From: Actinomycetota bacterium
GTDB lineage: Bacteria > Actinomycetota > Actinomycetes > Streptosporangiales > Streptosporangiaceae
Length of the DNA: 64,000 bases
Direction of reading: 5' to 3'
NCBI GenBank assembly: GCA_003164955.1
Contig: PLRW01000247.1
Location: 81,403-145,402 of the forward strand
In this document: positions 1 through 64,000 of the stretch, one piece after another
Numbering within the stretch: position 1 is the stretch's first letter
How the letters are laid out: every line of letters starts with the position of its first letter
Notes under the pieces: model-generated
Seen by the model: the letters and a program-made list of their open reading frames with translations, nothing else
Told to the model about the DNA's origin: nothing
Databases searched by the model: none
Made by a program: the position numbers and the translations under genes

Positions 1-515
1 TACAGCCAGAACGCGGGCGAGTCCGCGACCGTCGGGTACACCGTCTCCTCCGGCGGCCCGGCGGCGAGCGCGCCGAGCAGGTGCACCGGGACCGGCGCGG
101 CCGCCGGGGCCTGTTCCGCCAGGATCCCCACCAGCCCGGGGGCGGCCGCGGCGGCCTCGACGGCGGTGCCGGCGAAATCGTGCGTGCTGGCGAGGAACCG
201 GGCCCGCGAGTCGTTCAGCAGTTCCGCCACGCCGTCGGCGCGCAGCATCGTCGAGACCGGGACCGGGATCGCGCCCATCCGCATCGCGGCCAGGTAGACC
301 ACCGCGAACTGCGGCGAGTCGGCCATGAGCATCAGCACGCGCTGCTCGGGCTGCAGGCCCAGCGCCCGGAGGCCCGCGGCGGTCCGGCACACCTGGTCGT
401 ACAGCTGGGCGTAGGTCAGCTCCCCGGCGGCACCGGTCACCGCGACGCGCTGGCCATCCCCGCCGGACAGCCGCCAATCGAGCAGATATTCACATGCGTT
501 GAACAGCTGCGCCAT
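1..515 (-). CDS. benzoate-CoA ligase family AMP-dependent synthetase, N-terminal ~171 codons (gene runs off the window start)
   Basis: Absent from the ORF track because it is open at the window edge. My reverse-strand translation from ATG 515 gives MAQLFNACEYLLDWRLSGGDGQRVAVTGAAGELTYAQLYDQVCRTAAGLRALGLQPEQRVLMLMADSPQFAVVYLAAMRMGAIPVPVSTML..., a typical aryl-CoA ligase N-terminus. GGAG lies ~10 nt upstream. The gene sits directly downstream of boxB. Confidence 0.7.
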   Translation of the reverse strand, partial: MAQLFNACEYLLDWRLSGGDGQRVAVTGAAGELTYAQLYDQVCRTAAGLRALGLQPEQRVLMLMADSPQFAVVYLAAMRMGAIPVPVSTMLRADGVAELLNDSRARFLASTHDFAGTAVEAAAAAPGLVGILAEQAPAAAPVPVHLLGALAAGPPEETVYPTVADSPAFWL

Positions 516-573
516 GCTGCGACGCTCCGATCCTCGGCCAGGCTTCTTCGCTGGGGTTCTGCGCGGGAACGGT

Positions 574-2007
574 TCAGGCGAGGTGGACGTAGTCGTACTC
601 GAACGGCTTGCCGTTGATCCCGTTGCGGGGCGGCGCGATCCAGGCGGCGATCTTACCCCGCTCGTGCACGGGCTGCATGAGCGAGCGGACGTGCGTCTTG
701 TCCACGTCGGTGGGCAGCCACTGCCCCCGGCGCCGCTCCCACTCACCGGCGGGCAGCTTCTCCCCGTCGGGGGCGGCCTCGATCCCGGCGAACGCCCCCA
801 CCCGGCGGTTGAACGCGATGTGCGGCAGCTTGAGCCGCTGGGTCAGGCCCGCCTCGGCCAGGATCTTGTTCCAGCGGTTGACGCCGCTCCGGCAGTCGGA
901 GATGTACTCGCGGCGCAGGTCGGTGTTGAGGCCGACGAGCGCGGGCACCTCGGTCTGCCCGATGCTCTGCTCGCCATTTCCGGCGCCGGCCAGCGTGTCG
1001 ACCATGATCGAGTCGTCGGTCAGCCGGTGGTCGTCCGTGCGCCGCTCTTCCATCCACCGGCCCTTCAGGCCCGCGGTGTAGTAGTTCGCCACGTTCGTGG
1101 ACGTTTCCCCGCCGAACAGGTCCAGCGACACCGAGTAGTGGAAGTTCAGGTACTTCTGGATCACCGGCAGCGGGATGACCCCGAGCGCGGCCACGTCGTC
1201 GGTGTCGTTTTCCACCATCACCTGCGCGGTCCGGCCCACCACCCGGTCGACCCCGGTGGTGCCGACCATCATGTGGTGCGCCTCCTCCTTGAGCATGAAC
1301 TCACACGTCCGCGAGAGCGGGTCGAAGGCGCTCTCCTTCAGCGTGCCGAGCTGGTACTTGCCGTCCCGGTCGGTGAAGTAGGTGAACATGAAGAACGACA
1401 GCCAGTCCGGGGTCTCCTCGTTGAACGCGCCCAGGATCCGCGGGGAGTCCTCGCTGCCGGAGTTGCGGTGCAGCAGTTCCCCGGCCTCCTCGCGGCCCTC
1501 CCGGCCGAAGTAGGCGTGCAGCAGGTACACCATCGCCCACAGGTGCCGCCCCTCCTCCACGTTGACCTGGAACAGGTTGCGCAGGTCGTACAGGCTGGGC
1601 GCGGTGGCCCCGAGGTTGCGCTGCTGCTCGACGCTGGCCGGCTCGGTGTCGCCCTGGATGACGAGCAGCCGCTGCAGGTCGGCGCGGTACTCGCCGGGAA
1701 CCTTCTGCCAGGCCGGCTCGCCCTTGTGCTGGCCGAACGCGATCCGCCGGTCGCTGTCCCGCTCGGCCAGGAAGACGCCCCACCGGTAGTCCTTCATCGG
1801 CACGTGCCCGAAGTGCGCCCAGCCCTCGCGGCCGACGTTGACCGCGGTGCGCAGGTACACGTCCTTGGTGGGCAGCGCCGGGCCCATCGACTCCCACCAG
1901 TTCAGGAAGTCGGGCTGCCAGGATTCCAGGGCGCGCCGGAGCCGGCGGTCCTCGCGCAGGTTGACGTTGTTAGGGATCTTCTCGGTGTAGTCGGGCGCCG
2001 TGGTCAT
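574..2007 (-). CDS. boxB: benzoyl-CoA 2,3-epoxidase (benzoyl-CoA oxygenase) component B
   Basis: 477 aa. N-terminus KIPNNVNLREDRRLRRALESWQPDFLNWWESMGP...YLRTAVNVGREGWAHFGHVPMKDYRWGVFLA matches my recollection of the BoxB di-iron protein. Length fits (~475 aa). Confidence 0.9.
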   Translation of the reverse strand: MTTAPDYTEKIPNNVNLREDRRLRRALESWQPDFLNWWESMGPALPTKDVYLRTAVNVGREGWAHFGHVPMKDYRWGVFLAERDSDRRIAFGQHKGEPAWQKVPGEYRADLQRLLVIQGDTEPASVEQQRNLGATAPSLYDLRNLFQVNVEEGRHLWAMVYLLHAYFGREGREEAGELLHRNSGSEDSPRILGAFNEETPDWLSFFMFTYFTDRDGKYQLGTLKESAFDPLSRTCEFMLKEEAHHMMVGTTGVDRVVGRTAQVMVENDTDDVAALGVIPLPVIQKYLNFHYSVSLDLFGGETSTNVANYYTAGLKGRWMEERRTDDHRLTDDSIMVDTLAGAGNGEQSIGQTEVPALVGLNTDLRREYISDCRSGVNRWNKILAEAGLTQRLKLPHIAFNRRVGAFAGIEAAPDGEKLPAGEWERRRGQWLPTDVDKTHVRSLMQPVHERGKIAAWIAPPRNGINGKPFEYDYVHLA

Positions 2008-2012
2008 GGTGG

Positions 2013-3677
2013 TCAGACTCGCTTTCGATCGAAGTCAGCGCGCTGCCCGGTTCCGTAGCGGCGCAGCGCACCGTCGGGGCCCGAGGCGTTCGGCCGGTAG
2101 AAGATCCAGTTCTGCCAGGCGGTCAGCCGGCCGAAGATCTTGGTTTCCATGGTCTCCGGCCCGGCAAAGCGGTAGTTCGCCTCCAGGCCGGTGAGGGCGT
2201 CGGGGCTGAAGCTGGCCCGCTCCTCGATCGCGATGCGGACCTCCTCGTCCCAGTCGATGTCGTCGGGGGTGAAGGTCACCAGGCCGAGCGTCCCGGCGTC
2301 CTCGGCACCCAGCGGCTCACCGGCTTGCTTCTCCACCTCAGCCAGGCCCGCCTCGTCGCCGAGGTAGCGCGTCTGCAGCCGGGTCAGGCCGTTGCCCATC
2401 GGCAGCGGGCCGGTGTTCATCGGGCCCACCGTGATCGTGGCCGGGTCCGCGTCCGGGTCGACCTCCTCGAACACCCCGGAGAGCTGGTACGAGCGGTCCG
2501 CGGCCAGCGCCAGCTCCAGCAGCGAGCCGGCGAAGCAGCCGCCCGGCTCGATCAGCGCGAGGAGGCTGCGGCTGGTCACGTCCAGTCGCTTCAGCGTGCG
2601 CTTGAGGTAGTGGATGATCTCGCTGGCCAGCCAGTCGTCGCGGTGGTCCAGCAGCAGCCGGTCGTAGCCCAGCACCCGGGCCGCGTCTCCGGACGTGCGC
2701 AGCACCCAGGTGCCGGCCTCGAGCTCGTTGGTGCGCAGGTCGAGGATCAGGTCGTCCAGCTCGCGGGTGACGGCCAGGGTCCAGAAATCCGCGCCCTGCG
2801 CATGGATCCCGGCGGCGTCGGTGGGGGCGTCCCCGTCCGGGCCATGGACGGTGATCTCGGCGACCGCGCGAGCGGCGTCCAGCCGCGCGGTCACGTGGCG
2901 GTAGCAGATCTCGTCATCGGTGCGCGTCTTGTCCAGCGGGGTCAGCGTGATTCCGGTAGCGCCCGCGGGCCGGTGTGAGCGCTCCGCGAGCTCCGCGGCG
3001 CGGGCGGCGACCGTCTCGTCCCACTTGGCCCGGGGGACGGCCTCGTCGACCAGCCGCCACTGGACCGCCTTCTTGCCGCCCACCCCCTCGGCGCGGGTGG
3101 AGAAATAGTCGGCGAGGTCCCGGCGGACGTGCCGCTTGTCCACCACCCGGGTCAGCCCGCCGGTCCCGGGCAGCACCCCCAGCAACGGCAGCTCCGGCAG
3201 CGACACGGCCGAGGACCGGTCGTCGATGAGCATGAGGTGCTCGCACGCCAGCGCCAGCTCGTAGCCACCGCCCGACGCGGTCCCGTTCAGCGCGGCCAGG
3301 TAGGTCTGGCCGGATCTGGCGGTCGCGTCCTCGATCCCGTTGCGGGTCTCGTTGGTGAACTTGCAGAAATTGACCTTCCACGGGTGCGGGGAGGCGGCCA
3401 GCATGCGGATGTTCGCGCCCGCACAGAAGATCTTGTCCTTGCCGCTGGTCACCACGACCGCGCGCACCTCGGGGTGCTCGAACCGCAGCCGCTGCACCGC
3501 GTCATACAGCTCGATGTCCACGCCGAGGTCATAGGAGTTCAGCTTCAGCTCGTACCCGGGCACGAGGCCGCCGTGGGAGTCGACGTCCATGGTCAGGGTC
3601 GCGACCGGCCCATCACACGCCAATCGCCAGTGCCGGTAGCCAGCGGGCTCTACCTGGAAGTCGACCCTGGTCATCAT
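2013..3677 (-). CDS. boxC: 2,3-epoxybenzoyl-CoA dihydrolase (benzoyl-CoA-dihydrodiol lyase), crotonase superfamily
   Basis: 554 aa. Crotonase core (VVVTSGKDKIFCAGANI, GTASGGGYELALACEH) in a double-length protein typical of BoxC. Lies 5 nt upstream of boxB on the same strand. Confidence 0.9.
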   Translation of the reverse strand: MMTRVDFQVEPAGYRHWRLACDGPVATLTMDVDSHGGLVPGYELKLNSYDLGVDIELYDAVQRLRFEHPEVRAVVVTSGKDKIFCAGANIRMLAASPHPWKVNFCKFTNETRNGIEDATARSGQTYLAALNGTASGGGYELALACEHLMLIDDRSSAVSLPELPLLGVLPGTGGLTRVVDKRHVRRDLADYFSTRAEGVGGKKAVQWRLVDEAVPRAKWDETVAARAAELAERSHRPAGATGITLTPLDKTRTDDEICYRHVTARLDAARAVAEITVHGPDGDAPTDAAGIHAQGADFWTLAVTRELDDLILDLRTNELEAGTWVLRTSGDAARVLGYDRLLLDHRDDWLASEIIHYLKRTLKRLDVTSRSLLALIEPGGCFAGSLLELALAADRSYQLSGVFEEVDPDADPATITVGPMNTGPLPMGNGLTRLQTRYLGDEAGLAEVEKQAGEPLGAEDAGTLGLVTFTPDDIDWDEEVRIAIEERASFSPDALTGLEANYRFAGPETMETKIFGRLTAWQNWIFYRPNASGPDGALRRYGTGQRADFDRKRV

Positions 3678-3752
3678 CGTCCCTCCGTGTGGCCCGGCTC
3701 TCCTCCATGCTCTACGTTAAGCGGTAATTTCGTCAAGGTTCCGTAGCATATT

Positions 3753-3945
3753 GGTGTACGCGATGGCACCTCTACGTGCACTGGGGTACACGCGATGGCG
3801 CCTTTACGTGCAAAGGCGGGCCGGAGGGTGGCCCGTCCGGCTGGTTAACGGGAGCCTCCGGAGGACCGGACCGGTCCACGGCGGGAGCCCCGGAGGACCG
3901 GACCGGTCCGCGACGGGAGCCCCGGAGAAGCGCCCGGCTGGTTAA
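3753..3945. promoter_or_regulatory. repeat-rich boxC upstream region (candidate operators)
   Basis: Direct repeat GTACRCGATGGCRCCTYTACGTGCA at 3753-3780 and 3784-3812. Tandem CGGGAGCCYCCGGAGGACCGGACCGGTCC at 3849-3881 and 3882-3913, with a partial third copy; each contains the palindrome GGACCGGTCC. CCGGCTGGTTAA occurs at 3837-3848 and 3934-3945. Confidence 0.4.
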
Positions 3946-4874
3946 TCGGTGCGGTTCAGGCGTTTCCACTCCCGCTGCGCAGCAGCCGACCAGCACTGAT
4001 GCCGGTCCGCGAACAGCCGGGCGGCGGTCAGGCCGCTCCAGCGCGCGGGCAGCAGTTCCCGGGGCAGGGCCGGGTCGATAGCCGGGAACCGGCGCCAGGC
4101 GTGCACCAGCTCGACCTGCCGGGCCAGCACGTCCTCCGGAGCGCGGCCGCGGAACTCCTCGATGAACTGCTCATACTGTTCCTCGATCGCGGCCAGGTCC
4201 CAGGCCGCGGCCACCATGTCCCGCACGTCGGCCAGACCGGACCGGCGCGCCACGAACAGCTGGGCGCCGTCCGCGACACCGGCCGCCCGCAGCACCTGGG
4301 TGGCCTCGGCCTCGCGGTCCGGGTGCGGGCTGATCCACAGGCCGGGCCCCAGCGACCCGAATCCGGCCCAGCTGAGCCGGGTGCGCAGCACGTGCCGGGC
4401 CCGCCGGTCGCTGTCCGGGACGCGTGCGGACACCAGCAGCCAGCGGCCGTCCCAGTCCGGCGCCGGGCCGGTGAAGGAGTAGATCCGCTCCGCACCGTCG
4501 GTGAGCAGGCGGTGCGCGCTGACGGTAAGCCGCCACTGGGTCCGGCGGCCGGTTTTCTCGGCGTCCAGCCAGCCCGCGGCCGCCGTGCGCATCAGCGCCT
4601 GGCGGGTCGCCTTCTCCTCGATCCCGAGCCGGGTGAAGACCGCGAGAACCGCCGACGTCCAGGCCGTCCCGTCCCCGGTCAGCACGAACTCGCCGAGCAG
4701 CGTGAACAGCAGGCCGCGGGCACCCGGCGCCCCCGCCGCGTGCCGCCGGGACAGGGCCGGCGCGGGCGCGGCGGGAGCGCCCGGGCCAGTGCCAGCCGGG
4801 CCAGTGCCGCCCAGCTCAGCCGCGGGTGTAGCAGGCAACGCCGTCCGCCTCGGTTCGTGACAGCCGTCCCACAT
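3942..4874 (-). CDS. PaaX family transcriptional regulator
   Basis: 310-aa ORF. LLFTLLGEFVL...WTSAVLAVFTRLGIEEKATRQALMRTAAAGWL (wHTH) plus a PaaX C-terminal-type region (WDGRWLLV..., LSWAGFGSLGPGLWISP). The true start is probably internal, because the 4874 start overlaps the MBL gene by 59 nt. Confidence 0.8.
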   Translation of the reverse strand: MWDGCHEPRRTALPATPAAELGGTGPAGTGPGAPAAPAPALSRRHAAGAPGARGLLFTLLGEFVLTGDGTAWTSAVLAVFTRLGIEEKATRQALMRTAAAGWLDAEKTGRRTQWRLTVSAHRLLTDGAERIYSFTGPAPDWDGRWLLVSARVPDSDRRARHVLRTRLSWAGFGSLGPGLWISPHPDREAEATQVLRAAGVADGAQLFVARRSGLADVRDMVAAAWDLAAIEEQYEQFIEEFRGRAPEDVLARQVELVHAWRRFPAIDPALPRELLPARWSGLTAARLFADRHQCWSAAAQREWKRLNRTD

Positions 4875-5856
4875 GCACCAGGACGTCGAGATGCGCCATT
4901 GTCTCGGTCACCGCGAGGCAGCGGCCCAGCAGGTCCAGCTCGGCGAACGTGCGGCCCCACCGGGTCCACAGCATCCGCCGCGCGGCTTCGCTGGCCGTGT
5001 GCGCGCCCGCGTCGATCAGCTCGTCGATCTGGTGCAGCCGGATGTCGTGGTGCTCGATCAGCTCGTCGACCCGGGCGTGCACGCTCGGCGCGACCGGGCC
5101 GTGGGCGGGCAGCAGGCGCCGGTCGGGCAGCCCGCGGACCAGCTTCAGCGAGTCGAGGTAGTCGCGCAGCGGCAGCTCGGCGGGCTGCTGCTCGAACCCG
5201 ATCGACGGCGTGATCCGCGGCAGCACGTGATCGCCCGCGAACATGACGTCGCGGGCCGGGTCGACGAACACCACGTGACCGCGGGTGTGCCCCGGAGTCG
5301 GGTGCACCTGCCAGCTCCCGGTCCCGACCTGGATCTCTTCCGGCGCGTCGAACCAGTCGTCCGGGTCGTCCCAGTCGCTGACGTCGTACTGGACCGGTGC
5401 GCCCACCACTTCGCGGCACAGGTCATCGGCGCCGCCCCGGCGCAGCTGCGTCAGCATGCCGACCCAGGGCCCCGCGAGGCGGTCCCGCGCGGTCCGCAGC
5501 GTGGCCGCCTCGCCGCGGCCCAGGGTGATCCGCATGCCGAACTCGCGGCGCAGCGTCACGGCCAGCGTGTAGTGGTCCCGGTGGACGTGGGTGACCAGGA
5601 ACCGGCGGACGCCCGCCAGGCTCACGTCCAGCAGCTTGACCGCCTGCTCGAGCAGGTCGCGCGCCTCGGTGATGGCCCAGCCGGAGTCGACCAGGACCAG
5701 CTCGTCACCGTCGCGGACCGCGTAGACATTGACCGCCTGCAGGCCGTCCTGCGGCAAGGGCAGCGGAATCCGGTACACGCCGGCGCCCACGTCGTAAGCC
5801 CCGGGGATCGTCCAGTCCGCCTCCGGGTCATCCTGCCGTAGCTGCATCATCGTCAC
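4816..5856 (-). CDS. MBL-fold metallo-hydrolase
   Basis: 346 aa. HxHxDH motif (THVHRDHY), a later HTRGH, and FAGDHVL. Confidence 0.85.
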   Translation of the reverse strand: MTMMQLRQDDPEADWTIPGAYDVGAGVYRIPLPLPQDGLQAVNVYAVRDGDELVLVDSGWAITEARDLLEQAVKLLDVSLAGVRRFLVTHVHRDHYTLAVTLRREFGMRITLGRGEAATLRTARDRLAGPWVGMLTQLRRGGADDLCREVVGAPVQYDVSDWDDPDDWFDAPEEIQVGTGSWQVHPTPGHTRGHVVFVDPARDVMFAGDHVLPRITPSIGFEQQPAELPLRDYLDSLKLVRGLPDRRLLPAHGPVAPSVHARVDELIEHHDIRLHQIDELIDAGAHTASEAARRMLWTRWGRTFAELDLLGRCLAVTETMAHLDVLVHVGRLSRTEADGVACYTRG

Positions 5857-5884
5857 CGTTCATGCTTAGCACGGCGGCTATGCG

Positions 5885-5973
5885 TGGCCTGGCGGCGACC
5901 TGGGAGACATCGCTCACGGCCGCCCCGCCGCCGCTGCATGGCCTGGCGGCGACCGGGAGACATCGCTCACGGC
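5885..5973. repeat. 35-36 bp direct repeat x2 (period 54) immediately upstream of the MBL gene
   Basis: TGGCCTGGCGGCGACC(T)GGGAGACATCGCTCACGGC at 5885-5920 and 5939-5973. It is followed by the 9-bp-stem hairpin GGGCGCCCC/GGGGCGCCC at 6002-6029. Confidence 0.85.
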
Positions 5974-6116
5974 ACCCCCGCCACCCAGCCCCGCCCGGCC
6001 CGGGCGCCCCCGGAAACCCAGGGGCGCCCAGATCTCGTCCTGCCGCGCGGCCCACCCCAGTCCGCTACTGACAACAAACGCCCGGCAACAATTGAGAAAA
6101 TAACATCAGATAAGTT

Positions 6117-6166
6117 GACCCGAATGATTTCAGGTATGACCCGAATGATTTCAGGTATGACCCGAA
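6117..6166. repeat. 21-bp tandem repeat, about 2.4 copies, in an AT-richer non-coding stretch
   Basis: GACCCGAATGATTTCAGGTAT at 6117-6137 and 6138-6158, then GACCCGAA. Confidence 0.9.
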
Positions 6167-6920
6167 AGCGAAACAGGTGTAAATGCCAGCCCTTTGTGCA
6201 TGCGGATGAACGTTTCGCCGCATACGGGCATTTTTCGGGGCAGGCGCGGCCTGCCCGCGCCCCGCAACGGCCGGCCCCTTCGGGGTTTCTGGCCCAGCGC
6301 GGCACCTCCCGGCGGCCAGCGATAGGACCACAGAGATAGCCGGGAATAGGAATTGAATTACTTTAAGTAGTCAGTATCTTGCTGACAGTTGCTACGTTCG
6401 GGCCCGCATGCCAATGGGGCACGGCCCCTTTCTGGGCGCGCGGGCAGGTCCGGCTAATGCGAGGGCAGCGGAAAGTTTTATGCGCCGGCCCTTACCGCGC
6501 CCTATTGCCGCACAGATCCCTGCGGCCGTCGTTTCCGCAGGCTACTGTCGCACCGGCCGCCGGGCGCGATGCCACGGGGAGGCACTGTCCGGCGCCCCCT
6601 GCCGGGATCTGGCGGCCGCCCCAGCTGCGCGGGCATCGCTCGCACGGTCCGCCGGATAGATATTACGGTAGTCATTCAATGACGGAAAGTAACAGCACAG
6701 TGGCCACGTCACGCGATTAACCCGGCGGGCTAGGCCTTTGCGGCGCGGACCGGCGATTGCCGACAACGCCAGCTTTTTCTGACCTCTCATGAAAAGAGGC
6801 CAGGGATTATAACGAAACTATAACGAGAACGGCTTGACGCCATCCGGGACCGCCCCGCGAGCGTCTCTCTAACATCAGGCAGATGTTTGCGGGGTTCTCT
6901 GCGCACCTGGTGCTTGCAGA

Positions 6921-6932
6921 TATTACGTAATA
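6921..6932. promoter_or_regulatory. perfect 12-bp palindrome TATTACGTAATA upstream of the pelF-like operon
   Basis: Seen directly. The core ATTACGTAAT recurs at 22509-22518 upstream of the agd3-like gene. AGATATTACG also occurs at 6658-6667. Confidence 0.35.
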
Positions 6933-7047
6933 CGCATCACATTGGGCGGGGGCCGGGAGAAATGACGCGCGACTGGGGATACGACCATGCCCCGCGAACG
7001 TTCCGGAGCGGGCAACGTGTCCCCCGCAGGCGCAGTGAGCGGGCGGC

Positions 7048-8538
7048 ATGAAGATCGCGATGATGACCGAGGGTACCTACCCGTACAGCTTCGGCGGGGT
7101 GAGCGTATGGTGCGATCAGCTCATCCGCGGCCTGACCGGCTACGACTTCAGCCTGGTGGCGATCGTGGCGACCGGGGCCGAGCGCATGGTGTGGCCGCTG
7201 CCGGGCAACGTTGTCGCGGTCGACAGGGTGCCGCTGTGGAGCACCGCGCCGGCCGGCCCCACGGTGAGCCGCCGGAACGGGCTTCCGGTCGGCCTGCTGC
7301 GCGAGCTCATCGATTCGCTGCTCGATTCCTCCGCCGAGGCCCAGCCCCGGTTCACCGGTGTCCTGCGCGAGCTGTTCGAATTCGCCCAGCGCGGGAACCT
7401 CAGCGCCGCTCTGGGCAGCGACAAGGCCGTACGGCTGCTCAGCGAGGCCTGGATGGAACGGCCGCCGCCCGCCCACTGGCGGACCGCACCTACCCTGCAC
7501 GACGCGGTCAGCGCGATGCAGCTCCTGGACCACGCGCTCCGGCCGCTCTCCTGCCCGCCGCCGCAGGCGGACCTCGCGCACGCGGTGACCAACGGTCTGG
7601 CCGTGCTGCCGGCGCTGGCCGCCAAGTGGCGGTACGGCACGCCGGTGATCGTCACCGAGCATGGGGTGTATCTGCGCGAGCAGTACCTGCAGAACCGCAA
7701 GAGCCCGTACCGGTGGCCGGTCAAGGCGATCTATCTGAGTTTCATGCGCCGCCTCTGCGCGCTGGGCTACAGCGAGGCCGGGGCGATCACCCCGGGCAAC
7801 GTCTACAACCGGCGCTGGGAAGAGCGGCTGGGCGCGAAGCCGGGGCGCATCCGCACCGTGTACAACGGCGTGGACCCGGCGGACTTCCCGGCCCTTTCCG
7901 GCGAGCCCGACGCCCCGACGATCTCCTGGGTCGGGCGGATCGACCCGATCAAGGACGTGGAGACGCTGGTGCGCGCGTTCGCACTGGTGCGCCAGGAGAT
8001 GCCGGCGGCCCGGCTGCGCCTGTTCGGCTCACCGCCCAAGGGCCGGGAGTCTTACCTGGAGCGATGCCAGGCCCTGACCGCAGACCTGGGCATCACCGGG
8101 GCGGTGACGTTCGAGGGCCGGGTCGAGAACATCGCCGACGCCTACGCCGCCGGCCAGATCGTTGCGCTCTCCAGCGTCTCCGAAGGTTTCCCTTACAGCC
8201 TGATCGAGGCGATGACCTGCGGCCGGACCTGTGTCGCCACCGATGTCGGCGGGGTGACAGAGGCCGTAGGGGACACCGGCCTGGTGGTGCCCCCGCGCAA
8301 TCCGAAGCTGATGGCGCGGGCCTGTCTCACCCTGCTGCAGGACGACGATCTCCGGCACCGGCTGGGCACCGCCGCCCGGACCCGGGCGCTGCAGAACTTC
8401 ACCGTGGACGGCGCAATCAGCGCGTTCGACGAGGTCTACAGCCTCGTCAGCGCCGCCCGGCCCGGGCGGCCCGGATGGACCGAGCGGGCCATCGAGGACC
8501 CATCAGACGACCTGCTGCCCTGGAAGGCCGCCAAATGA
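7048..8538 (+). CDS. PelF-type GT4 glycosyltransferase (DUF3492-like N-terminus + GT1/GT4 C-terminal domain)
   Basis: 496 aa. N-terminus MMTEGTYPYSFGGVSVWCDQLIRGL resembles the PelF/DUF3492 signature EG.YPY..GGVS.W. C-terminal retaining-GT motifs are present (SVSEGFPYSLIEAMTCGRTCVATDVGG). Confidence 0.85.
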   Translation: MKIAMMTEGTYPYSFGGVSVWCDQLIRGLTGYDFSLVAIVATGAERMVWPLPGNVVAVDRVPLWSTAPAGPTVSRRNGLPVGLLRELIDSLLDSSAEAQPRFTGVLRELFEFAQRGNLSAALGSDKAVRLLSEAWMERPPPAHWRTAPTLHDAVSAMQLLDHALRPLSCPPPQADLAHAVTNGLAVLPALAAKWRYGTPVIVTEHGVYLREQYLQNRKSPYRWPVKAIYLSFMRRLCALGYSEAGAITPGNVYNRRWEERLGAKPGRIRTVYNGVDPADFPALSGEPDAPTISWVGRIDPIKDVETLVRAFALVRQEMPAARLRLFGSPPKGRESYLERCQALTADLGITGAVTFEGRVENIADAYAAGQIVALSSVSEGFPYSLIEAMTCGRTCVATDVGGVTEAVGDTGLVVPPRNPKLMARACLTLLQDDDLRHRLGTAARTRALQNFTVDGAISAFDEVYSLVSAARPGRPGWTERAIEDPSDDLLPWKAAK

Positions 8539-10028
8539 TCGCGAGAACCCTTGCGGCGCGTGAGCGTACCCGAGTGCCGCCCGGCGCGAACGAGGACCAG
8601 CGGCTCAGGGCCGTCCCCGCCGAGGATGACAAACCGCGTGACCTGGCGGAGCTGTGTGAACAGTTCGTCCTGGTGTGCGAGTCCGCGGTGGATCCCCTGG
8701 AGATATCCAGCGCGCTCGAGTTCGACGGCCTGAACGACCAGGCCGCGCGCGAACTGTACGGCTTCTCCGACGTTTTCGCGCTGGCCGAGGAGATGTACTG
8801 GCGCGTGCCGCGGCAGCCCGCCGAACCGGAGCCGGTGGCCGATCCGTGGCGGATCAGCAAGCTCCGGTCGGCGATGCACGGCCTGATCTATGGTTTGCCC
8901 GCGGTCTGCTTCCCCGCGGCCAGCGGGCTGCTGAACGGCCCCGGTGCGCTCCGTGCGCTGGTCGTCGCGCTGCTCAGCTCCTGGGCCCTGAGCCAGGGAC
9001 TCGCCTATCTCGGGTACGCACGGCTGGGCCGTTCGGACCCGGTTCAGGCCGCCCGGGTGATGCTGCCGGGAATGACCGCAGGCACGGGCGCGACCGCCCT
9101 GGTGATGGCGCTGACCGCGCTGACCGGGCACGTCCACCTGCCGGTGCTCGCGTTCGGCTTCGGGCTGGGGACGTACATGCTGGGCGCCACCGTGCTGATG
9201 GTGCTGGGCGCCGAGCGTCTTCTCCTCATCGTCCTGGCGCCAGCCGTGCTCGGCTCCGCCGCGTTCCTGGCCCTCGGGCGACCGCATTATCTGGAGTACG
9301 CGACCTGGGGAGCCCTGGCCGCCACCCCAGCGCTGGCCCTTGGCCTGGCCACGTGGCGGGCTCGCCGCAAGTCCGGCTTCTTCGGCCGGCGCCGCGGCGC
9401 GACCGCGAAGAAACGGGAGGCGGCCGGCCCGCTGATCACGGCGGCGGACCTGCGTGGCGCGCTGCCGAGCGTCGGGTTCGGGCTGGTCGTCGCCGGGCTG
9501 CTGGTGTTCCCGGTCGCGGCGGCCCTGCCCGGCCGTCCCGATACCGGTGCGCTGATCGCCTCGCTGCCGCTGGCCCTGAGCATGGGCGTGGCGGAGTGGA
9601 CGCTCGTCTGGTTCCGGCGGCGGACGCAACGCCTGCTGCGGGCGACCCGGGAAGTGCCGGTCTTCGCCCACCGGGCCCGGCTGACCTTGTTCACCGCGCT
9701 GCTGCATTATCTGACCGCCGCCGCGCTGCTGACCGCCACCGCGGCCGCGGTGATGATCACGGCGCATCTGATTCACCCGCACTGGACCCTGGCGCCGCAG
9801 ATCGCGGCCTACCTGGCGCTGGGCGGGGCGATGTTCGTCGCGCTGCTGCTGCAGGCCTTCGGCAGCCGCATATTCCCGCTGATCACGTGCGCGGCGGCGC
9901 TGGCCTTCGAGGTCCTCTGGCGCCGCCTGGGGGTGCTCGGGCAGCTCGCGGCCTGTACGGAGCTGCTCGTGACGCTGACTGCCTACGCGGCTCACGTGCT
10001 GGGCAAGGCGGTTCGGCATGCGCCCTAG
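8535..10028 (+). CDS. polytopic integral membrane protein, translationally coupled to the pelF-like gene (candidate PelG-type exporter; family not verified)
   Basis: Start overlaps the upstream stop as ATGA. About 110-aa soluble N-terminus, then roughly 10 or more hydrophobic helices. It is the in-frame C-terminal part of the 6987..10028 ORF, whose N-terminal half is out-of-frame read-through of the GT gene. Confidence 0.65.
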   Translation: MIARTLAARERTRVPPGANEDQRLRAVPAEDDKPRDLAELCEQFVLVCESAVDPLEISSALEFDGLNDQAARELYGFSDVFALAEEMYWRVPRQPAEPEPVADPWRISKLRSAMHGLIYGLPAVCFPAASGLLNGPGALRALVVALLSSWALSQGLAYLGYARLGRSDPVQAARVMLPGMTAGTGATALVMALTALTGHVHLPVLAFGFGLGTYMLGATVLMVLGAERLLLIVLAPAVLGSAAFLALGRPHYLEYATWGALAATPALALGLATWRARRKSGFFGRRRGATAKKREAAGPLITAADLRGALPSVGFGLVVAGLLVFPVAAALPGRPDTGALIASLPLALSMGVAEWTLVWFRRRTQRLLRATREVPVFAHRARLTLFTALLHYLTAAALLTATAAAVMITAHLIHPHWTLAPQIAAYLALGGAMFVALLLQAFGSRIFPLITCAAALAFEVLWRRLGVLGQLAACTELLVTLTAYAAHVLGKAVRHAP

Positions 10029-10170
10029 GCCGTCTACCGGGGGCAACCGGATGGGGTAAGGGGGCTGCTTCCGGGGGGCCGGATTCCTAGGGCACTGGCA
10101 GCGGGCACTCCGCCGCCAGACGTATCAAGCCATCTTTGAATCTTCAAGTTCAACAGGAGGGGAGGCTGCG

Positions 10171-11166
10171 ATGACAGACCAAGTCGCGGTAACGGGGGCC
10201 GAGGGTTTCATCGGCTCGCACCTGGTGGAGGCGCTGGTGCGCCGCGGTAACCGGGTAAAGGCGATGGTGCTCTACAACATGTACAGCTCACAAGGCTGGC
10301 TGGACACGCTCGAGCCCGGCATCAGGGACCAGGTGGACGTGGTCTTCGGGGACGTGCGCGACCCGGCCTCGGTGCGCGAGCTCGTCGAGGGCGCGACGGT
10401 CGTGTATCACCTCGCCGCCCTCGGATCGGTTCCCTACTCCTATAGCGCCCCGCGGTCCTTCGTGGACACGAACGTGATCGGCACGCTGCACGTACTCGAG
10501 GCGGTCCGTGCCTGCCAGACCCCGCGCCTGGTGCACACCTCGACCAGCGAGACGTACGGGACGGCCCGCACCGTCCCCATCAGCGAGGCGCACCAGCCTC
10601 AGGCGCAGTCACCGTACGCGGCATCCAAGATCGCGGCCGACGCGCTGGCCGAGTCTTATTACCTCAGCTTCGGCATGCCCGTGGTCACGCTGCGTCCGTT
10701 CAATACCTTCGGTCCCCGGCAGTCGGCCCGCGCGGTCATCCCGGCGATCATCACCCAGCTCGCGGCGGGAGCCCGGCAGCTCAAGCTGGGCGCGCTCGAC
10801 CCGACTCGCGACTTCTCCTACGTCACCGACACCGCCCAGGCGTTCGTGGACCTCGGTGAGGCGCCGGCCTCAGCGGTGCTCGGCGAGGTGTTCAACGTCG
10901 GCCCGGGAGAGGACGTCTCCATCGGGCAGCTGGCCCATGACATCGCCAGATTCATGGACGTGGACGCCGACATCGTCGAAGACACCCAGCGGCTTCGCCC
11001 CAAGGACTCCGAGGTGATGCGGCTGGTGTGCGACGCCTCCAGGCTGCGCGAGCGCACCGGGTGGCGGCCGCGCTACACCCGCGATGAGGGGCTGCGCGAA
11101 ACCATCGACTGGTTCCGGCAGCCCGGGAACCTGGCCCGCTACAACCCCAGCGAATACAACCGATAA
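10171..11166 (+). CDS. NAD-dependent nucleotide-sugar epimerase/dehydratase (extended SDR)
   Basis: 331 aa. VTGAEGFIGSHLVEAL Rossmann motif, YAASKIAAD catalytic YxxxK, strong RBS AGGAGGGGAGG upstream. Confidence 0.85.
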   Translation: MTDQVAVTGAEGFIGSHLVEALVRRGNRVKAMVLYNMYSSQGWLDTLEPGIRDQVDVVFGDVRDPASVRELVEGATVVYHLAALGSVPYSYSAPRSFVDTNVIGTLHVLEAVRACQTPRLVHTSTSETYGTARTVPISEAHQPQAQSPYAASKIAADALAESYYLSFGMPVVTLRPFNTFGPRQSARAVIPAIITQLAAGARQLKLGALDPTRDFSYVTDTAQAFVDLGEAPASAVLGEVFNVGPGEDVSIGQLAHDIARFMDVDADIVEDTQRLRPKDSEVMRLVCDASRLRERTGWRPRYTRDEGLRETIDWFRQPGNLARYNPSEYNR

Positions 11167-11179
11167 GCGCGGAGGCATC

Positions 11180-11893
11180 ATGCATGCAGTAATTCTCGCC
11201 GGGGGTAAGGGCATCAGGCTGCGGCCCTATACGACGCGGCTCCCCAAACCTCTCGTGCCCATCGGAGACGACCACTCGATCCTGGAGATCGCGCTCTCCC
11301 AGCTCGCCCGGTACGGCTTCGACCGGGTCACGCTGGCCATCGGCCACTTCGGCGAGCTGATCCGGTCCTACATCGGTGACGGCAGCCGGTGGGGCCTCAG
11401 CGTCGACTACACCGACCTGGAGGAGACGCCGCTGGGCACGATGGGACCGGTCCTGCAGATCCTCGACCGGCTGCCCGAGCAGTTCCTGGTCATGAACGGC
11501 GACATACTGACCGATCTTGACTTCTCGGACCTGATGCGGCGGCACGCGGCATCGGACGCGCCGCTCACGGTGGCGACGTACCAGCGCGAGGTACGCATCG
11601 AATACGGCGTGCTGACCACCAAAGACGATCACGTGGTGAAGTTCACCGAGAAGCCGACGATCGACTACCGGGTCAGCATGGGCGTTTATGCGTGCAACCG
11701 GCGAGCCCTGGCCAAGTACACACCCGGGCTGCCGTTCGGCTTCGACGAGTTCGTCCTGGACATGCTGGCCGGTGACACTCCCCCGCAGGAGTACGCGTTC
11801 AAGGGCTACTGGTTCGATATCGGCCGCCCGGAGGACTACGACCGGGTCAATGCCGAATTCGGGCTCCTCCGGGAAAGCCTGCTGGGGGCCTAG
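11180..11893 (+). CDS. sugar-1-phosphate nucleotidyltransferase
   Basis: MHAVILAGGKGIRLRPYTTRLPKPLVPI signature. Start chosen at the internal ATG 11180, which has GGAGG 5 nt upstream. The track ORF starts at 11084 and overlaps the previous gene. Confidence 0.85.
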   Translation: MHAVILAGGKGIRLRPYTTRLPKPLVPIGDDHSILEIALSQLARYGFDRVTLAIGHFGELIRSYIGDGSRWGLSVDYTDLEETPLGTMGPVLQILDRLPEQFLVMNGDILTDLDFSDLMRRHAASDAPLTVATYQREVRIEYGVLTTKDDHVVKFTEKPTIDYRVSMGVYACNRRALAKYTPGLPFGFDEFVLDMLAGDTPPQEYAFKGYWFDIGRPEDYDRVNAEFGLLRESLLGA

Positions 11894-11896
11894 GCG

Positions 11897-12799
11897 ATGC
11901 GTCTCATGGTTATCGGTGCGAGCGGGTTCCTCGGTGCGCACGTGCGGCGCCAGGCCTCGGCGGCCGGGGCGGAGGTGGTGACGGCCGGCCGCTCCAGGCT
12001 GGCCGATTCACCCCGCCACCGGTTCATCGACCTCGCCGAAGAGGATCCAGCCCAGCTCGCGGCGGTGATCACGGAGGTGGCTCCGGACGCCGTGGTGAAC
12101 TGCGCCGGAGCGACCTCCGGGCCGCCGGAGGCGCTGGCTGCGGCCAACGTCACCGGCGCCTACACGCTGACGAAGGCCATGCTCCTGACCCGGCGGCGGC
12201 CGCGGCTCGTGCATCTGGGATCCGCCGCCGAGTACGGGCGCGCCGAGCCCGGGGTCCCGGTGACCGAGCAGGTCACTCCCCGGCCCGGCGCGATCTACGG
12301 CGTCACCAAGCTAGCCGGTACCCGGCTGGTGGAGCTGGCCGCGGCGGCCGGGCTCGACGCCGTGGTGCTGCGGGTCTTCAACCCCGTAGGCCCGGGAGCA
12401 CAGCAGGCCAGCCTGCCGGGCCGGCTGATCGCCGAGCTGCGCCAGGCGTCCTGGCAGGGAACCGACGTGCGGCTCGGGTCGCTGGACGCCGTCCGCGACT
12501 TCGTCGACGTGCGGGATGTCGCCGACGCCGCGTTCGCCGCCGCGGCCGCGGCGGCGCTCCCGCACACTGTGCTCAACATCGGCAGCGGGCGGGGAGTGCC
12601 CGTCCGTGCGATGGTCAAGCAGCTTCTCGCGATCAGCGGATGCACGAGCACGGTGCACGAGGATACGCAGGGGCCGGCGCGATCACCCGACATCCCCTGG
12701 CAGCAAGCCGACATCAGCCGCGCCGTCGCCGACCTGGCCTGGACGCCGCGCCGTGACCTGGAGACTTCGCTGACCGACCTGTGGGAGGCGACCCCGTGA
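11897..12799 (+). CDS. NAD(P)-dependent nucleotide-sugar epimerase/reductase (SDR)
   Basis: 300 aa. MVIGASGFLGAHV Rossmann motif and YGVTKLAG YxxxK. Confidence 0.8.
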   Translation: MRLMVIGASGFLGAHVRRQASAAGAEVVTAGRSRLADSPRHRFIDLAEEDPAQLAAVITEVAPDAVVNCAGATSGPPEALAAANVTGAYTLTKAMLLTRRRPRLVHLGSAAEYGRAEPGVPVTEQVTPRPGAIYGVTKLAGTRLVELAAAAGLDAVVLRVFNPVGPGAQQASLPGRLIAELRQASWQGTDVRLGSLDAVRDFVDVRDVADAAFAAAAAAALPHTVLNIGSGRGVPVRAMVKQLLAISGCTSTVHEDTQGPARSPDIPWQQADISRAVADLAWTPRRDLETSLTDLWEATP

Positions 12800-13497
12800 C
12801 CCCGCGCGCCGCGGACGGCTCCGAGCTGGTCAGGCCGCAGTTGATCGTCCCGGCGTATTTTCACCCGGCGACCCATCCGGGCGAGTGGGCGTGGCTGGCC
12901 GCCCGCGCCGCACAGATCAGGATGATCGTGCTCAACCTGGCCGACGGGCCGGGCGCCCAGCCCGACGCCGCCCTGTTCCCGGTGCTGGACCGGCTGCGTT
13001 CCGCCGGGGTGACGGTGGCCGGGTACGTGGACACCGACTACGGCCACCGCCCGGTGTACGACGCCGTGGCCGATCTCACCCGGTTCGCGGGGTGGTACCA
13101 GGTCGACGGCGTGTTCTTCGACCGGGCCGCCGTGGCCGCCGGGGATGTCGGCTATTACGCGGACCTGGCCCGCCAGGCGCGGGATACGGGCGTGCGCCTG
13201 GTGGCGTTCAACCACGGTTCCCACCCGATCGAGGCGTACGCCGAGCACGCCGACCTGCTCGGCACGTTCGAGGGCCCCTGGACCGCTTACCTGGAGCTGA
13301 CGGTGCCGCGCTGGGTGCGGGCGCGGCCAGCCGGGCAGTTTTTTCACCTGCTGCACTCGGTGCCGGTCTCGTCGTTCGAGGACGCCACCTGGCTGGCGGC
13401 CCGGCGCAACGCCGGCTGTGCGTTCGTGACCGACCAGGGCGGGGAGAATCCCTGGGACCGGCTGCCGGACGGCGCTTTCGACCGGCAGCCACAGTAA
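12781..13497 (+). CDS. spherulation-specific family 4 (Sph3/GH135-like) protein, no signal peptide
   Basis: 238 aa. LIVPAYFHP...WAWL...MIVLNLADGPG...GYVDTDYGHRP...WYQVDGVFFDRAA. An alternative GTG start at 12796 gives a GTGA overlap with the upstream stop. Confidence 0.8.
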   Translation: MGGDPVTPRAADGSELVRPQLIVPAYFHPATHPGEWAWLAARAAQIRMIVLNLADGPGAQPDAALFPVLDRLRSAGVTVAGYVDTDYGHRPVYDAVADLTRFAGWYQVDGVFFDRAAVAAGDVGYYADLARQARDTGVRLVAFNHGSHPIEAYAEHADLLGTFEGPWTAYLELTVPRWVRARPAGQFFHLLHSVPVSSFEDATWLAARRNAGCAFVTDQGGENPWDRLPDGAFDRQPQ

Positions 13498-13600
13498 GCC
13501 CCGGCCTGCTGGCCGCGCATCGAGCAGCCCGCTGCCCAGCGTAGTCTTGCCATGACCAATGGCCTGACGTGCGCATACTTGATGTGAGGCTCGCCTGAGC

Positions 13601-14515
13601 ATGCACGGGAAACCGAACAGGCAGGCTCCCGGCGGACTCCCGGCTCTCACCCCCCGGCGGCTTGCCGTCGTCCTGTCCGCCGTCCTGGCCGTCGCGGCCG
13701 GTGCCGTCGCGGTATACGTGGCCACCGGGTCCCGGTCGGGCTGCCAGGAAGCGTTCGTGCCCGCCTACTTCTACCCGGGCGCCGGCTGGACGCAGGCGAT
13801 TACCAGCAAACCACCGCCCAGCGTCATGATTCTCGACGTCACCAGTTCGGGCGCGGGCAGTTCACCGAACCGGAATTACCAGGCCGCCGTCAAGCGCGCG
13901 CAGGGCGCCGGGATCACGGTCATGGGTTACGCCAGCACGGACTACGCGCGGCGTCCCGCCGCGGCGGTCGAGGCGGATGTCTCGCATTACCGGTCCTGGT
14001 ACCACGTGACCGACGTCTTCCTCGACGAGGCATCCAGCAACGGCGGCGCGGCCGCCTATTACCAGCGCCTGACCAGCTACATCCACGACGTAGACCCGGG
14101 CTCGAAGGTGATGCTGAACCCCGGCACCTATCCCGACCAGCGGTACATGTCGATCGGCGACATCGTTCTGGTGTACGAGAATACCTACGCCCGTTACGTC
14201 AAGCTCCGCGTGCCCGGCTGGGTCCGCAATTATCCCGCGGCCAAATTCGCGTATGCCATTTACGCCACCCCGGGCTCGGAGCTGGCCGGCGCGATCAGCC
14301 TGTCCCGGCAGCGGAACGCCGGCTACATCTACGTGACCAGCAATTCCGGTGCGAACCCGTACAGGTCACTGCCCGCCTACTGGCCGGGCGAGAATGCGAT
14401 CATCGCCGGATGCGCGCGCGCCAGCACGTCGTCCGCCGGCGCCCCGGGCCCAGCCGGAACCGGAGCGGGTCAATCTACCGGCAAGGATGGCGCGGCCCGG
14501 CGAGAGCCGACGTGA
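13601..14515 (+). CDS. spherulation-specific family 4 (Sph3/GH135-like) protein with N-terminal membrane anchor
   Basis: 304 aa. TM segment LAVVLSAVLAVAAGAVAVYVA, then FVPAYFYPGAGW...MILDVTSSGAGS...GYASTDYARRP...WYHVTDVFLDEAS. Confidence 0.8.
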   Translation: MHGKPNRQAPGGLPALTPRRLAVVLSAVLAVAAGAVAVYVATGSRSGCQEAFVPAYFYPGAGWTQAITSKPPPSVMILDVTSSGAGSSPNRNYQAAVKRAQGAGITVMGYASTDYARRPAAAVEADVSHYRSWYHVTDVFLDEASSNGGAAAYYQRLTSYIHDVDPGSKVMLNPGTYPDQRYMSIGDIVLVYENTYARYVKLRVPGWVRNYPAAKFAYAIYATPGSELAGAISLSRQRNAGYIYVTSNSGANPYRSLPAYWPGENAIIAGCARASTSSAGAPGPAGTGAGQSTGKDGAARREPT

Positions 14516-15551
14516 ACAGCGTCCCGTCAATGCGGCCCGAGGTGTCGGCCGGGCAGAAATGGCCGAGGTCCGCGGCGGCGTCGCGGCCCCAGTCATCGGT
14601 GTACTCCGCGTCCAGAACGAGCTTTCCGGCCCGGACGTACGGCGGCGTCACGATCCCGCACGTCTGGTAGTAGCCGCATTCCTCGGTCAGCAGGAAGTCG
14701 GTGGTGGGCTCGAGCGCCGCCGAGAACGCCGGGTCGTTATCCCCGTTCTTCTGCCCCCACGCCAGGCCGAGGTGGTGGGCGTAGGCGGCGAGGGTGCGGT
14801 CATACGCCTCGCTGCGCGCCTCGGTGATCGGGAAACCGGTGCTGTCGGTGTACGAATCGTCGATATCCGGCTCGACCGCGTCGAAATCCTTGCCCGCGCA
14901 TTGCTGCCGGATCATCGACTCGATGATCGCCGTCGTGGACGCCGCCGTGATGTTGAGGTATTTCTCCGGGTACCCCGGCACCGCGCGGCCCAGATCACCG
15001 GCGGCCTGCAGCTGGTCGTAGTAGGTGACCGCGCCGCCCTCGTCGGCGGCCGAATAGTAGTTCCCGGCCGAGCCGACCTCGATGTAACAGATCACTTTGC
15101 TCCCTCGCCGGTGCAGCGCGGCCACCACGGAAGCGGAGCTGAGGATGCCGTCGATGTCGTACAGGCCCACCCGGGGCGCCAGCCGACCGGCCGCGTTCAG
15201 CACCCCGTTGCCCATATCCAGTTCGCTGCCGGTGCTCAGTGGGTGGTCTAGTTCCCACTGGAATTCCGGCCCATTGTCCGGGCCGGCGTCCGAGGGATGC
15301 CACCAGGCGTGCGCCGTGGGCCCGTGCCCGGCGGGAGAGGTCGCGGGCCTGGTGGCGTGCCCCCCCGGCGGCGGCGGCGCCGTGGGGGCCGCCGTGGCCG
15401 CTGTCGCGGCTGCCGTTGCTCCTGCCGCCGCCGCGGCCGGGGTGGCATGGGCCGTGGCCGGGGCCGCCGACGGCGTCGGCCGGGAGGCCCCGCTGCCGCA
15501 TCCAGCCAGCAGCAGGCCCATCCCGGCCATGACGATCGCGGTCTTCCTCAT
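14475..15551 (-). CDS. GH114 endo-alpha-1,4-polygalactosaminidase-like lipoprotein (Ega3 / PelA-hydrolase-domain type)
   Basis: 358 aa. Lipobox LLLAGC. FQWELDHPL..., GLYDIDG..., KVICYIEVGSAG..., DAVEPDIDDSY... fit the Glyco_hydro_114 pattern as I remember it. Confidence 0.8.
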   Translation of the reverse strand: MRKTAIVMAGMGLLLAGCGSGASRPTPSAAPATAHATPAAAAAGATAAATAATAAPTAPPPPGGHATRPATSPAGHGPTAHAWWHPSDAGPDNGPEFQWELDHPLSTGSELDMGNGVLNAAGRLAPRVGLYDIDGILSSASVVAALHRRGSKVICYIEVGSAGNYYSAADEGGAVTYYDQLQAAGDLGRAVPGYPEKYLNITAASTTAIIESMIRQQCAGKDFDAVEPDIDDSYTDSTGFPITEARSEAYDRTLAAYAHHLGLAWGQKNGDNDPAFSAALEPTTDFLLTEECGYYQTCGIVTPPYVRAGKLVLDAEYTDDWGRDAAADLGHFCPADTSGRIDGTLFTSALAGPRHPCR

Positions 15552-15648
15552 GAACGTCGCGTCCCCGCCCGCGTGTGGAGAGCCGGCCAGCCCGGCCGTG
15601 GCCCTGCGATGATACGCGGGGCCACTCCCGCCGTCCCGCCGCGGGCCG

Positions 15649-16197
15649 CTACCCCTGTGGCTCGCTGACCTGCACCGGCGCGGGCGGGTTGGCCGCCGCG
15701 GTCACCTCGGTGATGTCGCCGTTGCCCGTGGCGAGCAGGGCGCCGGCCGGGCCGGGGTTCCCGCTGCTGATCTGCGTGCCGGCCTTCCCGACGTCATTCA
15801 GGCCGGCCCGGTAGATCGCCGCATCCACCGGGGGCATGGGGCCGCCGAGTGCGGTCCGCACGTCCGCCGCCAGCTGGGCGCCGGCACTCTTCGCCGCGCC
15901 GGACTGGCGGGCCCGCTGGGCGGCGCTGAGCTTGCCCAGGTCGACGTTGACGGCCGCGAGAAGCTGGCCGGCCGGCCCGGTGACCCATTTGGCCCCCTTG
16001 GTCACGGCGGGCAGCGCCGCGGCGGACGGCCGGCTCGCGGTCTTCCCCCCGCCGACGCCGGCCACGACGCCGGCCACCAGGGCGGCGAGCAGGACCGGGA
16101 TCAGCGTGGCCAGAACCTTGTTCCGGCGCACCCACGACCCGCCGGGCCACTGTCGCGTTCCGGGCCCGGTGGCCCATTGTTCCATCGACGTTGTCAC
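15649..16197 (-). CDS. hypothetical single-pass membrane-anchored protein
   Basis: 182 aa. One TM (VLATLIPVLLAALVAGVVAGV) and an Ala/Gly-rich ectodomain. Lies between the agd3-like and GH114 genes on the same strand. Confidence 0.5.
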   Translation of the reverse strand: MTTSMEQWATGPGTRQWPGGSWVRRNKVLATLIPVLLAALVAGVVAGVGGGKTASRPSAAALPAVTKGAKWVTGPAGQLLAAVNVDLGKLSAAQRARQSGAAKSAGAQLAADVRTALGGPMPPVDAAIYRAGLNDVGKAGTQISSGNPGPAGALLATGNGDITEVTAAANPPAPVQVSEPQG

Positions 16198-16287
16198 GAT
16201 CGTTTCCCCTTTTTTCTTCTGGCTGGCCGCCCAATGGGGTCCCGGCGCATTCGCCGGGACCCCACCGGGCCTCGTGAACTGGCTTGG

Positions 16288-19200
16288 TTAGCTGACCGTC
16301 AGGGTGAAGGTCTGCGTGGCCGAGCCGATCGAGTTCTTGGCCGTGATCGTGAGAACGTAGGTGCCGGCCTTGGTCGGAATCCCGATCAGGGTGGCCGTCC
16401 CGTTGACGAGGTTGAGGTAGACCAGCCCCGGCACGCTGCCGGTGTGCGTGACGCTCGCCGCGGGGTAACCGACGCTGGTGAACGTGAAGGCATAGAGCTT
16501 CCCGTGTGCCACCGTCGCCGTCGCGGCGCTGGTGATCGCCGGAGCCTGGTCCACCGTCAGCGTGAAGGCCTGGCTGGCCGTCCCGCCGCTGTTGGTCGCC
16601 GTGATCGTGAACTTGTAGACGCCGCCCTGGTCGACTCCGGGCGTCCCGGCCAGGGTGGCCGTGCCGTTGCCGTTGTCAGTCCAGGTCACGCCCTGCGGCA
16701 GCGAGCCCGCTTCGGCCAGGGCCGGGGCGGGTGCCCCGGTCGTATTGACCGTGAAGGAGAAGCCGGAGCCGTCGGTGGCCGTGGCGGTGGCCGCCGAGGT
16801 GATCGCCGGGGCGCCGGTGACGGTCAGGACGAACGACTGGGTGGTCGTTCCGCCCGTGTTCGCCGCGGTGAACGTGACCGGGTAGGTCCCGGCACTGGCC
16901 GCTGTCGGTGTCCCGGTCAGCGTGGCCGTCCCCTTGCCGCTGTTGGTGAAGGTGACACCGGCCGGCAAGGCCCCACTGTGGGTCACGTTGGTGGTGTAAC
17001 TGGTCGGGCTGCCCACCGTGGTGACCGTGAAGGAGAACGCCTTGCCCGTCGCCGCGGTCGCCGCCGCCGCGCTGGTGAACGTCGGCACCTTGACCGTGCC
17101 GGCCGCCTTGACGGTCAGGGTGATCGTCTGGCTGGCGGTGCCGCCGCTGTTGGTGGCGGTGACCGGCACGGAGTAGGTACCGGCCGTGATCGCGGTCGTG
17201 CCGGACAGCGATCCGGTCCCGTTGCCGTTGTCGGAGAAGCTCACCCCGCCCGGCAGGGTGCCGGCCTTGAGTGCCGCCGCCGGGTAGCCGGTCGTGGCCA
17301 CGGTGAAGGTGAACGCCGTGCCCGCCGTCTCGGTGACGGCCGCGGCGCTGCTGAAGGCCGGCGCGTTGGTGACCGTCAGGGTGAACGCCTGGCTGGCGGT
17401 ACCCGTGGCGTTCTTGGCCGTGATGGTCAGCGGGTAAGCGCCCTTGGCGGCCGCCGTCGGCGTACCGGCCAGGGTAGCTGTCCCGTTGGTGTTGGCGGTG
17501 AAGGTGATGCCCGGCGGCAGCGTCCCGACGTGGGTCAGGGCCGGCGCCGGGGTGCCCGTGGTGGTCATCGTGAAGCTGAACGCCGTCCCCGAGGTCGCCG
17601 TGGCCGTGGCCGCGCTGGTGATGGCCAGCCCGCTGTTGACGGTCAGGACGAAGGCCTGGGTGGCCGTCCCCGTCGCGTTCTTGGCCGTGAGGGTCACTCG
17701 GTAGGTACCCTGGCTGCCCGCTGGCGGCGTGCCGGCCAGGGTGGCCGTGCCGTTGCCGTTGTCCTTGAACGTGACCCCGGACGGCAGAGCCGGGCTGCTG
17801 GTGGCGGACAGCGCCGCCACCGGGATCCCCGTGGTCGTCACCGAGAACGTCCCCGCCGAGCCGGCCGCGAAGGTCGCCGCGCCGGCACTGGTGATCGTCG
17901 GGGCCACCGGCGCCGGGTTCACGGTGATCGTGAAGTTCTGCGTCGCGTTGGAGCCGACCCCGTTGGCCGCCGTGATCGTGATCGGGTAACTGCCCTTGCT
18001 GCCCGCCGCCGGGGTGCCGGCCAGGGTGGCCGTCCCGTTGGTGTTGTCGATCAGCGTGACGCCGGACGGCAGCGTACCGGACTCGGTGATCGCCGCAGTC
18101 GGGCTGCCGGTGGTGGTCACCGGGAACGTGCCCTGCGTGCCCTCGGTGAAGGTCGCCGAGCCGCCGCTGGTGATCGCCGGCGCCGTGGGGGCCGCGTTCA
18201 CGGTCAGCGTGAAGCTCTGCGTCGCGTTGGGGCTCCCCCCGTTCGCCGCCGTGATCGTGATCGGGTAACTGCCCTTGCTGCCCGTCGCCGGGGTGCCGGC
18301 CAGGGTGGCCGTCCCGTCGCCGTTATCGGTCAGCGTGACGCCGGACGGCAGCGTGCCGGACTCGGTGATGACGGCCGTGGGGCTGCCGGTGGTGGTCACC
18401 GTGGACGTGCCGGGCGTGCCCTCGGTGAAGGTCGCCGAGGCCGCGCTGGTGATCGCCGGGGCTTGCGCGACCGTGATGGTCAGGGTCTGCGACGCCGTGC
18501 CGTAGCCGTTGACCGCGCTCAGCGGGATGGCGTAAGTGCCCGGGGTGGTCGGCGTGCCGGAGAGCGTCGCCGTTCCGTCCTTGTTGTCGGTGAAGCTCAC
18601 GCCCGCCGGCAGGTTGGAATCACTCCAGCTGGGCGCGGGATAGCCACCCGCCGTGGCGGTGAAGGAGAACGCCGATCCGGCCGTGGCCGTCGCGGTGCTG
18701 GCGCTGGTGAAGGCCGGCGCGTCACCGACCACGACCGTGTAGGTCTGGGTCGCGTCCGGGCTTATCCCGTTGCTGGCCGTGATGGTCAGGGTGGCCGTAC
18801 CGGTGGCGGTGGCGGTGCCCGAGAGCAGGGCGGTGCCGGTGCCGTTGTCGGTGAAGGTCAGCCCGGCGGGCAGCGTGCCCGTCTCTGTGATCTTCGCCGT
18901 CGGTGATCCCGTCGCGGTGATCGCGGCGGCCCCCGCCGAATTCAGCGTGAAGTTGGCGGTCGACCCGCTGGTGATGGTGGGCGCGGTCGCGGTGTTCACC
19001 GTGATGGTGAGCGCCAGTGTCGCGGTACTGGCCGAGGAGTTGGTGGCCGAGATGGTCACCGGGTAGGTGCCCGCCGTCCCGGCGGTGCCGGCGATGGTGG
19101 CGGTGCCGTCCTTGTTGTCCGTGAACGTCAGCCCGCTGGGCAGCGTCCCGGATTCAGTGATGGTCGCCGCCGGGGACCCGGTGGTGGTGACGGTGTACGT

Positions 19201-22173
19201 CCCCGCCACTCCGGTGCTGAAGGAGGCTGTGCTCGGGCTGGTGATGCTCGGAGCCTCGCTGTTGGTCAAGGTGAAGCTCTGGCTCACGCCGCCGACGCTG
19301 TTGGCCGCCGTGATCGTGATCGGGAAGCTGCCGCCGCTGGCCGCCGCGGCCGTGCCGGCGATCGTGGCGGTGCCGTTGCCGTTGTCGGTGAACGTGATGC
19401 CCGCGGGCAGCGCACCGGTCTCGGTCAGCGCCGGAGCCGGGGCGCCGGTCGTGGTGACCGTGAAGCTGAACGGGGAGCCCGCGATCGAAGACGCGGACGC
19501 AGCGCTGGTGATGGTGGGCAGAACGTTCTCGGTGAGGGTCTCGGTGGACCCGGTGCCGAGGTTGACCCAGTCCGACAGCTCACCGCCGTAGGCCTGGCCG
19601 AACGCCGCGTTGTTGACGGTCGTGCCGGTCGGCACGGTCACCGGGACGTTGACGCCGGAGCCGCCGTTGGTGACGGTGACCACGCCGTTGGTCTCGGTCG
19701 CGCTGACCTTCCCGGCGGTGCTGGCCGTGGTCCAGGCGGCTTGCTTGGCCAGGACCTGCGCCTCGGTGGCATCGGTCATCTGGGTGATCGGGGCCGTGCT
19801 GGTGTACCAGCTGTTGTACTGGCTCAGCATGTTGTCGATCAGGCGCAGGATGGTGTAGCCCTCGTCCTGGCCGCTCGCGTCGGTGGCCGGGCCGATCAGG
19901 TTGGTCTGGTGGGCGTAGCCGACCCGGGGATCGTTGTCGAGCACGTGGCTCAGCATGATGTGCGACTCGGAGGCCAGCAGGTCAGCCTCGGTGGCCGGCG
20001 TGGTGCGGCAGGTGGTCGCCGAGGTGTCCGTGCAGTGGCCGGTCTCACTCGGGAATTGCGTGCTGCCGAGCGAGTCGCCCTGCGCCACGTAGAGCGAGTT
20101 GTACTCGTTCAGCTCGTCGGTGAAGTTGTCGGCGTTGTAGTAGATGTTGCTGGGGTACCGGGGCGCCCCGAGAGCGGCCCCGAGCGAGTACTGCTGGGGC
20201 TGGCGGGAGGCGTCCTGGGCGAAGGTGGTGACACCCACCCCGGCCAGGGCGGCCGGCATGTTCGGGTTCTCGATCCCGGAGTGCTCGCCGGTGACGACCA
20301 CGGCCGGGCTGTAGTTGGTGAGCTTGTTCGCCTGGGCGAAGGCCTGGTCCAGCCCGATCTCCTGCTCGATGGAGGAGTCGGCGGTGGTGCTGGTGGCGGG
20401 CAGCCAGCTACCGGCGGCGCTGGAGCAGTCGATGCCGGGGTTGGTGGCGGTGGGGAAGCCCGGGCCCGAGTTGGGCGCCGCACCCGCTGTGACCCCGTTG
20501 TCGGTGAAGCTGTAGGTGGTCGAGGCCGTCGCCGCCGTGTTCTCTGCTACCTGGCCGACCAGCCCGTAGGTGGTCGAGCCGGGGTCCTCGCGGTACACGT
20601 TGTAACCCCAGAAGCCGGTGCCGCCGGTGTGGCTGGCCTCTTCCTGAGCCAGGGTGGGTCCTGCGGTGCCGTCGGTGCCGGTGCCGTTCGTGGCCTCGGG
20701 CCAGGTCAGCGTGACCGACCCATTGGCCCCGACGGTGGCCGCCTGCGGTACCGAGGGCTCCGACTCCCCGTATGCGGTGGCCGCGGTCACCTCGTAGTTG
20801 TAACCACCCGCGGCAAAAGTCCCGCCCGACGAGTTGGCCACCACCGAGGTGACGGCCTGGGGCTGCCACACGGTACAGCCGAGGAACAGGTGCGACCAGG
20901 TATGGGTCATCCAGTTGAAGCTGCCCTGGTTGGCGAGGAGGGCGTTGACGAACGCCGTGTCGTTGGGGGCGCTGGGGTCCGCGACCACGCCGGGATCGGT
21001 GTACGTGGCCCCGTTCTCGGTGACGCTACCGGTGCAGTTGGCGTTCGACGCGGTGGTGCAGGCGCCGACCGCGTTGAAGGCGAGGTTCAGCGTGATTCCG
21101 GTCTGCTTCTCCCACGCGACCACGTAGGCCACGTCGGTCGCGCTCATCTGGACGTCGGCGGGCACGCCGGTCGCCGATCCCGGGGTCACGCCCTGGTCCG
21201 CGACCGGGCAGTTGTAGTCGGGCGGCTCGGTCGCCGCGGGCGTGCACTGGAACTGCGAGCTCCACTCGTTGTCGGCGATGAAGAGGTCGTCGATGTCCTG
21301 GCCGAAGTAGTTGCGGTACAAGCCCAGGTGGGTGTCGTTGGTGACCCAGTTGATGAGCCCGGGGGCCAGCAGCAGCCACTGTTCCTGGGTGGCGTTGTAG
21401 TCAAAGTTCAGCGCCAGCTCCGAGACCCCCGCCTGGGGATCCGTGCTCGGGTGCTGATACACGCCCGCCATGGTGTCACCGGCCGAGTTGTTCAGGAACG
21501 ACGTGTACGGAGCCCCGGCGGTGACCGTGCCCGTGTAGCCGTAGCTGCCGGTGTCGAACGGGATCGGGCCCTTGAGCTCGGGGAAGGCGGCCAGGCCGGC
21601 GCTGGTCAGCGTGCCGGTGGTGCCGTCCAGGGGCCCGCCGGTCAGGTCGGTCACGCCCAGGGCGGGGGCGGGGTACATGTAGCCGTCCACCTGGCGCACG
21701 CCGAAGGTGGACTCGTAGGTGTCCAGCGCGCTCAGCTGGCCCGCGGCGAAGCCGTCGGGCGAGTCGGCGATGACGGCGCCGTTGTAGTTGCCCGTGGTGC
21801 CGCTGGACAGCGCGGGCAGCGTGACGGTCTCGCTCCCGTAGGCCCCGGTGGCCGTGACCTCGTCGTAGGCGACGCCCTCGCTCTTCAGGGCCGCCTCCCA
21901 GGCCGCCGTGGTGACGTCGGCCGATCCGCTGCCGATCAGCAAGATCTTCAGGTTCAGCGTCGGCGAAGTGGCCGCCGCGGCCACAGCGGCGATGGAGGCG
22001 GTCACCCCCGTCGCCGCCAGCCCGGACGCAGTCAGAACCGTCACCAGGAACGCGGCCAGCCATGCTGCCGCCCTGCTCCTATATCTGCTCAACGAACTTC
22101 CCCCCACGAAATCCGGGGAAATGCCCCCGGCCGCAGCACAGCCCCGAAGGCAGTGCAGTACTAAAAAGTGCAT
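16288..22173 (-). CDS. giant secreted protein: Agd3/CE18-like polysaccharide deacetylase module (with FN3-like insert) + 12 Ig-like (He_PIG-type) repeats
   Basis: 1961 aa. Signal/anchor segment AAWLAAFLVTVLTASGLAATG; the start may be GTG at 22107. Metal-deacetylase-like motifs GQDIDDLF (D293-D296) and MTHTWSHL (H424, H428). From residue ~886, 12 repeats of 86-93 aa with consensus APAITSA..A.F..G....F.V.TTG.P.....E.G.LP.GVTFTDNGNGTATLAGTP....G.Y..TITA.N..G.A.Q.FTLTV. No LPXTG motif. Confidence 0.8.
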   Translation of the reverse strand: MHFLVLHCLRGCAAAGGISPDFVGGSSLSRYRSRAAAWLAAFLVTVLTASGLAATGVTASIAAVAAAATSPTLNLKILLIGSGSADVTTAAWEAALKSEGVAYDEVTATGAYGSETVTLPALSSGTTGNYNGAVIADSPDGFAAGQLSALDTYESTFGVRQVDGYMYPAPALGVTDLTGGPLDGTTGTLTSAGLAAFPELKGPIPFDTGSYGYTGTVTAGAPYTSFLNNSAGDTMAGVYQHPSTDPQAGVSELALNFDYNATQEQWLLLAPGLINWVTNDTHLGLYRNYFGQDIDDLFIADNEWSSQFQCTPAATEPPDYNCPVADQGVTPGSATGVPADVQMSATDVAYVVAWEKQTGITLNLAFNAVGACTTASNANCTGSVTENGATYTDPGVVADPSAPNDTAFVNALLANQGSFNWMTHTWSHLFLGCTVWQPQAVTSVVANSSGGTFAAGGYNYEVTAATAYGESEPSVPQAATVGANGSVTLTWPEATNGTGTDGTAGPTLAQEEASHTGGTGFWGYNVYREDPGSTTYGLVGQVAENTAATASTTYSFTDNGVTAGAAPNSGPGFPTATNPGIDCSSAAGSWLPATSTTADSSIEQEIGLDQAFAQANKLTNYSPAVVVTGEHSGIENPNMPAALAGVGVTTFAQDASRQPQQYSLGAALGAPRYPSNIYYNADNFTDELNEYNSLYVAQGDSLGSTQFPSETGHCTDTSATTCRTTPATEADLLASESHIMLSHVLDNDPRVGYAHQTNLIGPATDASGQDEGYTILRLIDNMLSQYNSWYTSTAPITQMTDATEAQVLAKQAAWTTASTAGKVSATETNGVVTVTNGGSGVNVPVTVPTGTTVNNAAFGQAYGGELSDWVNLGTGSTETLTENVLPTITSAASASSIAGSPFSFTVTTTGAPAPALTETGALPAGITFTDNGNGTATIAGTAAAASGGSFPITITAANSVGGVSQSFTLTNSEAPSITSPSTASFSTGVAGTYTVTTTGSPAATITESGTLPSGLTFTDNKDGTATIAGTAGTAGTYPVTISATNSSASTATLALTITVNTATAPTITSGSTANFTLNSAGAAAITATGSPTAKITETGTLPAGLTFTDNGTGTALLSGTATATGTATLTITASNGISPDATQTYTVVVGDAPAFTSASTATATAGSAFSFTATAGGYPAPSWSDSNLPAGVSFTDNKDGTATLSGTPTTPGTYAIPLSAVNGYGTASQTLTITVAQAPAITSAASATFTEGTPGTSTVTTTGSPTAVITESGTLPSGVTLTDNGDGTATLAGTPATGSKGSYPITITAANGGSPNATQSFTLTVNAAPTAPAITSGGSATFTEGTQGTFPVTTTGSPTAAITESGTLPSGVTLIDNTNGTATLAGTPAAGSKGSYPITITAANGVGSNATQNFTITVNPAPVAPTITSAGAATFAAGSAGTFSVTTTGIPVAALSATSSPALPSGVTFKDNGNGTATLAGTPPAGSQGTYRVTLTAKNATGTATQAFVLTVNSGLAITSAATATATSGTAFSFTMTTTGTPAPALTHVGTLPPGITFTANTNGTATLAGTPTAAAKGAYPLTITAKNATGTASQAFTLTVTNAPAFSSAAAVTETAGTAFTFTVATTGYPAAALKAGTLPGGVSFSDNGNGTGSLSGTTAITAGTYSVPVTATNSGGTASQTITLTVKAAGTVKVPTFTSAAAATAATGKAFSFTVTTVGSPTSYTTNVTHSGALPAGVTFTNSGKGTATLTGTPTAASAGTYPVTFTAANTGGTTTQSFVLTVTGAPAITSAATATATDGSGFSFTVNTTGAPAPALAEAGSLPQGVTWTDNGNGTATLAGTPGVDQGGVYKFTITATNSGGTASQAFTLTVDQAPAITSAATATVAHGKLYAFTFTSVGYPAASVTHTGSVPGLVYLNLVNGTATLIGIPTKAGTYVLTITAKNSIGSATQTFTLTVS
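16291..19518. repeat. coding tandem repeat array (12 units of 258-279 nt) inside the giant gene
   Basis: Repeat boundaries counted on the protein (residues 886-1961). Units 5 and 6 (17905-18462) are near-identical. Confidence 0.85.
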
Positions 22174-22489
22174 AGTTTTACTAACGGGCAGATCGCCCGT
22201 ACCTATGGCTTACATCAGAAGAGACGCCTACCCGGTCATGCCGGGTTACGGCGTTAGCCAAGATAGTTTTTCCCATTGATATGCCGACCTGTCTCCACCG
22301 TCCCGGAAAACCCGGCTGCTACGGGAAAAAATTACCGGCCGCCAGCATTAGCCGCTTTCTAATTGTTACCGAGATCACAGCGCCGGCACCGCCCCGCGCC
22401 CGCGGCCCAGGTGGTGGCGGGCGACCCGGAAATCGCGCCGGAATGGGTGGCGGTTTCACGGACGCCGAGCTGGATTCGTGACAACCTGC

Positions 22490-22690
22490 ACGCGATTGAT
22501 TACGTAATGCAACATGACCTGCCGCGCCTCTCGCGGACACTGGGCTGCATCAATGACAATCAGCACACAATCAATTACCTAGCGCAACATGACGCAGCGC
22601 GCCTTTCGCGGACACTGAACTGTATTAATAACAATACGCATGTGATTGATTACCTAATGCAACATGGCCTAACGTGCCCACGGCCCTGTC
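22490..22690. repeat. 75-bp tandem repeat, about 2.7 copies, in low-GC DNA upstream of the giant gene
   Basis: The ATTAC[GC]T core recurs at 22509, 22584 and 22659 (period 75). Each unit has GATTGATTACSTAATGCAACATG and CGCGCCTYTCGCGGACACTG. Confidence 0.9.
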
Positions 22691-22871
22691 GTGCGGACGG
22701 CTGGCGCGGGTAGACCGCCACTGCGGTGTGATCACCGGGCCCGGGCGGCCATCCGGGCACCGCGCCACGAGTACGCCTGCCCGGCACACCCGGGGCCGAT
22801 TCGTTACGTGAAATCGGCACTAACTAGTAACTGTCATGGTATTAGGGGACAGTGCCATCTCCCGCTTTACT

Positions 22872-22912
22872 GGGCGCATAAAAGCCTGCGATCGGGCGCA
22901 TAAAAGCCTGCG
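22872..22912. repeat. 19-bp direct repeat x2 (period 22) just 3' of dprE1
   Basis: GGGCGCATAAAAGCCTGCG at 22872-22890 and 22894-22912. Confidence 0.85.
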
Positions 22913-22938
22913 GTTAAAGGAAAACCCGCCGGCCGCGG

Positions 22939-24300
22939 TCACAGTCCCAGGCGGCGGGACAGATCAGAGGCGAGCCTTCCTTCCGGGTCGAGCCCGGCGC
23001 GGAACTGCCGGAATTCCGGCAGCCGCGGATACATCTGGGCCAGCACATCGGGCGGCACGCGCGAGTCCTTCGCCAGGTAGACACGGCCGCCGGCGTCCAC
23101 GACGAGCCGGTCGAGCCGGTCCAGCAGGCCGGCCAGCGCCGGGGTGCGGGCGGGGAAGTCGAGCGCGAGCGTCCAGCCGGCCAGCGGAAACGACAGCAGA
23201 CCCGGGTCTGCTGCCCCGAAGCGTTTGAGCACGGTCACGAACGACGGCGCCCTCGCCGCGCTGACCAGCTCGAACGAGCGGCGCACGGCGGCCTCCTGGC
23301 CGAACGGGACCACGTACTGGTATTGCCGGAACCCGCCCGGCCCGTAGACGCGGTTCCAGTTCCTGATGCCGTCGAGCGGGTGGAAAAACGTCCCGATGGT
23401 CTGCAGCTCCCCGGTACGGTGCCGCGGCGCCTTGCGGTACCACGCCTCGTTGGCCAGGGCCACCGTGTAGCGGTTGATCAGCCCGGGCGGGAACGGGGAC
23501 GGCACCCCGAGGCGGGCGCCGGGACGGAACGCGAACGGGTCCGCCTTCTCCGCGGCCGGGAGATCGGCCAGCTCGGCGAAGTCGCCGCTGGTGATCACCG
23601 AGCGGCCGAGGCCCGCGCCCCGGGCCATGCTGTCCGACCAGGCCACCGTGTAGCCGTAACTGCGGTCGTGCTCGGTCAGCACGGCCATGGTCTCGTCGAT
23701 GTCAGCGGTGCGTACGGTGTCCACCCGGACCCGGGACGTGGCCACCCGCTTCAGCTGCACCGTGGCCCGCAGGATGAGGCCGGTCAGGCCCATGCCACCC
23801 GCGGTCGCCCAGAACAGGGCAGGATCGCCCTCGCTGGTCACCGTGCGCAGCTCGCCGCCGGGCAGCATCAGGTCGAAGGAACGTACGTGCCTGGCGAAAC
23901 TGCCCGCCACGTGATGGTTCTTGCCGTGCACGTCCGCCGCGATGGCGCCGCCGATGGTGACCTGCCGGGTACCGGGAGACACCGGGACGAACCAGCCGGC
24001 CGGCAGCCCGGCCACCATGAGCTGCTCCAGGCTGACGCCGGCTTCGCAGGTCGCCAGCCCGCTGACCGGATCGAGCTCGGTGATCCGGCTGAGCCGGGCG
24101 GTGGAAACGACCACCCCGCCGCCGCATTGGGCCGCATTGTTGTAGCTGCGGCCCAGGCCCCGCGCGATCAGGCCGCGCGCCGGTCCCGCCGCCTCGAGCA
24201 GCGTTTCCGCATCGCCAGGGCCGGACGGCTCGGCCAGCTCGGCGGAGGATGGCGCGATCCGGCCCCAGCCGGTCAGTGTGACGGTTTGGCCCATGGGCAC
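22939..24300 (-). CDS. dprE1: decaprenylphosphoryl-beta-D-ribose 2'-oxidase (DprE1) orthologue, FAD-dependent
   Basis: 453 aa, collinear with my recollection of M. tuberculosis DprE1: LTGWGR.APS, ARGLGRSY.N.AQ.GGG, PGTRQVT.GGAIA.D.HGKNHH.AGSF, LFWAT.GG.GLTG.I.RAT, YQ..VP, SFP..GW...DFP, LY.AKDSR. Confidence 0.85.
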   Translation of the reverse strand: MPMGQTVTLTGWGRIAPSSAELAEPSGPGDAETLLEAAGPARGLIARGLGRSYNNAAQCGGGVVVSTARLSRITELDPVSGLATCEAGVSLEQLMVAGLPAGWFVPVSPGTRQVTIGGAIAADVHGKNHHVAGSFARHVRSFDLMLPGGELRTVTSEGDPALFWATAGGMGLTGLILRATVQLKRVATSRVRVDTVRTADIDETMAVLTEHDRSYGYTVAWSDSMARGAGLGRSVITSGDFAELADLPAAEKADPFAFRPGARLGVPSPFPPGLINRYTVALANEAWYRKAPRHRTGELQTIGTFFHPLDGIRNWNRVYGPGGFRQYQYVVPFGQEAAVRRSFELVSAARAPSFVTVLKRFGAADPGLLSFPLAGWTLALDFPARTPALAGLLDRLDRLVVDAGGRVYLAKDSRVPPDVLAQMYPRLPEFRQFRAGLDPEGRLASDLSRRLGL

Positions 24301-24414
24301 CGGATACTATCCGTGTCCCGCGCCCCGTCCCGGCTCGCGGGTGGGAAATGACCGCTCAGGCGGGACCGATTTCGTTCGGCAAATCACGTGATGTCCGGAG
24401 CGTAATCTTCCGTC

Positions 24415-24831
24415 GTGATGGCACGCGCGGCGATCGCCCGCACGCGGCCGGTGCCCGCCGGGGCCACGGTGGCGGTGCTCGCCTCGCCGGCCGCGGCCGC
24501 CGGTCTCATCATGCTGCTCACCATCCTCACCACGGCGGCCCTTGGCCTGGGCACCCTGGTCATCGGGCTGGCGCTGGGGTCGGCCGAGCGGGAGCTGACG
24601 CTGGCGCGGCTGACCACCATGGGCCACGAGAAACCCCTCCGGCTCCTCGTCGCCGAGACCCTCCCGGCCGTCCTCGCGGCGGCCGTGGCCGGGCTGGCGT
24701 GCGCGCTGGCGCTGCCGGCCCTGACCGGGCCGGCCCTCGACCTGTCCGTGTTCACCGGGGCCGGCAGCGTGGACGCGATCATCAGGCAGTACGGGTTCGA
24801 CGGCATCGACATCGACCTGACCGGCACCTGA
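24415..24831 (+). pseudogene. chimeric gene remnant: C-terminal FtsX-like ABC permease fragment fused to a GH18 chitinase active-site fragment
   Basis: 138-aa ORF. ...GSAERELTLARLTTMGHEKPLRLLVAETLPAVLAAAVAGLACALALPAL is the last FtsX helices. This runs straight into VDAIIRQYGFDGIDIDL, the GH18 DGxDxDxE region, with the catalytic Glu position lost. Confidence 0.5.
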
Positions 24832-24929
24832 ACGGCGGACTGGCCTCGACGGCCTGCCCTACGCCGGCGTACCTTCATTAGGTTACTGGCGCGTACGGGC
24901 GGGCTCCGCCCGCCCGGGAAGGAGATCCG

Positions 24930-25829
24930 ATGCCCCGACAACGCCGGACCATCAACGGCCGTCCCGTGGTGATCACCGGCGCCGCCTCGGGTATCGGCCG
25001 GGGGCTCGCCCAGCGGCTGTCCCGGTCCGGCTCCCCGGTGGCGATCGCCGACATCGACCAGAACGGCCTGAAAGAGACGGCACGGTCACTGCCGGGACCG
25101 GCGCTGACCCGGGTTCTCGACGTCGCCGACCCTGGGGACGTGCTCCGCTTCGCGGCGGAGGTGCGCGAGTGGCTGACGGCGCCGCTGGCCGCCGTGTTCA
25201 ACAACGCCGGTGTCGCGGTCACGTCCTCCGTGCTCGGCGCCGACCCCAATGACGACGAGTGGCTGCGGCGGATCAACTTCGGCGGGGTGGTCAACGGCAC
25301 CCGCGCCTTCCTGCCGATCCTCACCGAGCAGGACGAGGGCGTCATCGTGAACACGTCCAGCGTCTTCGGCCTGCTGGGCATGCCCTACCAGAGCGCCTAC
25401 TGCGCCTCGAAGTTCGCCGTCCGCGGCTTCACCGAGGCGCTGCGGCAGGAACTGCGCGGGACCGGTGTCTCCGCGGTCACCGTCCACCCGGGCGGTATCC
25501 GCACGAACATCGCCCGCAACGCCCGGATACGCAGTGACCCCGCGGGCCGCGGGCGCAGCCACGACCAGATGGCGGCCGAGTTCGAGGCGATCACCATGAC
25601 CTCCCCCGAGAAGGCGGCGGAGATCATCTGCCGCGGGGTAGAGCGGGGCAAGGCCCGCATCCTCGTCGGGCCCGACGCCTATGCCTTCGACGCCCTGGCC
25701 CGTCTCGCGCCGGTGCACTACTTCGACATCATCGCGCAGGCGGAGAAGCGGCTGCGGTCGCGGCAGGCCGGAGCACCGCAGGAGCGGGCACGGCAGGCAG
25801 CGGCACCGGACGCGGCGGTGCAGCGGTGA
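24930..25829 (+). CDS. SDR family oxidoreductase
   Basis: 299 aa. ITGAASGIGRG, NNAG, YCASKFAV. 4-nt overlap with the monooxygenase gene. Confidence 0.85.
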   Translation: MPRQRRTINGRPVVITGAASGIGRGLAQRLSRSGSPVAIADIDQNGLKETARSLPGPALTRVLDVADPGDVLRFAAEVREWLTAPLAAVFNNAGVAVTSSVLGADPNDDEWLRRINFGGVVNGTRAFLPILTEQDEGVIVNTSSVFGLLGMPYQSAYCASKFAVRGFTEALRQELRGTGVSAVTVHPGGIRTNIARNARIRSDPAGRGRSHDQMAAEFEAITMTSPEKAAEIICRGVERGKARILVGPDAYAFDALARLAPVHYFDIIAQAEKRLRSRQAGAPQERARQAAAPDAAVQR

Positions 25830-27523
25830 GCGAGCACGTTGACGTTCTGATCGTCGGGGCGGGACTATCCGGGATCGGGGCCGCGCACCACATCCAGACC
25901 GCGTTCCCGGGCAAGACCTACGCCATCCTCGAAGCCCGCGACGCCATGGGCGGTACCTGGGACCTGTTCCGGTACCCGGGCGTGCGCTCCGACTCGGACA
26001 TGCAGACGCTCGGCTACCGGTTCCGCCCGTGGACGGAGGCCAAGGCCATCGCGGACGGCCCGTCGATCCTCCGCTACGTCCGCGACACCGCCACCGAGGC
26101 GGGGATCGACCAGCATATCCGCTACCACCATCGGGTGACCCGGGCATCGTGGTCCAGCACGGACGCGCGATGGACGGTGGAGGCCACCCACGGCACCGAA
26201 ACCGCGGTGCTGACGAGCAGCTTCCTGCTGGTATGCAGCGGCTACTACCGCTACGACCACGGCTACCAGGCGGAGCTGCCGGGGATCGGGAACTTCCGCG
26301 GCCAGGTGGTTCATCCCCAGCAGTGGCCGGAGAACCTGGATTACGCGGGCAAGCGGGTCGTCGTGGTCGGCAGCGGTGCGACCGCCGTCACGCTCGTGCC
26401 GGCCATGGCCGGCACCGCGGGGCACGTGACGATGCTGCAGCGCTCCCCGACCTACATCATCAGCCTGCCCACCGAGGACCCGATCGACGCCCGGTTCCGC
26501 AAGCTGTTCGGCACGAGGCGCGCCTACACCCTCACACGATGGAAGAACGTGCTGGTCAGCACGCTGATCTATCAGCTCAGCCAGCACCGTCCGCGGATGA
26601 TGCGCAACTGGATCCGCAATATGACGATCAGGCAGCTACCGGCCGGGTACGACGTCGACACGCACTTCAAGCCGGTCTACAACCCGTGGGACCAGCGGCT
26701 GTGCCTGGTACCCGACGGCGACCTGTTCCGCGCCATCCGCCACCGGCAGGCCTCGGTGGCGACCGGCCGGATCGAGACCTTCACCGAGCATGGAGTGCGG
26801 CTGGAGTCGGGCGAGGTGCTGGCGGCCGACATCGTGGTGACCGCGACCGGCCTGCAACTGCTCGCCCTGGGCGGCATCGAGCTGGCCGTTGACGGCCACG
26901 ACATCAGCCTTCCCGGCACGATGGCCTACAAGGGCATGATGCTCAGCGGCGTGCCGAACTTCGCGTTCACCATCGGCTACACCAACGCGTCGTGGACGCT
27001 CAAGGCGGACCTGGTGAGCGAGTACGTCTGCCGGCTGCTCGGCTACATGGATTCCCGCGGCTACGACCAGTGCGTCCCGGTCAACGACGATCCGCGCGTC
27101 ACCGAGCGGCCGCTGCTCGATTTCGCGGCCGGATACGTGCTCCGGGCCATCGATCAGTTCCCGCGGGCGGGCTCGCGGGCCCCGTGGCGGCTCGGCATGA
27201 GCTACCTGAATGACCTGATCACTCTCCGGCACGGCAAGATTGACGACGGCACCATGCGCTTCTCCCGGCTCGCGAAGGTGCGCAGACCGGCCCGGGCCGT
27301 TCCGCCCCGGTTAACCGCCAATCCCGGTGGAGATCACCAGCTCGGCGGGGCCATCGGCCTCGCCGAGCTCACCACCGTCGCCGCCACCGCAACTACCCGC
27401 GCCGCCCGCCACGCCCCTTACCTGGCCGCCCTCGTCCACGGCTACCACGTCGCATTCCTCGCCGACGCGGCCGTCATGCTCGCCGCCTCCCTGACGGCCC
27501 TGGTCCTGCCCGCCGTGAGCTGA
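25826..27523 (+). CDS. flavin-containing (Baeyer-Villiger/EthA-type) monooxygenase with a foreign C-terminal tail
   Basis: 565 aa. VLIVGAGLSGIGAA, GGTWDLFRYPGVRSDSD, VVVVGSGATAV. The EthA-like end ...RHGKIDDGTMRFSR falls near residue 490. The remaining ~75 aa look like the last helix of an MFS transporter. Confidence 0.85.
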   Translation: MSEHVDVLIVGAGLSGIGAAHHIQTAFPGKTYAILEARDAMGGTWDLFRYPGVRSDSDMQTLGYRFRPWTEAKAIADGPSILRYVRDTATEAGIDQHIRYHHRVTRASWSSTDARWTVEATHGTETAVLTSSFLLVCSGYYRYDHGYQAELPGIGNFRGQVVHPQQWPENLDYAGKRVVVVGSGATAVTLVPAMAGTAGHVTMLQRSPTYIISLPTEDPIDARFRKLFGTRRAYTLTRWKNVLVSTLIYQLSQHRPRMMRNWIRNMTIRQLPAGYDVDTHFKPVYNPWDQRLCLVPDGDLFRAIRHRQASVATGRIETFTEHGVRLESGEVLAADIVVTATGLQLLALGGIELAVDGHDISLPGTMAYKGMMLSGVPNFAFTIGYTNASWTLKADLVSEYVCRLLGYMDSRGYDQCVPVNDDPRVTERPLLDFAAGYVLRAIDQFPRAGSRAPWRLGMSYLNDLITLRHGKIDDGTMRFSRLAKVRRPARAVPPRLTANPGGDHQLGGAIGLAELTTVAATATTRAARHAPYLAALVHGYHVAFLADAAVMLAASLTALVLPAVS

Positions 27524-27552
27524 CTGCGCATACAACGAGGTATACTTATTGT

Positions 27553-27867
27553 ATGAGCGAAACGACGATCCGGCTGGACAGTACGGTGCGCGATAAGCTC
27601 CGCGCGCTTGCCGACGAGGACCATGTCACGCTCGGGGATCTGCTCGGCCGACTGGCGGAACGCGAGCAGTACCAGCGTGACATGCGGCGCGCCAACGAAG
27701 TCATGGACCGGATGCAGCGCGAGGATTCTGCGGCGTGGCATGAGTACGTGTCCGAGCTGCACGCATTCGAAGCCGGTACGGCCCGCGACGGGCTGACGGA
27801 GGCGGCAGCCGACTGGCCGGAGTACAACGACGCCGGAAGTGTGACGCGTGCCCTACCAGGCCGGTGA
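27553..27867 (+). CDS. type II antitoxin (RHH/MazE-like)
   Basis: 104 aa. N-terminal TIRLDSTVRDKLRALADEDHVTLGDLL is ribbon-helix-helix-like. Overlaps the toxin gene by 20 nt. Inverted repeat CATACAA/TTGTATG at 27529-27555 spans the start. Confidence 0.7.
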   Translation: MSETTIRLDSTVRDKLRALADEDHVTLGDLLGRLAEREQYQRDMRRANEVMDRMQREDSAAWHEYVSELHAFEAGTARDGLTEAAADWPEYNDAGSVTRALPGR

Positions 27868-28186
27868 CGTGCTGCTGGCCGACCTGGATCCGGTGGCGGG
27901 TCACGAGCAGGGAGGCCGGCGTCCCGTCCTGGTACTGTCCGGGCTCTCCTATAACGATCTGCGCAACGAGCAGCTCATCGTGGCCGCGATTACCAGCCGC
28001 CAGCGCGGGCTGCCCTTCCACATCCCGGTGGGCACCGATTCCGGGCTGCGCGCGCCAAGCTGGGTTCAGCCCGAATCGGTCCGGGCGATCTCGGCGCAGC
28101 GGGTGATCAGGCCGCTAGGCCGGGCCTGCCCGCAGACAGTAGCTGACGTGCGTAACCGGGTCATCAACTTCCTCCGCGACTGGTAA
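27848..28186 (+). CDS. mazF: MazF/PemK family endoribonuclease toxin
   Basis: 112 aa. GDVLLADLDPVAGHEQGGRRPVLVLS...VAAITS...P.HIPV...S.VQPE.VRAIS pattern. Confidence 0.85.
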   Translation: MPYQAGDVLLADLDPVAGHEQGGRRPVLVLSGLSYNDLRNEQLIVAAITSRQRGLPFHIPVGTDSGLRAPSWVQPESVRAISAQRVIRPLGRACPQTVADVRNRVINFLRDW

Positions 28187-28230
28187 GTCGTGGCGAACGG
28201 CCACGGCCGAACCTCCTGCTCGACCCGAGG

Positions 28231-29010
28231 TCAGTCTGCCCGCGCGGGCCGGGCCGCCGCCAGCTGGGACCGCAACACGGACCGGGCGGTGACAAGGGAC
28301 GGTCCGTACCAGGTCAGGCTGCGCCCTTCGACCAGGGCGACACGCTGCCGGGGAAACATCTCCGGCCCGTCACCCTCGCGGAAGGGATACGGCTCGTCGG
28401 GCAGCACGATGATGTCCGGCTCGCGGGAGGCCAGGTCGTCCAGGTCGATGTGCGGGTAACGGCCGGGATCGTCGCCGTAGACGTTCGCCAGCCCGAGCCG
28501 GGCGGCGACATCGCCGGTGAACGTGGCGGAGCCGACGGCCATCCACGGATCCCGCCAGATGGGAATGGCCGCGCGGGCCCGGGCGCTGGGCGGCGGCTCG
28601 GTCCATTCGCGTTCGGCGGCCTCGAGCCACTCCGGCACCGGCCAGCCGAGGGCACCGAACATGCGCCGCAGTGAGGCCATCGCCTGATCCACGGTCTGGA
28701 TGACCGTCACCCACACGGGCACCCCAGCCGTGCGGAGACGCTCGACATCGATCCGCCGGTTCTCCTCCTGGTTCACCAGGACCACGTCGGGTTCCAGGGC
28801 CCGGATGGCGGCCAGATCGGGGTTCTTGGTGCCGCGCACCCGCGGCACATCCAGGTCCGCCGGGTGAGTGCACCAGTCGGTCGCGCCGGCCAGCGCCTCC
28901 GGGCGGGTCGCGGCCACCGACTCGGTCAGCGACGGCACCAGGGAGACCACCCGCCGGGCGGGCCGCGTCAGCGGCACCGGATGCCCGAGATCATCGCGCG
29001 CGCTTTCCAT
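28231..29010 (-). CDS. helical-backbone metal receptor / cobalamin-binding (BtuF/TroA-like) protein, no signal peptide
   Basis: 259 aa. RVVSLVPSLTE...ATDWC..P....V.GTKNPDLAAIRALEPDVVLVNQEEN. No permease or ATPase partner nearby. Confidence 0.65.
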   Translation of the reverse strand: MESARDDLGHPVPLTRPARRVVSLVPSLTESVAATRPEALAGATDWCTHPADLDVPRVRGTKNPDLAAIRALEPDVVLVNQEENRRIDVERLRTAGVPVWVTVIQTVDQAMASLRRMFGALGWPVPEWLEAAEREWTEPPPSARARAAIPIWRDPWMAVGSATFTGDVAARLGLANVYGDDPGRYPHIDLDDLASREPDIIVLPDEPYPFREGDGPEMFPRQRVALVEGRSLTWYGPSLVTARSVLRSQLAAARPARAD

Positions 29011-29134
29011 GGTCTCCGCTGGGGTCTCCTCCGGCCGAATCGTGGCTGGCGGCTGTGATCAGCACCAGCCCCGGACACCACGATAGGCCAGAGTAGTCTT
29101 ACCACCCGGGCCGCGCACGCGACGTCCGGCCGAC

Positions 29135-29527
29135 ATGAGGAGCGCGAAGGCCATGGCCGGAGAGCACTGGAAAGCGGCGCCGGAAGCGCAGGACTTCCCG
29201 GCGGCTGAGTCTTACCTTTCCCTGCTGGTCGGCCACGTCAAGGCGGCCAGGCTGGCCAAGGCCCTGCGCAAAGAAGACACGCTGCAGCACTACGCGGCCA
29301 AGGACATCCTGCGGGCCGCCCGACTGCCCTTGCTGGGGCCTGACGACCCGGAGGTCGCCAATGACCTCGACAAGGTCAAGGCCGGCCAGAAACTGTCCCC
29401 CGTGCTGCTGGCGCAGGGAATCCCGCTATGGGTGGCGGACGGTTATCACCGGATCTGCGCCAGCTACCACATCGATGAGAAGGCCCTGGTGCCGTGCCGG
29501 ATGGTCGCCCGTCAGCCCGAGAGCTGA
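29135..29527 (+). CDS. hypothetical protein (possible ParB/Srx-fold DGYHR motif)
   Basis: 130 aa. PVLLAQGIPLWVADGYHRICASY. No family assigned. Confidence 0.4.
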   Translation: MRSAKAMAGEHWKAAPEAQDFPAAESYLSLLVGHVKAARLAKALRKEDTLQHYAAKDILRAARLPLLGPDDPEVANDLDKVKAGQKLSPVLLAQGIPLWVADGYHRICASYHIDEKALVPCRMVARQPES

Positions 29528-29580
29528 CCCACGGCCGGCCATGACGTCAGGATCAGCCGCCGGGGGCATCGCCGCCGCCG

Positions 29581-29648
29581 GATGAGGTGTACCGCCGGAT
29601 CAGGTGTACCGGCGGATCAGGTGTACCGGCGGATCAGGTGTACCGGCG
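29581..29648. repeat. 17-bp tandem repeat x4 spanning and following the stop codon of the acyl-CoA dehydrogenase gene
   Basis: GATSAGGTGTACCGSCG at 29581, 29598, 29615 and 29632. Each unit carries a TCA (a stop on the minus strand). Confidence 0.9.
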
Positions 29649-30716
29649 GGCCAGCCGCCGGCGGTGAGCGGCCGGTGAGCCGAACAACGAGCGGTTCAGT
29701 GTGGCGCGCTTGAGATAGACGTGGATGCCGCTCTCCCACGTGTAACCCATCCCGCCGTGCAGCTGCATCGCCGTGCCGGCGGCCTGCACCGCAGCGGCGC
29801 AGGCGTACGACTTCGCCATCGACGCCGCGACCCCCGCCTCGGGGTCGTCCTCGGCCATCCGGCGCACCGCCTCGCGGACCAGCTGCCGGGACACGGCGGC
29901 CTGCACCAGCAGGTCCGCGCACGCGTGCTTCACGGCCTGGAACGACCCGATCGGCCGCCCGAACTGCTCGCGCACCCGGGCGTGGGCGACGGTCGCCTCC
30001 AGCATGGCCTCGGCCAGGCCCAGGCTGTCGCACGCCATCGCGACGGCCGCCCGGTCGAGCAGCCGGTGCACGGCGGCCCGCGGATCGCCGCCGAAGCGCA
30101 GCACGGCCACCCCGTCCAGAGTCACCGCCTCGGCACGCACCAGCCCGAAGCGCCGAGTGGCGTCCACCACCGGCTGCGGGATCACCGTCAGGCCGGCGGC
30201 CTCCGCGCCCAGGGGGACGACGACCGGTGTACCGGCTGGGTCGAGCGCCAGCAGCAGCAGAAGGCCGGCCTCGGCGGCGTCGGGAACGAAGCCCGCGTGG
30301 CCGCGCAACCGGGGCCCCGCCGGACGGTCTTCGAGCCGGAAGGGGACGGCGCCGCCCAGGCCGTCGTCGGTGCCGTCGACCAGGGCGGCGGTCAGGACCT
30401 GCGTCCCGCTCGCGGTCCGGCGCAGCAATTCGTCCCGCTCGCCGTCCGGCTCCAGCGCGGCCAGCGTCCCGGCGGCCAGCACGGCCGCCCCGAGGTAGCC
30501 GGTGCTGGCGGCCGCGCGGCCGAGTTCCTCCAGCACCACCGCCGTCTCCGCGAAGGTCACGCCCGCACCGTCCAGCTCCTCGGGCACCTCCAGACCGAGC
30601 CACCCGGAGTCGGCCAGCTGCCGCCAGGGCACCCCATCGGATGCCTGGCCCCTGGCCAGCAGGTCGCGGGCCACCGCGCGCAGTTCGTCGCGGACGTCGG
30701 CGGTGCCGGCCGGCAT
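29634..30716 (-). CDS. acyl-CoA dehydrogenase family protein (candidate beta-type subunit)
   Basis: Start set at MPAGTADVRDEL (ATG 30716), which shares one base with the upstream TGA. ACAD C-terminal domain (REQFGRPIGSFQAVKH..., LHGGMGYTWE). Confidence 0.8.
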   Translation of the reverse strand: MPAGTADVRDELRAVARDLLARGQASDGVPWRQLADSGWLGLEVPEELDGAGVTFAETAVVLEELGRAAASTGYLGAAVLAAGTLAALEPDGERDELLRRTASGTQVLTAALVDGTDDGLGGAVPFRLEDRPAGPRLRGHAGFVPDAAEAGLLLLLALDPAGTPVVVPLGAEAAGLTVIPQPVVDATRRFGLVRAEAVTLDGVAVLRFGGDPRAAVHRLLDRAAVAMACDSLGLAEAMLEATVAHARVREQFGRPIGSFQAVKHACADLLVQAAVSRQLVREAVRRMAEDDPEAGVAASMAKSYACAAAVQAAGTAMQLHGGMGYTWESGIHVYLKRATLNRSLFGSPAAHRRRLARRYT

Positions 30717-32008
30717 CAGTCCCCCATCGGCTCTCGGGGCAGCCCGAGACCGCGCTCGCCGATGATGGTGCGCTGGATCTCGCTGGTACCACCCGGAATG
30801 GTCCACTCCCACGAGCCGATGAAGTCGAGCACCCAGGCACCCGACTCCCATCCGCTCGAGGCCGGCTTCTCCAGCACCGTCTGCCCGCCGGGCCCGGCGA
30901 TCTCGACGCCGAAGTCCATCGTGCGCTGGAGCAGTTCGCTGTAGTAGAGCTTGACGATCGAGGCGTCGGCGGGCCCCACACGGCCGGCGGCGTGCCGCTC
31001 GACCAGGTCCCGGCAGAGCGCCCGCAGGCCGGTGATCTCGGTCTCCAGGGACGCCAGCCGATCCTGCACCAGCGCATCCTCGATGGGGCGCCGCCCGCCC
31101 GGGCCGGGTCTCGCGCACGCCTCGGCCAGCCACCGGAAGCCGACATGGCCCAGCCGCTCGGCCAGCTCCAGCATCGTCATGCCGCGCTCCGCGCCCAGTG
31201 TCTCCTGCGCCACCCGCCAGCCCTGGTCCTGCGGGCCGACCAGATTGGCCGCCGGGATGAGGACGTCGTCGAGGAAGATCTCGCAGAAGTGCGAGCTGCC
31301 GGTAGCCTGCCGGATCGGCCGCACCTCGATCCCTGGGGTGCGCATATCGAGCAGGAAGTATGAGATGCCGCGCCGCTTCGGGGCGTGCGGATCGGTCCGT
31401 GCGAGGAGCAGGCACCAGTCGGCGTGCACGGCACCGCTCGCCCACAGCTTCTGCCCGTTGACCAGGTAGCCGTCGCCCTCCCGGCGGGCGGTCGCCCGGA
31501 GAGCGGCCAGATCGGACCCGGCCCCGGGCTCGGAGAATCCCTGGACCCAGATCTCACCGTCCAGGATCGCCGGGAGGTGCCGGCGGCGCTGCTCGCCGGT
31601 TCCCGCGACCAGCAGCGTCGAGGCGGCGTGGTGGATGGCGACGAAGGCCAGCACCAGCCGGGGCGCATCGCGCGCCGCGAGCTCCTGGTACAGCACGATC
31701 TGCTGAGCGACCGACATCCCGCCGCCCCACTCCCGCGGCCAGTGCGGGACGGCCAGGCCGACCCGGCGCAACTGCTGGAACCAGTCCTTCTGGAAGGCGG
31801 CGAACTCCTCCTCGCTCGCGCCGGTCTGGGCGCGCCGCCACTCCGCGGGGACGTGCCCGCCGCACCAGTCCCGCACGGCGGCCCGGAATTCCGCCGGGTC
31901 CTCCGGCCAGGCCGGGGCGGCCACGGGCGCCCCGGCCACGGGCGCCGCGGGCTCGGGCGCCGCGGGCTCGGAGGGCGCGGCGCCGGTCGCTGCGGGACGG
32001 GGCGCCAT
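30716..32008 (-). CDS. acyl-CoA dehydrogenase (candidate alpha-type subunit) with Pro/Ala-rich N-terminal extension
   Basis: 430 aa. WVQGFSEPGAGSDLAAL, GYLVNGQKLWASGA, FLLDMRTPGIEVRPI. Confidence 0.85.
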   Translation of the reverse strand: MAPRPAATGAAPSEPAAPEPAAPVAGAPVAAPAWPEDPAEFRAAVRDWCGGHVPAEWRRAQTGASEEEFAAFQKDWFQQLRRVGLAVPHWPREWGGGMSVAQQIVLYQELAARDAPRLVLAFVAIHHAASTLLVAGTGEQRRRHLPAILDGEIWVQGFSEPGAGSDLAALRATARREGDGYLVNGQKLWASGAVHADWCLLLARTDPHAPKRRGISYFLLDMRTPGIEVRPIRQATGSSHFCEIFLDDVLIPAANLVGPQDQGWRVAQETLGAERGMTMLELAERLGHVGFRWLAEACARPGPGGRRPIEDALVQDRLASLETEITGLRALCRDLVERHAAGRVGPADASIVKLYYSELLQRTMDFGVEIAGPGGQTVLEKPASSGWESGAWVLDFIGSWEWTIPGGTSEIQRTIIGERGLGLPREPMGD

Positions 32009-32010
32009 CG

Positions 32011-32949
32011 TCAGCGGGCCTCACTGAACAGCCCGGTCAGGCCGCGCCGGCCCAGCTGGCGGCCCAGCTGCTCACGGGTGGCGGACAGGCCGAGTGGCAG
32101 CCGGCGCAACGGCTGGCTGTACCGCGAGAGCCAGGACAGGAACGTCTCGTCGCAGAAGCCGGTGGCGCCATGCAGCTGATGGGCGACCCGGAACACCGTC
32201 TGGGCCGCCTCCAGCGCCGCCAGCCGGAGCGCCAGCGCGTCGGCCAGCGCGTCGGCGGGGCTGGCCAGCAGGCTCCACAGCGCGTACCGGGCGAGCATCT
32301 CGACGCCGCTGCGCTCGACCTCCGCGTCGGTGAGCTGGAACTGGACCCCCTGGAAGGCGGCGAGCGGCTGGCCGAACTGGGTGCGGACCGTCACGTGCGC
32401 CCGGGTCAGGTCGATGGCCCGGTCGAGCATGCCGAGCAGCGTCCAGCACGGCAGCACCAGCCCCAGCGCGGCATCAGCCGCCCCGTCGCCATCGACGGGG
32501 GACAGCTCCAGCTCGGCCACGAACGCCGAGTGGCGGGGCGGCGAGGTCTGCGGCAGCGTGACGGCGCGGCTGCGCTCGCCGGACACGGTCACCGCTACCC
32601 AGCGCAGGTCCAGATCGGCCACCGGGGCGGACGGCGCCGGCGCGGCGACCACGAGCAGGCCGTCGGCATCGAGGCCGGCCGGCCGGGACAGCCGCTCGGC
32701 CACCGGGTAGGGCAGCGCCCAGTAGCCGGCGCTGCGGCAGAGCGCCGCGGCCGCCTCCAGCTCGCCGGCATCGCCGCACGGGTTCAGCTCCCAGGCACCG
32801 AGCCCGGCCAGTACCGGCGCCACGACCTTCTCGCGCCGCTCGGGCTCCTCCTCGGCCAGCTGGACGAGCCGGTCGCCGCCGGCCGCCTCGAGCGCCCGCC
32901 GCGCCTGCCGGCCATACTCGGTGGCCTCCCGGCTCAGCTCGATGTTCAC
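32011..32949 (-). CDS. acyl-CoA dehydrogenase family protein, short (candidate beta-type subunit)
   Basis: Start at GTG 32949 (VNIELSRE...), overlapping the upstream stop as GTGA. C-terminal ACAD domain (TRAHVTVRTQFGQPLAAFQGVQFQL, LHGATGF). Confidence 0.75.
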   Translation of the reverse strand: MNIELSREATEYGRQARRALEAAGGDRLVQLAEEEPERREKVVAPVLAGLGAWELNPCGDAGELEAAAALCRSAGYWALPYPVAERLSRPAGLDADGLLVVAAPAPSAPVADLDLRWVAVTVSGERSRAVTLPQTSPPRHSAFVAELELSPVDGDGAADAALGLVLPCWTLLGMLDRAIDLTRAHVTVRTQFGQPLAAFQGVQFQLTDAEVERSGVEMLARYALWSLLASPADALADALALRLAALEAAQTVFRVAHQLHGATGFCDETFLSWLSRYSQPLRRLPLGLSATREQLGRQLGRRGLTGLFSEAR

Positions 32950-34145
32950 GAGGCCGCCAGCAGGGCCCGGGCGAGCAGGATGCGCTGCATCTCGATGCTG
33001 CCGGACGCGACGGTGGACGCCTGCGCGTACCGCCAGTGGTCCTGCACCGCGCGGCTGAACCTGCGACCGCCCGCGCCGGCGAGCCGGGCCAGCCCGGCCA
33101 TCTCCATGAGCACCTCGGCACTGTCCTGGTCGAGCTTGGTGACCGCGATCCGGTAGGCGGCCGTGTCCACGGGGCTCACCCGGCCCTGGCTCTGGAGCGC
33201 GAGCACGCGGTAGGCCAGCAACCGGGCCCGGCGGCAGTGCACGAGCATCCCGGCCCACCGGCCCCGCAGCTCCGCGGGAAGGTCGTCCCACCGGTCCCCG
33301 AGCGCCGACGGCGCGGCCTGCAGCAGGCGCTCGCACCGGGCGTACCGGGCGATGCCCACCCGCTCGAACGCCAGCACCTCCTGCACCACCTTCCAGCCGT
33401 CGTCCACCGTGCCGAGGACGTCGGCCGGGCCGACCCGGACCTCGTCGAGGAAGACCTCGTTGAGGTGGTGCGGGCCAATCATGCACCGGATCGGCCGCAC
33501 CTCGATGCCCGCGCGCGACATCGGCACCAGGAAGATCGTCAGCCCTTGCTGCTTCCTGGCGCCCCGTGAGGTCCGGGCGAGCAGGAAGCACCACTGCGCC
33601 ATCGTGGCGTAGGAGGTCCAGATCTTCTGGCCGGAGACCAGCCATCCCCCATCCCCCGCCTGCCTCGCCGTTCCTCCTTCGCCATCCGGCTGCACATCCG
33701 CCTCCACTGGGCGGGCCGCCGTCCGCAGCGACGCCAGGTCGGACCCGGCGTCCGGTTCGCTGAAGCCCTGGCACCAGATCACCTCGCCGCGGGTGATCGG
33801 CGGCAGGTGCCGGCGCTGCTGCTCCGGCGTCCCGTGCCGCATGATGGCCGGCCCCACCCAGTTGATGCCCATGTACTGCGCCCCCCGGGGTTCGTGGTGC
33901 GCCCACATTTCCTCGCGGACGACGGTCTGTTCCCACACCGAGGCGCTCCGGCCGCCGAACTCCTCCGGCCAGGCCAGGCACAGCAGGCCGCGGTCGGCTA
34001 GCAGGCCGCAAAATCGCTGCGCGATTTCAAGATCGGCCGGGTCCTCGGTGAACGCGCCCAGGAAGTCGGCGGGGATGTGCTCGCCCACCATGGTGCGCAA
34101 CTGCCCGCGCAGCGCGGTGGCGCCCTCGCCCATCCGGAAGTCCAT
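32946..34145 (-). CDS. acyl-CoA dehydrogenase (candidate alpha-type subunit)
   Basis: 399 aa from MDFRMGEG (ATG 34145, frame checked against the track). IWCQGFSEPDAGSDLASL, WLVSGQKIWTSYA, FLVPMSRAGIEVRPI. Confidence 0.85.
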   Translation of the reverse strand: MDFRMGEGATALRGQLRTMVGEHIPADFLGAFTEDPADLEIAQRFCGLLADRGLLCLAWPEEFGGRSASVWEQTVVREEMWAHHEPRGAQYMGINWVGPAIMRHGTPEQQRRHLPPITRGEVIWCQGFSEPDAGSDLASLRTAARPVEADVQPDGEGGTARQAGDGGWLVSGQKIWTSYATMAQWCFLLARTSRGARKQQGLTIFLVPMSRAGIEVRPIRCMIGPHHLNEVFLDEVRVGPADVLGTVDDGWKVVQEVLAFERVGIARYARCERLLQAAPSALGDRWDDLPAELRGRWAGMLVHCRRARLLAYRVLALQSQGRVSPVDTAAYRIAVTKLDQDSAEVLMEMAGLARLAGAGGRRFSRAVQDHWRYAQASTVASGSIEMQRILLARALLAAS

Positions 34146-34152
34146 GTTCGAC

Positions 34153-34188
34153 ACAATATGGCAATCATTTAAAGGATTGCTATATTGT
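34153..34188. promoter_or_regulatory. 36-bp near-perfect palindrome (candidate GntR/FadR operator) between the divergent ACAD operon and the regulator gene
   Basis: ACAATATGGCAATC-ATTTAAAG-GATTGCTATATTGT, arms matching 13/14. It begins 8 nt from the ACAD start codon. Confidence 0.5.
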
Positions 34189-34250
34189 CGGTACGTGAAC
34201 GTCCGGGCCGCCCGGCGGCTGGCTAGGCTCTGGCCCATGGCCCCGAAACC

Positions 34251-35072
34251 GTGCGCGAAAGGGTGGGCGTGACCCCGCGAAGCAGCCGTGTCCCGCAGCA
34301 CCGGGTCGCGGAGACGGTGGCCGCGGAGCTGCGGGCCCGCATCCTGGACAGCGGCGAGGATTTCGAGCTGTCCCCCCAGGAACAGCTCACCCGGGAGTTC
34401 GGCGTCAGCCCCCCGTCGATCCGGGAAGCGCTGCGGATCCTGGAGACCGAGGGGCTGGTGACCGTGCGGCGCGGCAGCGTCGGCGGTGCCGACGCGCACC
34501 GCCCGGACGAGGCGTCGGCCGCCTACCACCTGGGGCTCGCCCTTCAGGGCGCCCGCGTCACGCTCGGCGATCTGGCCTCCGGCCTGCAACTGCTGGAGCC
34601 GATGTGCGCCGCCGAGTGCGCCAGGCGGCCGGACCGTCTCGAGGCCGTCGTGCCCGCCCTGGAAGCCAATCTCGAGGCGGCCGCCGGCCTGATCGGGGAC
34701 GGGGTGGGGTTCACCGGGATGGCCCGGGACTTCCACGATCTCATCGTCGGGTTCACCCCGAACGCGACCGTCCGGCACATCGTCGGGAGCCTGGTGGCGC
34801 TCTGGTCCGCGCAGGAGCAGACCTGGGCGCAGGCGCGCGACGAACGCGGCGAGTACCCCTCGGAGGACGACGCCCGCCAGGCGCTGCGGGCCCATCGGCG
34901 GCTGGCCGAGGAGATCGCGGCGGGCCGTCCCGCGGAGGCGGAGCGGATCGCCCGGGCGCACCTCGCGGCCACCCAGGCGGTGGTACTCGCGCGATTCGAC
35001 GACGGCGTGGTGAAGGTGGCCTCCGCCCGCGCGCGCCCGGCCGTGAACGGGAGCCGCGGCACCCGGATCTGA
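34251..35072 (+). CDS. GntR family (FadR/FCD subfamily) transcriptional regulator
   Basis: 273 aa. LSPQEQLTREFGVSPPSIREALRILETEGLVTVRRGSVGG wHTH plus an all-helical C-terminal domain. Confidence 0.85.
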   Translation: MRERVGVTPRSSRVPQHRVAETVAAELRARILDSGEDFELSPQEQLTREFGVSPPSIREALRILETEGLVTVRRGSVGGADAHRPDEASAAYHLGLALQGARVTLGDLASGLQLLEPMCAAECARRPDRLEAVVPALEANLEAAAGLIGDGVGFTGMARDFHDLIVGFTPNATVRHIVGSLVALWSAQEQTWAQARDERGEYPSEDDARQALRAHRRLAEEIAAGRPAEAERIARAHLAATQAVVLARFDDGVVKVASARARPAVNGSRGTRI

Positions 35073-35155
35073 CGGGTCCGGCCGGCCGGTCCGCAGATCC
35101 CATCGGCCCGCCGATCCCGCCCTGGAGGCGGACCGATACGGGCCGGCGCGAGCGG

Positions 35156-35953
35156 TCAGCGTGCGGTCCAGCCCCCGTCGACGACGACCGTCTGCCCGGT
35201 GACGTAGCTTCCGGCGTCGCCGGCGAGCCACACAATGGCGCCGACGATGTCGCCGGCGGTCCCCTCCTTGGGCAGCACTGTGTTGCGGCGCAGGTACTCG
35301 GCGCCGCGCTCGCTCTCGTAGAGCGGGCCGGTGATCTCGCTGCGGAAGAAACCCGGGGCCACCGTATTCACCCGGATCGAGTGCCGTGCCCACTGCACGG
35401 CAAGCTCGGCGGTCAGGCCGGACAGGCCGGCCTTGCTCGCCGCGTAGGACGCCTGCGGGATCCCGGGGATGCCGACCCGGCCGCTGATGGACGAGACGTT
35501 GACGATCGTGCCCCGGCCGGCGGCGCGCATGTGGGGGAAGACGGCCTGCGCGAGCAGGAACGGGGCCAGCAGGTTGAGGTCCATGGTCCGGCGGACGGCG
35601 TCGAGCGGCTCGGACTCGGCGCGCTCGGCCGTGAACATCTTCCCTGCCGCGCTGACGAGGATCTCCGGCGGCCCCAGGCCCTCGACCACGGCCGGTACGA
35701 CGGAGCCGACCCGGTCGAGGTCGGACAGGTCGCAGGCGACGGCGAGGCCGCCGATCCCCGCCGCCAGCTCGGCCAGCCGGTCGCGGCGGCGGGCCACCAC
35801 GGCGACCCGGGCTCCGAGCGAGGCCAGGGCCCGGGCTACCGAGGCGCCGAGACCGGACGAGGCGCCGGTCACGATCGCCACCCGGCCGTCGAGGCCGAAC
35901 ATCCGTGCGGCGGCATCGCGGTCCGGCTCGGGACGGGGAGGCGTCGTCATCAC
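35156..35953 (-). CDS. SDR family oxidoreductase (FabG-like)
   Basis: 265 aa. VTGASSGLG, YAASKAGL, VVVDGGW. Confidence 0.9.
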   Translation of the reverse strand: MMTTPPRPEPDRDAAARMFGLDGRVAIVTGASSGLGASVARALASLGARVAVVARRRDRLAELAAGIGGLAVACDLSDLDRVGSVVPAVVEGLGPPEILVSAAGKMFTAERAESEPLDAVRRTMDLNLLAPFLLAQAVFPHMRAAGRGTIVNVSSISGRVGIPGIPQASYAASKAGLSGLTAELAVQWARHSIRVNTVAPGFFRSEITGPLYESERGAEYLRRNTVLPKEGTAGDIVGAIVWLAGDAGSYVTGQTVVVDGGWTAR

Positions 35954-37459
35954 TCAGGCCGTTCCGGGAGGCCGCTGCGGGTCGACGAGCTCGGGCAGCC
36001 GGGCGCGCTGCACCTTGCCCATAGCATTCACCGGCAGGGCGTCGACCTGGGACCAGATCTCCGGGACCTTGTACGGCGAGAGCTCGCGCCGGCAGAGCCC
36101 GGCGAGCGCCTCAAGGTCGAGCGCAGGACCGGCGCTCTCGACCACGGCGGCCACCCTTTGCCCGAGACGGTCGTCGGGTACGGCGCACACGGCGACCCTG
36201 GCGACGTCCGGATGCGCCGCGATGACCCGTTCCACCTCGAGCGGGTAGACGTTCGCCCCGCCCCGGATGATGACCAGCTTCTTGCGGTCCAGCACGGTCA
36301 GCCACCCGTCGCCGTCGACGGTCCCGACGTCACCCGTGCGGACCGGGCCGGGCTCCGGCGGCCGGACGCCGCCGGGCTCCCAGAACCCGAGCATCGGCCT
36401 CCATGTGCCCGCCCACGGGCCGGCCGCGGTCCCGCTCAGCCACAGCTCGCCCGGATCGCCGGCCGGGAGCCGGCGGCCCTCGTCGTCGTACGCCGCGACG
36501 TCATAGTGCGGCAGCACCTGCCCGCTCGTGCCCGGGCGCCACTCGCTCCCCGGCGGGTCGATCGACACGACGGTCGGAGCCTCGGTCAGGCCGTACGTGA
36601 CCCGCGGAACCAGCCCGTGCGCCCCGGCGAACGCCCGGCGCAACGTGTCCGGGGTGTCACTGCCCCCGCTCCACACCTCCTGGAGCGAGCCGAGGTCGAG
36701 GCACGGGCGGCCGGCGAGGTCGTAGAGCTGCGCCGGGGCACCGTTCCATACCGTGACGCGCCGCGCGGAGATCCAGTCGGCGACGCCGTCGGCGTCGCGC
36801 CGGTTCATCACGACGCAGCACCCGCCGGCCTGCGCGGTGAGCAGGGTGGACAGGACCATAAGGTTGAGGATCGTCAGCGGGAAGCTGTCGCCCTTCCGCA
36901 GCCCGGGTCCCCAGCCTCGGGTAGCCACCAGGACCGCTCCCGGGAGGAGCAGGTTGCGCTGGCTGTGCGCGACCGCCTTGGGCCGTCCCGACGTCCCGCT
37001 GGTGAACGCGATCCCGGCCGGCGCCCCGGCGTCCAGTTCGACTCGGGGGGCCGCCTCGTCGCGGGCCACAAGCTCTGCCCACCGATCGGGGTCGACGCAG
37101 TCCGGCGAGCTCAGCCGGCAGCGCGGTCCGGCCAGCACGACCGTCGGGTCGCAGAGGTCGTGCAGCTCCTGCTGCTCACTCACGGCCAGCGCCTCACCGA
37201 TACCCGCCCAGACGGCCCCGATCCGCTGGGCACCGTGGAAGGCCGCCACGATGTCCAGGTCGTTGGGCAGGCAGGCCGCGACGCGGTGGCCAGGGCGCAC
37301 GCCGAGCGACCACAGCGCTCCGGCGGCCCGCCGCGCCTGGTGGTCAAGCTCGGCGTACGACCATGCGCCGGAGACCGCTTCGATCGCCGTGGCGCGCGGG
37401 CGGGACGCGAGCGCGGCGTCCAGCACCCCGACGATCACGTCCGGAACGGTCACGTCCAT
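35954..37459 (-). CDS. AMP-dependent acyl-CoA synthetase/ligase
   Basis: 501 aa. FTSGTSGRPKAV, YGLTE, GDVG..D.DGWL...DRKK..I..GG.N..P.E.E, YKVP. Confidence 0.9.
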   Translation of the reverse strand: MDVTVPDVIVGVLDAALASRPRATAIEAVSGAWSYAELDHQARRAAGALWSLGVRPGHRVAACLPNDLDIVAAFHGAQRIGAVWAGIGEALAVSEQQELHDLCDPTVVLAGPRCRLSSPDCVDPDRWAELVARDEAAPRVELDAGAPAGIAFTSGTSGRPKAVAHSQRNLLLPGAVLVATRGWGPGLRKGDSFPLTILNLMVLSTLLTAQAGGCCVVMNRRDADGVADWISARRVTVWNGAPAQLYDLAGRPCLDLGSLQEVWSGGSDTPDTLRRAFAGAHGLVPRVTYGLTEAPTVVSIDPPGSEWRPGTSGQVLPHYDVAAYDDEGRRLPAGDPGELWLSGTAAGPWAGTWRPMLGFWEPGGVRPPEPGPVRTGDVGTVDGDGWLTVLDRKKLVIIRGGANVYPLEVERVIAAHPDVARVAVCAVPDDRLGQRVAAVVESAGPALDLEALAGLCRRELSPYKVPEIWSQVDALPVNAMGKVQRARLPELVDPQRPPGTA

Positions 37460-37467
37460 CTTGATAT

Positions 37468-37498
37468 CACCATCCTTGCAAGGATTGATAGGATGGTG
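37468..37498. promoter_or_regulatory. nested palindromes directly upstream of the acyl-CoA synthetase start
   Basis: CACCATCCT (37468-76) pairs with AGGATGGTG (37490-98). Inner perfect 14-bp palindrome ATCCTTGCAAGGAT at 37472-85. Shares AAGGATTG.TA with the 34153 palindrome. Confidence 0.45.
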
Positions 37499-37600
37499 TC
37501 ACATTGGCACCGTCCCCGAGTGACCGTTCGCGCCCGGGTTCGGCTCATGCCGGGGACCACTGCGGCGGCACACCGGCGCGCGAGTCGGCAGGAGACGGCG

Positions 37601-38794
37601 ATGAAGCACACAGGTCCGCTGTCCGAAGTGCGCGTGGTCGACCTGACGGCGATGGTCATGGGCCCGTACTGCACCCAGATCATGGCCGATATGGGCGCCG
37701 ACGTGATCAAGATCGAGCCCCCCGCCGGCGACAACACCCGCCATATCTCGGTGGGACCGGAACCGGGCATGGCCGGTGTCTTCGTCAACGTAAACCGCGG
37801 TAAGCGCAGCGTGCTGCTGGACCTGCGCTCCGGCGAAGCCAAAGCCGTATTGCGCGGGCTCATTAAACAGGGCGATGTGTTCATCCACTCGATGCGGGCG
37901 AAGGCGATCGCCAAACTCGGCTTCAACTATGCAGAAGTGGCCGCCATTAACCCATCGATCGTCTACACCAACTGTTATGGCTACGGCCGCCGCGGCCCGA
38001 ACGCGGATCTCACCGCTTACGACGATACTATCCAGGCGGAATGCGGCCTGCCGTTTGCGCAGGAGCAGCTGACCGGCGAGGCCAGCTATGTCGGCACCAT
38101 CATGGCCGACAAGATAGCCGGGCTGACGGCGCTGTACGCCACCATGATGGCGCTGTTTCACCGCGAGCGGACCGGCGAGGGCCAGGAGGTCGAGGTCGGC
38201 ATGTTCGAAACCATGGCCTCGTTTATGCTGGTCGAGCACGCCAACGGCGCGATGTTCAGCCCTCCCCTGGGTTCTGCGGTGTACCCCCGCGCGGTGGCAC
38301 CCAACCGGAAGCCTTATCGCACCAAAGATGGCTACATATCCGCGCTGGTGTACAACGACAAGCAGTGGTCCGCATTCATCAGCGCCGTACAGCCGGCCTG
38401 GGCCACCGAGCACTTCGCCACCCTTGAGCAACGAGCACGCCACATTGACACCGTCTATTCGCTTCTGGGCGAAACCTTCTTGGCGCGCACGACGAAGGAC
38501 TGGCTTGACCTGCTCCGGTCCCTTGACATTCCCGCTGCACCGGTCCGCACGCTCGACGAGCTATTCGACAATCCGCATCTGGGCGCGGCAGGATTCTTCG
38601 AGACGGTGGATACCCCGAACGGCCCCGTGCGGTTTCCCGGCATACCGGCCTGGTTCTCGCAAACTCCCGGCCGTATCGCCGGCCCGGCCCCCAGGCTCGG
38701 CGCCCATACACAGGAAATAATGCGCAAGCTTGGTAGGGCCGCAGCAGGGGAAGACCCCCTGCGGGACGATTCACAGCCGGACGACCTCGGCTGA
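37601..38794 (+). CDS. family III CoA-transferase (CaiB/BaiF)
   Basis: 397 aa from ATG 37601 (AGGAGA RBS). VRVVDLT..VMGPYCTQIMADMGADVIKIEPP.GD..R. Frame matches the long 34604..38794 track ORF. Confidence 0.9.
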   Translation: MKHTGPLSEVRVVDLTAMVMGPYCTQIMADMGADVIKIEPPAGDNTRHISVGPEPGMAGVFVNVNRGKRSVLLDLRSGEAKAVLRGLIKQGDVFIHSMRAKAIAKLGFNYAEVAAINPSIVYTNCYGYGRRGPNADLTAYDDTIQAECGLPFAQEQLTGEASYVGTIMADKIAGLTALYATMMALFHRERTGEGQEVEVGMFETMASFMLVEHANGAMFSPPLGSAVYPRAVAPNRKPYRTKDGYISALVYNDKQWSAFISAVQPAWATEHFATLEQRARHIDTVYSLLGETFLARTTKDWLDLLRSLDIPAAPVRTLDELFDNPHLGAAGFFETVDTPNGPVRFPGIPAWFSQTPGRIAGPAPRLGAHTQEIMRKLGRAAAGEDPLRDDSQPDDLG

Positions 38795-38825
38795 CGGTCC
38801 CGGACATAGTTGAAGGATCGGTGTC

Positions 38826-39992
38826 GTGGATTTCTCCCTCACGGAAGACCAGCAGAGCATCCGGGATGCGGTTCTCAGCCACTGCTCCCAGTTCTCCGAC
38901 GAGTACTGGCTCGAACGTGACCACGAAGGTGTCTTCCCGCACGACTTCCACAAATCCATGGCCGACTCCGGCTGGCTCGGCGTGGCCATGCCCGAGACAG
39001 TCGGCGGCGGGGGCCTCGGTATCACCGAAGCCGCGATCATGATGCAAGCCGTCGCCGAGTCAGGTGGCGGGATGACCGCCGCTTCCAGCATCCACGGCCC
39101 AGTGTTCAGCATGCAGCCGGTGGCACTGTTCGGCACCGAAGAGCAGCGGCAGCGCATGATCCCGCCCGTACTCAGCGGGGACGATCGCATCTGCTTTGCC
39201 GTCACCGAGCCCGACGCCGGCCTCGACACCACGAAGCTGAGGACCCGTGCGGAAAGGCGCGACGGCGGCTATCTGGTCAATGGGGAGAAGATCTGGATCT
39301 CCGTCGCCCAGGTGGCGAACAAGATGATGCTGCTGGCCCGCACCACGCCCCTGGAACAGGTGAAACGCAAGACGGAGGGTCTGTCGCTCTTTTTCACCGA
39401 GCTCGACCGGTCCACCATCGACGTTCGCCTGATTCATAAGATGGGCCGGCACGCCGTCGATTCAAACCTGCTGTTCATCTCCGACCTGTGGATTCCCGAG
39501 GAAGACCGGATCGGGACTGAAGGAGAGGGCTTTAAGATCATTCTCCATGGCCTCAATCCCGAGCGCATATTGCTCGGCGCCGAAGCCATTGGGCTCGGAC
39601 GGGTGGCGATCAAGCGTGCGGCCCGCTACGCCCGGGAACGCATCGTCTTCGACCGGCCCATCGGCATGAATCAGGGTATCCAGCATCCGCTGGCGAAGTG
39701 CTGGGCTCAGCTGGAAGCGGCCAATCTGATGGTCATGAAGGCAGCGACGCTATTTGACCGGGGCCTCGACTGCGGCGTTGAAGCCAATGCCGGCAAATAC
39801 CTGGCCGCGGAGGCCGGATTTGAAGCGTGCCACACCGCGATGCTGACCTTGGGCGGCATGGGCTACGCCCAGGAGTACCACGTCGAACGCTACCTGCGTG
39901 AAGTACTTATCCCGCGCACCGCGCCGGTAAGCCCTCACATGATCCTGAATTTCCTGGCCGAAAAGGTGCTGGGCCTGCCCAAGTCCTACTGA
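38826..39992 (+). CDS. acyl-CoA dehydrogenase
   Basis: 388 aa. FAVTEPDAGLDTT, GYLVNGEKIWIS, R.ARYARERIVFDRPIG.NQGIQH, GGMGYA.EY.VERY.RE. Confidence 0.9.
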   Translation: MDFSLTEDQQSIRDAVLSHCSQFSDEYWLERDHEGVFPHDFHKSMADSGWLGVAMPETVGGGGLGITEAAIMMQAVAESGGGMTAASSIHGPVFSMQPVALFGTEEQRQRMIPPVLSGDDRICFAVTEPDAGLDTTKLRTRAERRDGGYLVNGEKIWISVAQVANKMMLLARTTPLEQVKRKTEGLSLFFTELDRSTIDVRLIHKMGRHAVDSNLLFISDLWIPEEDRIGTEGEGFKIILHGLNPERILLGAEAIGLGRVAIKRAARYARERIVFDRPIGMNQGIQHPLAKCWAQLEAANLMVMKAATLFDRGLDCGVEANAGKYLAAEAGFEACHTAMLTLGGMGYAQEYHVERYLREVLIPRTAPVSPHMILNFLAEKVLGLPKSY

Positions 39993-40090
39993 CACACGGA
40001 AAGACGCCGGCCGGGGAGACACGAAACCGGGAAAGACACGGAACCGGAAAGACACGGAACGCAAAGACACGGAACCGGGAAATCAGGGAA
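39991..40090. repeat. purine-rich 15-16-nt tandem repeat, about 5 copies, in the ACAD / citE-like intergenic region
   Basis: GGAAAGACACGGAAC(C) at 40031, 40046 and 40061, with degenerate copies at 39991 and 40013. Ends 4 nt before ATG 40094. Confidence 0.85.
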
Positions 40091-40093
40091 GCG

Positions 40094-40987
40094 ATGACCA
40101 GCACCGCAGCAACCTTCAGGGCCCGCTCCTGGCTGTTCGCGCCGGGCGACAGCGAAAGAAAGATGGAAAAGGCCGCCGCCGGACCGGCCGACATCGTGGT
40201 CCTCGATCTGGAGGACGCGGTGGCCGAGGACGGAAAGCCCAGATCCCGGGCGATGATCTCAGCCTTCCTCATGGCTCAGCCGGAAGCGGACAGGAGCCGA
40301 TTGTGGGTGCGGGTCAACCCTCTGGACGGCCCCCATGCGCTGGCTGATCTGGCCGCGGTGATCCCGGCCGGGCCCGGGGGCATCATGCTGCCCAAATCAC
40401 GCGGCCGTGCGGATGTGGAGCTTCTCGACCACTACCTCTCGGCGCTGGAGGTCTCCGCCGGCATTGGGCAGCGTTCGACCAAGGTCATCGTCCTCGTCAC
40501 CGAGACCGCCGGGGCCATGTTCACCACCGGCACCTACCAGGGGGCACCGAGGCTCGTGGCCATGACCTGGGGCGCAGAGGATCTCGCCGATGCTGTCGGG
40601 GGCAGCGAGAATCGCAACCCGGACGGAAGCTATGGCTTTACCTATGAGCTGGCGAGAAGTCTGTGCCTCCTGGGTGCGGCTGCGGCCGGTGTCGCGCCTG
40701 TTGACACCATCCATGGCGATTTCCGCGATCGGGAAGGACTGCGCGCGCGAGCGGAGAAGGTACGCCGTGACGGCTTCCGGGGCATGCTGGCTATCCACCC
40801 GGAGCAGGTCGATGTGATCAACGCGGCCTTTGCGCCCACGGAGGAGGAGCTGGCGGCGGCCCAGGAAATCGTCGACCTCTTCGCCGCCCATCCCGGCGTG
40901 GGCGCCATCGGCTACCAGGGCGCCATGCTCGATCGTCCCCACCTGGCCCGCGCCCAGGCCCTGCTGGCGTCCGGGGGACGCGCGTGA
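40094..40987 (+). CDS. HpcH/HpaI aldolase - citrate lyase beta subunit-like (CitE-type acyl-CoA lyase)
   Basis: 297 aa. RSWLFAPGD..RK.EKA....ADIVVLDLEDAV, ...VRVN, M.PK, TE.A, WGAEDL, ..IHP.QV. Confidence 0.85.
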   Translation: MTSTAATFRARSWLFAPGDSERKMEKAAAGPADIVVLDLEDAVAEDGKPRSRAMISAFLMAQPEADRSRLWVRVNPLDGPHALADLAAVIPAGPGGIMLPKSRGRADVELLDHYLSALEVSAGIGQRSTKVIVLVTETAGAMFTTGTYQGAPRLVAMTWGAEDLADAVGGSENRNPDGSYGFTYELARSLCLLGAAAAGVAPVDTIHGDFRDREGLRARAEKVRRDGFRGMLAIHPEQVDVINAAFAPTEEELAAAQEIVDLFAAHPGVGAIGYQGAMLDRPHLARAQALLASGGRA

Positions 40988-42255
40988 CGGTCATTTCCGA
41001 GCCCGGCGACCTGGACCTCAGCCAGATCCTGCGCCCCGGCGACCGCATCGTCATGGGCCAGGCGTGCGGCGAGCCGGCCACGCTGGTGGAGGCGCTGATC
41101 GAGCAGGGCGGCGGTATCGGCGGGCTGTCGGCCTTTATCGCGACCAGCTTCTCCGGCCTGTTTACCCCGGAGGCGACGGATGGCTTTTCGCTGTCCAGCA
41201 TGGGAGCGATCGGGGCGCTCCGCTCGCTGGCCAGGGCAAACCGGCTCAGCGTGATCCCCTGTCATGTCAGCCAGATCGGCCCGATGATCGAGGCCGGGAT
41301 CATCGGGTGCGATGTTGCCTTCGTCCAGGTCAGCCCGGCCGATGCGGACGGGAACCACAGCTTTGGCCTGATCAGCGATTATGTGCAGGCCGCCGTCGCG
41401 AGGGCGCGCGTCGTCATCGCGGAGGTCAACGAGCAGGTCCCCTTCACCTACGGTGAGCTGCTGCCCGCCGCAAAGATCGACTGCGCGGTGCATGTCTCGC
41501 GCCCGCCGGTGCAGGTACCGCCGGCGGCCATTGGCGAGACGGACGAGGCGATTGCGAAATACGCGGCCGCCTATATCGAGGATGGCTCGGTCATCCAGAC
41601 CGGGGTCGGCTCCGTGCCGGATGCCATCCTCCGGCTGCTGCATGACCGCAAGGATCTGGGTGTGCACTCCGGCATGCTGGGCGACGGCCTGGTGGAGCTG
41701 GCCGAGGCAGGCGTCGTCACCAACGCGCGCAAGCGTATCGACAAGGGGGTCTCGATCAGCGGTGCCCTGATCGGCACCACGCGCCTGTTTGAATTCGCGC
41801 ACCGTAACCCGCAGGTCCGCATGTGCGCCACGTCCCACACCCATGATGCGGCCGTGCTCGCGCAGCTGGACCGGCTGGTCACCATCAATTCAGCGATCGA
41901 GGTCGACCTGACCGGCCAGGTGAACGCGGAGCAGAGCGGCCCGGCCTACCTTGGCGGCACCGGCGGACAGGTGGACTTCGTTCGCGCCGGCGCGCGCTCG
42001 CCGGGTGGCCACGCCCTCATCGCCCTGCCCGCCACCGCGAAGGGCGGCACGATCAGCAGGATTACCGTCAACCTGTCCGGGCCGGTCACCACGGCGCGCA
42101 GTGAGGTGGACGTGATCGTCACCGAGTTCGGAGCGGCCGAGCTCAAGGGCCAGACCCTGGCCGAGCGCGCCCGCCGCCTGATCGCCGTCGCGCACCCTGA
42201 TTTCCGGGAGGACCTGGCGCGAGCCGCCCGCACGATTCAGCAGAGGGGTTTCTAG
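40984..42255 (+). CDS. acetyl-CoA hydrolase/transferase family protein
   Basis: 423 aa. GGTGGQVDFVRAGARSPGGHALIALPAT signature. 4-nt overlap with the upstream gene. Confidence 0.85.
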   Translation: MTVISEPGDLDLSQILRPGDRIVMGQACGEPATLVEALIEQGGGIGGLSAFIATSFSGLFTPEATDGFSLSSMGAIGALRSLARANRLSVIPCHVSQIGPMIEAGIIGCDVAFVQVSPADADGNHSFGLISDYVQAAVARARVVIAEVNEQVPFTYGELLPAAKIDCAVHVSRPPVQVPPAAIGETDEAIAKYAAAYIEDGSVIQTGVGSVPDAILRLLHDRKDLGVHSGMLGDGLVELAEAGVVTNARKRIDKGVSISGALIGTTRLFEFAHRNPQVRMCATSHTHDAAVLAQLDRLVTINSAIEVDLTGQVNAEQSGPAYLGGTGGQVDFVRAGARSPGGHALIALPATAKGGTISRITVNLSGPVTTARSEVDVIVTEFGAAELKGQTLAERARRLIAVAHPDFREDLARAARTIQQRGF

Positions 42256-42460
42256 TGAGTGACGCGGTGCTCTTCGATGCCCGGGACGACGGGATCGGTC
42301 ACCACCCTGAACCGGCCGCAGACCCGTAATTGCCTGGCTCCGGACGTCCGCGAGGGTCTGTTCGCCACCTGGGACCGCTTTGAGCGGGACCCCCCTGCGC
42401 GTCGCCATCCTCACCGCTGCGGGGGAGCATGCCTTCTGCGCCGGCGGACTTTCCAGGTGC
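42255..42460 (+). pseudogene. enoyl-CoA hydratase (crotonase) 5' fragment with at least 2 frameshifts
   Basis: Three frames carry consecutive pieces: VSDAVLFDARDDGI / VTTLNRPQTRNCLAPDVREGLFATWDRFERDP / LRVAILTAAGEHAFCAGG. The remaining ~200 codons of a crotonase are absent. Confidence 0.6.
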
Positions 42461-42647
42461 CGCAAGGGTGGGCGTGTCCCGGGTGCTGTGGCAGCCGGGG
42501 GGTTCGGCCGGTCGGCCACGTGGAACGTCGGATCATAAGCCCGGAATGTGGCGCCGGTTATCTAATTCGCAGACGTCGCGGCGGGGACAGGAAGCTGGCC
42601 TTGACGCAATTGCGTGATACATTTTCCAAAGAGGGAATATTACCCAA

Positions 42648-42674
42648 GATCGTACTGATCGTACTGATCGTACC
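42648..42674. repeat. 9-bp tandem repeat x3 inside a strongly AT-rich junction (about 42615-42760)
   Basis: GATCGTACT GATCGTACT GATCGTACC. The 12-bp palindrome ACGCAATTGCGT lies at 42604-42615. Confidence 0.9.
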
Positions 42675-42911
42675 TATTAATACTAAATAGTTTAATTGTC
42701 ACGATATGATGCATTCTTTTACTTTATCGTATGTTTACAATGTTCGTACCCGATAAGTCATATCTGGCGAACCCGTGAATAGGGCGCTGCTGTTGATCTA
42801 TGCTGCCCATGAGTGCGGGGTGGGAGTTTGGGGCGGGTTCCGCCTACCCGGAAATGTTCGGCGTGTGCCGCTTGCAACCTTCCTCTCGCCCGTGAAGAGG
42901 GGGGCAACGAT

Positions 42912-43904
42912 ATGGGAATCAGGCGTATGCGCGGTACGGCGCTGCTTCTTGCGGTCGTGACATTGGGGTTCGCCGCGGCATGCTCGAGCACCGGAAGCAG
43001 GGCAGAGGCCTCTCGGGTGGAAAAGCCGGACCTGACCGTCGCCGTCGTTCCGGCCGTGGACTCCGCGGGCTTCTTCGTCGCGCTCTACGAGGGCCTGTTC
43101 AAGGCTCAAGGGCTGAACGTGAAGTTCGTCCCTGCCATCAGCAGCGAGACAGCGATCGCCAACCAGGTAAGCGGCCAATACGACATTACCTGCGGCAATT
43201 ACGTTTCCTACATCCAGGCTCAGCAAAGCCACCAGGCCGACCTGTACATCCTCGCCGAGGGATCGACGCTGCAGCCCGGAGTTGTCAGCATCTACACCAG
43301 GCCGGGCTCGCCGATCAGGACCGTCGAGGAACTGAAGGGCCGTACGATCGCCATCAACGCCCCGAAGAACATCCTGTACTTGCTGGCCGCATCCACTCTC
43401 GCCGAGCACGGGGTCTCCCTCGCGGACGTGCATTTCACCGTCGCGAAGAATGGGTTCCCCGCGATGCCCGCCGAACTCACTGCCGACGCGTTCGACGCGG
43501 CTGTCATCGCCGAGCCGTTCGGCAGCGTCGCGGAAGAGGCCGCTGGCGCCGTGCCGCTGGCCGACCTCAACGAGGGCGCGACCGCGGGCTTCCCGATCGA
43601 GGGTTACGCCGTGACCAAGCAGTGGGCACGGAAGTACCCGCGCACGCTGGCGGCGTTCTACAAGGCGCTGGAAGAGGGCCAGGAGATCGCGGGCACCAAC
43701 CGGGCCGTGCTCGAGACGTCCCTGGAGCACCTGCTCGGTTTGTCCAGGCAGACGACGGCGATCATGTCGGCGTCGGCCTTCCCCGTGGGCTCGGGTCCGG
43801 TCGGCACCGTGGATAAGATACGCCTGCAGCGCGTAGTCAACCTCATGCAGCAGTTCATCGGGTTCCCGGCGTTCAACATCGATTCGATGCTGATGCGTGG
43901 CTGA
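42912..43904 (+). CDS. ABC transporter substrate-binding lipoprotein (NitT/TauT/SsuA-like), orphan
   Basis: Start at ATG 42912 (MGIRRMRGTALLLAVVTLGFAAAC lipobox). LTVAVVPAVDSAGFFVA..., GQYDI.CGNY. No permease or ATPase genes adjacent. Confidence 0.8.
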   Translation: MGIRRMRGTALLLAVVTLGFAAACSSTGSRAEASRVEKPDLTVAVVPAVDSAGFFVALYEGLFKAQGLNVKFVPAISSETAIANQVSGQYDITCGNYVSYIQAQQSHQADLYILAEGSTLQPGVVSIYTRPGSPIRTVEELKGRTIAINAPKNILYLLAASTLAEHGVSLADVHFTVAKNGFPAMPAELTADAFDAAVIAEPFGSVAEEAAGAVPLADLNEGATAGFPIEGYAVTKQWARKYPRTLAAFYKALEEGQEIAGTNRAVLETSLEHLLGLSRQTTAIMSASAFPVGSGPVGTVDKIRLQRVVNLMQQFIGFPAFNIDSMLMRG

Positions 43905-43989
43905 CCAGCTTTTACGGTTTCCGGCGAAGTGCTGCTGCCCCATGCGGGAATGTAGGGCTTCCGCTGGTTGGTGAGCGGCCGCCGGCTTC

Positions 43990-44409
43990 TTCAGTCCGGC
44001 GCGTAGCCGAGGATGCCCTTGATCTCCAGGTAGTCGTGGAAGCCGAACTCGCCCCACTCGCGCCCGTCGCCGTGGTCAGATGGCCGGCCCCGAGCCCCAC
44101 CTGGAAGCCGCCGGCCAGCGCGGCCGGGGCGCCCATCTCCTCGGTCAGCGCTGCGGCGAGGTCACCGGAACGCTTCTGGTACACGTCGAGGACGTTCTGG
44201 AGGACCTCGATCCGGTCCTTGCTGCTGGTGGCCGACCAGGCGGCGAAGGCTTCCCGGGCGGCCGCGACCGCCCGGTCCACGTCCGCGGCCGAGCCAACCG
44301 CGACCGTGCCGCACACCTGCTCAGTCGCGGGATTGACGACATCCATGGTCCGCGGCTCGGCCGGAGCGGCCCACCGGCCGCCGATGTAGAACGTCAGGTA
44401 CTCACGCAT
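43990..44409 (-). pseudogene. aldehyde dehydrogenase with a large internal deletion
   Basis: The first ~115 codons are ALDH-like (MREYLTFYIGGRWAAP...VVNPATEQV...AFAAW...LTEEMGAPAALAGGFQVGLGAGHL). In another frame the last 24 codons, REWGEFGFHDYLEIKGILGYAPD-stop, are the canonical ALDH C-terminus. About 350 codons are missing. Confidence 0.7.
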
Positions 44410-44472
44410 GACTCGTCCATTCCTCTCCCGGCGGGCCCGGCGGATTCCCTCGCGCGCAGGCCGGCCTTCCGG

Positions 44473-45591
44473 TCACTGCATTCCTTCCGCGTACCACGTG
44501 CGGAACTCGGCGTACTGCGGCATCTCCTCGGAATTGGCCTTCGGGTCGACCGTCACGTGGATGACTCCCGGCCGGCCGCTGGCCCAGGCCCGCTTGATGG
44601 CGGGGACGATGTCCTCGTCGCGTTCGACGTATTCGCCGTAACAGCCGAAACCCTCGGCGACCTTGTCCAGGCGGGTGCTCGTGCTCCAGTGCACGCCCGG
44701 CTTCGACGACTCCTGGCCGAAGGTGCGCTTGTAGACGCCCACCTCCAGGCCCCAGGCGTAGTCCACGCCCACGACGCAGACGAGCGGCAGGTTCAGCCGC
44801 GCCGCGGTCTCCAGCTCCTCGACGTGGAAGAGGAACGACGAGTCCCCGGTGATCAGCATCACCGGCCGCTTCCCGCCGTCTGCCACCGAGGCGCCGATGG
44901 CGTAGGGGAGCCCGGTGCCGAGGTGGCCGAAGTTCTGGTTCCACAGCACGTCATGCGGCTTCGCCTGTGAATAGGTCCAGCCGAAGATGGTGGTGGCTCC
45001 GCCGTCGCGGGCCATGATGCCGTCCGCCGGGAAGACCTTGGTCGCCTCCACGATCAGGCGCGCGGGATGCACGGGTGACATCCCGGCCGGGGCCGTCTCC
45101 GCCAGTTCGGCGAGCTGCGCCGCATCCTGGGCGATCCAGGCGTCAAGCCGCGGGGACGGGGTGCGCGGTGTGTCCTTCAGCGCGCCGGTGAGCTGCGGGA
45201 CGACCGCCCGCAGGTCACCGGCCAAGGGCACGTCGATCGGCCGGTTCACGCCGATGGCCGCGGGGTCCTGCTCGATGAGGATCCAGGTGCGGTTGGCCTC
45301 GCCTCCGGCCCAGTGACGGCCCCGGCCGTAGTGCACCGGCTCGCCGAGTTCGGTGCCGATGGCCAGGCACAGGTCGGATGTGACCACCGCGTCGACCGCC
45401 GCCGCGGAGAAGCCGTAGGGGAAGGTGCGGTCTTCGAGCCCCTTGATGTAGGAGGTGCCGCCGGACGTCTGGATGACCGGGCAGGCCATCACGTCGGCGA
45501 GCGCCTTGACCTGTTCCCCGGCCCGGGCCGTGTGGACGCCGTGCCCGGCGAGCAGCGCCGCCGCGCTGCCGGTCACGGCGGGCGGCCACAA
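44473..45591 (-). pseudogene. thiamine-diphosphate enzyme (acetolactate synthase-like), 5'-truncated: the PYR domain is missing
   Basis: 372 aa with only the middle and PP domains (GTGLPYAIGA..., ITGDSSFLF). Homology starts at ...AALLAGHGV, right at the junction with the GH54 fragment. Confidence 0.65.
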
Positions 45592-46603
45592 GGTGTACGG
45601 CCTCTACATCGCCGGGCAGACCGGCTACCGGGACAACAGCACGCACGGCGTCGCGGTCAACGGTCAGGCCGAGGGCATGTACATGGTGGCCAGCGGCACC
45701 CACGTCAACTCCGGCTGCTGCTTCGACTTCGGCAACGCCGAGACCAACACCCACGACAACGGCAACGGGCACATGGACGCCGTCAACCTCGGCACGGAGT
45801 GCTACTTCGCGCCGTGCACGGGGAGCGGCCCCTGGGTCGAGGCCGACATGGAAAACGGCCTGTTCTCCGGCGGGAACGGCCCCAACACCGCCAACGACGG
45901 GAACAACAGCGACTTCGTCACCGCGCTGCTGAAGAACAATGGGCAGACGACTTACGCGCTCAAGGGCGGCAACGCCCAATCCGGCGGCCTGACGACCTGG
46001 TGGAACGGGGCCCTTCCCGACCTCGGCGGCTACACGCCGATGCACCAGGAGGGCGCCATCGTGCTGGGCACCGGCGGGGACAATAGCAATGCCTCCGTCG
46101 GCACCTTCTTCGAGGGCGTGATGACCGCGGGCTACCCGACCGACGCCGCCGACAACGCCGTCCAGGCGAATATCACCTCCGTCGGCTACTCCGGCGCGTC
46201 CAACGGCGGGACGCCGCCCGCGGGCACGATCACCGGCCCGGGCGGGCAGTGCGCCGACGTCCTCGGCGACGACACCGGGACCGACGGGGCGATTGCGGAC
46301 CTGTGGAACTGCCAGTCCTCTGCCATCGACCAGCATTGGACCCATAACTCCGACGACTCGCTCGGCACGCTCGGCCGCTGCCTGGACATCGACGGGGACG
46401 GCACCGCGGTCGGCACCAAGGTCGAGATCTGGGACTGCAACGGCGTCGGCGGCCAGAAGTGGGTCCAGCAGTCCAACGGTTCGCTGCTCAATCCGCAGTC
46501 GGGGCTGTGCCTCGATGACCCGAGCGGCAACACCGCGAACGGCACGCAGCTGCAGATCTACACCTGCAACGGCACCGCCGCTCAGCAGTTCGCGCTGAGC
46601 TAG
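45581..46603 (+). pseudogene. GH54 alpha-L-arabinofuranosidase B catalytic domain + ricin-type (CBM13) lectin, 5'-truncated
   Basis: GGHKVYGLYIAGQTGYRDN...AEGMYMVASGTHVNSGCCFDFGNAE...GPWVEADMENGLFSG...EGAIVLGTGGDNSN matches the ArabFuran-catal domain from about residue 130. C-terminal QHW/QKW/QQF beta-trefoil repeats. No signal peptide or start upstream. Confidence 0.65.
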
Positions 46604-46797
46604 ATCCCGCCCGGGTCACTGACGTCCGGCCCCGGCCGGCATAATGGCGTTCAGCACCGACAGTCCCAGGGCCAGGACCAGCGGATCCCGGCAAACCACT
46701 GCTCCCGCGACCCGCGCCCGAAGATGTGGCTGGTGCAGCCGAGGTACAGCGTCAGAGGGTCGGAGCTGCTGACCCGGTACCCGCTGGAGGACCGGTA

Positions 46798-47742
46798 GTG
46801 GAGCTCACGGTCGCCCGGCCCGACCAGCGGTCCCGGCTGGACCGGCTCGCCGATGCTCTGGACCGGTTTTTGCTGCCCCTGGTCCTGATCGCGGCGGCCC
46901 TGGGACTCGGCTTCCCCGGTCCCGGGCGCCGCGCCGATGCCGCGGGCGCCATCCTGGTCGCGCTCGCGGTCCTGGTGTTCTGCACCGGCGCCGGGATGAC
47001 CTTCAGCGAGATGGGCGCCATCCGGGCCGCGGGCCGCCGGCTGGCCGTCGTGCTGCCGGTCACTACCGTTGTTTTGCCCATCCTCGCCTGGCTGGCCAGC
47101 CGCCTCGTCAGCGGCGCCGCCCTGCGCGGGGGCATCCTCTCGGCTGGCGTCGCGCCCGCCGAGGTCGCCTCGGTCGCCCTGACCGGTCTCGCGGGCGGGG
47201 AACCGGTCCTGGCGGCCGGGCTCCTCACCACGTCCACGGCTGCGACCGTGCTGCTGGCCGGGCCCATCCTCGGCATTGCCGGCGCGCACTCCTCAGCCTC
47301 GCAGCTCGGGCTGCTGGTCACCCTGGCCCTGGTGGTAGCTCTCCCGCTGATCGCCGGATCCGGGATGCGGTCCCTCGATCCATTCCGCGGGCGCGATCGG
47401 CCGGTCATCCGGGTGCTGGGCACGGCCAGCCTGCTGGTACTGCTGTGGGAGGTGGCGAGCCAGATCCAGCTGAGCGCCAGCGACCTCCACGTCCTCCTGG
47501 CTCTCCTGGCTTATCTCGCCGGTGGCGTGATCCTGGGCTGGCTCCTGGCGATCGGCGCGCCACCGGGACAGCGGACCGCCATCGTGCTGCCGACCGCGAT
47601 GCGGGACTTCGCCGTCGCCGCAGGCATCGCTACCAGCGCGTTCGGGGCCGCGGCGGCAGCTCCGCCGGGCATCTACGGGCTTCTGGTGCTGATCTTCGGC
47701 ACCGTAGCGGTCTACGTGGCGCGCCGGCGTGAGTCAGGTTGA
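46798..47742 (+). CDS. bile acid:Na+ symporter (SBF/ACR3-like) family transporter
   Basis: Multi-TM protein (LDRFLLPLVLIAAALGLGFP..., AGVAPAEVASVALT...). Start uncertain: the track ORF begins at 46726, and I prefer GTG 46798. Confidence 0.65.
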   Translation: MELTVARPDQRSRLDRLADALDRFLLPLVLIAAALGLGFPGPGRRADAAGAILVALAVLVFCTGAGMTFSEMGAIRAAGRRLAVVLPVTTVVLPILAWLASRLVSGAALRGGILSAGVAPAEVASVALTGLAGGEPVLAAGLLTTSTAATVLLAGPILGIAGAHSSASQLGLLVTLALVVALPLIAGSGMRSLDPFRGRDRPVIRVLGTASLLVLLWEVASQIQLSASDLHVLLALLAYLAGGVILGWLLAIGAPPGQRTAIVLPTAMRDFAVAAGIATSAFGAAAAAPPGIYGLLVLIFGTVAVYVARRRESG

Positions 47743-47979
47743 CGGAGGCTCGTCCGGGTCGGCTTCGCCCCCCAGCCAGGCCAGGGTGCGCTGGGCATCT
47801 TCCTCGTCAATTCGCGCGAGGGCAAAACCGACATGAACCAGGACCCAGTCCCCGGCGACGACTTCATCAGGAAGCAGGGCCAGGATGACGGAACGCCTGA
47901 CCCCTGAAACCTCGACGGTCCCGACCCGGAAATCTTCGTCGATGATCTCGATGAGCTGCCCGGGGATACCTAGGCACAT
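47734..47979 (-). CDS. hypC: hydrogenase assembly chaperone HypC/HupF
   Basis: 81 aa, with the MCLGIPGQ N-terminal signature. Confidence 0.9.
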   Translation of the reverse strand: MCLGIPGQLIEIIDEDFRVGTVEVSGVRRSVILALLPDEVVAGDWVLVHVGFALARIDEEDAQRTLAWLGGEADPDEPPST

Positions 47980-47994
47980 CGTCGTACCTCGTTT

Positions 47995-48348
47995 TCATGT
48001 TCCGGCCCGCGGTCCGGCCGCCGTCCATGTGCCCACGCTGAGGTCGGCGGCCGCGGCCCTGATGAGCCCATCACCGCCGCACTCTGGGCACGGGCTGGGA
48101 AGCCGGCCCGGATACTCGTGCTCACAGTCCAGGCACTGCAGGCGGTGCTCCTCGCGCACGATGACCAGCGCGGCCCCGCTGAGCGGTCCGCCCGAGGTGA
48201 CCCGGTCCCATGCCGTGCGTACCGTGACGCTGCGCGCGCCCGGTCCCAGCCGCAGCGTGACTGACTGCACCGTTGTTCCGTGGCTGCGACGTTCCACTTC
48301 GCGCACGGCCTGAGCAACGAGGCCCCATTCATGCAATGCCGACGACAC
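47995..48348 (-). CDS. hypA: hydrogenase nickel-insertion protein HypA
   Basis: 117 aa. LHEWGL near the N-terminus and CLDC...CPEC zinc motif. Confidence 0.8.
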   Translation of the reverse strand: MSSALHEWGLVAQAVREVERRSHGTTVQSVTLRLGPGARSVTVRTAWDRVTSGGPLSGAALVIVREEHRLQCLDCEHEYPGRLPSPCPECGGDGLIRAAAADLSVGTWTAAGPRAGT

Positions 48349-48829
48349 CCCAGTCCGTCAGAACGCCGATCCCCCGCGCCACCATGTCGCCGAGGGCGCC
48401 GGCCGCCACTGCGGTGAGCCCCAGACCCAGCTCCAGCGATGCCGGGACCATCGTGACGGCCAGCACCCGCTGCGGTGCGCGGCCGGCGAGTGCCGCGGTG
48501 GCGAGCAGCTCCGGGACACCTAGCTGATGAGCAGACAAGCACAACCGCAGGCCCTTGCATGTAACTTCGGGACCGAACACGAGGACCGTGCCGGGCGGCT
48601 CTCCGGTGCCGGCCACGGCGTCGAAGAGGAGGAGGCTGTCGCGTCCTTCCACCTCCGCGAAGAGCGAAAGACCCAGGGTCCCGCCGTCGAGGACGTCGAT
48701 GCCGGGAAGCTTTCTCGCCGCCAGTGCCGTCGCCGCGGCCACACCGACGCCCTCGTCCCGGTAAAGGGTGTTGCCCACGCCGAGCACCAGGGTGCCGGCG
48801 CGCCCGGGCCGGTCGTCAGCGGCCAGCAC
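48329..48829 (-). CDS. hydrogenase maturation endopeptidase (HyaD/HybD/HupD family)
   Basis: 166 aa. LVLGVGNTLYRDEGVGV, FDAV, SAHQLG. Confidence 0.85.
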   Translation of the reverse strand: MLAADDRPGRAGTLVLGVGNTLYRDEGVGVAAATALAARKLPGIDVLDGGTLGLSLFAEVEGRDSLLLFDAVAGTGEPPGTVLVFGPEVTCKGLRLCLSAHQLGVPELLATAALAGRAPQRVLAVTMVPASLELGLGLTAVAAGALGDMVARGIGVLTDWGVVGIA

Positions 48830-49607
48830 GTGCCGTCCCTTCGCCGTCGTCCGTGGCGCTGCCGGTGCGGGGAGACCGGCGTCGCAGGCGGACCGCTTCG
48901 CCGTTCTCCGCCAGCCGGCTCCGCGGGAGGGTTTTCCAGCCGGTGATCATCGAGGAGATCTCGCCGGATCGTTCCTCCCTATCGAACATCCAGGCCGAGT
49001 AGACGTGATGGATAACGAAGGCGATGGTCAGCCACATGACGATGTCGTGCAGGAGCCTTACCTCGGGGATCGGGAGCACCGTATAAACCCAGCCCGTCGC
49101 GGCCCACATCACGCCGTGGGTATTGGCCAGGGCTTCCAGCGCGAACCCGGTGAGAGCCTGCAGGGCGAACATCATGAAGAGCACGACGTAGGTCGCTCCG
49201 GCCAGGGGGTTGTGGCCGACCGCCGGGGGGCCTTCCAGCCGGCGGAACAGGTAGTACTCGAGGGTCGGCCGGATCTGCCGCCGCCGTTCCCGGCTGATGG
49301 GCAGGAGCTCGTCCCAGCGGGCCCACCGGTTCCCGGCGAAGGCCCAGTAAACCCGGGCGACGAGGACGGCCGCGAAAATCCAGCCGGTCGTGATGTGGAT
49401 GGTGCGGACGACCCCCATCGTGAACCCCGACGCGCTGGATGACCCGAACAGTGGATCAGCGATGTAGAAGCCGGTGACCGCCAGCACGATGATGCTGGCC
49501 ACCAGCATCCAGTGCAGGATGCGAACGGGAAGGTCCCATACCTTGACCCGGGCGATGTCACTGCCGTCGCCGGCCGTCACCGGGTGCTTCTCCTCGATGG
49601 CGGTCAC
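48816..49607 (-). CDS. Ni/Fe-hydrogenase b-type cytochrome subunit
   Basis: Start set at GTG 49607 (GTGA overlap with the large-subunit stop). VWDLPVRILHW..., four TM helices, conserved His residues. Unusually long Arg-rich C-terminal tail. Confidence 0.8.
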   Translation of the reverse strand: MTAIEEKHPVTAGDGSDIARVKVWDLPVRILHWMLVASIIVLAVTGFYIADPLFGSSSASGFTMGVVRTIHITTGWIFAAVLVARVYWAFAGNRWARWDELLPISRERRRQIRPTLEYYLFRRLEGPPAVGHNPLAGATYVVLFMMFALQALTGFALEALANTHGVMWAATGWVYTVLPIPEVRLLHDIVMWLTIAFVIHHVYSAWMFDREERSGEISSMITGWKTLPRSRLAENGEAVRLRRRSPRTGSATDDGEGTARAGR

Positions 49608-51334
49608 TGGACCTCGACCCTCAGCAGCTCGGTGCCGTCGGCGTCGAGAATGTGCGCGGCGCAGGCCATGCACGGGTCGAAGGAGTGGAGCGTGCGGAGA
49701 ATCTCCAGCGGCTGGGCCGGATTGTGGACCGGCGTTCCCACCAGCGCCGCCTCATAGGGGCCTCGCTGCCCGGAAGCGTCGCGGGGCCCCGCGTTCCAGG
49801 TCGTCGGGGCCACCACCTGGTAATTCGACACCTTGCCGTTGCTGATCTCCACCCAGTGCGACAGCGCCCCCCGTGGTCCCGCGTGCAGCCCGAAACCACG
49901 GGCGGCCGACGGCCAGGTGGCGGGATCCCACTTGCTGTCATCGAACGTCTGGGTGTCGCCCGACGCGATCCGCTCACGCAGCTGGGCCAGCACGGCCAGG
50001 GCTTGCTGAGCGACGACCACTGTCTCCACGCCACGGGCCAGCTGCCTGCCGAGCGTGGAGAACAGGGCGTCAGTCCCGAGATGGAGCTGGCTGAGAGTGC
50101 TGTCGATCAGGGTCTTCACCTGCGGACGCCCGTCCGCATAGCTGATGAGCATGCGAGCCAGCGGGCCTGTTTCCATCACCGCCCCGCCGTAGCGGGGAGA
50201 CTTCAGCCACGAGTAGCGCGAGCCGACGTCGAGGTGATCATACGGCGGGGCCGGCCCGGTATAGTTCGGATGCGTCTCGCCCTTATAGGGCTGGAGCGCC
50301 TGATCGTCCCCGCCGGAGTAGCTGTACCACGAGCGGGCCACCTCCTCGGTGAGCCGCATCGGGTCCAGCGACTCGACCCGGGTCAGGTCGCGATTGCGGA
50401 TCACCCCGGACGGGAAGAAGAGAGTTTCGTTGTTGAGCGCGCCGCCTCGCGGTGGATCACCGGTCGAGGAGAAGTCGCCGAAATCGAGGTAGTTGCCCGT
50501 CCCGCCGCCGATCTTGGCCCATTCCGGATAGTAGGAGGAAATGGCTACGAGGTCCGGCAGCAGTGCCTGGGTGACAAAGTCCAGGCCAGCCTGGAAGAGA
50601 TCCTGGAGCTGGGTGAGCCCTTCGTCGTTCAGGGCGTCGGCGCTGTTCAGGTCGATCGGCCGCGCGATCCCGCCGACCAGGTAAGTCTGGGGGTGCGGGT
50701 TCTTCCCGCCCAGGTAGGCCTGGACACGGATGAAATTCCGCTGGAACTGCAGGGCGTCCAGGTAGTGACTGACGGCCAGCAGGTCGACCTCGGGCGGGAG
50801 TTTGTAGGCGGGATGTCCCCAGTACCCGTTGGCGAAGGGGCCCAGGTTCCCGCCCTTGACGAAGGCCTGGAGCTTGCCCTGAACCCCCCGGAAATAGCTG
50901 GCCCCGGCGACCGGGTAATCCGAGATCGATGCCTGAATCGCGGCGGTCTTTACCGGGTCGGCGCGGAGCGCGGCGAGCACATCTACCCAGTCGAATGCCT
51001 GCAGTTGGTAAAAGTGGATCGTGTGGTCGTGGATGGTCTGACTGAGCGCGATCAGGTCGCGGATCAGCGACGCCGCGAGCGGCGGTGTGATCCCGAGTGC
51101 ATCCTCCACGGCCCGTACCGATGCCAGGGCGTGCACCGTGGTGCATACACCGCAGACTCGCTGGGCGAACAGCCATGCCTCGCGCGGGTCCCGCCCGAGG
51201 ATCACGTTCTCGATCCCCCGCCACATGGTGCCCGACGACCACGCATCGGTCACCCGGCCGCCCTCAACCTGCGCCTCCACCCGCAGGTGGCCCTCAATTC
51301 GCGTGACAGGATCCACGACAATCCGCTGGCTCAC
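49604..51334 (-). CDS. [NiFe] hydrogenase large subunit (group 1 / uptake type)
   Basis: 576 aa. DPVTRIEGH, QRVCGVCTTVH (N-terminal CxxC), C-terminal DPCMACAAH followed by a 15-aa cleavable extension. Confidence 0.95.
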   Translation of the reverse strand: MSQRIVVDPVTRIEGHLRVEAQVEGGRVTDAWSSGTMWRGIENVILGRDPREAWLFAQRVCGVCTTVHALASVRAVEDALGITPPLAASLIRDLIALSQTIHDHTIHFYQLQAFDWVDVLAALRADPVKTAAIQASISDYPVAGASYFRGVQGKLQAFVKGGNLGPFANGYWGHPAYKLPPEVDLLAVSHYLDALQFQRNFIRVQAYLGGKNPHPQTYLVGGIARPIDLNSADALNDEGLTQLQDLFQAGLDFVTQALLPDLVAISSYYPEWAKIGGGTGNYLDFGDFSSTGDPPRGGALNNETLFFPSGVIRNRDLTRVESLDPMRLTEEVARSWYSYSGGDDQALQPYKGETHPNYTGPAPPYDHLDVGSRYSWLKSPRYGGAVMETGPLARMLISYADGRPQVKTLIDSTLSQLHLGTDALFSTLGRQLARGVETVVVAQQALAVLAQLRERIASGDTQTFDDSKWDPATWPSAARGFGLHAGPRGALSHWVEISNGKVSNYQVVAPTTWNAGPRDASGQRGPYEAALVGTPVHNPAQPLEILRTLHSFDPCMACAAHILDADGTELLRVEVQ

Positions 51335-52491
51335 GTCCCCGCCTCACCGTCTGGCTGGTCGATCGTGCCGCCGGCCGGGGGATCGTCGATCGTGCCGTCG
51401 GCCGGGGTATCGCCGTTATCCGGCGGGGCCTGCCCGGCGGCCCGGCCGGCCAGGCGGTGCTGCACCGCCTTACCCACGCCGTGGACAGCGAAGAGGGCCG
51501 CCGTCCCGGCCACCACGGTGAGCCCGATGTCGTTAGCCGTGGCCTCGACCCCGAAACCGTGCACGTCCGTGAGCGTCGAATAGAACGGCGTCATGGTGTC
51601 CCAGAAGTCCGGCTCCGCACAGCCGACACAGCCATGGCCCGCCTGAACCGGCCAGCTCGTCCCGGAGTTCCATCGCGTCGTCGGGCAGCTGTTGAACGTG
51701 TCCGGCCCCTTGCAGCCCAGCCGGTACAGGCACCAGCCATTAACGTGCCCCTCGTCACCGAACGCGAGCGCGAACTCGCCCGCGTCGTAGTGCGCCCGGC
51801 GTTCGCAGGCGTCGTGGATGCGGTTGCCGTAGGCGAACAGCGGCCGGCCGAGCCCGTCTGCGGCGGGCAGCGAACCGAAGCTCAGGAAGTGCACGATCGT
51901 CGCCGCGATGTTGTCCGCCACCGGCGGGCAGCCGGAGACGTTCACGAGCGGCTTCCCGGCGATGACATCGCCCACACTGGCCGCGGACGTGGGATTGGGC
52001 CGGGCCTTGGGAATCCCGCCGAAGGTAGCGCACGTTCCGACCGCGAGAATAGCCGCGCAGCCGCGCGCGGCCTCGGTCAGTATGTCGGTGGCGGACCGGC
52101 CGCCGATCGTGCAGGCGCCGACATCACTCGGGATCGATCCCTCGACCACGAGCAGATAGCCCGGTTCCGCCATGGCGGACGACAGTGCCGCCTCGGCCTG
52201 GGTCCCGGCCGCTGCCATCACCGTCTCCTGGTAGTCGAGCGAGACCAGGTCCAGAATCAGCCGGCCGACGTCCGGGTCGCTCGAGCGCAGGAACGACTCT
52301 GTGCAGCCGGTGCAGCCCTGGAACTCCAGCCACACCACCCGCGGCTTGCCCGGCGCGGCCAGCGCTCTGGCGACGGTCGGCGTGAGGGACGGCGGGAGCG
52401 CCAGAGCGGCGGTGAGGGTCCCGCAGTAGACCAGGAACCGTCGCCGGCTCACCTTGTGCGCGCGAAGCGTCCCGAGAAACTCCTCGGACAT
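51331..52491 (-). CDS. [NiFe] hydrogenase small subunit, Tat-exported, C-terminal membrane anchor
   Basis: Start at MSEEF (ATG 52491). Tat motif SRRRFLVY. GCTGCTES, GTCA.FGG, GCPP, and distal-cluster Cys/His motifs. TM segment IGLTVVAGTAALFAVHGVG. Confidence 0.9.
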   Translation of the reverse strand: MSEEFLGTLRAHKVSRRRFLVYCGTLTAALALPPSLTPTVARALAAPGKPRVVWLEFQGCTGCTESFLRSSDPDVGRLILDLVSLDYQETVMAAAGTQAEAALSSAMAEPGYLLVVEGSIPSDVGACTIGGRSATDILTEAARGCAAILAVGTCATFGGIPKARPNPTSAASVGDVIAGKPLVNVSGCPPVADNIAATIVHFLSFGSLPAADGLGRPLFAYGNRIHDACERRAHYDAGEFALAFGDEGHVNGWCLYRLGCKGPDTFNSCPTTRWNSGTSWPVQAGHGCVGCAEPDFWDTMTPFYSTLTDVHGFGVEATANDIGLTVVAGTAALFAVHGVGKAVQHRLAGRAAGQAPPDNGDTPADGTIDDPPAGGTIDQPDGEAGT

Positions 52492-52821
52492 GTCGATATC
52501 GCACGGCTCAGAATCAGTATTTGCCTGGCCCTCGTCCTGCGGGGCAGGTAATGCGCCCGGCTTCCGGACGAATGGGAACCCGAGTGATACGACTCGCTGC
52601 GCCATCGCGCTCTCCCGTCAGGGGACGTCCTTGAACTAGGCCCCCCACCAAGGTCCGGAGCAACAGATGCCGTCGCCACAAGCGTCAGCAGGACGCCAGA
52701 AACGGGACATTTTTACGTTACGGTCACGTTACGCCAGCCCGGATATTCACACCAGGCCTGCACGACGAGCTTCCCGGTGCATGCGCGTGAGCGGTGCCGA
52801 TGGCGGCCGGCCGGTAGCCGG

Positions 52822-55341
52822 TCAGTGCGCCGGCAGGTAGACGCTGAACGTGGTCCCCTGGCCGAGGGTGCTTTCCACCGTGACGTGACCGCCGTGCAGT
52901 TCGGTGATCGCCTTCACGATGGACAGGCCCAGGCCGGTCCCCGGGAGCCCCGCGGTCCGTGCGTTGGAGGCCCGGACGAAGCGCCCGAAGAGCTGGCCGA
53001 TCTCTTCGGGCGGGATGCCGATACCGTTGTCGGCTACGTCGATCCGCCAGCCGCCACCGTCGTTGCCGCCGTCCCAGATCGCATCGACCCGGACCAGGCC
53101 GTTGGACCCGGAGAACTTGACCGCATTGACGATCAGGTTGTCGATGACCTGAGCCAGCCGCGCGCGGTCGGCCTGGATCAGCGGTCCCTCATCGGCGGAG
53201 AAGTGGACGGTGACCCCGTGCTTCGTCGCCCGGGCCGAGGCGGCGCGAGCCGCCTCGCCTGCCACCTCGGGGACGGACACCGGCTCAAGCTCCAGCGGAA
53301 CGGCCCCCGACTCGAGCTTGCTCAGCAGCAGCAGATCGCCGACCAGACGGAGCAGCCGGTGCGCGTTCCGCTCGATGATGTCGAGGAACTGGGCGCCGTC
53401 GGCGGTGAGCGCCTGGGTTTCCGCCCGCATCAGCTCGCTGAAGGACACGATCGACGTGAGCGGTGTGCGCAGCTCGTGCGACACGGTAGCGATGAAGACG
53501 GTTTTAGCGTGGTCGAGCTCGCGCAGCTTCTCGTTCTGCAACTCCAGCTGCCGTCGGCCCATCTCCGCCGCGTGGCGCCCGACGAGCTCGGCCTCGAGCA
53601 ATCGCTCGCGCTGCTCCTCCAGCTGCTTGCGCTCCGTTATGTCCCCGACCATCCAGAGATCACCGCGGTAGCGGCCGCCGACCGCCACCGGCCAGTAGGT
53701 ACATTCCAGGGTGCGGCCGTCCGCGCATGCGATCTGCTCACCCGCCACCGGCTGACGTGCGCTGAAAGCCTTGGCCGTGCGGCGGACGTATTCGTCCGGA
53801 TCGGCGAACATCTGCTTGATCCGGAGCACCAGGTCTCTGGCGGCCGTCCCCACGAGATGGTCCGGTGATTCCATCCCGTGCATGGTGGCGAAACTCTGGT
53901 TGACGTGGGTGATCCGGCCCTCCTCGTTGGTGAAGAGCACGCCGGGGATCGCGTTCGTGATCAGGCAGTTGAGGCGCTCGGTCTGGTCGGCTAGACCAAG
54001 GCGGGCGGCCTGTTCGGCCGCCAGCAGCCGTTCCCGCTCGGCTGCCGTCCGCTTGACATCGGAGATGTCGGTGAGGGTCACCAGGAATCCCAGCGGGGCC
54101 GCGTCGGCGGCACCAAGCGCCATCGCGGAGGCCTGGACCCAGATGTCGCCGCCGTCCGCCGAGCGCAGCCGGAATTCGGTTCGCGTCTCCGACTTCCCGG
54201 CGCGCATATCACGCGCCACCCGTGCACGGTCATCGGGAAGGACGAGATCCAGCCAGTCCATCACAGGAGCATCGTCCGGCCGGACCCCGGTGATCGCGCA
54301 CCAGCGATCGTTGACGAAGACGGTCCGTCCGTCGGCACCGGCTTGCATGATACCGACCGGCGCCAGCTGGGCGAGCAGCCGGAAGCGTTCTTTGGTCTCG
54401 GCGACGGCCGCCTCGGAATGCTCGAGCTCGGCGAGGTCCCGGAAGAACCCGCAGAAATAAGTCTCGCCGTCCCGGGTCAGTTCCGCGGCCATCAGCTCGA
54501 CGCTGCGTTCCGTGCCGTCGGCGCACAGCAGCGGCACCCGCACCCGGCCGGCGTACTTACCCCGGTCACCCGTCGCCAGGTGCTGTTCGGTGAACGCCAC
54601 GAACGCGGCACGTTCCCGTTCGGGGATCAGGAGACCCGTCATCTCCTCGCCCAGCACGTCGTCGCGCCGGTAGCCGGACAGTTCCTCGGCCGCGGGGTTG
54701 AACGCCACGAGCCGCCGGCCGGAGTCCATGGCGATGATCGCATCGGGCGAGCCGGCGATCAGCGTCTGGGCCAGCGCCTGCTGATCGGCGAGGCCGGCTG
54801 TATCGTTGGCGTGGCGGATCTGGGCCGCGACGGCGGCGGCCACGGCGTTCAGCACGGCCCGGGTTTCGGTGTCCCACTCCGGAGTGTCCCCGACGAGGGC
54901 GATCGCGCACAGGCACTGACCGCCGACCGGCGCGGAATATGCCACCAGGGCGCTCGGGCCGGGGCCCCCCGGTCCCAGCGGCGCCTGGACGGAGCCGTCG
55001 CCCGCCACGCCGTCAGGGGATGTGCTCAGCGCGCCGACCCGGCTGAGCAGCGTCCGGTCACCGGCGGCATCGGCCGGATGGGCCGCCAGCACCACCGGTG
55101 GCGGCCCGGTCCCCGGCTGAAAGGCCAGTGCGCAGCGGCCGGAAAAGGCCGTGACGAGCCGGGCGAGAACCACCGGCAGGGCGTCGAGCGAGTCGTTCTG
55201 CAGGACCTGCTCAATCGCGAACGCCACGACAGCGACCGGTGCGTCCGGCCGGCTCTGATGGTTCACGGCCAGATCCGGGGCCGGCCTGGATCGAGATGCC
55301 CCCATGGCGTCGCGCTGTCCCCCACCCCTGTTACTGCCCAT
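52822..55341 (-). CDS. multi-sensor (GAF + 3 PAS) histidine kinase
   Basis: 839 aa. Three PAS cores (DAIIAMD..., PVGIMQA..., IPGVLFTN...). HisKA VSHELRTPLTSI. HATPase GTGLGLSIVK. No response regulator adjacent. Confidence 0.85.
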   Translation of the reverse strand: MGSNRGGGQRDAMGASRSRPAPDLAVNHQSRPDAPVAVVAFAIEQVLQNDSLDALPVVLARLVTAFSGRCALAFQPGTGPPPVVLAAHPADAAGDRTLLSRVGALSTSPDGVAGDGSVQAPLGPGGPGPSALVAYSAPVGGQCLCAIALVGDTPEWDTETRAVLNAVAAAVAAQIRHANDTAGLADQQALAQTLIAGSPDAIIAMDSGRRLVAFNPAAEELSGYRRDDVLGEEMTGLLIPERERAAFVAFTEQHLATGDRGKYAGRVRVPLLCADGTERSVELMAAELTRDGETYFCGFFRDLAELEHSEAAVAETKERFRLLAQLAPVGIMQAGADGRTVFVNDRWCAITGVRPDDAPVMDWLDLVLPDDRARVARDMRAGKSETRTEFRLRSADGGDIWVQASAMALGAADAAPLGFLVTLTDISDVKRTAAERERLLAAEQAARLGLADQTERLNCLITNAIPGVLFTNEEGRITHVNQSFATMHGMESPDHLVGTAARDLVLRIKQMFADPDEYVRRTAKAFSARQPVAGEQIACADGRTLECTYWPVAVGGRYRGDLWMVGDITERKQLEEQRERLLEAELVGRHAAEMGRRQLELQNEKLRELDHAKTVFIATVSHELRTPLTSIVSFSELMRAETQALTADGAQFLDIIERNAHRLLRLVGDLLLLSKLESGAVPLELEPVSVPEVAGEAARAASARATKHGVTVHFSADEGPLIQADRARLAQVIDNLIVNAVKFSGSNGLVRVDAIWDGGNDGGGWRIDVADNGIGIPPEEIGQLFGRFVRASNARTAGLPGTGLGLSIVKAITELHGGHVTVESTLGQGTTFSVYLPAH

Positions 55342-55483
55342 TCCGCGGCATCGTCGCGCCGACCGGACGCGGCTCCCCCCGCCGCACTAAACCGTTACTA
55401 CCCGATTACGGATCGTTAAACCAGCCCAGCCGTCGATGAGCGGCCGCCGACGGGCCCGCACGGGTGCGTTGGCCCTGGCCGGA

Positions 55484-55750
55484 GTTCAGATATACGTCAA
55501 CTGACGGATGTTTTGCTCTGCAACTTGCATGACACTTTCTTTGCAAGTGACGGCGACAGCGCAGGGAGGCCCGGACGTTGGACGCTGGCCGGCTGCGGGA
55601 AAGCTTCGCCCAGGTCGCGGCCCAGGGTGACGAGCTACCCCTGTTCTTCTACTCCGACCTGTTCCTCAAGCATCCGGAGGTGCGGGGCATGTTCCCCGTC
55701 TCGGGGGCGGCGCAGCGCAGCCACCTCGTCCACGCGCTGGCGAAGATCGT
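55484..55750 (+). repeat. copy A of an inverted duplication: flavohaemoglobin promoter region + first ~58 codons (globin fragment from TTG 55578)
   Basis: Aligns by eye to the reverse complement of 63601-63261. One 63-nt stretch has a single mismatch, and about 74 nt are present only in copy B. Encodes LDAGRLRESFAQVAAQGDELPLFFYSDLFLKHPEVRGMFPVSGAAQRSHLVHALAKIV. Confidence 0.85.
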
Positions 55751-57071
55751 GGAAGCTGGGCCATGTCCGCTCGCCCAGCGGCGGGTGGCGGTAGAAGTTC
55801 GGCGTTTGGTCGAAATCCTCGTAGGTGCGGTGGAAGACCGGGGTCGCGGAGGATGCGGCAGGCGGCACGATCCAGGTCCAGTCGGCCGGGCACGCCCGGC
55901 CGTGCCGTTCCTCCCGCTCTATGTGCTGGAGAAAGCGGACCGACTCGGTGTGATGGTCGGTGATCGTGACGCCGGCGGTGCTGAACGAATCAAGGACCGC
56001 AACGTTGAGCTCGGTCATTGCCCTGTCTTTCCACAGGTTCCGGTCGCTGGTCACCGAAAGGCCCATATGCGCGGCGATCACCGCCAGCTGGTCGTAACGG
56101 CCACTGTCGCCGAGGTCACGCGATCCGATCTCGGTGCCCATGTACCAGCCGTTGAACGGCGCGGCGGGGTAACAGATGCCGCCGATCTCCAGGTACATGT
56201 CGCTGATGACCGGCACGGCGTACCATCGCAGCCCGAGGTTGGCGAACCAGCGAAACTCCGGATGCTCGATCGGTATCTCGAGTACCGCGTCGGCGGGTAT
56301 CTCGTGCACCGTGACGGGCGCGCCCGCCTCCTGCACGAGCAACGGAAGTACGTCGAACCGGCCGGCTGGCCGCCTGCCCGGCCAGCCGAGATCGTAGGCA
56401 AGCCGGGTGAGGCCGGTATTCGCCGGGTCCCCGATGACGGCGCCGTAGCCTGTCTCGTAGCCCGCGTACCGAACGAGCTGGGAGTTGAGGATCCGCGGTC
56501 CTGGCCGATCCGGCGCGTCCGGGGCGAACACGGTGATCACCGGCCGGATCCGGCCACCGTTAGTCGCCTCGCGCAGGTGCGTGACCGACTCGGCGGCGAT
56601 GTCCGGTGCCGCGGTGACCTCGCGGCAGTCTCGCACCCGGAGGCTCCGCCAGTAGAGCCGCCCGATACATCGCGAACTGTTCCGCCAGGCAACACGCGCG
56701 CCAAATTCCAGCTCAGCCGGGGTGTGCCAGTACGTGCCCGACGTCTCGATCCGGCGGCGAACGTGCCAGAGCCGCCGGTCGGGGGCCCCGAGGCGGTTCT
56801 CGCGGTAGAACAGCGTGATGAACTGCTCGGCGCTGGCCAGCAGGCTGTCGAGGGCGGACGGGCCATAGCCTGCCGAGGACCACTCAGCGGGCATCGGGGC
56901 CACGTCAGCGGCGAAGCCGGTCCCAGCTTCGCCCCCAGCCACCGGGCAGGCACTCGGGGGCGGGAACGCCGGCGACCGATCGCCCGGCTCCGGACCGAGG
57001 GCGCGGTCCCGCGGCCGGCCCCGGCCAGGAATACGCCAGCGCGAATCCGAAGGAACTTGGTTCAGGTCCAC
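55635..57071 (-). CDS. nos: bacterial nitric-oxide synthase oxygenase domain protein, with ~65-aa N-terminal and chimeric C-terminal extensions
   Basis: 478 aa. Haem-thiolate motif WRNSSRCIGRLYW, plus ...RPVITVF..., FNGWYMGTEIGSRD, ITDHHT, CPADWTWIVPP.S.S.TPVFH. GTG start has GGGAGG 5 nt upstream. Confidence 0.9.
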   Translation of the reverse strand: MDLNQVPSDSRWRIPGRGRPRDRALGPEPGDRSPAFPPPSACPVAGGEAGTGFAADVAPMPAEWSSAGYGPSALDSLLASAEQFITLFYRENRLGAPDRRLWHVRRRIETSGTYWHTPAELEFGARVAWRNSSRCIGRLYWRSLRVRDCREVTAAPDIAAESVTHLREATNGGRIRPVITVFAPDAPDRPGPRILNSQLVRYAGYETGYGAVIGDPANTGLTRLAYDLGWPGRRPAGRFDVLPLLVQEAGAPVTVHEIPADAVLEIPIEHPEFRWFANLGLRWYAVPVISDMYLEIGGICYPAAPFNGWYMGTEIGSRDLGDSGRYDQLAVIAAHMGLSVTSDRNLWKDRAMTELNVAVLDSFSTAGVTITDHHTESVRFLQHIEREERHGRACPADWTWIVPPAASSATPVFHRTYEDFDQTPNFYRHPPLGERTWPSFHDLRQRVDEVAALRRPRDGEHAPHLRMLEEQVGVEEQG

Positions 57072-57212
57072 GGAGACCTCCCCGGTAGCCCCGAGGTGCT
57101 GCGCCCCTCAATAGCGGGCAGCCAGCGACTTGCGGCTACCTCCGATGGCAGCACGATCGTGTACTACCAGCCTGGGTGGTCATCCTGCCCTTGCCTTGAC
57201 GTCTACCTTGCA

Positions 57213-57323
57213 CCCCAGGTCACGGCACCCCAGGTCGCGGCGCAAGCGGGCACGGCAGGTCGCGGCGCAAGCGGGGGCCAGCGGCGGCCGGCAGATCGCA
57301 GCGCAAGCGGGGGCCAGCGGCGG
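57213..57323. repeat. nested direct repeats between the SARP stop and the NOS start
   Basis: CCCCAGGTCRCGGC x2 (57213, 57228). CAGGTCGCGGCGCAAGCGGG x2 (57231, 57256). GCGCAAGCGGGGGCCAGCGGCGG x2 (57265, 57301). Confidence 0.85.
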
Positions 57324-57332
57324 TACGCCGGA

Positions 57333-60300
57333 CTAGGAAACGCGGATGGCGAAGGCGGGGTCGATGGTCTCCATGCGTATCCGCACTGACGCTGCCTCTG
57401 GCAGGCCGAGCCGTTCGAAGATGTCCAGCGCCTGCCTGAAGACAATCCGCGCCGTATCGGACCCCTGGGTGCTGAGTGTGGATTCCGCGATTCCCTCGAG
57501 AATCTTGCCTTCTTCGTACGGGTCGCCGATCTCCCTGGCCAGCCGGAGGGCGGCGTTGCAATGATCAAGTGCCTCGCCGAACCGGCCCGATCCGCGATAT
57601 ATGTCGGCAATCAGGCGCAGCGCGATCAGCTGCTGGGACAGGTTGCCGACATCCTCGGCGATCTCCCGCGCCTTCTGGTGATGAATAAGCGCCTCGTCGT
57701 CGCGTGCCGCGCTCTGGTAGATGGCACCGATGTCATTCAGCACCTCGGCTTCATCCGGAAGGTCTCCGATGTCACGGTATATCGCAAGCGCCTGCCGGAA
57801 GGCGGCAAGCGCTTCCTCGCAGCTGCCCTTGTAACGGTAGACGCTGCCGATGTTCTGGTGCAGGATCGCCTCGTTCTGCGCTCCGCCTATCTCGCGGAAT
57901 ATCTCCAGGGACTTCTGGTAGGCGTCGAGCGCGTCCCGATGGTAACCGTTGTACAGATGCACCCGGCCCAGGTTGTTGAGCACCTTCGCCTCCCCGCGCC
58001 GGTCGCCGGTCTCACGGTAGAGCGAAAGCGCGTCATGCATGTGGGTATTCGCCTCGGGGTAACGCCCCAGCTGCCAGCAGGCGACCCCGGAATGGCTCAG
58101 GGTGTCGGCCACTCCGCGCTGGTCCGCGGCGGCACCGTAAAGAATCTGTGCCTCGGAGAAATAGGCGAGTGCCTCACGGGCACGGGCTGTGCGCAGGTGA
58201 GCCATGCCTATCTGGTCGAGAGACCGGGCCTCGCCTCTCCGGTCGGACCGCGACCGGTAGATCGCTGCGGCCTCCTCAGCCAGGGAAATCGCCGGCTCGT
58301 GCTGCCCGGTCTGCTGCTGCACCGCGCTGAGCGCCAGCGCCGCCCGCGCGATCCTGGCCGGATCAGCGATATCGCGGCTGGCCTGCAGGGCAACGGTATG
58401 AGCTGTGGTCGCCTCATCCCAGTACGCGCTGATCTCCATGAAGTCAGCCAGCAGGTAGATGAGGTCGGCGCACTTCTGCTTCCATTCGTGCCGGCCCGCA
58501 TAGCGCGCGGCCTGCAGGATGTTGCGCCACTCCGATTCCAGCCAGCCGGCTGCGTCTTCCTGCGTACCGAGGGCCGGGCTGCCGGCCGGCATCTCGCCAG
58601 CCTCCTCGGCCACCCGGAGCGGGAACGGGTGCAGGACCCGGTCGGCCAGGCCGGCTGTGTGCAGGTAGTAATCAAGGAGCCTGCTCACGGCCTGCCTCTG
58701 CTCCGCCTCGGAATCATCACGCGCGGCGCGAGTGGCCGCATAGCCGCGGATCAGGTCGTGGAAGCGGAACTGATCGCCGGGGGCCGGCGCGAGCAGGTGA
58801 TGATCGAGCAGGGCAACGAGCGCCTTCTCCGCCTCGGCGAGGGTACAGCCGCCCAGAGCGGCCGCGGTGGGCAGGCTGAGGTAAGCGCACGGACTGACGC
58901 CCAGCCGCCGGAAGAACCTCTGATGGTCGGGCTCCAGCGCCCGGTAGGACAGATCGAAGGCGGCTATCACCTCCGGGTCCGCCGCGCCGGTGTCAGCCGG
59001 CCACGCCCGGGACTGCGACAGTTCGTCGATCAGGGCACCGAGACCGGGCGGGCCGTCCCGCGCGACCCGGCGGGCGGTGAGCTGGATCGCGAGCGGCAGC
59101 CGCCCGCACAGTCTTACGGCCGCCGCGATCTGATCCGCGTCAGCGGCCCGGCTCTCGCCGGCCAGCCGCCGGAACAACGTGATGGCCTCGCCGACGGACA
59201 GCACGTCGAGGGTCAGCGAACGGGCGCTGCCGAAGTCGGGAAGCCTCCGCCGGGTGGTGATCAAGATCAGGCACTGGCCCGCCACCGGCAGGAGCGGGCC
59301 GATCTGGTCATGCCCGGCCGCGTCGTCCAGGATCACGACGGCGCGGCGACGGCTCAGGTGAGCCCGCCACAGCGCGGTGCGCTCGCCGATGGTTTCCGGT
59401 ATCTGCGCGGCCGGCACGGACAGCATCTGGAGCAGGCGGTGCAGTGCCTCGGCCGGGTCGAGCGAAGGGCTCCCGGGATCATGGGAATGAAGGTTGAGGT
59501 AGAGCATCCCGTCCGGGTACTGCCCCGAGACCAGGCGAGCCGCGCGGACGGCCAGCGTGGTCTTTCCCACGCCCGGCATGCCCTCGATAATGGCGATCCC
59601 GGGGATGCTGCCGTGCTCCCCGGTGAGCAGCCCGAGTTCTTCGTCGCGGCCCACGAACTCCGCCGTCTCGGGCGGAAGGGTGTCCGGCGATGCCGCCCGG
59701 GCCGAGCGCCGGCCGGAGGACCTGACGGCGAGCCCCGGGTCGTGGTCGAGGATGCGCTGATGCAGACCGGACAGCATCGCCCCCGGTTCTGTGCCCTGCT
59801 CCTCGATCAGGCGGCTGCGGGTTTGCCGGTAAAGGCTCAGTGCGTCGGCCGGCCTACCGCTCCGGAAAAGAGCGGTCATCTGGTGGGCGGCGAGCGTTTC
59901 ATCCAATGGGTACTGAACCAGCAGATAGTTGAGTTCACCCACCAGATCGGCGTGCCGGCCAAGCTCCAGCTCGCACGCGACTCGCTCGAGAATGGCCGCC
60001 CGGCGCTCCTCCTCGAGAGCGTCCCGCATTCGCGCTACCCAGTCGCCGCGGATCCCGCCCAGCGCCTGGCCCCGCCAGAGCCCGTCCGCCTCGCGCAGCA
60101 GCCCGGCTGCCTGTTCGTAGTCGCCGCTTGCGGCGACGGCATCCGCCTGCCGGCGCAGCCGGCGGAACTGATGCACGTCGACCGCCTCGGGATCGACTTC
60201 CAGCATGTAGCCCTGCGCACGCCCCACCAGATGGACGCTGTCTGCCACGGCCTGCCGGAGTGACGCCCGGAGCCTGGCCACGTAAACCGTAAGGCTATCC

Positions 60301-60476
60301 CTCGCCTTTGGCGGGGGCCGCGTATCCCACAGCCGGTCGATGAGAGTCTCGGCCGGGACTATCGCGTGCGGCGTCAGCAGGAGCATGGCCAGGATGGAGC
60401 GCGCCCTGGCGCGCCCAAGATCCTGCCGCCGTCCAGCCGACCAGAGCTCAATCGGTCCGAGGACCCGGAATTCCAT
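57333..60476 (-). CDS. AfsR/SARP family regulator (OmpR-type wHTH + BTAD + NB-ARC + TPR)
   Basis: Start at MEFRVLGPIELW (ATG 60476). BTAD (YPLDETLAAHQMTALFRSGRPADAL). P-loop GMPGVGKTTLA. Long C-terminal TPR array. Confidence 0.9.
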   Translation of the reverse strand: MEFRVLGPIELWSAGRRQDLGRARARSILAMLLLTPHAIVPAETLIDRLWDTRPPPKARDSLTVYVARLRASLRQAVADSVHLVGRAQGYMLEVDPEAVDVHQFRRLRRQADAVAASGDYEQAAGLLREADGLWRGQALGGIRGDWVARMRDALEEERRAAILERVACELELGRHADLVGELNYLLVQYPLDETLAAHQMTALFRSGRPADALSLYRQTRSRLIEEQGTEPGAMLSGLHQRILDHDPGLAVRSSGRRSARAASPDTLPPETAEFVGRDEELGLLTGEHGSIPGIAIIEGMPGVGKTTLAVRAARLVSGQYPDGMLYLNLHSHDPGSPSLDPAEALHRLLQMLSVPAAQIPETIGERTALWRAHLSRRRAVVILDDAAGHDQIGPLLPVAGQCLILITTRRRLPDFGSARSLTLDVLSVGEAITLFRRLAGESRAADADQIAAAVRLCGRLPLAIQLTARRVARDGPPGLGALIDELSQSRAWPADTGAADPEVIAAFDLSYRALEPDHQRFFRRLGVSPCAYLSLPTAAALGGCTLAEAEKALVALLDHHLLAPAPGDQFRFHDLIRGYAATRAARDDSEAEQRQAVSRLLDYYLHTAGLADRVLHPFPLRVAEEAGEMPAGSPALGTQEDAAGWLESEWRNILQAARYAGRHEWKQKCADLIYLLADFMEISAYWDEATTAHTVALQASRDIADPARIARAALALSAVQQQTGQHEPAISLAEEAAAIYRSRSDRRGEARSLDQIGMAHLRTARAREALAYFSEAQILYGAAADQRGVADTLSHSGVACWQLGRYPEANTHMHDALSLYRETGDRRGEAKVLNNLGRVHLYNGYHRDALDAYQKSLEIFREIGGAQNEAILHQNIGSVYRYKGSCEEALAAFRQALAIYRDIGDLPDEAEVLNDIGAIYQSAARDDEALIHHQKAREIAEDVGNLSQQLIALRLIADIYRGSGRFGEALDHCNAALRLAREIGDPYEEGKILEGIAESTLSTQGSDTARIVFRQALDIFERLGLPEAASVRIRMETIDPAFAIRVS

Positions 60477-60689
60477 GATCGCCTTGCATCTACTACCGCC
60501 GTCGATAGATTGCAGCTGATATCCGAACGGGATTGCGTCGACGCATCCCGCTGCGCTAATACCCAGTGTCGGCATTTCTCACCCGCATCCAGAGAGAATT
60601 AGCGGAGCAACAAAGTTACCACGCCTCTGCCGTTGGCTTGCGACGCAACTTTCACGGCAATCCCCACGCCCATCGGCAGGCGGTCCGCC

Positions 60690-60761
60690 TGCCCGCGTGT
60701 TTGCCCGCGTGTTTGCCTGCGCGCCTGCCCAGAAACTTTGTCCGCGCGTCTGCCCAGAAAC
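60690..60761. promoter_or_regulatory. six direct TGCC-headed repeats with 12-13 nt periodicity in the SARP / small-ORF divergent region
   Basis: TGCCCGCGTGTT TGCCCGCGTGTT TGCCTGCGCGCC TGCCCAGAAACT TTGTCCGCGCGTC TGCCCAGAAAC. Confidence 0.45.
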
Positions 60762-61009
60762 CTATCTCCGGACGAGAGAAAGCTAGCTGCCCGAACTTAT
60801 TTCTGCCGGGATCACCTTAGCGATCAATTTAGTACGGCGTGAGCACGTACGGCCATGTCCGGACTCCGGGACGTCACCAAGGCCGCCGGGCAAAAAATTG
60901 CCACTCGAATTAATCCGAATGGCGCATCGCAGCGCGAATAATGCGATAGCTTTTCTTTTGAGACATTCTGCGCGCAGACCTCGTTATCAACCGATAAGGG
61001 ATCACCCCA

Positions 61010-61279
61010 ATGAAAACTCATCAGTGGATACTGCCTGTCGTCATGCAGACGGGAATCGGCCCGGCCGAGAGCCCAGCGAGAACAGTGGGAACCAATCCGC
61101 GGGGCCGCAGGGCGAGCGGGATTCTCATTCTGGCTCTCGCGCTCGGCGGCTTCGGCGCCGGGGCCGCGGCAACATCAGGCCAGGTGAGTGCCCATCACAC
61201 GGCGGGCAATGCTCGCCCCGGAGCCAGCGCTCACCTGACGAGCGCCGGTCACGTTATCAGCAATCCCTGGATGCTCTGA
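61010..61279 (+). CDS. candidate small secreted peptide (very uncertain)
   Basis: 89-aa ORF in lower-GC DNA. GRRASGILILALALGGFGAGAAATSGQVSA looks like a signal peptide and leaves a 28-aa His-rich tail, HHTAGNARPGASAHLTSAGHVISNPWML. Weak RBS (AAGGGA). Confidence 0.3.
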   Translation: MKTHQWILPVVMQTGIGPAESPARTVGTNPRGRRASGILILALALGGFGAGAAATSGQVSAHHTAGNARPGASAHLTSAGHVISNPWML

Positions 61280-61538
61280 CTCAATATCACGTTCCGGAGC
61301 TATACGTTTTCGATCTCGGTATGCAATATGGCCATACCTGGCTGCTCTTATGCCTTTCAAGGGGCTAGCGGCCGACTCGAAAGCGCGGGCAGGAGCGGCA
61401 TCAATTGCGCCGCGAACCGGTCCCTGGGCCCGGTAATGCGCAGCGGCATCATGCGCGTTACCGGGCCCACCTGCGAGCAATAGATAGCGCAGGACAGATA
61501 GCCAGGACGGATAACGCAGGACGGATAACGCAGAAGAA

Positions 61539-61580
61539 CGGCAGCCGACCGGGCGTTCCCGGTCGGCTGCCGTCTTTATC
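61539..61580. terminator. bidirectional intrinsic terminator-like hairpin
   Basis: Perfect 16-bp stem ACGGCAGCCGACCGGG / CCCGGTCGGCTGCCGT with a 4-nt loop, followed by CTTTAT on the plus strand and TTCTTCTG on the minus strand. Lies 7 nt downstream of the DivIVA-domain gene stop. Confidence 0.6.
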
Positions 61581-61586
61581 GTGCCG

Positions 61587-62285
61587 CTACCCGCGTCCTC
61601 TCAACGGTGCAGATGCGTCGCCATTAATCGCCCGCGGCCCGCCAGGTGGCACAGCTTGCGCTGCGTGCGCTGCTTGCGCTGCTTCCTGTAGTGAGGCTGC
61701 TTCCTTACGCTCCCACTCCTCGATACCGCGCAGGATTCCCTCGGTGTAAGCGCGCAAGTGCGCCCGGTAGACGTCGCTGTAGGTGCGCAGATAGGCCAGT
61801 TCCGCCTGCGCGGCCTGCTGCTTTTCGTCGGACTGTGGCGCCGCCGCCACGTTCAGCGCCGAAACCGCTGCCTCGCGGGCCTTGGTGTGCGCGTCTTCCA
61901 GCAGCATGTCCGAGTACTGCTGGGCCTCCTGCATGATCTCATCGCGGCGCCGCTTGGCCTCCAGGGTGAGCCGGCTGCTGTAATCCTGCGCATCCGCCAC
62001 GTACTGGTCGGCGGTGACCTGCGCGGTTGACAGTATCCGCACCGCGTGTACGTGCGCGTCTGCCTCACCGAACAGCACCGCCTGTGGCTCACCATCGCTC
62101 TCTCCGGCGATGATCCGGCGGCGGAGTCGCTGAACTTCCTGCCACAGCGACGTCCGTTCGTTCATCAGATGCACGAACTCGGCGTGCACCGCGCTCAGGA
62201 ACCCCCGGACGGCCTCTTCTTCGTAGCCACGCCGCCCCAGCCGCGACGTGGGAAACGTCACGGTCTGCAACTCTTCGGGGGTCAT
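61587..62285 (-). CDS. DivIVA domain-containing coiled-coil protein
   Basis: Start at MTPEELQTVTFPTSRLGRRGYEEEAVRGFL (ATG 62285), the canonical DivIVA N-terminal motif. 29 nt downstream of the flavohaemoglobin stop. Confidence 0.75.
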   Translation of the reverse strand: MTPEELQTVTFPTSRLGRRGYEEEAVRGFLSAVHAEFVHLMNERTSLWQEVQRLRRRIIAGESDGEPQAVLFGEADAHVHAVRILSTAQVTADQYVADAQDYSSRLTLEAKRRRDEIMQEAQQYSDMLLEDAHTKAREAAVSALNVAAAPQSDEKQQAAQAELAYLRTYSDVYRAHLRAYTEGILRGIEEWERKEAASLQEAAQAAHAAQAVPPGGPRAINGDASAPLRGRG

Positions 62286-62314
62286 CCTGCTCTTGTCGTC
62301 GAACCATGCTGTGC

Positions 62315-63433
62315 TCAAGGCTCGCTCCAGCCGAAATCCTCGATATGTATCTGATCCTGCGGCACGCCGGCTGAGGCCAGCCGAGCGGCAGCGTCCCGGA
62401 CCATCTTGGTCGGGCCGGCCAGGTAGGCGTCGTGCCCTGACCAATCGCCGTGCCGGGCCACCACATCCGGGAGACTGCCGGTCTCGCCGGCGAACTTGGG
62501 ATCGGCCGACACGGCTGGCGTAATGGTCAGCCACGAGTACTGGGCGCCCATCTTCTCCAGGCTTTCCAGGTCATAGAGTCCGTCTGCGGTCCGCGCGCCA
62601 AAGAACAGGTGTACCTTCGGCGGCCGCGGCAGCGAGGCCACCTGGTCGAGAATGGCTTTCAGGGGGGCCAGTCCGGTACTTCCCGCCACGAGCAAGAGGT
62701 CCCGGCCGGAGACGGGCTGACTCAGCGTAAGGACCCCGACGGGAGGTCCCAGCCTGAGCTCGGTGCCAGCGACCGTGCTGCTGGTAAGCGCCATGCTTAC
62801 CGCACCGCCATCGATCAGCCGGATATGGAACTCCAGCAGCCCGTCCTGACGCGGCGCGTTCGCTATCGAGTAGTAGCGCCACAGCCTTGGGCGGCTGGAG
62901 GATTCGATCGCCACGGACTGCCCCGGCAGATAGTCCATTCGCGGCTCCGGCTGAACAAACAGCACGGAAACGTCGAAAGACCTCGCCTCGTGAGCCACGA
63001 CCGTACCCCGCCACCAGGGCGGCCGCAGTCGCTCGTCCGCGCTTGCCGCCGCGGTCATGACGGAGCCGATGAGCGCGTAGGCCGCCTTCCAGTCGGCGGC
63101 CAGCTCCGGCGTCCAGGCCGGTCCGGAGAAATGTTCCAAGGTCGCCAGCAGACTGGCGCCTACGGCGTCATAATGCCCGGCGACAGCGCCGAACTTCCGG
63201 TGATCACGGCCCAGTCCCTCAAGGAACACGGTCAGATCATCAACGCTGTCTACCTGCGAAACGATCTTCACCAGCGCGTCGACGAGGTGGCTGCGCTGTG
63301 CCGCCATCGAGACGGGGAACATGCCCCGCACCTCTGGATGCTTGAGGAACAGGTCGGAGTAGAAGAACAGTGGTAGCTCGTCACCGTGTACCGCGACATG
63401 GGCGAAGCTTTCCCGTAGCCGGGCAACGTCCAA
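62315..63433 (-). CDS. flavohaemoglobin-like protein (globin + FNR-type FAD/NAD(P) reductase; candidate NO dioxygenase)
   Basis: Globin features FFYSDLF (Tyr B10), AAQRSHL (Gln E7), GRDHRKFGV (proximal His). Reductase features RYYSIAN (RxYS) and VAGSTGLAP. Start uncertain: TTG 63433 corresponds to the start in copy A, and the track ORF extends to 63577. Confidence 0.85.
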   Translation of the reverse strand: MDVARLRESFAHVAVHGDELPLFFYSDLFLKHPEVRGMFPVSMAAQRSHLVDALVKIVSQVDSVDDLTVFLEGLGRDHRKFGAVAGHYDAVGASLLATLEHFSGPAWTPELAADWKAAYALIGSVMTAAASADERLRPPWWRGTVVAHEARSFDVSVLFVQPEPRMDYLPGQSVAIESSSRPRLWRYYSIANAPRQDGLLEFHIRLIDGGAVSMALTSSTVAGTELRLGPPVGVLTLSQPVSGRDLLLVAGSTGLAPLKAILDQVASLPRPPKVHLFFGARTADGLYDLESLEKMGAQYSWLTITPAVSADPKFAGETGSLPDVVARHGDWSGHDAYLAGPTKMVRDAAARLASAGVPQDQIHIEDFGWSEP

Positions 63434-63601
63434 CGGGTCCCGCCTCTCTGTGCCATCGCCACCAGCTGGCGGATCCGGCGACGCTGGCCCGCGGCCTGAG
63501 GATCCGCTCACCGGTCGCATGCCGGATCGCACCATCACTTGCAGGGCAAGTCTCATGCAAGTTGCAGAGCAAGACATCCGTCAGCTGACGGATATCTGAA
63601 C
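63261..63601 (-). repeat. copy B (functional locus) of the inverted duplication
   Basis: Reverse complement aligns with 55484-55750. The palindrome ACTTGCA-N12-TGCAAGT is conserved in both copies (55523-55548 and 63537-63562). Confidence 0.85.
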
Positions 63602-63831
63602 CCGGGCCACGGCCGGCGCGGCTTCGCCGGGCTGTCGATGGCGCACCGGCTGTGGTGATCCAGTCAGCGCCGCCAAGGCGCCCGGCGCTTTCGCCGTCAC
63701 ATCATCAACCGCCGCCAATGGTCACGTGGAGGTGATCGCCGCGGCTCACATAGCAGCAGATTTTTGGCAGCCCGCACCCGGCTGGTGGCGGCCGGAGTGG
63801 TACCAGAAAGCGGTCCAGGTGATACCAGAAA

Positions 63832-63862
63832 GCGGAGAGCCCCGCTGAACGGGGCTCTCCGC
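63832..63862. terminator. intrinsic terminator-like hairpin downstream of the DUF397 gene
   Basis: GCGGAGAGCCCCG-CTGAA-CGGGGCTCTCCGC, a 13-bp perfect stem. The minus strand continues CTTTCTGG. Confidence 0.55.
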
Positions 63863-63905
63863 CTCTTCTGATCGACAGCTACTACGAGCAGGATGCTACA
63901 GCGCT

Positions 63906-64000
63906 TTATTTCCTGCCGAAGCTATCGAATTCTCCCTTTTGTGCGCCTCCGAGAAATGCATGCCATTCGTCCGGTGTAAATCGGAGAACTGGCCCTCCGG
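63906..64000 (-). CDS. DUF397 (BldB-like) domain protein, C-terminal fragment at the window edge
   Basis: My reverse translation gives ...GGPVLRFTPDEWHAFLGGAQKGEFDSFGRK-stop. W.AFL...K.GEFD is the typical DUF397 C-terminus. Confidence 0.6.
   Translation of the reverse strand, partial: GGPVLRFTPDEWHAFLGGAQKGEFDSFGRK

Follow-up and report, generated by a model that had tools for sequence, protein, structure and literature searches.

A ten-gene actinobacterial cluster for a probable synthase-dependent, Pel/galactosaminogalactan-like exopolysaccharide system

Pel of bacteria and galactosaminogalactan (GAG) of moulds are cationic, partly deacetylated polymers of alpha-1,4-linked GalNAc that serve as major adhesins and as scaffolds for biofilms. 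An earlier note on the window, i.e., the whole 64,000-nucleotide stretch of Streptosporangiaceae DNA analyzed here, had read one of its loci as a hybrid of the two, with a synthase of the bacterial type and processing enzymes of the fungal type. Does this locus encode such a system, and if so, what might it build? Our analysis supports that interpretation overall, and we consider it fairly probable that a Pel/GAG-like exopolysaccharide is made here by a synthase-dependent system.

The locus consists of ten genes (g1 to g10), all backed by third-position GC of 0.85-0.94. As the earlier note had described, they form two convergent operons, with g1 to g7 on the plus strand, g8 to g10 on the minus strand, and a 41-bp overlap where g7 and g8 meet at their 3' ends. 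The flanking genes belong to unrelated metabolism. Upstream of g1 lies a 1.19-kb non-coding leader (5857-7047, plus strand), presumed to hold the promoter or a regulatory region, in which no frame showed coding-type third-position GC and no sigma-70 or terminator consensus was found. A riboswitch for c-di-GMP or another ligand was ruled out in the leader, Rfam searches being empty at the gathering score and even at E<=1. The leader was 100% identical across four metagenome contigs of the same organism, while nucleotide-level conservation was absent in other genomes; the identical contigs were present in soil and wood metagenomes.

To count neighborhoods, we used 64 loci with near-full 10-kb flanks. 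A PelF gene and a g2 homologue occurred side by side in all 64, a GH135 gene in 63, an Agd3-like gene in 49, and a GH114 gene in 45, which bears out the proposed co-conservation. The figure of 49 is an undercount, since the Agd3-like gene lies past the flank in loci of the window type. The GH135 gene and the PelF-g2 pair were found together in 63 of the 64 loci, usually in one operon. Since the genes are co-conserved in dozens of genomes, chance is excluded and the locus is confirmed as a real ten-gene cluster. In relatives at 67-76% identity, the giant gene for an Agd3-Ig protein also adjoins pelF-g2, though oriented differently. The module is also carried on a plasmid of Streptomyces californicus, and a plasmid of Deinococcus aquaticus has it without GH135 and with two Agd3-type genes.

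Profile searches and comparison with solved structures placed every component in its proposed family, and catalytic residues were checked. Two genes encode paralogues of the GH135/spherulin-4 family, as had been claimed: g6 (12796-13497, plus strand, 233 aa), which overlaps g5 by GTGA, and g7 (13601-14515, plus strand, 304 aa). Both scored well above the Pfam Spherulin4 cut-off of 30 (107 bits for g6 and 138 for g7), and for both the closest solved structure was Sph3 (5D6T; 6e-7 and 1e-15, respectively). The motifs FLDE/YENTY of g7 and FFDR/FEGPW of g6 align to FFDE/FEATY of Sph3, such that both proteins retain the catalytic Asp and Glu, 56 residues apart. We take the catalytic Asp of Sph3 to be Asp166, which fits this spacing; the source of the catalytic residues gives Asp196 for Sph3 (PMC12054363). 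The two paralogues differ in predicted topology. A TM segment at aa 18-44 gives g7 an N-terminal membrane anchor and a Sph3-like topology, and hydropathy indicated a hydrophobic anchor in its orthologues too. Neither a signal peptide nor a TM segment was detected in g6, and a hydrophobic leader was likewise absent from its orthologues at ~75 related loci by hydropathy, suggesting that g6 is apparently cytoplasmic. We know of no established role for a cytoplasmic glycoside hydrolase in systems of the Pel/GAG type.

On the minus strand, g8 (14475-15551, 358 aa) encodes a predicted lipoprotein (lipobox LLAGC, Cys18) resembling the endo-alpha-1,4-galactosaminidase Ega3, as the earlier note had recognized. 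It scored 147 bits against Glyco_hydro_114 (Pfam cut-off 27), and its closest solved structure was Ega3 (6OJ1, 7e-16). Its VEPD and TEEC motifs fall on VDPD and NEQC of Ega3 with the spacing of D189/E247, the catalytic Asp189 and Glu247 of that enzyme (PMC12054363), so that g8 can be assigned to GH114 with both catalytic residues kept. Its neighbor g9 (15649-16185, minus strand) encodes a small protein that spans the membrane once (TM segment at aa 26-54) and is otherwise rich in Ala and Gly; it had no Pfam or NCBIfam match and was present in window-type loci alone (6 of 64).

The largest gene, g10 (16288-22173, minus strand), encodes 1961 aa, with a signal or anchor at aa ~35-64 ahead of an N-terminal module (aa ~67-866; 19576-21975) followed by a C-terminal region (aa ~867-1961; 16291-19575) of 12 He_PIG Ig-like repeats (249 bits over 12 stretches). 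Positions 17708-18459 hold 2.7 copies of a 279-bp tandem unit (83% identity); repeat number differs between orthologues, whose lengths range over 800-1500 aa. That the N-terminal ~830 aa are Agd3/CE18-like was, as regards the catalytic domain, the weakest of the earlier claims, and membership draws on the orthologues and on a family profile that includes two Deinococcus sequences. CBM87_Agd3 was matched at 27.7-31 bits (cut-off 27.6; 31 bits at aa 75-183). Against Pfam Agd3_CE, g10 alone reached 12 bits, under the threshold, while 16 of its 21 orthologues (60-77% identity) matched. A single-sequence phmmer search of the PDB with the g10 N-terminus gave no Agd3 match, and a narrow profile of the 21 close orthologues found nothing there at E<=1. 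The family profile, which combined g10 itself with ten orthologues from actinobacteria and two paralogues from Deinococcus, matched Agd3 (6NWZ) at 1.3e-27 over chain residues 27-264, 403-509, and 520-678, and reached it only once the two Deinococcus Agd3-type proteins were included. By alignment, D295/D296 (motif DIDDLF), H424 and H428 (H424TWSH428), R672 (APRYP), Y679, and H755 (YAHQTNL) correspond to D377/D378, H510/H514, R613, Y620, and H668 of Agd3. These residues were invariant in the 21 orthologues, with D295/D296, H424, H428, R672, and H755 kept in the Deinococcus proteins too, and the spacing from CM1 to CM2 is 128 residues in g10 vs. 132 in Agd3; M666 of Agd3 is a Tyr in g10. Therefore, the claim held: the N-terminal ~800 aa appear to be an Agd3/CE18 deacetylase with motifs CM1-CM4 and the three-domain layout of CBM87, CE18 deacetylase, and C-terminal beta domain.

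A clade-specific insertion of ~100 net residues (aa 436-595; 20389-20868) separates the second and third catalytic motifs of the g10 CE18 domain, this interval being 152-161 residues long in the orthologues vs. 48-57 in the Deinococcus Agd3-type proteins. An AlphaFold model of the N-terminal module from the 21-sequence alignment was too poor for use (mean pLDDT 47); its sole well-predicted part was the insertion (pLDDT 78-89), modeled as beta strands and possibly FN3-like.

Thus, counterparts of all three fungal-type processing enzymes (GH135, GH114, and CE18) with conserved catalytic residues are present, as proposed. With g8 a lipoprotein, g7 membrane-anchored, and g10 bearing a signal or anchor, their predicted topology fits cell-associated processing. 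The enzymology of Agd3, Ega3, and Sph3 on alpha-1,4-GalNAc/GalN has been published (PMC7229062, PMC12054363).

For the sugar supply, the earlier note had counted one nucleotidyltransferase and two extended SDRs, and this proved correct. The sugar-1-phosphate nucleotidyltransferase g4 (11180-11893, plus strand, 237 aa) scored 127 bits against NTP_transferase (Pfam); its nearest NCBIfam models were guanylyl- and uridylyltransferases, all well under their cut-offs. The extended SDR g3 (10171-11166, plus strand) resembles LegB, an NDP-sugar 4,6-dehydratase, with 437 bits against the NCBIfam model of this GDP-GlcNAc 4,6-dehydratase, slightly below the cut-off of 475. Its PDB matches were mostly 4,6-dehydratases and its Deinococcus orthologue is annotated LegB. 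Its STSETYG motif includes a dehydratase-type Glu at a site that is Ala or Val in 4-epimerases of the SDR family. The second extended SDR, g5 (11897-12799, plus strand), was most like NDP-4-keto-6-deoxyhexose 4-reductases of the RMD type, its best PDB matches being GDP-6-deoxy-D-lyxo-4-hexulose reductase (2PK3, 2.4e-25) and GDP-6-deoxy-D-mannose reductase (6X3B), with a much weaker match to E. coli GalE (~1e-13). No UDP-Glc/GlcNAc 4-epimerase of the Uge3 type was found in the cluster, g3 and g5 scoring 134 and 100 bits against GalE (cut-off 262). Therefore, g3 to g5 look like a nucleotidyltransferase, 4,6-dehydratase, and 4-ketoreductase leading to a 6-deoxy sugar rather than a GalE/Uge3 route to UDP-GalNAc.

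Since the only nucleotide-sugar enzymes of the cluster resemble a 6-deoxy pathway, its product may not be a plain GalNAc/GalN polymer and is not secured as one. Pel/GAG-like machinery could conceivably build a chemically different chain, e.g., one made of or including a 2-acetamido-2,6-dideoxy-hexose (FucNAc/QuiNAc type) or another 6-deoxy sugar made by g3 to g5. Besides the LegB-like score and Glu of g3, the reductase affinities of g5, and the missing epimerase, this proposal draws on the conservation of the sugar-nucleotide module from Actinomycetota to Deinococcus and on a GlmS-like aminotransferase that joins it in one relative. However, substrate specificity of SDRs and nucleotidyltransferases is not revealed by sequence, and UDP-GalNAc could come from a housekeeping GalE encoded outside the cluster. 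The module is also optional across relatives: g3 is present in 33 of the 64 loci, and the roughly half without the module keep the same core, which argues that the core machinery is independent of it. Furthermore, the action of Ega3, Sph3, and Agd3 has, to our knowledge, been demonstrated on GalNAc/GalN only. We therefore regard a chemically different polymer as unlikely. The GlmS-like gene inside one related cluster, together with glmS and galE beside a canonical pel operon, points to a hexosamine polymer.

At the head of the plus-strand operon, the earlier note had described a PelF-type GT4 glycosyltransferase coupled by an ATGA overlap to a polytopic membrane protein, and both genes and their overlap (read in the sequence at 8535-8538) were as described. 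The first, g1 (7048-8538, plus strand, 496 aa), has the PelF domain order of an N-terminal DUF3492 (183 bits over the full profile) followed by a GT4/GT1 domain (Glycos_transf_1, 102 bits). It scored 162 bits against the NCBIfam PelF equivalog NF038011 (cut-off 100), over positions 2-489 of 489. It is cytoplasmic by prediction, lacks a TM segment, and carries the EX7E motif of GT4 enzymes (EGFPYSLIE). Identity was 54% to the annotated pelF product on the S. californicus plasmid and 25-29% to proteobacterial PelF. We presume g1 to be the polymerase, with g2 (8535-10028, plus strand, 497 aa) as its partner and exporter. No Pfam or NCBIfam family matched g2, including any MOP family in Pfam. An AF2 model of moderate confidence (pLDDT 77.6, pTM 0.70) showed 12 TM helices in two six-helix bundles and an N-terminal cytoplasmic helical domain (aa ~37-90). 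The top 40 Foldseek matches of this model in the PDB all belonged to the MOP superfamily (WzxE, MATE, and MurJ; probability 0.99-1.00, TM-score 0.35-0.51), so g2 is predicted to have the MOP (Wzx/MATE/MurJ) fold. Its closest relatives in genomes (62-67% identical) were from uncultured Actinomycetota and Streptosporangiaceae MAGs, and g2-type proteins are encoded in at least 510 species genomes, many Streptomyces among them. Among the best 150 of 911 matches in an exhaustive search with the g2 profile, all were bacterial-sized except one, a database protein in which PelF and g2 modules are fused in one chain (P0241, 974 aa). This fusion speaks for a joint role of g1 and g2, but a one-base error at an ATGA overlap could yield the same product.

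The synthase was therefore only partly of the bacterial type envisaged: PelF is present, but g2 is not a detectable homologue of PelG and shares the MOP fold only. The idea that g2 is a divergent PelG was rejected at the sequence and profile levels; it gave nothing against Pfam PelG even at E<=10, where a true PelG scores 514 bits, and the g2 family aligned to five PelG sequences with an hhalign probability of 0.14%. The best structural match of g2 was WzxE (9G9N, 8.6e-5), the lipid III flippase of lipid-linked oligosaccharides. With g2 unrelated to PelG by sequence and closest in structure to WzxE, the synthase-dependent mechanism is not proven. Instead, g2 might serve a Wzx-type lipid-carrier route, flipping short units that include a 6-deoxy sugar and are assembled on undecaprenyl phosphate, toward a wall glycopolymer or a protein or wall glycan, without a synthase-extruded chain. 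MurJ among the other matches and the dehydratase/reductase deoxy-sugar module, typical of O-antigen and S-layer glycan clusters, would suit this route. However, an initiating phosphoglycosyltransferase, Wzy, a chain-length regulator, and a ligase are all absent from the cluster and its flanks, which contribute one glycosyltransferase only. In addition, g1 passes the PelF equivalog model, and the three co-conserved processing enzymes are, in fungi, specific for long alpha-1,4-GalNAc/GalN chains. PelG is itself a member of the MOP/PST group; therefore, the fold of g2 suits a Pel-like model equally, and we hold the lipid-carrier route to be distinctly improbable.

That g7, g8, and g10 mainly target a foreign polymer (fungal GAG or bacterial Pel) for nutrition or antagonism, with the link to the glycosyltransferase secondary, seems very unlikely: a secreted endo-galactosaminidase of Streptomyces griseus has been reported (as cited in PMC7229062 and PMC12054363), a g10-type gene stands alone in Kitasatospora, and soil and wood are habitats common to these organisms and GAG-producing fungi, but GH135 is tied to PelF-g2 across the loci as described above, one GH135 paralogue is predicted to be cytoplasmic, g7 is anchored and g8 a lipoprotein, so that neither would be freely secreted, and the operon carries sugar-nucleotide biosynthesis genes while the cluster has no sugar-uptake or catabolic genes.

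Returning to the Pel/GAG-like system that we favor, the analysis shows the family of each enzyme, its intact catalytic residues, the predicted topologies, the fold of g2, and the conservation of the genes together; the chemistry of the polymer, the order of the steps, the roles of g2, g6, and g9, and the regulation we infer. The enzymes g4, g3, and g5 would supply an NDP-sugar private to the system, which is probably a 6-deoxy-hexose or a 6-deoxy-hexosamine. In the cytoplasm, g1 would polymerize an amino-sugar nucleotide, and the translationally coupled, MOP-fold g2 would pass the chain outward, the role of PelG in Pel. The leaderless g6 probably works on or with the synthase complex at the cytoplasmic side. 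Outside, the CE18 domain of g10 may partly de-N-acetylate the polymer, making it cationic and adhesive, and the 12 Ig-like repeats of g10 perhaps serve as a tether or spacer within the wall; g7 would cut acetylated and g8 deacetylated stretches, leading to release or remodeling of the polymer. A bolder version, in which a non-classical polymer (an analogue containing 6-deoxy-hexosamine, made from an NDP-6-deoxy-HexNAc that g4, g3, and g5 supply) is produced by a synthase in which PelF is joined by a new exporter of the MOP family and by a cytoplasmic GH135 protein as third part, strikes us as unlikely. It would also allow the unfused PelF and MOP pair to be the ancestral form of the fungal synthase Gtb3. 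If the leaderless GH135 were an obligatory intracellular subunit, it would provide a bacterial model for the unexplained need for Sph3 in fungal GAG synthesis.

Compared with Pel of Pseudomonas aeruginosa (PelABCDEFG) and its proteobacterial relatives, the locus shares a PelF-family GT4 beside a 12-TM MOP-type protein and the expectation of a partially de-N-acetylated, cationic product. GH114 genes directly following pelG on plasmids of Paraburkholderia, Burkholderia, and Pseudoalteromonas are a further likeness. In contrast, the locus lacks PelB, PelC, PelD, PelE, PelA, and a detectable PelG; no PelA-type GH166 or CE4 domain was found in the cluster (Pfam, NCBIfam), and GH114, GH135, and CE18 take the place of PelA in processing. 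As the earlier note had stated, there was no PelD/PelE-like c-di-GMP receptor: searches of Pfam, NCBIfam, and Rfam found no PelD, PelE, GGDEF, GAF, TPR protein, or riboswitch for c-di-GMP either within the cluster or directly beside it, whereas PelD is encoded upstream of PelF in the canonical operons that we examined alongside. The pelDEA(DA)FG operon of Bacillus cereus is likewise Gram-positive, PelF-centered, synthase-dependent, and without outer-membrane components, but it is under c-di-GMP control and retains PelD, PelE, PelG, and a deacetylase of the PelA type (Whitfield et al., 2020; PMC7112168), none of which was found here. The GAG cluster of Aspergillus fumigatus (uge3, gtb3, agd3, ega3, sph3) is matched by g10 (Agd3/CE18 with CBM87), g8 (Ega3/GH114), and g7 (Sph3/GH135), of which g7 is membrane-anchored like Sph3. 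In a compact Streptomyces version (agd3-like, pelF, g2, GH135, GH114), the functions match those of the GAG cluster in number and kind except for the epimerase. Unlike GAG, the locus has a dehydratase/reductase module in place of the Uge3-type epimerase, an additional cytoplasmic GH135, a deacetylase fused to Ig repeats, and a split synthase, i.e., a soluble PelF-type enzyme with its own membrane protein where GAG has the ~300-kDa Gtb3. PelF and the MOP protein could together correspond to Gtb3 in unfused form.

The earlier note had held the combination to be uncharacterized by experiment, and our literature search turned up no experimental work on a system of this kind; as an architecture, however, it had been predicted. 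From computational analysis, Bamford et al. (2020; Nat Commun 11:2450, PMC7229062, Fig. 8c) described operons with bacterial Agd3 homologues and named soil Terrabacteria, including Actinobacteria and Deinococcus-Thermus, as hosts. Like ours, these operons combine an Agd3 homologue (CBM87, catalytic, and C-terminal domains) with genes for a glycosyltransferase of the cytoplasm, a helical membrane protein of many spans, and GH114, to which those of Actinobacteria add spherulin-4. The text of that paper, as far as it was available, does not mention the PelF-type identity of the glycosyltransferase, the MOP fold, a leaderless GH135, or the deoxy-sugar module, and relative to its operons our locus has a much larger Agd3 protein (with the CE insertion and 12 Ig repeats) and the convergent two-operon layout. 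The gene combination was already noted in 2020, and it occurs commonly among actinomycetes of soil.

The locus brings no new principle beyond the 2020 prediction, but it does pose specific, testable questions on the family of the exporter, the GH135 protein of the cytoplasm, and the sugar that the module supplies. It is one of a large group of systems in actinobacteria and Deinococcus that combine a Pel-type polymerase with three fungal-type processing enzymes. Study in a tractable Streptomyces could shed light on pellet and aggregate formation during industrial fermentation, and would offer an experimentally accessible, unfused GAG machinery. It also bears on the proposal of a bacterial origin for the fungal GAG cluster.

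Because the window has a G+C content of ~70%, raw ORF lists were crowded with shadow frames, and genes were picked by third-position GC (0.85-0.94). This showed ten genes between 7048 and 22173. On the forward strand were the glycosyltransferase gene g1 (7048-8538) and its membrane partner g2 (8535-10028), the nucleotide-sugar genes g3 (10171-11166), g4 (11180-11893) and g5 (11897-12799), and the GH135 paralogues g6 (12796-13497) and g7 (13601-14515); on the reverse strand were g8 (GH114 lipoprotein; 14475-15551), g9 (small single-pass membrane protein; 15649-16185) and g10 (giant deacetylase; 16288-22173). The operons are convergent, with the ends of g7 and g8 sharing 41 bp. A GTGA overlap joins g5 to g6, and the ATGA overlap reported between the glycosyltransferase and polytopic membrane protein genes is present in the sequence (g1/g2). 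The upstream flank encodes phenylacetate-type catabolism and a metallo-beta-lactamase-fold protein, and the downstream flank FAD/SDR oxidoreductases. Since these flanking genes are unrelated to the cluster, its boundaries are right; gene calls and flanks thus confirm both the extent (7048-22173) and the two-operon arrangement given in the earlier note. The block at 574-5856, comprising a PaaX-family regulator, an enoyl-CoA hydratase, a weak PaaA/PaaC-like protein and the metallo-beta-lactamase-fold protein, is an aromatic-acid catabolic block with no relation to the polysaccharide cluster.

The product of g1 contains DUF3492 and GT1 domains and scored 162 bits on the NCBIfam PelF equivalog (cut-off 100), in keeping with its proposed identity as a PelF-type GT4. 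No Pfam or NCBIfam model matched g2 or its Streptomyces and Deinococcus orthologues; as a control, the Pfam PelG model gave 514 bits for a genuine PelG. The candidate identification of g2 as PelG was rejected when the g2 family and five PelG sequences were compared profile to profile and no match emerged. The proposal of a bacterial synthase type therefore held for PelF and not for its partner, which has no PelG relation detectable by Pfam or profile-profile comparison and falls outside the current definition of the PelG family. The AlphaFold model of g2 (pLDDT 77.6) predicts 6+6 TM helices preceded by a small helical domain on the cytoplasmic side, and the top 40 structural neighbors of the model were all MOP-superfamily transporters (WzxE, MATE, MurJ). 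By this model, g2 presumably has a role like that proposed for PelG. The g2 family is large (911 clusters at 50% identity). Among the best 150 of the 911 g2-profile matches was a 974-aa database protein, P0241, with DUF3492 and GT1 at 2-454 and a g2-type module at 509-973, which may be a single-chain PelF-g2 fusion or the product of a single-base error at an ATGA-type overlap.

Both g6 and g7 belong to Spherulin4/GH135 with Sph3 as best solved relative (6e-7 and 1e-15, respectively), and g8 is a GH114 protein with a classical lipobox and Ega3 as best solved relative (7e-16). Alignments showed that the catalytic Asp/Glu pair of Ega3 is kept in g8, and that of Sph3 in both g7 and g6, the pairs being taken from PMC12054363. 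These placements agree with the two Sph3/spherulin-4 paralogues and the Ega3-type lipoprotein recognized previously. In the Sph3 alignment, the catalytic Asp and Glu are 56 residues apart, which fits Asp166/Glu222, and we take Asp166 to be the catalytic Asp. Given this spacing, the Asp196 of the Asp196/Glu222 pair printed in section 3.4 of PMC12054363 looks like a typographical slip.

For g10, Pfam gave only CBM87_Agd3 at threshold, with Agd3_CE at 12 bits, and phmmer did not reach Agd3. Abundant orthologues (60-82% identity) were found in Kitasatospora, Streptomyces, Kutzneria, Pseudonocardiaceae and many MAGs; among those aligned, CBM87 was found in 21/21 and Agd3_CE in 16/21. Two clear Agd3-type genes lie on a Deinococcus aquaticus plasmid, and one of the encoded proteins matches both Agd3 (6NWZ; 1.3e-10) and g10 (3e-18, 3e-9). 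A family profile built from g10, ten of its actinobacterial orthologues and both Deinococcus proteins reached 6NWZ at 1.3e-27, spanning the CBM87, catalytic and C-terminal parts. All the Agd3 catalytic residues published in PMC7229062 could be mapped to g10 residues that are invariant in the orthologues: D377/D378 to D295/D296, H510/H514 to H424/H428, R613 to R672, Y620 to Y679 and H668 to H755. This agrees with the Agd3/CE18-like motifs claimed for the giant protein. In the g10 clade, motifs 2 and 3 are separated by ~100 additional residues, rich in beta structure, and the number of He_PIG Ig-like repeats varies; the window protein has 12, some recently duplicated. Within g10, a 279-bp tandem unit (17708-18459; 2.7 copies, 83% identity) corresponds to adjoining He_PIG repeats, suggesting recent repeat expansion. 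Orthologues range from ~800 to 1500 aa, and the window copy (1961 aa) is the longest among those seen.

At least 510 loci with a g2-family gene were found when GTDB species were scanned, each represented by one genome. In 64 fetched loci with near-full flanks, the gene neighborhood was conserved: PelF and g2 occurred in all 64, GH135 in 63, GH114 in 45 and Agd3-like genes in 49, the last being an undercount. Two layouts recur. The window type was found in Streptosporangiaceae-like MAGs, and a compact, one-strand layout (agd3-like, pelF, g2, optional sugar module, GH135, GH114) in Streptomyces, Kitasatospora, Kutzneria and Micromonosporaceae, as well as on a Streptomyces californicus plasmid. 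On that plasmid (L005), a 715-aa "hypothetical protein" encoded upstream of pelF (13715-15862) had no Pfam match and is 28% identical to the window Agd3-type module by tblastn; the Agd3 clade of compact loci appears to escape current Pfam models. The GH135 of compact loci is always of the g6 type, which by hydropathy lacks a hydrophobic leader in every locus (~75 loci), and the anchor of the g7 type is always present in its relatives. The giant Agd3-Ig gene adjoins pelF-g2 in relatives (67-76% identity). In Kitasatospora sp. MAP12-15 (L093, 1940800-1963865), a 63-64% identical orthologue has no adjoining pelF cluster and neighbors a pectate-lyase-like gene, a NicO transporter and a urease operon. 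In two Acidimicrobiaceae MAGs (L026, L027), a single block of sugar-module and GH135 genes is flanked by two pelF-g2 pairs in inverted orientation, which gives each locus two copies of the synthase pair.

Pfam and NCBIfam bore out the families of the sugar module, i.e., one sugar-1-phosphate nucleotidyltransferase (g4) and two extended SDRs (g3, g5). The nearest model to g3 is LegB, a GDP-GlcNAc 4,6-dehydratase (437 bits, below its 475 cut-off), and the Deinococcus orthologue of g3 is annotated LegB; the STSETYG motif of g3 contains the dehydratase-type Glu. The nearest relatives of g5 are GDP-4-keto-6-deoxyhexose reductases, and no GalE/Uge3-type epimerase is encoded within the cluster. Judged by these families, g4, g3 and g5 probably convert an NDP-sugar through a 4-keto-6-deoxy intermediate to an NDP-6-deoxy sugar. 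Since the module (g3) is present in about half of related loci (33/64), it may provide an additional or alternative monomer and not be essential to the core. In L096 (1926-3770) and L095 (1847-2749), a GlmS-like gene (glutamine amidotransferase plus SIS, or SIS alone) lies between the sugar-nucleotide and spherulin-4 genes, suggesting a dedicated hexosamine supply; its position beside the module in one relative hints at hexosamine as substrate.

As stated in the earlier note, no PelD/PelE-like c-di-GMP receptor was found; Pfam and NCBIfam detected no PelD, PelE, GGDEF or GAF protein in or beside the cluster. The 1.19-kb leader upstream of g1 (5857-7047) has a G+C content below its surroundings and coding signal in no frame. 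Neither it nor the window contained a riboswitch or other Rfam family, and the leader lacks recognizable consensus sequences for promoters or terminators. Four metagenome contigs from different samples carry the leader at 100% identity; other genomes show no conservation of it at the nucleotide level.

Unlike the window cluster, canonical Pel operons have PelD, PelE and PelG, and the Gram-positive Pel operon retains these together with a PelA-type deacetylase (PMC7112168). Several canonical Pel operons share a GH114 gene directly after pelG, as in the proteobacterial operons on plasmids of Paraburkholderia (L007, 12007-12906; followed by galE and glmS), Burkholderia thailandensis (L090, 5540-6451) and Pseudoalteromonas (L091, 5365-6189). 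Gene calls, family profiles and co-conservation confirm the observation as a whole, and family placement, catalytic residues and co-conservation support its Pel/GAG-like reading. The combination is already on record in silico, and it is widespread. Bamford et al. (2020; PMC7229062) described Agd3 homologues in silico in 45 bacterial species, among them Actinobacteria and Deinococcus-Thermus, and took bacterial operons to support the idea that the GAG cluster arose in bacteria; the window locus belongs to the class predicted there. Within the literature searched, no publication tested an actinobacterial system of this type. What is added here is the recognition, from sequence, of the glycosyltransferase as PelF-type, the predicted MOP fold and non-PelG identity of g2, the probable 6-deoxy-sugar module, the near-universal GH135 with no leader by hydropathy, and the unusual deacetylase architecture in the window lineage. 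The locus is a good, testable example of an uncharacterized but already predicted system.

Follow-up and report, generated by a model that had tools for sequence, protein, structure and literature searches.

The window (the whole 64,000-nucleotide stretch of DNA that was analysed) carries a gene whose product is probably a secreted, metal-dependent de-N-acetylase of the Agd3 family (CE18), acting on the GalNAc-rich polymer of its own gene cluster and modified by an FN3-like insertion and a rod of He_PIG repeats. What is new is the architecture: the catalytic module carries an FN3-like domain within the Cys loop that follows its His-His motif, and a He_PIG stalk comes after the module. We found no mention in the searchable literature of a fibronectin-like insertion and a 12-repeat Ig tail on an Agd3-type deacetylase.

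Gene, start codon and N-terminus

The open reading frame occupies window positions 16288..22173 on the minus strand and encodes 1961 residues counted from an upstream ATG at 22173. Residue numbers throughout refer to this 1961-residue frame, in which window positions 19684-21966 correspond to residues 70-830. The public protein P0281 is 100% identical and has 1934 residues, since its public gene call starts at a TTG at codon 28 (window position 22092); based on this protein, the gene for the stalked deacetylase was placed at 16288..22092 (minus strand). Residues 28-68 (21970..22092, minus strand) read as a Sec-type signal peptide or signal anchor, in which a basic n-region (RYRSR) is followed by a hydrophobic core (AAAWLAAFLVTVLTA; hydropathy segment at residues 35-64) and an Ala-rich c-region, and a signal peptide cleavage site is predicted. 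Neither a lipobox Cys nor a twin-arginine motif was found in this region. The enzyme most likely works outside the membrane.

The catalytic module is of the Agd3 (CE18) type

Agd3 of Aspergillus fumigatus (PDB 6NWZ) is the founding member of the CAZy families CE18 and CBM87 (Bamford et al. 2020, PMC7229062). A profile made from 40 insertion-free relatives of the window protein aligned to Agd3 with an E value of 1.4e-31 across the CBM87, CE and C-terminal domains, and the same profile aligned to the window frame with an E value of 3.6e-172 in two pieces flanking the insertion. The alignment was residue-exact at Agd3 D377/D378, H510/H514, R613/Y620 and M666/H668, which mapped four catalytic motifs (CM1 to CM4) onto Agd3 through D295/D296, H424/H428, R672 and H755. 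In Agd3, D377 serves as the base, the metal is bound by D378, H510 and H514, R613 coordinates the catalytic base with Y620 nearby, and H668 is the catalytic acid, preceded by M666, which is essential (PMC7229062). The roles that the earlier note gave for Agd3, a DD pair as base and metal ligand and an H-x3-H pair downstream, agree with this account.

The predicted CBM87-like N-terminal alpha/beta domain (residues ~69-280; 21334..21969, minus strand) was delimited by Pfam, profile alignment and fold match, and the profile of insertion-free relatives aligned this region to Agd3 chain residues 27-264. CBM87_Agd3 matched residues 75-183 with 27.7 bits in the full protein and 31.1 bits in the trimmed protein (cut-off 27.6), and the domain is a putative carbohydrate-binding module.

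The first part of the CE18 catalytic domain (residues ~281-432; 20878..21333, minus strand), assigned by alignment and conservation, contains the two motifs that had been read from the sequence at the outset, both at the places stated. GQDIDDLF lies at residues 291-298 (D293, D295 and D296), and D295/D296 in QDIDDLF align to Agd3 IDDMFL (CM1; codons 21286-21291, minus strand), giving a putative base and a putative metal ligand. MTHTWSHL lies at residues 422-429, and its HTWSH aligns to Agd3 HTFTH (CM2; codons 20890-20904, minus strand), giving the putative metal ligands H424 and H428; H424 follows D296 by 128 residues, the H-x3-H pair thus lying more than 120 residues after CM1. The second part of the domain (residues ~596-820; 19714..20388, minus strand), placed by alignment and by Pfam Agd3_CE at residues 670-699, contains TGEHSG (residues 628-633), DASR (residues 654-657) and the remaining two motifs. 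In CM3, the only stretch matched directly by Agd3_CE, PRYPSNIYYN aligns to Agd3 PRWATRIYYN, with R672 (codon 20158-20160, minus strand) and Y679, the counterpart of Agd3 Y620. In CM4, GYAHQTNL aligns to Agd3 YMFHQANL, with H755 (codon 19909-19911, minus strand) as the putative acid and, as a point against the assignment, Y753 in place of the essential M666; Tyr at this position is usual, being found in nearly all bacterial relatives in the alignment of insertion-free sequences. The C-terminal beta-rich domain (residues ~821-885; 19519..19713, minus strand) was drawn from strands at model residues 758-816 and from the profile alignment, which reaches Agd3 chain residue 673; Pfam Agd3_C was matched in three relatives.

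Conservation was examined in 144 aligned relatives with identity down to 34%. D295, D296, H424, H428, R657, P674, H755 and Q756 were invariant, and R672 was conserved in at least 90% of the sequences. Since the two Asp and two His residues are invariant in all 144, the motifs are not due to chance. The AF2 model (pLDDT 94.2, pTM 0.93) is predicted to have the Agd3 fold, with a CBM87 alpha/beta domain, a distorted (beta/alpha) barrel CE domain and a C-terminal beta domain. Its top Foldseek match, and best match in the PDB, was Agd3 (6nwz_A; E 4.5e-29), with a TM score of 0.70 normalised to Agd3 and 0.57 when normalised to the query, insertion included; the NDST1 deacetylase domain came next, followed by weak matches to CE4 deacetylases. 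On the window protein alone, Agd3_CE scored 11.6 bits, below the 27.6-bit cut-off, and neither a direct phmmer search nor a clade-profile search of the PDB recovered Agd3. Because the direct Pfam evidence on the window protein is borderline, we assign CE18 membership by transitive homology and fold; among close relatives, 25 of 26 matched CBM87_Agd3 and 22 of 26 matched Agd3_CE. Profile homology, fold and motif conservation support the Agd3-type reading of the earlier note, and two of the points on which it could have failed, structural likeness and conservation of the motif residues, did not refute it.

By homology with Agd3, a metal would be held by D296, H424 and H428, a water would be activated by D295 as positioned by R672, and the leaving amine would be protonated by H755.

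An FN3-like domain in the Cys loop after CM2

An FN3-like beta-sandwich insertion was located by alignment, HMM split and model at 20389..20877 (minus strand). It sits in the Cys loop after CM2, flanked by C433 and C583, and its ~150 residues of FN3-like fold take the place, in alignment, of a loop of ~25 residues in the insertion-free relatives, whose HMM splits at this site. An FN3-like segment had been proposed at residues ~445-565; it is present, as a confidently predicted beta-sandwich with weak FN3 similarity, but it extends over residues ~433-595, with the core of the sandwich at ~443-558 and the end just past C583. Seven strands are predicted in the AF2 model, mostly with pLDDT of 84-97, and a Foldseek match was obtained to SPO1 Gp6.1 over 150 columns. 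Pfam fn3 was matched by only 4 of 18 insertion-clade members (best E 0.055), and titin FN3 arrays matched with an E value of 2.4e-5 only as the sum of weak segments. The motifs VTLTWPE (from residue 487), GYNVYRED (from residue 523) and TYSFTDNG (from residue 553) are all present, and their order places an F-G-like hairpin ahead of the B-strand Trp. This order suggests a permuted or composite topology, and the domain is therefore named FN3-like and not fn3. An apparently permuted FN3-like module was also seen to occur at two different presumed catalytic-face loops, in different subclades. Held in a putative disulfide loop on the presumed catalytic face, the beta-sandwich probably lengthens the substrate groove or controls access to it.

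A stalk of 12 He_PIG repeats

The module is followed by an array of He_PIG (dystroglycan/cadherin-like Ig) repeats at residues 886-1961 (16291..19518, minus strand), delimited by Pfam and by unit boundaries. The count of 12 made at first sight was correct: Pfam He_PIG (PF05345) matched 12 stretches (E 3.3e-75; 249 bits against a 24-bit cut-off), and the array spans 1076 residues, its last unit running to residue 1961, the final codon ahead of the stop. The repeats start at residues 886, 975, 1065, 1153, 1239, 1332, 1425, 1517, 1605, 1697, 1789 and 1878 and are 86-93 residues long, with a mean pairwise identity of 54% (range 40-82%). At the DNA level, a tandem repeat was detected for repeats 5-7 only. 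LapB_rpt_80 was also matched in the repeat region by Pfam. As had been noted, the tail has no LPXTG-like motif or other C-terminal anchor: it has no hydrophobic segment, and the protein ends in ...TFTLTVS right after repeat 12, without the LPXTG, hydrophobic segment and basic tail of a sortase anchor.

The insertion and the stalk co-occur across a large actinobacterial clade. He_PIG repeats (1-14) were found in 163 of 194 sampled insertion-clade proteins and were absent from 107 of 111 insertion-free relatives. Exactly 12 repeats occur in 32 of the 194, the window protein included, and 11-14 repeats in 46. The statement that no deacetylase had been described on such a stalk holds for the searchable literature; in the sequence databases the architecture is common.

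A GAG/Pel-type gene cluster surrounds the gene

The strongest functional clue is a GAG/Pel-type gene cluster, which the earlier note had not noticed. Within window positions 7048-22092 we found the Agd3 homologue, a GT-B glycosyltransferase, a multi-TM protein, GH114 and GH135-like genes, and epimerases. The glycosyltransferase gene (7048-8538, plus strand) carries DUF3492 and GT4 by Pfam, a combination that we take to be the PelF architecture, and it overlaps by ATGA the gene for a multi-spanning membrane protein with no Pfam family (8535-10028, plus strand), an arrangement that marks the two genes as translationally coupled. A nucleotide-sugar gene group (10171..12799, plus strand) comprises an NAD-dependent epimerase/dehydratase (10171-11166), an NTP_transferase (11084-11893) and a second epimerase (11897-12799). 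Two Spherulin4 (Sph3/GH135-like) genes (12781..14515, plus strand) lie at 12781-13497 and 13601-14515 (E 1e-30 and 5e-40), and a GH114 gene of the Ega3-like endo-alpha-1,4-galactosaminidase family lies at 14475..15551 on the minus strand (Glyco_hydro_114, E 7e-43). Directly downstream of the deacetylase gene, positions 15649..16185 (minus strand) encode a small conserved protein of 178 residues with one N-terminal TM helix and no Pfam family. A counterpart of 48% identity occupies the same position beside the 1926-residue relative P0121, and no match was found in the plain Streptomyces locus; the small protein may be a partner or anchor of the stalked deacetylase.

The same gene set adjoins P0121 and a plain 707-residue Streptomyces homologue (loci L004 and L005), and the gene content matches the Actinoplanes operon in Supplementary Data 2 of Bamford et al. 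(PMC7229062). By analogy with Agd3 on fungal galactosaminogalactan, partial deacetylation of the presumably GalNAc-rich cluster polymer would make it cationic and adhesive. A rigid rod of 12 repeats without a covalent anchor probably retains the deacetylase within wall or matrix; binding to polymer or wall could achieve this, and so could the conserved small membrane protein of the neighbouring gene. The rod would also set the enzyme's reach. One could go further and suppose that a deacetylase of matrix maturation that was once soluble has become, through the FN3-like module and the rod together, one that is positioned and tethered at the wall or matrix. The conserved 12-repeat length would then be a molecular ruler fixing the site in the hyphal envelope at which the polymer turns cationic, the downstream small membrane protein would retain the enzyme in place of a covalent anchor, and the FN3-like module would be a transferable specificity element setting the deacetylation pattern. 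We regard this extended scheme as speculative and rather unlikely to hold.

Alternative functions

The target could instead be a foreign polymer (fungal galactosaminogalactan or the Pel-like matrix of another microbe), attacked or scavenged while the stalk and the FN3-like domain bind the foreign surface. Some insertion-clade genes do lie outside an exopolysaccharide cluster, such as Kitasatospora P0088, which adjoins a pectate-lyase-like gene, and a run of three tandem paralogues in L007 that lack a GT within 10 kb. A link to self-made polymer may therefore not hold for the entire clade. The soil actinomycetes concerned also share habitats with GAG-producing Ascomycota (Bamford et al., PMC7229062). 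However, both in this window and at the P0121 locus the stalked protein is the only CE18 gene of an otherwise complete cluster, filling the role of the plain ~700-residue Agd3 homologue in Streptomyces and Actinoplanes clusters, and we consider a foreign target unlikely.

It is still less probable that the protein serves chiefly as a surface adhesin or matrix scaffold, with the He_PIG rod as its working part and an Agd3-like head that is a non-catalytic lectin for the polymer. More than half of the protein consists of adhesin-type Ig repeats (He_PIG, LapB_rpt_80), CBM87 is a carbohydrate-binding module, and the direct Agd3_CE score is low, but conservation of the Agd3 catalytic and metal residues across the 144 relatives, R672 included, is unexpected for a pseudo-enzyme, and the cluster has no other deacetylase. 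Similarly improbable is a CE18-fold enzyme on another acetylated substrate (a GlcNAc polymer, peptidoglycan, a teichoic-type wall glycan or an O-acetyl ester), with a cluster product that is not GalNAc-rich. Identity to Agd3 is low, the second-best relative is a heparan-sulfate GlcNAc N-deacetylase domain, and the NTP_transferase and second epimerase are absent from the five genes listed for the fungal GAG cluster in PMC11356417. Against this stand the GH114 and GH135/Spherulin4 genes, which belong to the families of the fungal GAG hydrolases Ega3 and Sph3, Ega3 being reported as specific for deacetylated GAG (Bamford et al., PMC7229062). A de-N-acetylase acting on the GalNAc-rich polymer of its own cluster remains the reading that we favor.

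Comparison with known systems

The window protein has the same three-domain core as Agd3 (CBM87-like, CE and C-terminal beta domains) at only ~15% identity by Foldseek. The two share D-D, H-x3-H, P-R-[YW]...Y-Y-N and H-Q, and their CM1 and CM2 lie 128-132 residues apart. Unlike Agd3, the window protein has Tyr for M666, the FN3-like domain of ~150 residues after CM2, the 1076-residue He_PIG tail, a bacterial host and a Sec signal peptide. The cluster context is also Agd3-like in its GH114 and GH135-family genes and epimerase, whereas its synthase, a PelF-like GT4 with a separate membrane protein, is unlike the fungal GAG synthase, Gtb3.

Closer likenesses are found among bacteria. Insertion-free bacterial relatives are 33-45% identical to the window protein over the whole core, with the short Cys loop (~25 residues) at the FN3-like site and mostly (107/111) without He_PIG repeats. 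The bacterial Agd3 homologues of Bamford et al., for example from Actinoplanes sp. SE50/110 and Streptomyces lavendulae, have the same cluster gene content; such homologues share TGEHSG, DASR, PRYP and Y-x-HQ with the window protein. None of the 35 that were listed exceeds 894 residues (PMC7229062).

The Pel deacetylases, PelA of P. aeruginosa and PelA-DA of Bacillus cereus, follow the logic proposed here: a GalNAc-rich polymer becomes cationic through the action of a deacetylase that is secreted or periplasmic. The deacetylase domain of PelA is CE4-like, not CE18. The cluster glycosyltransferase resembles PelF in its DUF3492 and GT4 domains, and no Pfam match to PelD, PelE or PelG was found in the window cluster. 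The N-deacetylase domain of human NDST1 (PDB 8CCY, 9F6Z) is the second-best relative in fold and sequence, with a Foldseek E value of 4e-13 and a profile E value of 7.6e-6 for the stretch around H-x3-H and GEHSG. Unlike the window protein, NDST1 is a bifunctional Golgi enzyme that acts on heparosan GlcNAc without a CBM87 domain or stalk, and it is far more distant.

Homology of the head domain to Agd3

The stalked deacetylase is encoded on the minus strand at 16288-22173, giving 1961 aa from the ATG used in the earlier note, and the deacetylase module that the note placed at 19684-21966 corresponds to aa 70-830. The module had been likened to Agd3, the CE18 deacetylase of Aspergillus fumigatus (PDB 6NWZ). 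Pfam CBM87_Agd3 only just passed its cut-off on this protein (27.7 versus 27.6 bits), and Pfam Agd3_CE gave 11.6 bits only, at aa 670-699. A phmmer search of PDB sequences with aa 1-886 returned chance matches only and did not retrieve Agd3; nor did a profile of 26 close relatives, which retrieved titin alone (E 2.1); the profile of the insertion-bearing clade is too divergent. The evidence for Agd3 from this protein alone is thin, and at the sequence level the question was settled by the family context. When 1.84 billion representative proteins were searched exhaustively, 1087 relatives emerged, many of which are 600-900 aa long, 33-45% identical and aligned in two blocks that skip aa ~434-594. 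The link to Agd3 among PDB sequences surfaced only with such insertion-free relatives: a profile of 40 of them matched 6NWZ with an E value of 1.4e-31, from the CBM87 domain through the C-terminal domain, and the stalked ORF with an E value of 3.6e-172. Elsewhere in the window the same profile matched nothing, neither another CE18 gene nor a paralogue.

After correction for the offset of 122 between the 6NWZ chain and native Agd3, the alignment recovered exactly the published catalytic residues of Agd3 (PMC7229062). D377/D378 (IDDMFL) correspond to D295/D296 (QDIDDLF), H510/H514 (HTFTH) to H424/H428 (HTWSH), R613 and Y620 (PRWATRIYYN) to R672 and Y679 (PRYPSNIYYN), and M666-x-H668 (YMFHQANL) to Y753-A-H755 (GYAHQTNL). 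The sole departure is Tyr in place of M666, and Tyr is the norm among bacterial relatives. The two motifs from which the earlier note had argued lie where it put them (GQDIDDLF at 291-298, MTHTWSHL at 422-429), and their D295, D296, H424 and H428 are invariant, together with H755 and Q756, in an alignment of 144 relatives down to 34% identity. R672 is kept in at least 90% of these sequences. Apart from the Met-to-Tyr change, the catalytic constellation is intact.

A first AF2 model, built from a shallow alignment of 26 sequences (60-80% identity), was discarded (pLDDT 57, pTM 0.37), and its Foldseek match to Agd3 (E 6e-8, TM 0.23-0.27) was set aside as untrustworthy. The replacement model of aa 66-886, built from 144 diverse sequences, reached a pLDDT of 94.2 and a pTM of 0.93. 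The best Foldseek match in the PDB was Agd3 (6nwz_A, E 4.5e-29), with a TM score of 0.70 when normalised to Agd3 and 0.57 when normalised to the query, insertion counted. The N-deacetylase domain of human NDST1 came second (E 4e-13), and classical CE4 deacetylases matched weakly (E about 0.1). Since the predicted head has the CE18/CE4 similarity that the earlier note anticipated, the protein is filed as a member of CE18 on its modelled fold and its sequence homology.

An FN3-like domain inserted in the catalytic module

The insertion that the earlier note had seen at residues ~445-565 is present, with VTLTWPE from 487, GYNVYRED from 523 and TYSFTDNG from 553 as reported; its span is wider, from C433 to just past C583, and its FN3 similarity is weak. 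In the alignment it replaces, directly after the His-His motif, a loop of ~25 aa with the pattern GC..D....PW.C in plain relatives. It is extremely conserved in the clade (G.Y.YE[VI]TAATAYGESEPS, TGG[TS]GFWGY.[VI]YR, PTATNPGI[DE]C), and in the AF2 model it comprises seven strands and one helix with a pLDDT mostly of 84-97. Pfam fn3 was matched by four of 18 members (best E 0.055), and the E value of 2.4e-5 for titin FN3 arrays came solely from adding up weak segments. Foldseek returned phage SPO1 Gp6.1 as a structural neighbour over a 150-column stretch. The motifs run in the order of an F-G-like hairpin (Y.Y.V.A...GES.PS), the B-strand Trp (VTLTWP), C (GYNVYRE), C' and E, which is the order of the end of one titin FN3 domain plus the start of the following one. 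Because the F-G-like hairpin comes ahead of the B-strand Trp, we suspect from the motif order that the insertion is a circularly permuted FN3-like sandwich.

Since the insertion emerges just past the metal-binding strand, the barrel should bear it on its catalytic face, where it probably extends or gates the substrate groove. An HMM of the insertion detected a related module after the TGEHSG loop in two relatives, P0175 (aa 406-539, E 1.4e-9) and P0168 (aa 470-580, E 6.6e-7), indicating that the same FN3-like module occurs at two catalytic-face loops in different subclades. Look-alike inserts after GEHSG in P0208 and P0145 gave no match to this HMM.

A He_PIG stalk linked to the insertion

The tail of 12 He_PIG repeats described earlier was recovered by Pfam as 12 stretches (E 3.3e-75) that occupy aa 886-1961, the final repeat ending at the stop codon. 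The units have a mean pairwise identity of 54% (range, 40-82%), and a tandem repeat can still be recognised in the DNA for repeats 5-7 alone, so the array is old and not a recent expansion. LPXTG motif and C-terminal hydrophobic segment are both missing from the tail, which, as claimed, has no covalent anchor. The N terminus, as read from the sequence, combines a basic segment with a hydrophobic core and a region rich in Ala and has the look of a typical Sec-type signal; a lipobox and a twin-arginine motif were sought there and neither was present. Lipoprotein, Tat and LPXTG routes were rejected, as their motifs are missing. An identical public protein, from a 111-kb JGI metagenome contig, is annotated with a TTG start at codon 28 (window 22092; 1934 aa), and the nearest named relative, at 93% identity, belongs to a Streptosporangiaceae MAG.

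We compared 450 sequences, namely the window protein and 449 gathered ones; the HTxSH-GEHSG spacing allowed 305 of them to be classed. The insertion is present in 194 and missing in 111. The insertion-bearing sequences carry 0-14 repeats, with modes at 4-5 and 12, and some of the zero-repeat entries may be truncated contigs; exactly 12 repeats were counted in 32 of the 194, window protein included, and 11 repeats in 13. He_PIG repeats are missing from 107 of the 111 insertion-free sequences. These counts establish insertion and stalk as linked features of one clade. How common forms with 11-12 repeats are was also apparent from a further search with a mixed alignment, which returned mostly close relatives again. 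Members of the clade include Kitasatospora, some Streptomyces, Kutzneria, and MAGs of Pseudonocardiaceae, Streptosporangiaceae and Acidimicrobiales, and alternative tails in it include B_lectin, CarboxypepD_reg and DUF1349. The stalk is short in the forms from Kitasatospora and Streptomyces xanthochromogenes. One Kitasatospora gene (P0088) is isolated, outside any cluster. On another contig (2.46 Mb), tandem Agd3-like paralogues occupy 10001-26151: two long ones, of 2129 aa (14 repeats) and 2150 aa, and a third, plain one of 718 aa, with no glycosyltransferase cluster within 10 kb.

The gene lies in an exopolysaccharide cluster

The deacetylase gene sits in a full exopolysaccharide cluster of two convergent units. 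On the plus strand, a PelF-like glycosyltransferase gene (DUF3492+GT4, 7048-8538) is translationally coupled to a gene for a multi-spanning membrane protein without a Pfam family (8535-10028), followed by genes for an epimerase/dehydratase (10171-11166), an NTP-transferase (11084-11893) and a second epimerase (11897-12799), and by two Spherulin4 (Sph3/GH135-like) genes (12781-13497 and 13601-14515). Two other plus-strand ORFs, 8675-10090 and 6987-10028, were discarded because they are in the wrong frame; by the GC3 frame plot the genuine membrane-protein gene is 8535-10028. On the minus strand are a GH114 (Ega3-like) gene (14475-15551) and, downstream of the stalked deacetylase, a gene for a 178-aa single-TM protein without a Pfam family (15649-16185). 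The same flanking gene set surrounds a 1926-aa relative (P0121; 77% identical) on a 1.19-Mb contig, where a counterpart of the 178-aa protein (48% identical) likewise follows the stalked deacetylase. Around a plain 707-aa Streptomyces homologue the gene set is the same minus the small TM protein, for which no match was found at that locus. The 178-aa protein is a candidate partner or anchor of the stalked enzyme.

Upstream of the deacetylase gene is a gap of 846 nt with a lower GC content, in which three tandem 75-nt direct repeats (22454-22678), 71-76% identical, lie 360-590 nt ahead of the deacetylase start. The repeats share an AT-rich core (ATTGATTACSTAATGCAACATG), and immediately past the FAD_binding_4 gene there is a perfect duplicate of 19 nt (GGGCGCATAAAAGCCTGCG; 22872-22912). 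No further copy of the core occurs in the window, none occurs at the P0121 locus, and Rfam gave no match; the array may be a regulator-binding array. A search for riboswitches or known RNAs in the gap and in 5500-25000 found nothing credible, and a promoter/terminator scan was uninformative in this DNA of 70% GC.

Antisense ORFs of 909 and 807 aa (Arg/Gly/Asp-rich) cover the whole deacetylase gene (16177-22164, plus strand), with GC3 above 0.9 in several pieces. They are probably artefacts and not genes, as is usual with a Thr/Ala/Gly-rich gene at such GC content. A few kilobases upstream of the cluster, ORFs of 104 and then 112 aa (27553-28186, plus strand) are likely an antitoxin/PemK-type toxin pair, since the identical public contig annotates the 112-aa product as PF02452 PemK_toxin. 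Adjoining the cluster, at 574-5856 on the minus strand, is what looks like a gene group for phenylacetate-type catabolism with no relation to the stalked deacetylase. It encodes a PaaX-family regulator, an enoyl-CoA hydratase, a PaaA/PaaC-like protein and a protein with a metallo-beta-lactamase fold.

Proposed function and comparison with known systems

We propose that the glycosyltransferase and membrane-protein pair of the cluster exports a GalNAc-rich polymer, which the enzyme would de-N-acetylate. The polymer would thereby become cationic and adherent, and the GH114 and GH135-like enzymes would then trim it, in parallel with the fungal system. Substrate engagement would be shaped by the FN3-like module, and the He_PIG rod would keep the enzyme in the hyphal envelope or matrix, or position it there, perhaps via the adjacent small membrane protein.

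The enzyme might instead act on a foreign polymer or on a different acetylated compound, or the protein might be mainly adhesive, with a lectin-like head. All three readings are disfavoured, because the catalytic residues are strictly conserved, the cluster contains no other deacetylase gene, and GH114 and GH135 genes are its companions. Deacetylation of the cluster's own polymer is the reading that we prefer.

The catalytic family, its motifs and the operon type have all been published, and no current concept is challenged. The prediction of Agd3 homologues in bacteria dates from 2020 (Bamford et al., PMC7229062); the operons listed there include one from Actinoplanes sp. SE50/110, and such operons were argued to make a GAG/Pel-like polymer; all 35 bacterial homologues in that tree are 618-894 aa long. 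In the literature searched we found no biochemical characterisation of a bacterial Agd3 homologue and no description either of the domain inserted in the catalytic domain or of a conserved 12-unit Ig stalk on an exopolysaccharide deacetylase. A large actinobacterial clade, whose members include Streptosporangiaceae-like MAGs from soil, has rebuilt the enzyme with an inserted domain on the catalytic face and a conserved Ig-repeat stalk, often of exactly 12 units. Should the stalk turn out to retain or position the enzyme, filamentous bacteria would offer a clear example of exopolysaccharide charge being controlled in space, relevant to how industrial actinomycetes adhere and form pellets and to the engineering of their biofilms. 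Plain enzymes and stalked, insertion-bearing enzymes in the same type of cluster offer a natural comparison for the effects of auxiliary domains on CE18 activity and deacetylation pattern.

Follow-up and report, generated by a model that had tools for sequence, protein, structure and literature searches.

What purpose is served by a nitric oxide synthase (NOS) gene that an uncultured soil actinomycete of the Streptosporangiaceae keeps beside genes for a large SARP regulator, a flavohaemoglobin-like protein (globin-FNR) and a DivIVA-domain protein? All four genes are found on the minus strand of the 64-kb window (the whole stretch of DNA analysed, 64,000 nucleotides), and the positions and strand assigned to them in an initial annotation of the sequence are confirmed by open reading frames and domain matches. 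This gene set probably makes and then removes NO, taking arginine to nitrate, and we consider it an evenly balanced question whether it forms a self-contained, regulator-equipped endogenous NO module. It is a variant built from known parts, each with a function predicted from sequence; an earlier description of the NOS, SARP and globin genes as a set was not found in the literature.

The NOS gene (55635-57071, minus strand) encodes 478 aa with a single Pfam match, to PF02898 (3.7e-145, residues 75-429); a Pfam search of all 478 aa found no reductase domain, in agreement with its first description as an oxygenase alone. The protein aligns with Geobacillus NOS (PDB 2flq, E 4.7e-113), its best structural relative, including Cys135 of the thiolate motif WRNSSRCIGR and Glu314 in GWYMGTEIG. 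The assigned start, GTG 57071, is supported by its GGGAGG ribosome-binding site, which is conserved, and by relatives, whose start codons (ATG in L015 and L018) align with it. Like the stand-alone NOSs of Bacillus, Geobacillus, Staphylococcus and Deinococcus, and TxtD of Streptomyces, it is an oxygenase-only enzyme with a Cys thiolate and an arginine-binding Glu. Unlike them, it has an N-terminal low-complexity extension of ~75 aa and a C-terminal tail of ~38 aa whose codons are antisense to a truncated duplicate of the globin gene's 5' end, and it adjoins a transcription factor and a flavohaemoglobin rather than a P450 (TxtE) or pdt. The initial annotation drew attention to a stand-alone NOS outside any biosynthetic cluster; the feature is real but less unusual than implied, since it is the norm among the 45 NOS loci surveyed from other taxa. 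P450, NRPS and PKS domains are, as had been noted, absent from the 53 scanned ORFs covering the window. They are likewise absent from the 3.4 kb past its end; the sequence there was taken from a metagenome contig (L088) that is ~99% identical and carries one DUF397 gene and one HTH_31-DUF5753 gene in this stretch.

Comparison with related genomes can reveal whether such neighbours belong together. The survey covered 82 NOS loci, 37 from uncultured Streptosporangiaceae and 45 from other taxa, nearly all of which are cultured genera. The Streptosporangiaceae relatives are all MAGs or metagenome contigs. Gene content, domain and residue conservation, synteny and motifs were observed directly. NOS and globin-FNR are neighbours in 31 of the 37 Streptosporangiaceae loci, in three arrangement types with two paralogous globin lineages, whereas a SARP or globin-FNR partner accompanies NOS in 0 of the 45 others. 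In clade A, the only clade with the SARP, SARP and NOS are adjacent in 20/20 loci and the globin (with DivIVA) is present in 16/20, where it lies upstream and codirectional with NOS or, in L008, L010, L016 and L085, convergent behind it. Two loci (L006, L012) have SARP-NOS without a globin within 10 kb, one relative (L083) has lost NOS and retains globin-DivIVA-SARP, and another relative (L084) has a frameshifted NOS; the last two indicate that the globin is not strictly dependent on NOS. Clade B has a NOS of 61-73% identity, no SARP, and a globin-FNR paralogue (40-44% identical) that directly adjoins NOS in 13/15 loci, the pair being surrounded by housekeeping genes (SMC, Ffh, S16, signal peptidase). 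In clade C, globin (59-61% identical) and DivIVA lie 2 kb from NOS. Globin conservation within clade A (71-93%) is about equal to or higher than that of NOS (69-87%), but between clades A and B the globin has diverged far more than NOS, which points to the two clades having recruited paralogous globins separately. Across the 20 clade-A and 15 clade-B loci, the conserved genes within 10 kb include no P450, NRPS, PKS or other biosynthetic gene. The pairing of NOS with a flavohaemoglobin, first proposed from a single sequence, is thus linkage beyond chance, and the related genomes support a functional link.

The SARP gene (57333-60575, minus strand) lies upstream of NOS, and the gap between them (57072-57332) is exactly the 261 nt first reported. 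Its product is 1047 aa from ATG 60476 (MEFRVLG; 57333-60476), as in the initial annotation, or 1080 aa from an in-frame ATG at 60575. Its Pfam domains are Trans_reg_C (winged-helix DNA-binding), BTAD, NB-ARC with the Walker A motif GMPGVGKT, and TPR, a layout shared with large SARPs such as AfsR and PolY (PMC10936776, PMC3367932, PMC10972967). It differs from these in lying outside an antibiotic cluster, its presumed targets being the genes for an NO synthase and for a globin that would consume NO. A score of 538 bits against the NCBIfam AfsR model, under the 1430 cut-off, rules it out as an AfsR orthologue.

In the nos promoter, the putative SARP boxes (57184-57211, minus strand) read GCAAG-n7-TCAAG-n6-GCAGG and are followed ~9 nt downstream by a CAGGCT -10-like hexamer, then by a conserved 5'-UTR hairpin and the ribosome-binding site. 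The triple repeat GCAAG-n7-TCAAG-n6-GCAAG (≤1 mismatch) occurs in the nos sense 5' of nos in 17/19 SARP-linked loci; the 64-kb window holds 2 matches against 0.03 expected, and SARP-less loci hold 2 in 1.2 Mb. The nos box heptamer is similar to CGGCAAG, the box footprinted for PimR, SanG and PolR (PMC3367932), and the candidate sites are likewise (C/G)GGCAAG-like heptamers directly repeated in phase over the -35 region, although the interval between boxes is 11 and 12 nt in alternation. Spacing to the CAnnCT -10-like hexamer is like that of AfsR, whose afs box is at -19 to -40 (PMC10936776). The earlier proposal that the SARP governs nos thus gains in-silico support from the invariant clade-A adjacency and from conserved boxes with AfsR-like spacing. 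Just 5' of these boxes are tandem duplications of 25-36-nt units (57228-57323), which are specific to the window and not conserved in relatives. A further motif, GTGAAAGTTGCGTCGCAAGCC (60635-60666, minus strand), is conserved 5' of the SARP gene across clade-A loci, where relatives have GAAAT-GAAAG-GCAAG in 11/12-nt phase; it is degenerate compared with the nos boxes and is possibly an autoregulatory site.

The flavohaemoglobin-like gene (62315-63433, minus strand) encodes 372 aa from a TTG start; the 420-aa ORF from ATG is too long, and relatives agree with the shorter form. The protein has Globin, FAD_binding_6 and NAD_binding_1 domains and aligns over its full length with E. coli Hmp (1gvh, E 1.8e-20). 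It has every feature claimed for it at the outset: Tyr25 (B10), Gln46 (E7), the proximal His78 (F8), the RxYS motif (R186-Y-Y-S) and G251-STGLAP, as well as Tyr88 (G5). Positions B10, E7, F8 and G5 and the GxGxxP motif are invariant in the globin-FNRs of clades A, B and C, and RxYS is nearly so (RxFS in three clade-B members). Type I flavohaemoglobins such as Hmp and Fhb, the latter part of an Fhb/Nar NO cycle in Streptomyces coelicolor (PMC4766573), have the same layout and residues. Compared with these, however, the window protein is shorter (372 vs ~400 aa), scores 121.6 bits against the NCBI Hmp equivalog model, far under the 432 cut-off, and has no aligned counterpart of the proximal Glu-H23; its gene is linked in the genome to NOS and lies translationally close to that of a DivIVA-domain protein, and no NsrR gene lies near the locus. 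Given the low score and the unaligned Glu-H23, NO dioxygenase activity is not assured, and NO dioxygenation is the likeliest role.

The DivIVA-domain gene (61587-62285, minus strand; 232 aa; TIGR03544) begins 29 nt past the globin stop codon, with the Pfam match to PF05103 starting at residue 1 from ATG 62285. Its place behind the globin gene recurs in clade A and in clade C. A GC-rich hairpin with a 16-bp stem (61538-61573) behind it, the likely terminator, makes co-transcription of the two genes plausible. The globin promoter/operator element (63536-63601, minus strand) consists of GTTCAG, a perfect 18-bp palindrome, ATCCGTCAGCTGACGGAT (63576-63593), and three phased CTTGC boxes. Read on the plus strand (63546-63573), the boxes form GCAAG-n6-GCAAG-n7-GCAAG, an exact triple repeat found once in the 64 kb against 0.00 expected. 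They are of the same type as those of nos, and on this ground we propose that globin-DivIVA is wired to the same regulator; they sit on the strand opposite to the globin gene, which makes simple co-activation with nos doubtful.

The binding events and enzymatic steps can be pictured as follows. The SARP, a STAND ATPase of AfsR type whose NB-ARC/TPR part presumably senses a signal, would bind the three phased GCAAG-type boxes over the -35 region and switch NOS on. The oxygenase would draw electrons from general cellular reductases to convert arginine to NO, which the flavohaemoglobin-like protein, with its Tyr-B10/Gln-E7 distal pocket and its own FAD/NAD(P)H reductase, may oxidize to nitrate, thereby capping NO toxicity and determining how large and how long the NO pulse is. 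Overall, arginine would yield citrulline plus nitrate, with the globin-DivIVA operon as a separate transcription unit under the regulator of nos. Counted against this proposal were the loci lacking either globin (L006, L012) or NOS (L083), the frameshifted NOS of L084, the low Hmp score and unaligned Glu-H23, the opposite-strand boxes, a palindrome shared with unrelated genes, and the usual role of SARPs as cluster-situated antibiotic regulators (PMC10972967). A parallel is SyNOS of Synechococcus PCC 7335, in which a fused globin oxidizes the enzyme's own NO, so that arginine nitrogen becomes nitrate (PMC6104048); the Fhb/Nar NO cycle of S. coelicolor (PMC4766573) is a second precedent. SyNOS and the window locus both combine a NOS oxygenase with a globin, the NO-to-nitrate role being predicted here, but SyNOS is a single chain of 1468 aa that also includes a diflavin reductase and a C2 domain (PMC6104048; structure PMC12922734, PDB 9q05), whereas in the window each part has a gene of its own and the genes are spread over separate transcription units. 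In addition, the window reductase is of FNR type and belongs to the globin, not to NOS, the globin is weakly similar to that of SyNOS (E 1.8e-5, vs 1.8e-20 for E. coli Hmp), and the locus adds a dedicated SARP and a DivIVA-domain partner.

Could the globin-FNR instead be the missing NOS reductase, as first suggested, passing electrons from NAD(P)H through FAD to the NOS haem, directly or by way of the globin haem? NOS has no reductase domain, its adjacency to the globin is conserved, and an FNR-type FAD/NAD module is said, from work by Agapie in 2009 (cited in PMC9500659), to drive the self-sufficient Sorangium NOS. However, bacterial NOSs reportedly run on non-dedicated cellular reductases (Gusarov's finding of 2008, cited in PMC9500659), and 45 of the 82 surveyed loci have no such partner. 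Known NOS reductases use a 2Fe-2S or FMN one-electron shuttle, which the globin-FNR lacks, and it keeps a complete O2/NO-reactive distal pocket of the NO dioxygenase type, needless in a mere electron carrier. NOS occurs without globin in L006 and L012, and globin without NOS in L083. Electron donation to NOS is thus unlikely, and a two-component NOS of this kind is very improbable.

A more serious contender, still on the unlikely side, is that NO itself is what the cell needs: it may be a signal governing development or metabolism, or it may be passed to enzymes encoded outside the locus that carry out nitration, nitrosation or N-N chemistry. The flavohaemoglobin would then serve only to protect the producer, and nitrate would be a by-product. 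Specialized metabolism is the usual target of SARPs, and characterized actinomycete NOSs supply P450 nitration in thaxtomin and rufomycin biosynthesis (works cited in PMC9500659). The palindromic core of the globin element also lies 5' of unrelated regulatory genes, which places the globin under a general promoter/operator family, and its persistence in L083 is as expected of general NO defence. Against this, biosynthetic genes are not conserved within 10 kb of the clade-A and clade-B loci, and clade B has NOS and globin alone within a housekeeping region; the mechanism moreover overlaps that of synthesis followed by oxidation, the difference being one of purpose only. A last reading, an improbable one, denies any functional coupling: the globin-FNR/DivIVA pair would have a role apart from NO, perhaps as a disulfide or D-lactate oxidoreductase akin to type II flavohaemoglobins or as a redox sensor at the cell pole, and would accompany SARP and NOS only because they share ancestry in one lineage. 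The globin-FNR is a distant relative of Hmp only, actinomycetes do possess non-NOD type II flavohaemoglobins (PMC8883573), linkage within one MAG family is phylogenetically non-independent, and L083 has no NOS. Yet the linkage outlasts rearrangement within clade A, and clade B repeats it with a paralogous globin in another genomic setting, without SARP or DivIVA. Type II proteins have fully conserved Cys289 and Cys360 (PMC8883573), whereas the window globin contains no cysteine; it retains a normal GxGxxP NAD(P)H site, and Tyr-B10 and Gln-E7 are invariant among its relatives.

The locus has two further features. A conserved 89-aa ORF (61010-61279, plus strand; MKTHQWILP...), divergent from the SARP gene, encodes one hydrophobic helix and matches no Pfam family; tblastn finds it in L001-L005, L007-L010 and L012, and its counterpart is a called 94-aa gene in L001, L002 and L083. 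Behind NOS lies a truncated inverted copy of the globin-FNR promoter and 5' end (55443-55750, plus strand), which overlaps the NOS 3' end, is directed into NOS and comprises promoter, ribosome-binding site, TTG start (55578) and the first ~58 codons. Inverted repeats I1 (175 nt, 92%) and I2 (111 nt, 79%) pair with 63261-63642, and the segment limits of the initial annotation (55484 and 63601) coincide with the outer ends of this inverted repeat, which that annotation did not mention. The same remnant is found in L001-L005 and L007. Its substitutions are spread over all codon positions and the fragments have derived changes in common, which marks it, on sequence grounds, as an old decaying pseudogene piece. 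It includes a copy of the conserved ~58-65-nt cis element (55484-55548, plus strand), with GTTCAG, the palindrome ATACGTCAACTGACGGAT (55492-55509) and degenerate phased CTTGC-type boxes. In L009, L011, L015 and L018 the flanks no longer align and the coding remnant is wholly lost, save for 85 nt in L015, but 3' of NOS the core of this element is kept at ~85-96% over aligned BLAST segments of 44-70 nt.

The NOS gene (55635-57071, minus strand) lies in a GC-rich region (64-70%) in which the NOS, SARP, globin-FNR and DivIVA genes share the minus strand, and it encodes a 478-aa oxygenase-only protein. Its single Pfam domain, PF02898, is a full-length NOS oxygenase domain (3.7e-145, model positions 3-357 of 362) with no fused reductase, as the initial annotation had claimed. 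The core of the protein aligns to Geobacillus NOS (2flq, 4.7e-113), and both the thiolate motif WRNSSRC135IGR, with an intact proximal Cys135, and the intact arginine-binding Glu314, within GWYMGTE314IG, match that structure. The mammalian N-terminal Zn/pterin hook is absent; homology to solved NOSs begins at aa ~69-76, and the N-terminal 75 aa are of low complexity with a single Cys. The start is placed at GTG 57071, which follows a conserved GGGAGG ribosome-binding site and is column-matched in the alignment of relatives. Directly ahead of this ribosome-binding site, the nos 5' UTR (~57080-57165) contains a conserved stem, GGTAGYAC...GTGCTACC, whose loop varies in length: at one extreme, three homologous loci (L009, L015 and L017) have a minimal hairpin, and at the other, the window, L001 and L003 have inserts of ~70 nt. 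This hairpin may serve in mRNA stabilisation or translational control; no known RNA families were found in 55000-64000.

The globin-FNR gene (62315-63433, minus strand) encodes a 372-aa protein with Globin, FAD_binding_6 and NAD_binding_1 domains in one chain, which aligns over its full length to 1gvh, 1cqx and 3ozu. It starts with TTG after a GAGAGG ribosome-binding site, and its length is the same in relatives. Alignment upheld the motifs originally read from the sequence, namely Tyr-B10 (Y25), Gln-E7 (Q46), the proximal His (H78, F8), RxYS (R186YYS) and GSTGLAP (from G251), and also places Y88 at G5. The motifs are invariant among 19 members from clades A, B and C, the groups of NOS loci from uncultured Streptosporangiaceae, apart from three clade-B members that have RxFS. 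E. coli E135, which is the Glu-H23 of the proximal His-Tyr-Glu triad, falls opposite Ala in a region that is gapped and poorly aligned. Because the protein scores 121.6 bits against the NCBIfam equivalog NF009805, below the cut-off of 432, it is named flavohaemoglobin-like and not an Hmp orthologue. Type II flavohaemoglobins, such as M. tuberculosis Rv0385, have fully conserved Cys289 and Cys360 and a missing NADH-binding site (PMC8883573); judged on these published criteria, membership of this type was rejected on the complete lack of Cys and the intact GSTGLAP. A special kinship with the globin of SyNOS was also rejected, as the similarity is weak (E 1.8e-5).

The DivIVA-domain gene (61587-62285, minus strand) starts 29 nt past the globin-FNR stop codon, and a strong hairpin (61538-61573) comes after it. 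Its product matches PF05103 (residues 1-58) and TIGR03544, has a coiled coil after this N-terminal domain, and scores 71.5 bits against the Wag31 equivalog (cut-off 260). The large SARP gene (57333-60476 or 57333-60575, minus strand) is upstream of nos and separated from it by exactly 261 nt, in agreement with the initial annotation. Its product combines an OmpR-type winged helix (PF00486), BTAD (PF03704), NB-ARC (PF00931) and TPR (PF13424), and with 538 bits against the AfsR model NF053617 (cut-off 1430) it can be considered a relative of AfsR and not an orthologue. The ~100 nt ahead of its MEFRVLG start (60476-60575) are conserved at the nucleotide level across clade A (L001-L018); here a repeated GGGTATCAGC flanks a small hairpin, and the stretch is in frame with an upstream ATG. 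The stretch may represent an N-terminal extension of 33 aa, a leader peptide or a leader RNA with structure. The module also includes a small conserved ORF (61010-61279) of 89 aa, with one hydrophobic helix and no Pfam family, which is divergent from the SARP gene.

The survey of linkage between these genes took the best 80 NOS loci among species-representative genomes and added two from metagenomes; each locus was searched for the NOS, SARP, globin-FNR and DivIVA proteins and had all of its ORFs clustered. For NOS, the closest relatives are exclusively from MAGs of uncultured Streptosporangiaceae and from metagenomes of soil or peat, and the clade A-C relatives are known solely as MAGs or metagenome contigs. 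In clade A (20 loci including the window; NOS 69-87% identical to that of the window), the SARP is adjacent in 20/20 and globin-FNR is present in 16/20, accompanied by DivIVA in all 16 cases, with weak matches in L003 and L004. Globin-FNR takes one of two positions in this clade, either upstream with the same strand as NOS or behind NOS in convergent orientation. Clade B (15 loci, NOS 61-73%) sits in a housekeeping region containing SMC, Ffh, S16 and signal peptidase; an adjacent SARP is found in 0/15, with an unrelated SARP-like match (36% identical) ~8 kb away in L027, and a paralogous globin-FNR, 40-44% identical, lies beside NOS in 13/15. The two clade-C loci (L030 and L032, NOS 65%) have no SARP but carry a 59-61% identical globin-FNR with DivIVA, 2 kb from NOS. 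Neither SARP nor globin-FNR was found in the 45 loci from other taxa, nearly all of them cultured genera such as Streptomyces, Nonomuraea and Streptosporangium, where NOS identity is lower and the neighbours include enoyl-CoA hydratase, galactokinase and glycosidase. A single MAG can contain two NOS genes of different clades. CAVRHH01 (L005 and L032) has a globin-DivIVA pair for each NOS, and in CAVQEN01 (L028 and L029) a globin adjoins NOS in L029 only.

Within clade A, globin-FNR is conserved to a similar or higher degree than NOS, but between clades A and B it is far less conserved than NOS. This pattern suggests two separate recruitments of paralogous globins beside NOS, which we infer to be stronger evidence for functional coupling than a single inherited layout would be. 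When look-ups were anchored on the globin, the SARP was found every time. NOS was intact in one such genome (L085, L086), frameshifted in L084 (11871-13135) and deleted in L083 (11119-11850), where the DivIVA and SARP genes are now convergent neighbours. Both of the latter loci retain globin, DivIVA and SARP, and the small ORF was confirmed in L083 only. The link between globin and SARP can therefore outlive NOS.

The reading we consider likeliest, although we judge it about evenly balanced between right and wrong, is that a SARP-activated NOS makes NO and the flavohaemoglobin-like protein turns it into nitrate. The SARP would activate nos, the NOS would produce NO with electrons from general cellular reductases, and the flavohaemoglobin-like protein, with its NO-dioxygenase-type pocket and its own FNR module, would convert this NO to nitrate. 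The module may serve to make nitrate, to shape a pulse of NO or to protect the cell itself. The initial annotation also offered the flavohaemoglobin as the missing electron donor of the NOS, which has no reductase domain; other bacterial NOSs, as Gusarov is said to have found in 2008 (listed in PMC9500659), run on general cellular reductases, and we consider this role very improbable. A globin role unrelated to NO would fit L083, in which globin and SARP stay together after NOS was lost. It is disfavoured by the repeated linkage to NOS and by the differences from type II proteins (no Cys, NAD site intact), and we regard it as improbable. The proposed net reaction equals that of the fused enzyme SyNOS, arginine to nitrate (PMC6104048). 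SyNOS, however, joins globin, NOS oxygenase and diflavin reductase in one protein, whereas the genes of the module are separate and lack both the diflavin reductase and the C2 domain. A biosynthetic cluster was rejected as an explanation for the NOS. No P450, NRPS or PKS was detected by Pfam among the 53 ORFs across the window, as first noted, nor in the 3.4 kb past the window end that are covered by L088 (a metagenome contig ~99% identical, whose genes there are limited to one for DUF397 and a WhiJ-like one for HTH_31-DUF5753), nor among the called genes of relatives. Nor does the SARP lie within a secondary-metabolite cluster, there being no biosynthetic genes in the window, L088 or the flanks of relatives, although it may have targets farther away.

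When the SARP-NOS spacers of clade A are aligned, one strongly conserved block stands out, GTGCAAG-gtaa-GCGTCAAG-gcga-GGGCAAG, followed ~9 nt on by a conserved CAnnCT and then by the 5'-UTR hairpin and the ribosome-binding site. Scanning for the triple-box pattern GCAAG-n6/7-(G/T)CAAG-n6/7-GCAAG with at most one mismatch gave 2 matches in the 64-kb window, compared with 0.03 expected; the pattern is present at the nos promoter in 17/19 other clade-A loci, and SARP-less loci yielded only 2 matches in 1.2 Mb. The nos heptamer resembles CGGCAAG, the footprinted box of the SARPs PimR, SanG and PolR (PMC3367932). In geometry the boxes are similar to the afs box of AfsR, located between -19 and -40 and accompanied by a weak -10 (PMC10936776), and the predicted phased heptamer repeats overlap the -35 of the nos promoter, as in large SARPs. 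These conserved boxes, predicted in silico, are the best available support for the proposal that the SARP governs nos. Sigma-70 consensus promoters were not found at the relevant sites. Ahead of the SARP gene, too, there is a conserved box set, the degenerate GAAAT-GAAAG-GCAAG. Two other repeat tracts were discarded as conserved operators, both being specific to the window: the tandem repeats at 57228-57323 and, in the gap between SARP and small ORF, a series of six GGGCA(A/G)(A/G) heptamers spaced 12 to 13 nt apart (60690-60770, minus strand), which is absent from relatives.

The second triple-box match in the window lies in a ~58-nt element upstream of globin-FNR (63536-63601), the core of which is common to both arms of an inverted repeat. 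Its outer ends, 55484 and 63601, coincide with the limits given in the initial annotation, which does not mention the repeat; its paired segments measure 175 nt (92%) and 111 nt (79%). The right arm covers the promoter region of globin-FNR together with the 5' end of the gene, and the left arm (55443-55750, plus strand) a truncated globin copy in which the promoter element, the ribosome-binding site, the TTG start and ~58 codons remain. This fragment abuts NOS and is aimed into it, such that the final ~38 codons of the NOS ORF are antisense to it. A remnant is also present in L001-L005 and L007. Its substitutions fall at all codon positions, and derived changes are common to the fragments in seven genomes, so that it can be regarded as an old, decaying piece of a pseudogene. 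On the same two features a recent duplication and an active inversion switch were rejected, and the 94.5% identity of the window arm pair hints at later gene conversion. In L008, L010, L016 and L085 an intact globin-DivIVA pair is convergent behind NOS at the position of the remnant, and thus the fragment is best read as a relic of such a copy. The element core is kept 3' of NOS in L009, L011, L015 and L018 (~85-96% over an aligned core of 44-70 nt), where its flanks are unalignable and the coding remnant is gone or, in L015, nearly so, which implies selection on the element copy.

Another part of the globin element is a perfect palindrome of 18 bp, ATCCGTCAGCTGACGGAT, with two copies in the window, both in the module, compared with 0.05 expected. 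A metagenome scan ruled it out as a module-private operator, as it heads many unrelated regulatory genes. On high-GC contigs these include small HTH_17/MerR-like genes, membrane proteins and an anti-sigma-like ATPase (HATPase_c_2) gene; the membrane proteins appear SpoIIE/PP2C-like by eye, and a phosphatase domain was not detected by Pfam in the portion scanned. Copies outside the module have one CTTGC box each, not three. The globin-DivIVA pair thus seems to stand behind a general type of promoter/operator to which SARP-like boxes have been added. In soil actinobacterial contigs of high GC, the 20-mer ATCCGTCAGCTGACGGATGT and a downstream TGCAAyTTGCAg...TGCAAC together define a promoter/operator family with multiple copies (within the metagenome loci L087-L166, e.g., L098:10769, L100, L104, L109 and L149). 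Small HTH_17/MerR-like genes downstream of these elements are BldC-like, and many copies have GTTyrr 15-16 nt ahead of GGATGT, a weak resemblance to sigB/F-type promoters.

In both element copies the boxes lie on the strand opposite to the reading direction of the globin. They were considered as the promoter of a gene reading away from globin, an idea that was dropped since no ORF or sequence is conserved along the box direction up to the terminator of the upstream DUF397 gene. The boxes are inverted at the globin promoter, and the conserved copy of that promoter faces nos in antisense. The two features suggest a toggle, which we consider a long shot: with the SARP on, nos would be on and the globin and the antisense transcript off, the SARP thereby switching between making and destroying NO. 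The three nos-promoter boxes would be in activating geometry. At the globin, inverted boxes downstream of a general, possibly sigB/F-like, promoter and a palindromic operator would let the SARP block expression, and the selectively retained promoter copy behind nos would fire antisense into nos unless bound by the SARP. If true, the system would be a bistable generator of NO pulses, an abundant peat- and forest-soil lineage would turn arginine nitrogen into nitrate, and a candidate enzymatic route would be at hand for heterotrophic nitrification in acid soils.

To our knowledge, the regulation of bacterial NOS and the fate of its NO are poorly understood except in a few Firmicutes and in the pathways to thaxtomin and rufomycin. 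Full-text literature searches found no description of a NOS-flavohaemoglobin gene neighbourhood or of a SARP-linked NOS; they did find SyNOS, the Fhb-Nar NO cycle of S. coelicolor and type II flavohaemoglobins. Every part comes from a known family, and it is the combination, the dedicated regulator and the cis elements that are new. The SARP is the first candidate for a dedicated transcription factor of a bacterial NOS, with a predicted operator, and its apparent regulon is gas metabolism and not an antibiotic cluster. With a candidate NO-consuming partner encoded beside NOS, two small soluble proteins would also be enough to test the idea of a split SyNOS (arginine to NO to nitrate) directly. 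Carrier sequences are found in many soil and peat metagenomes (>120 close globin clusters), and the carrier MAGs include isolate names prefixed MFD and SPRUCE; should carriers achieve net conversion of organic nitrogen to nitrate, this would be relevant to soil nitrogen cycling. Two public JGI metagenome contigs, L088 (Ga0116134_1003168) and L148 (Ga0182014_10032454), have 99-100% protein identity to the globin-DivIVA(-SARP) segment of the window, and the same species is therefore present in those samples.

Directly downstream of NOS on the same strand (48329-55341) are a multi-PAS histidine kinase (52822-55341) and a [NiFe] uptake-hydrogenase set consisting of small subunit, large subunit, cytochrome b and HycI protease. 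Upstream of the kinase start, at a distance of ~140-200 nt, is the copy of the globin element, whose boxes have the same orientation as the kinase gene. Kinase and hydrogenase were not retained as module members, since this neighbourhood is not conserved in relatives. Elsewhere in the window, a gene for a MazF/PemK-type toxin (27845-28186) lies amid acyl-CoA metabolism genes and a Baeyer-Villiger-type flavin monooxygenase. An exopolysaccharide-type cluster (7039-22209) resembles the fungal galactosaminogalactan set and includes a DUF3492-GT4 glycosyltransferase, sugar epimerases/dehydratases, a nucleotidyl transferase, two Spherulin4-family genes and GH114. Within it, the gene at 16288-22209 (minus strand) encodes a 1973-aa secreted-looking protein with an Agd3-type CBM87 and at least nine He_PIG Ig repeats, and shows a strong strand skew (GC skew up to +0.14, AT skew -0.27).
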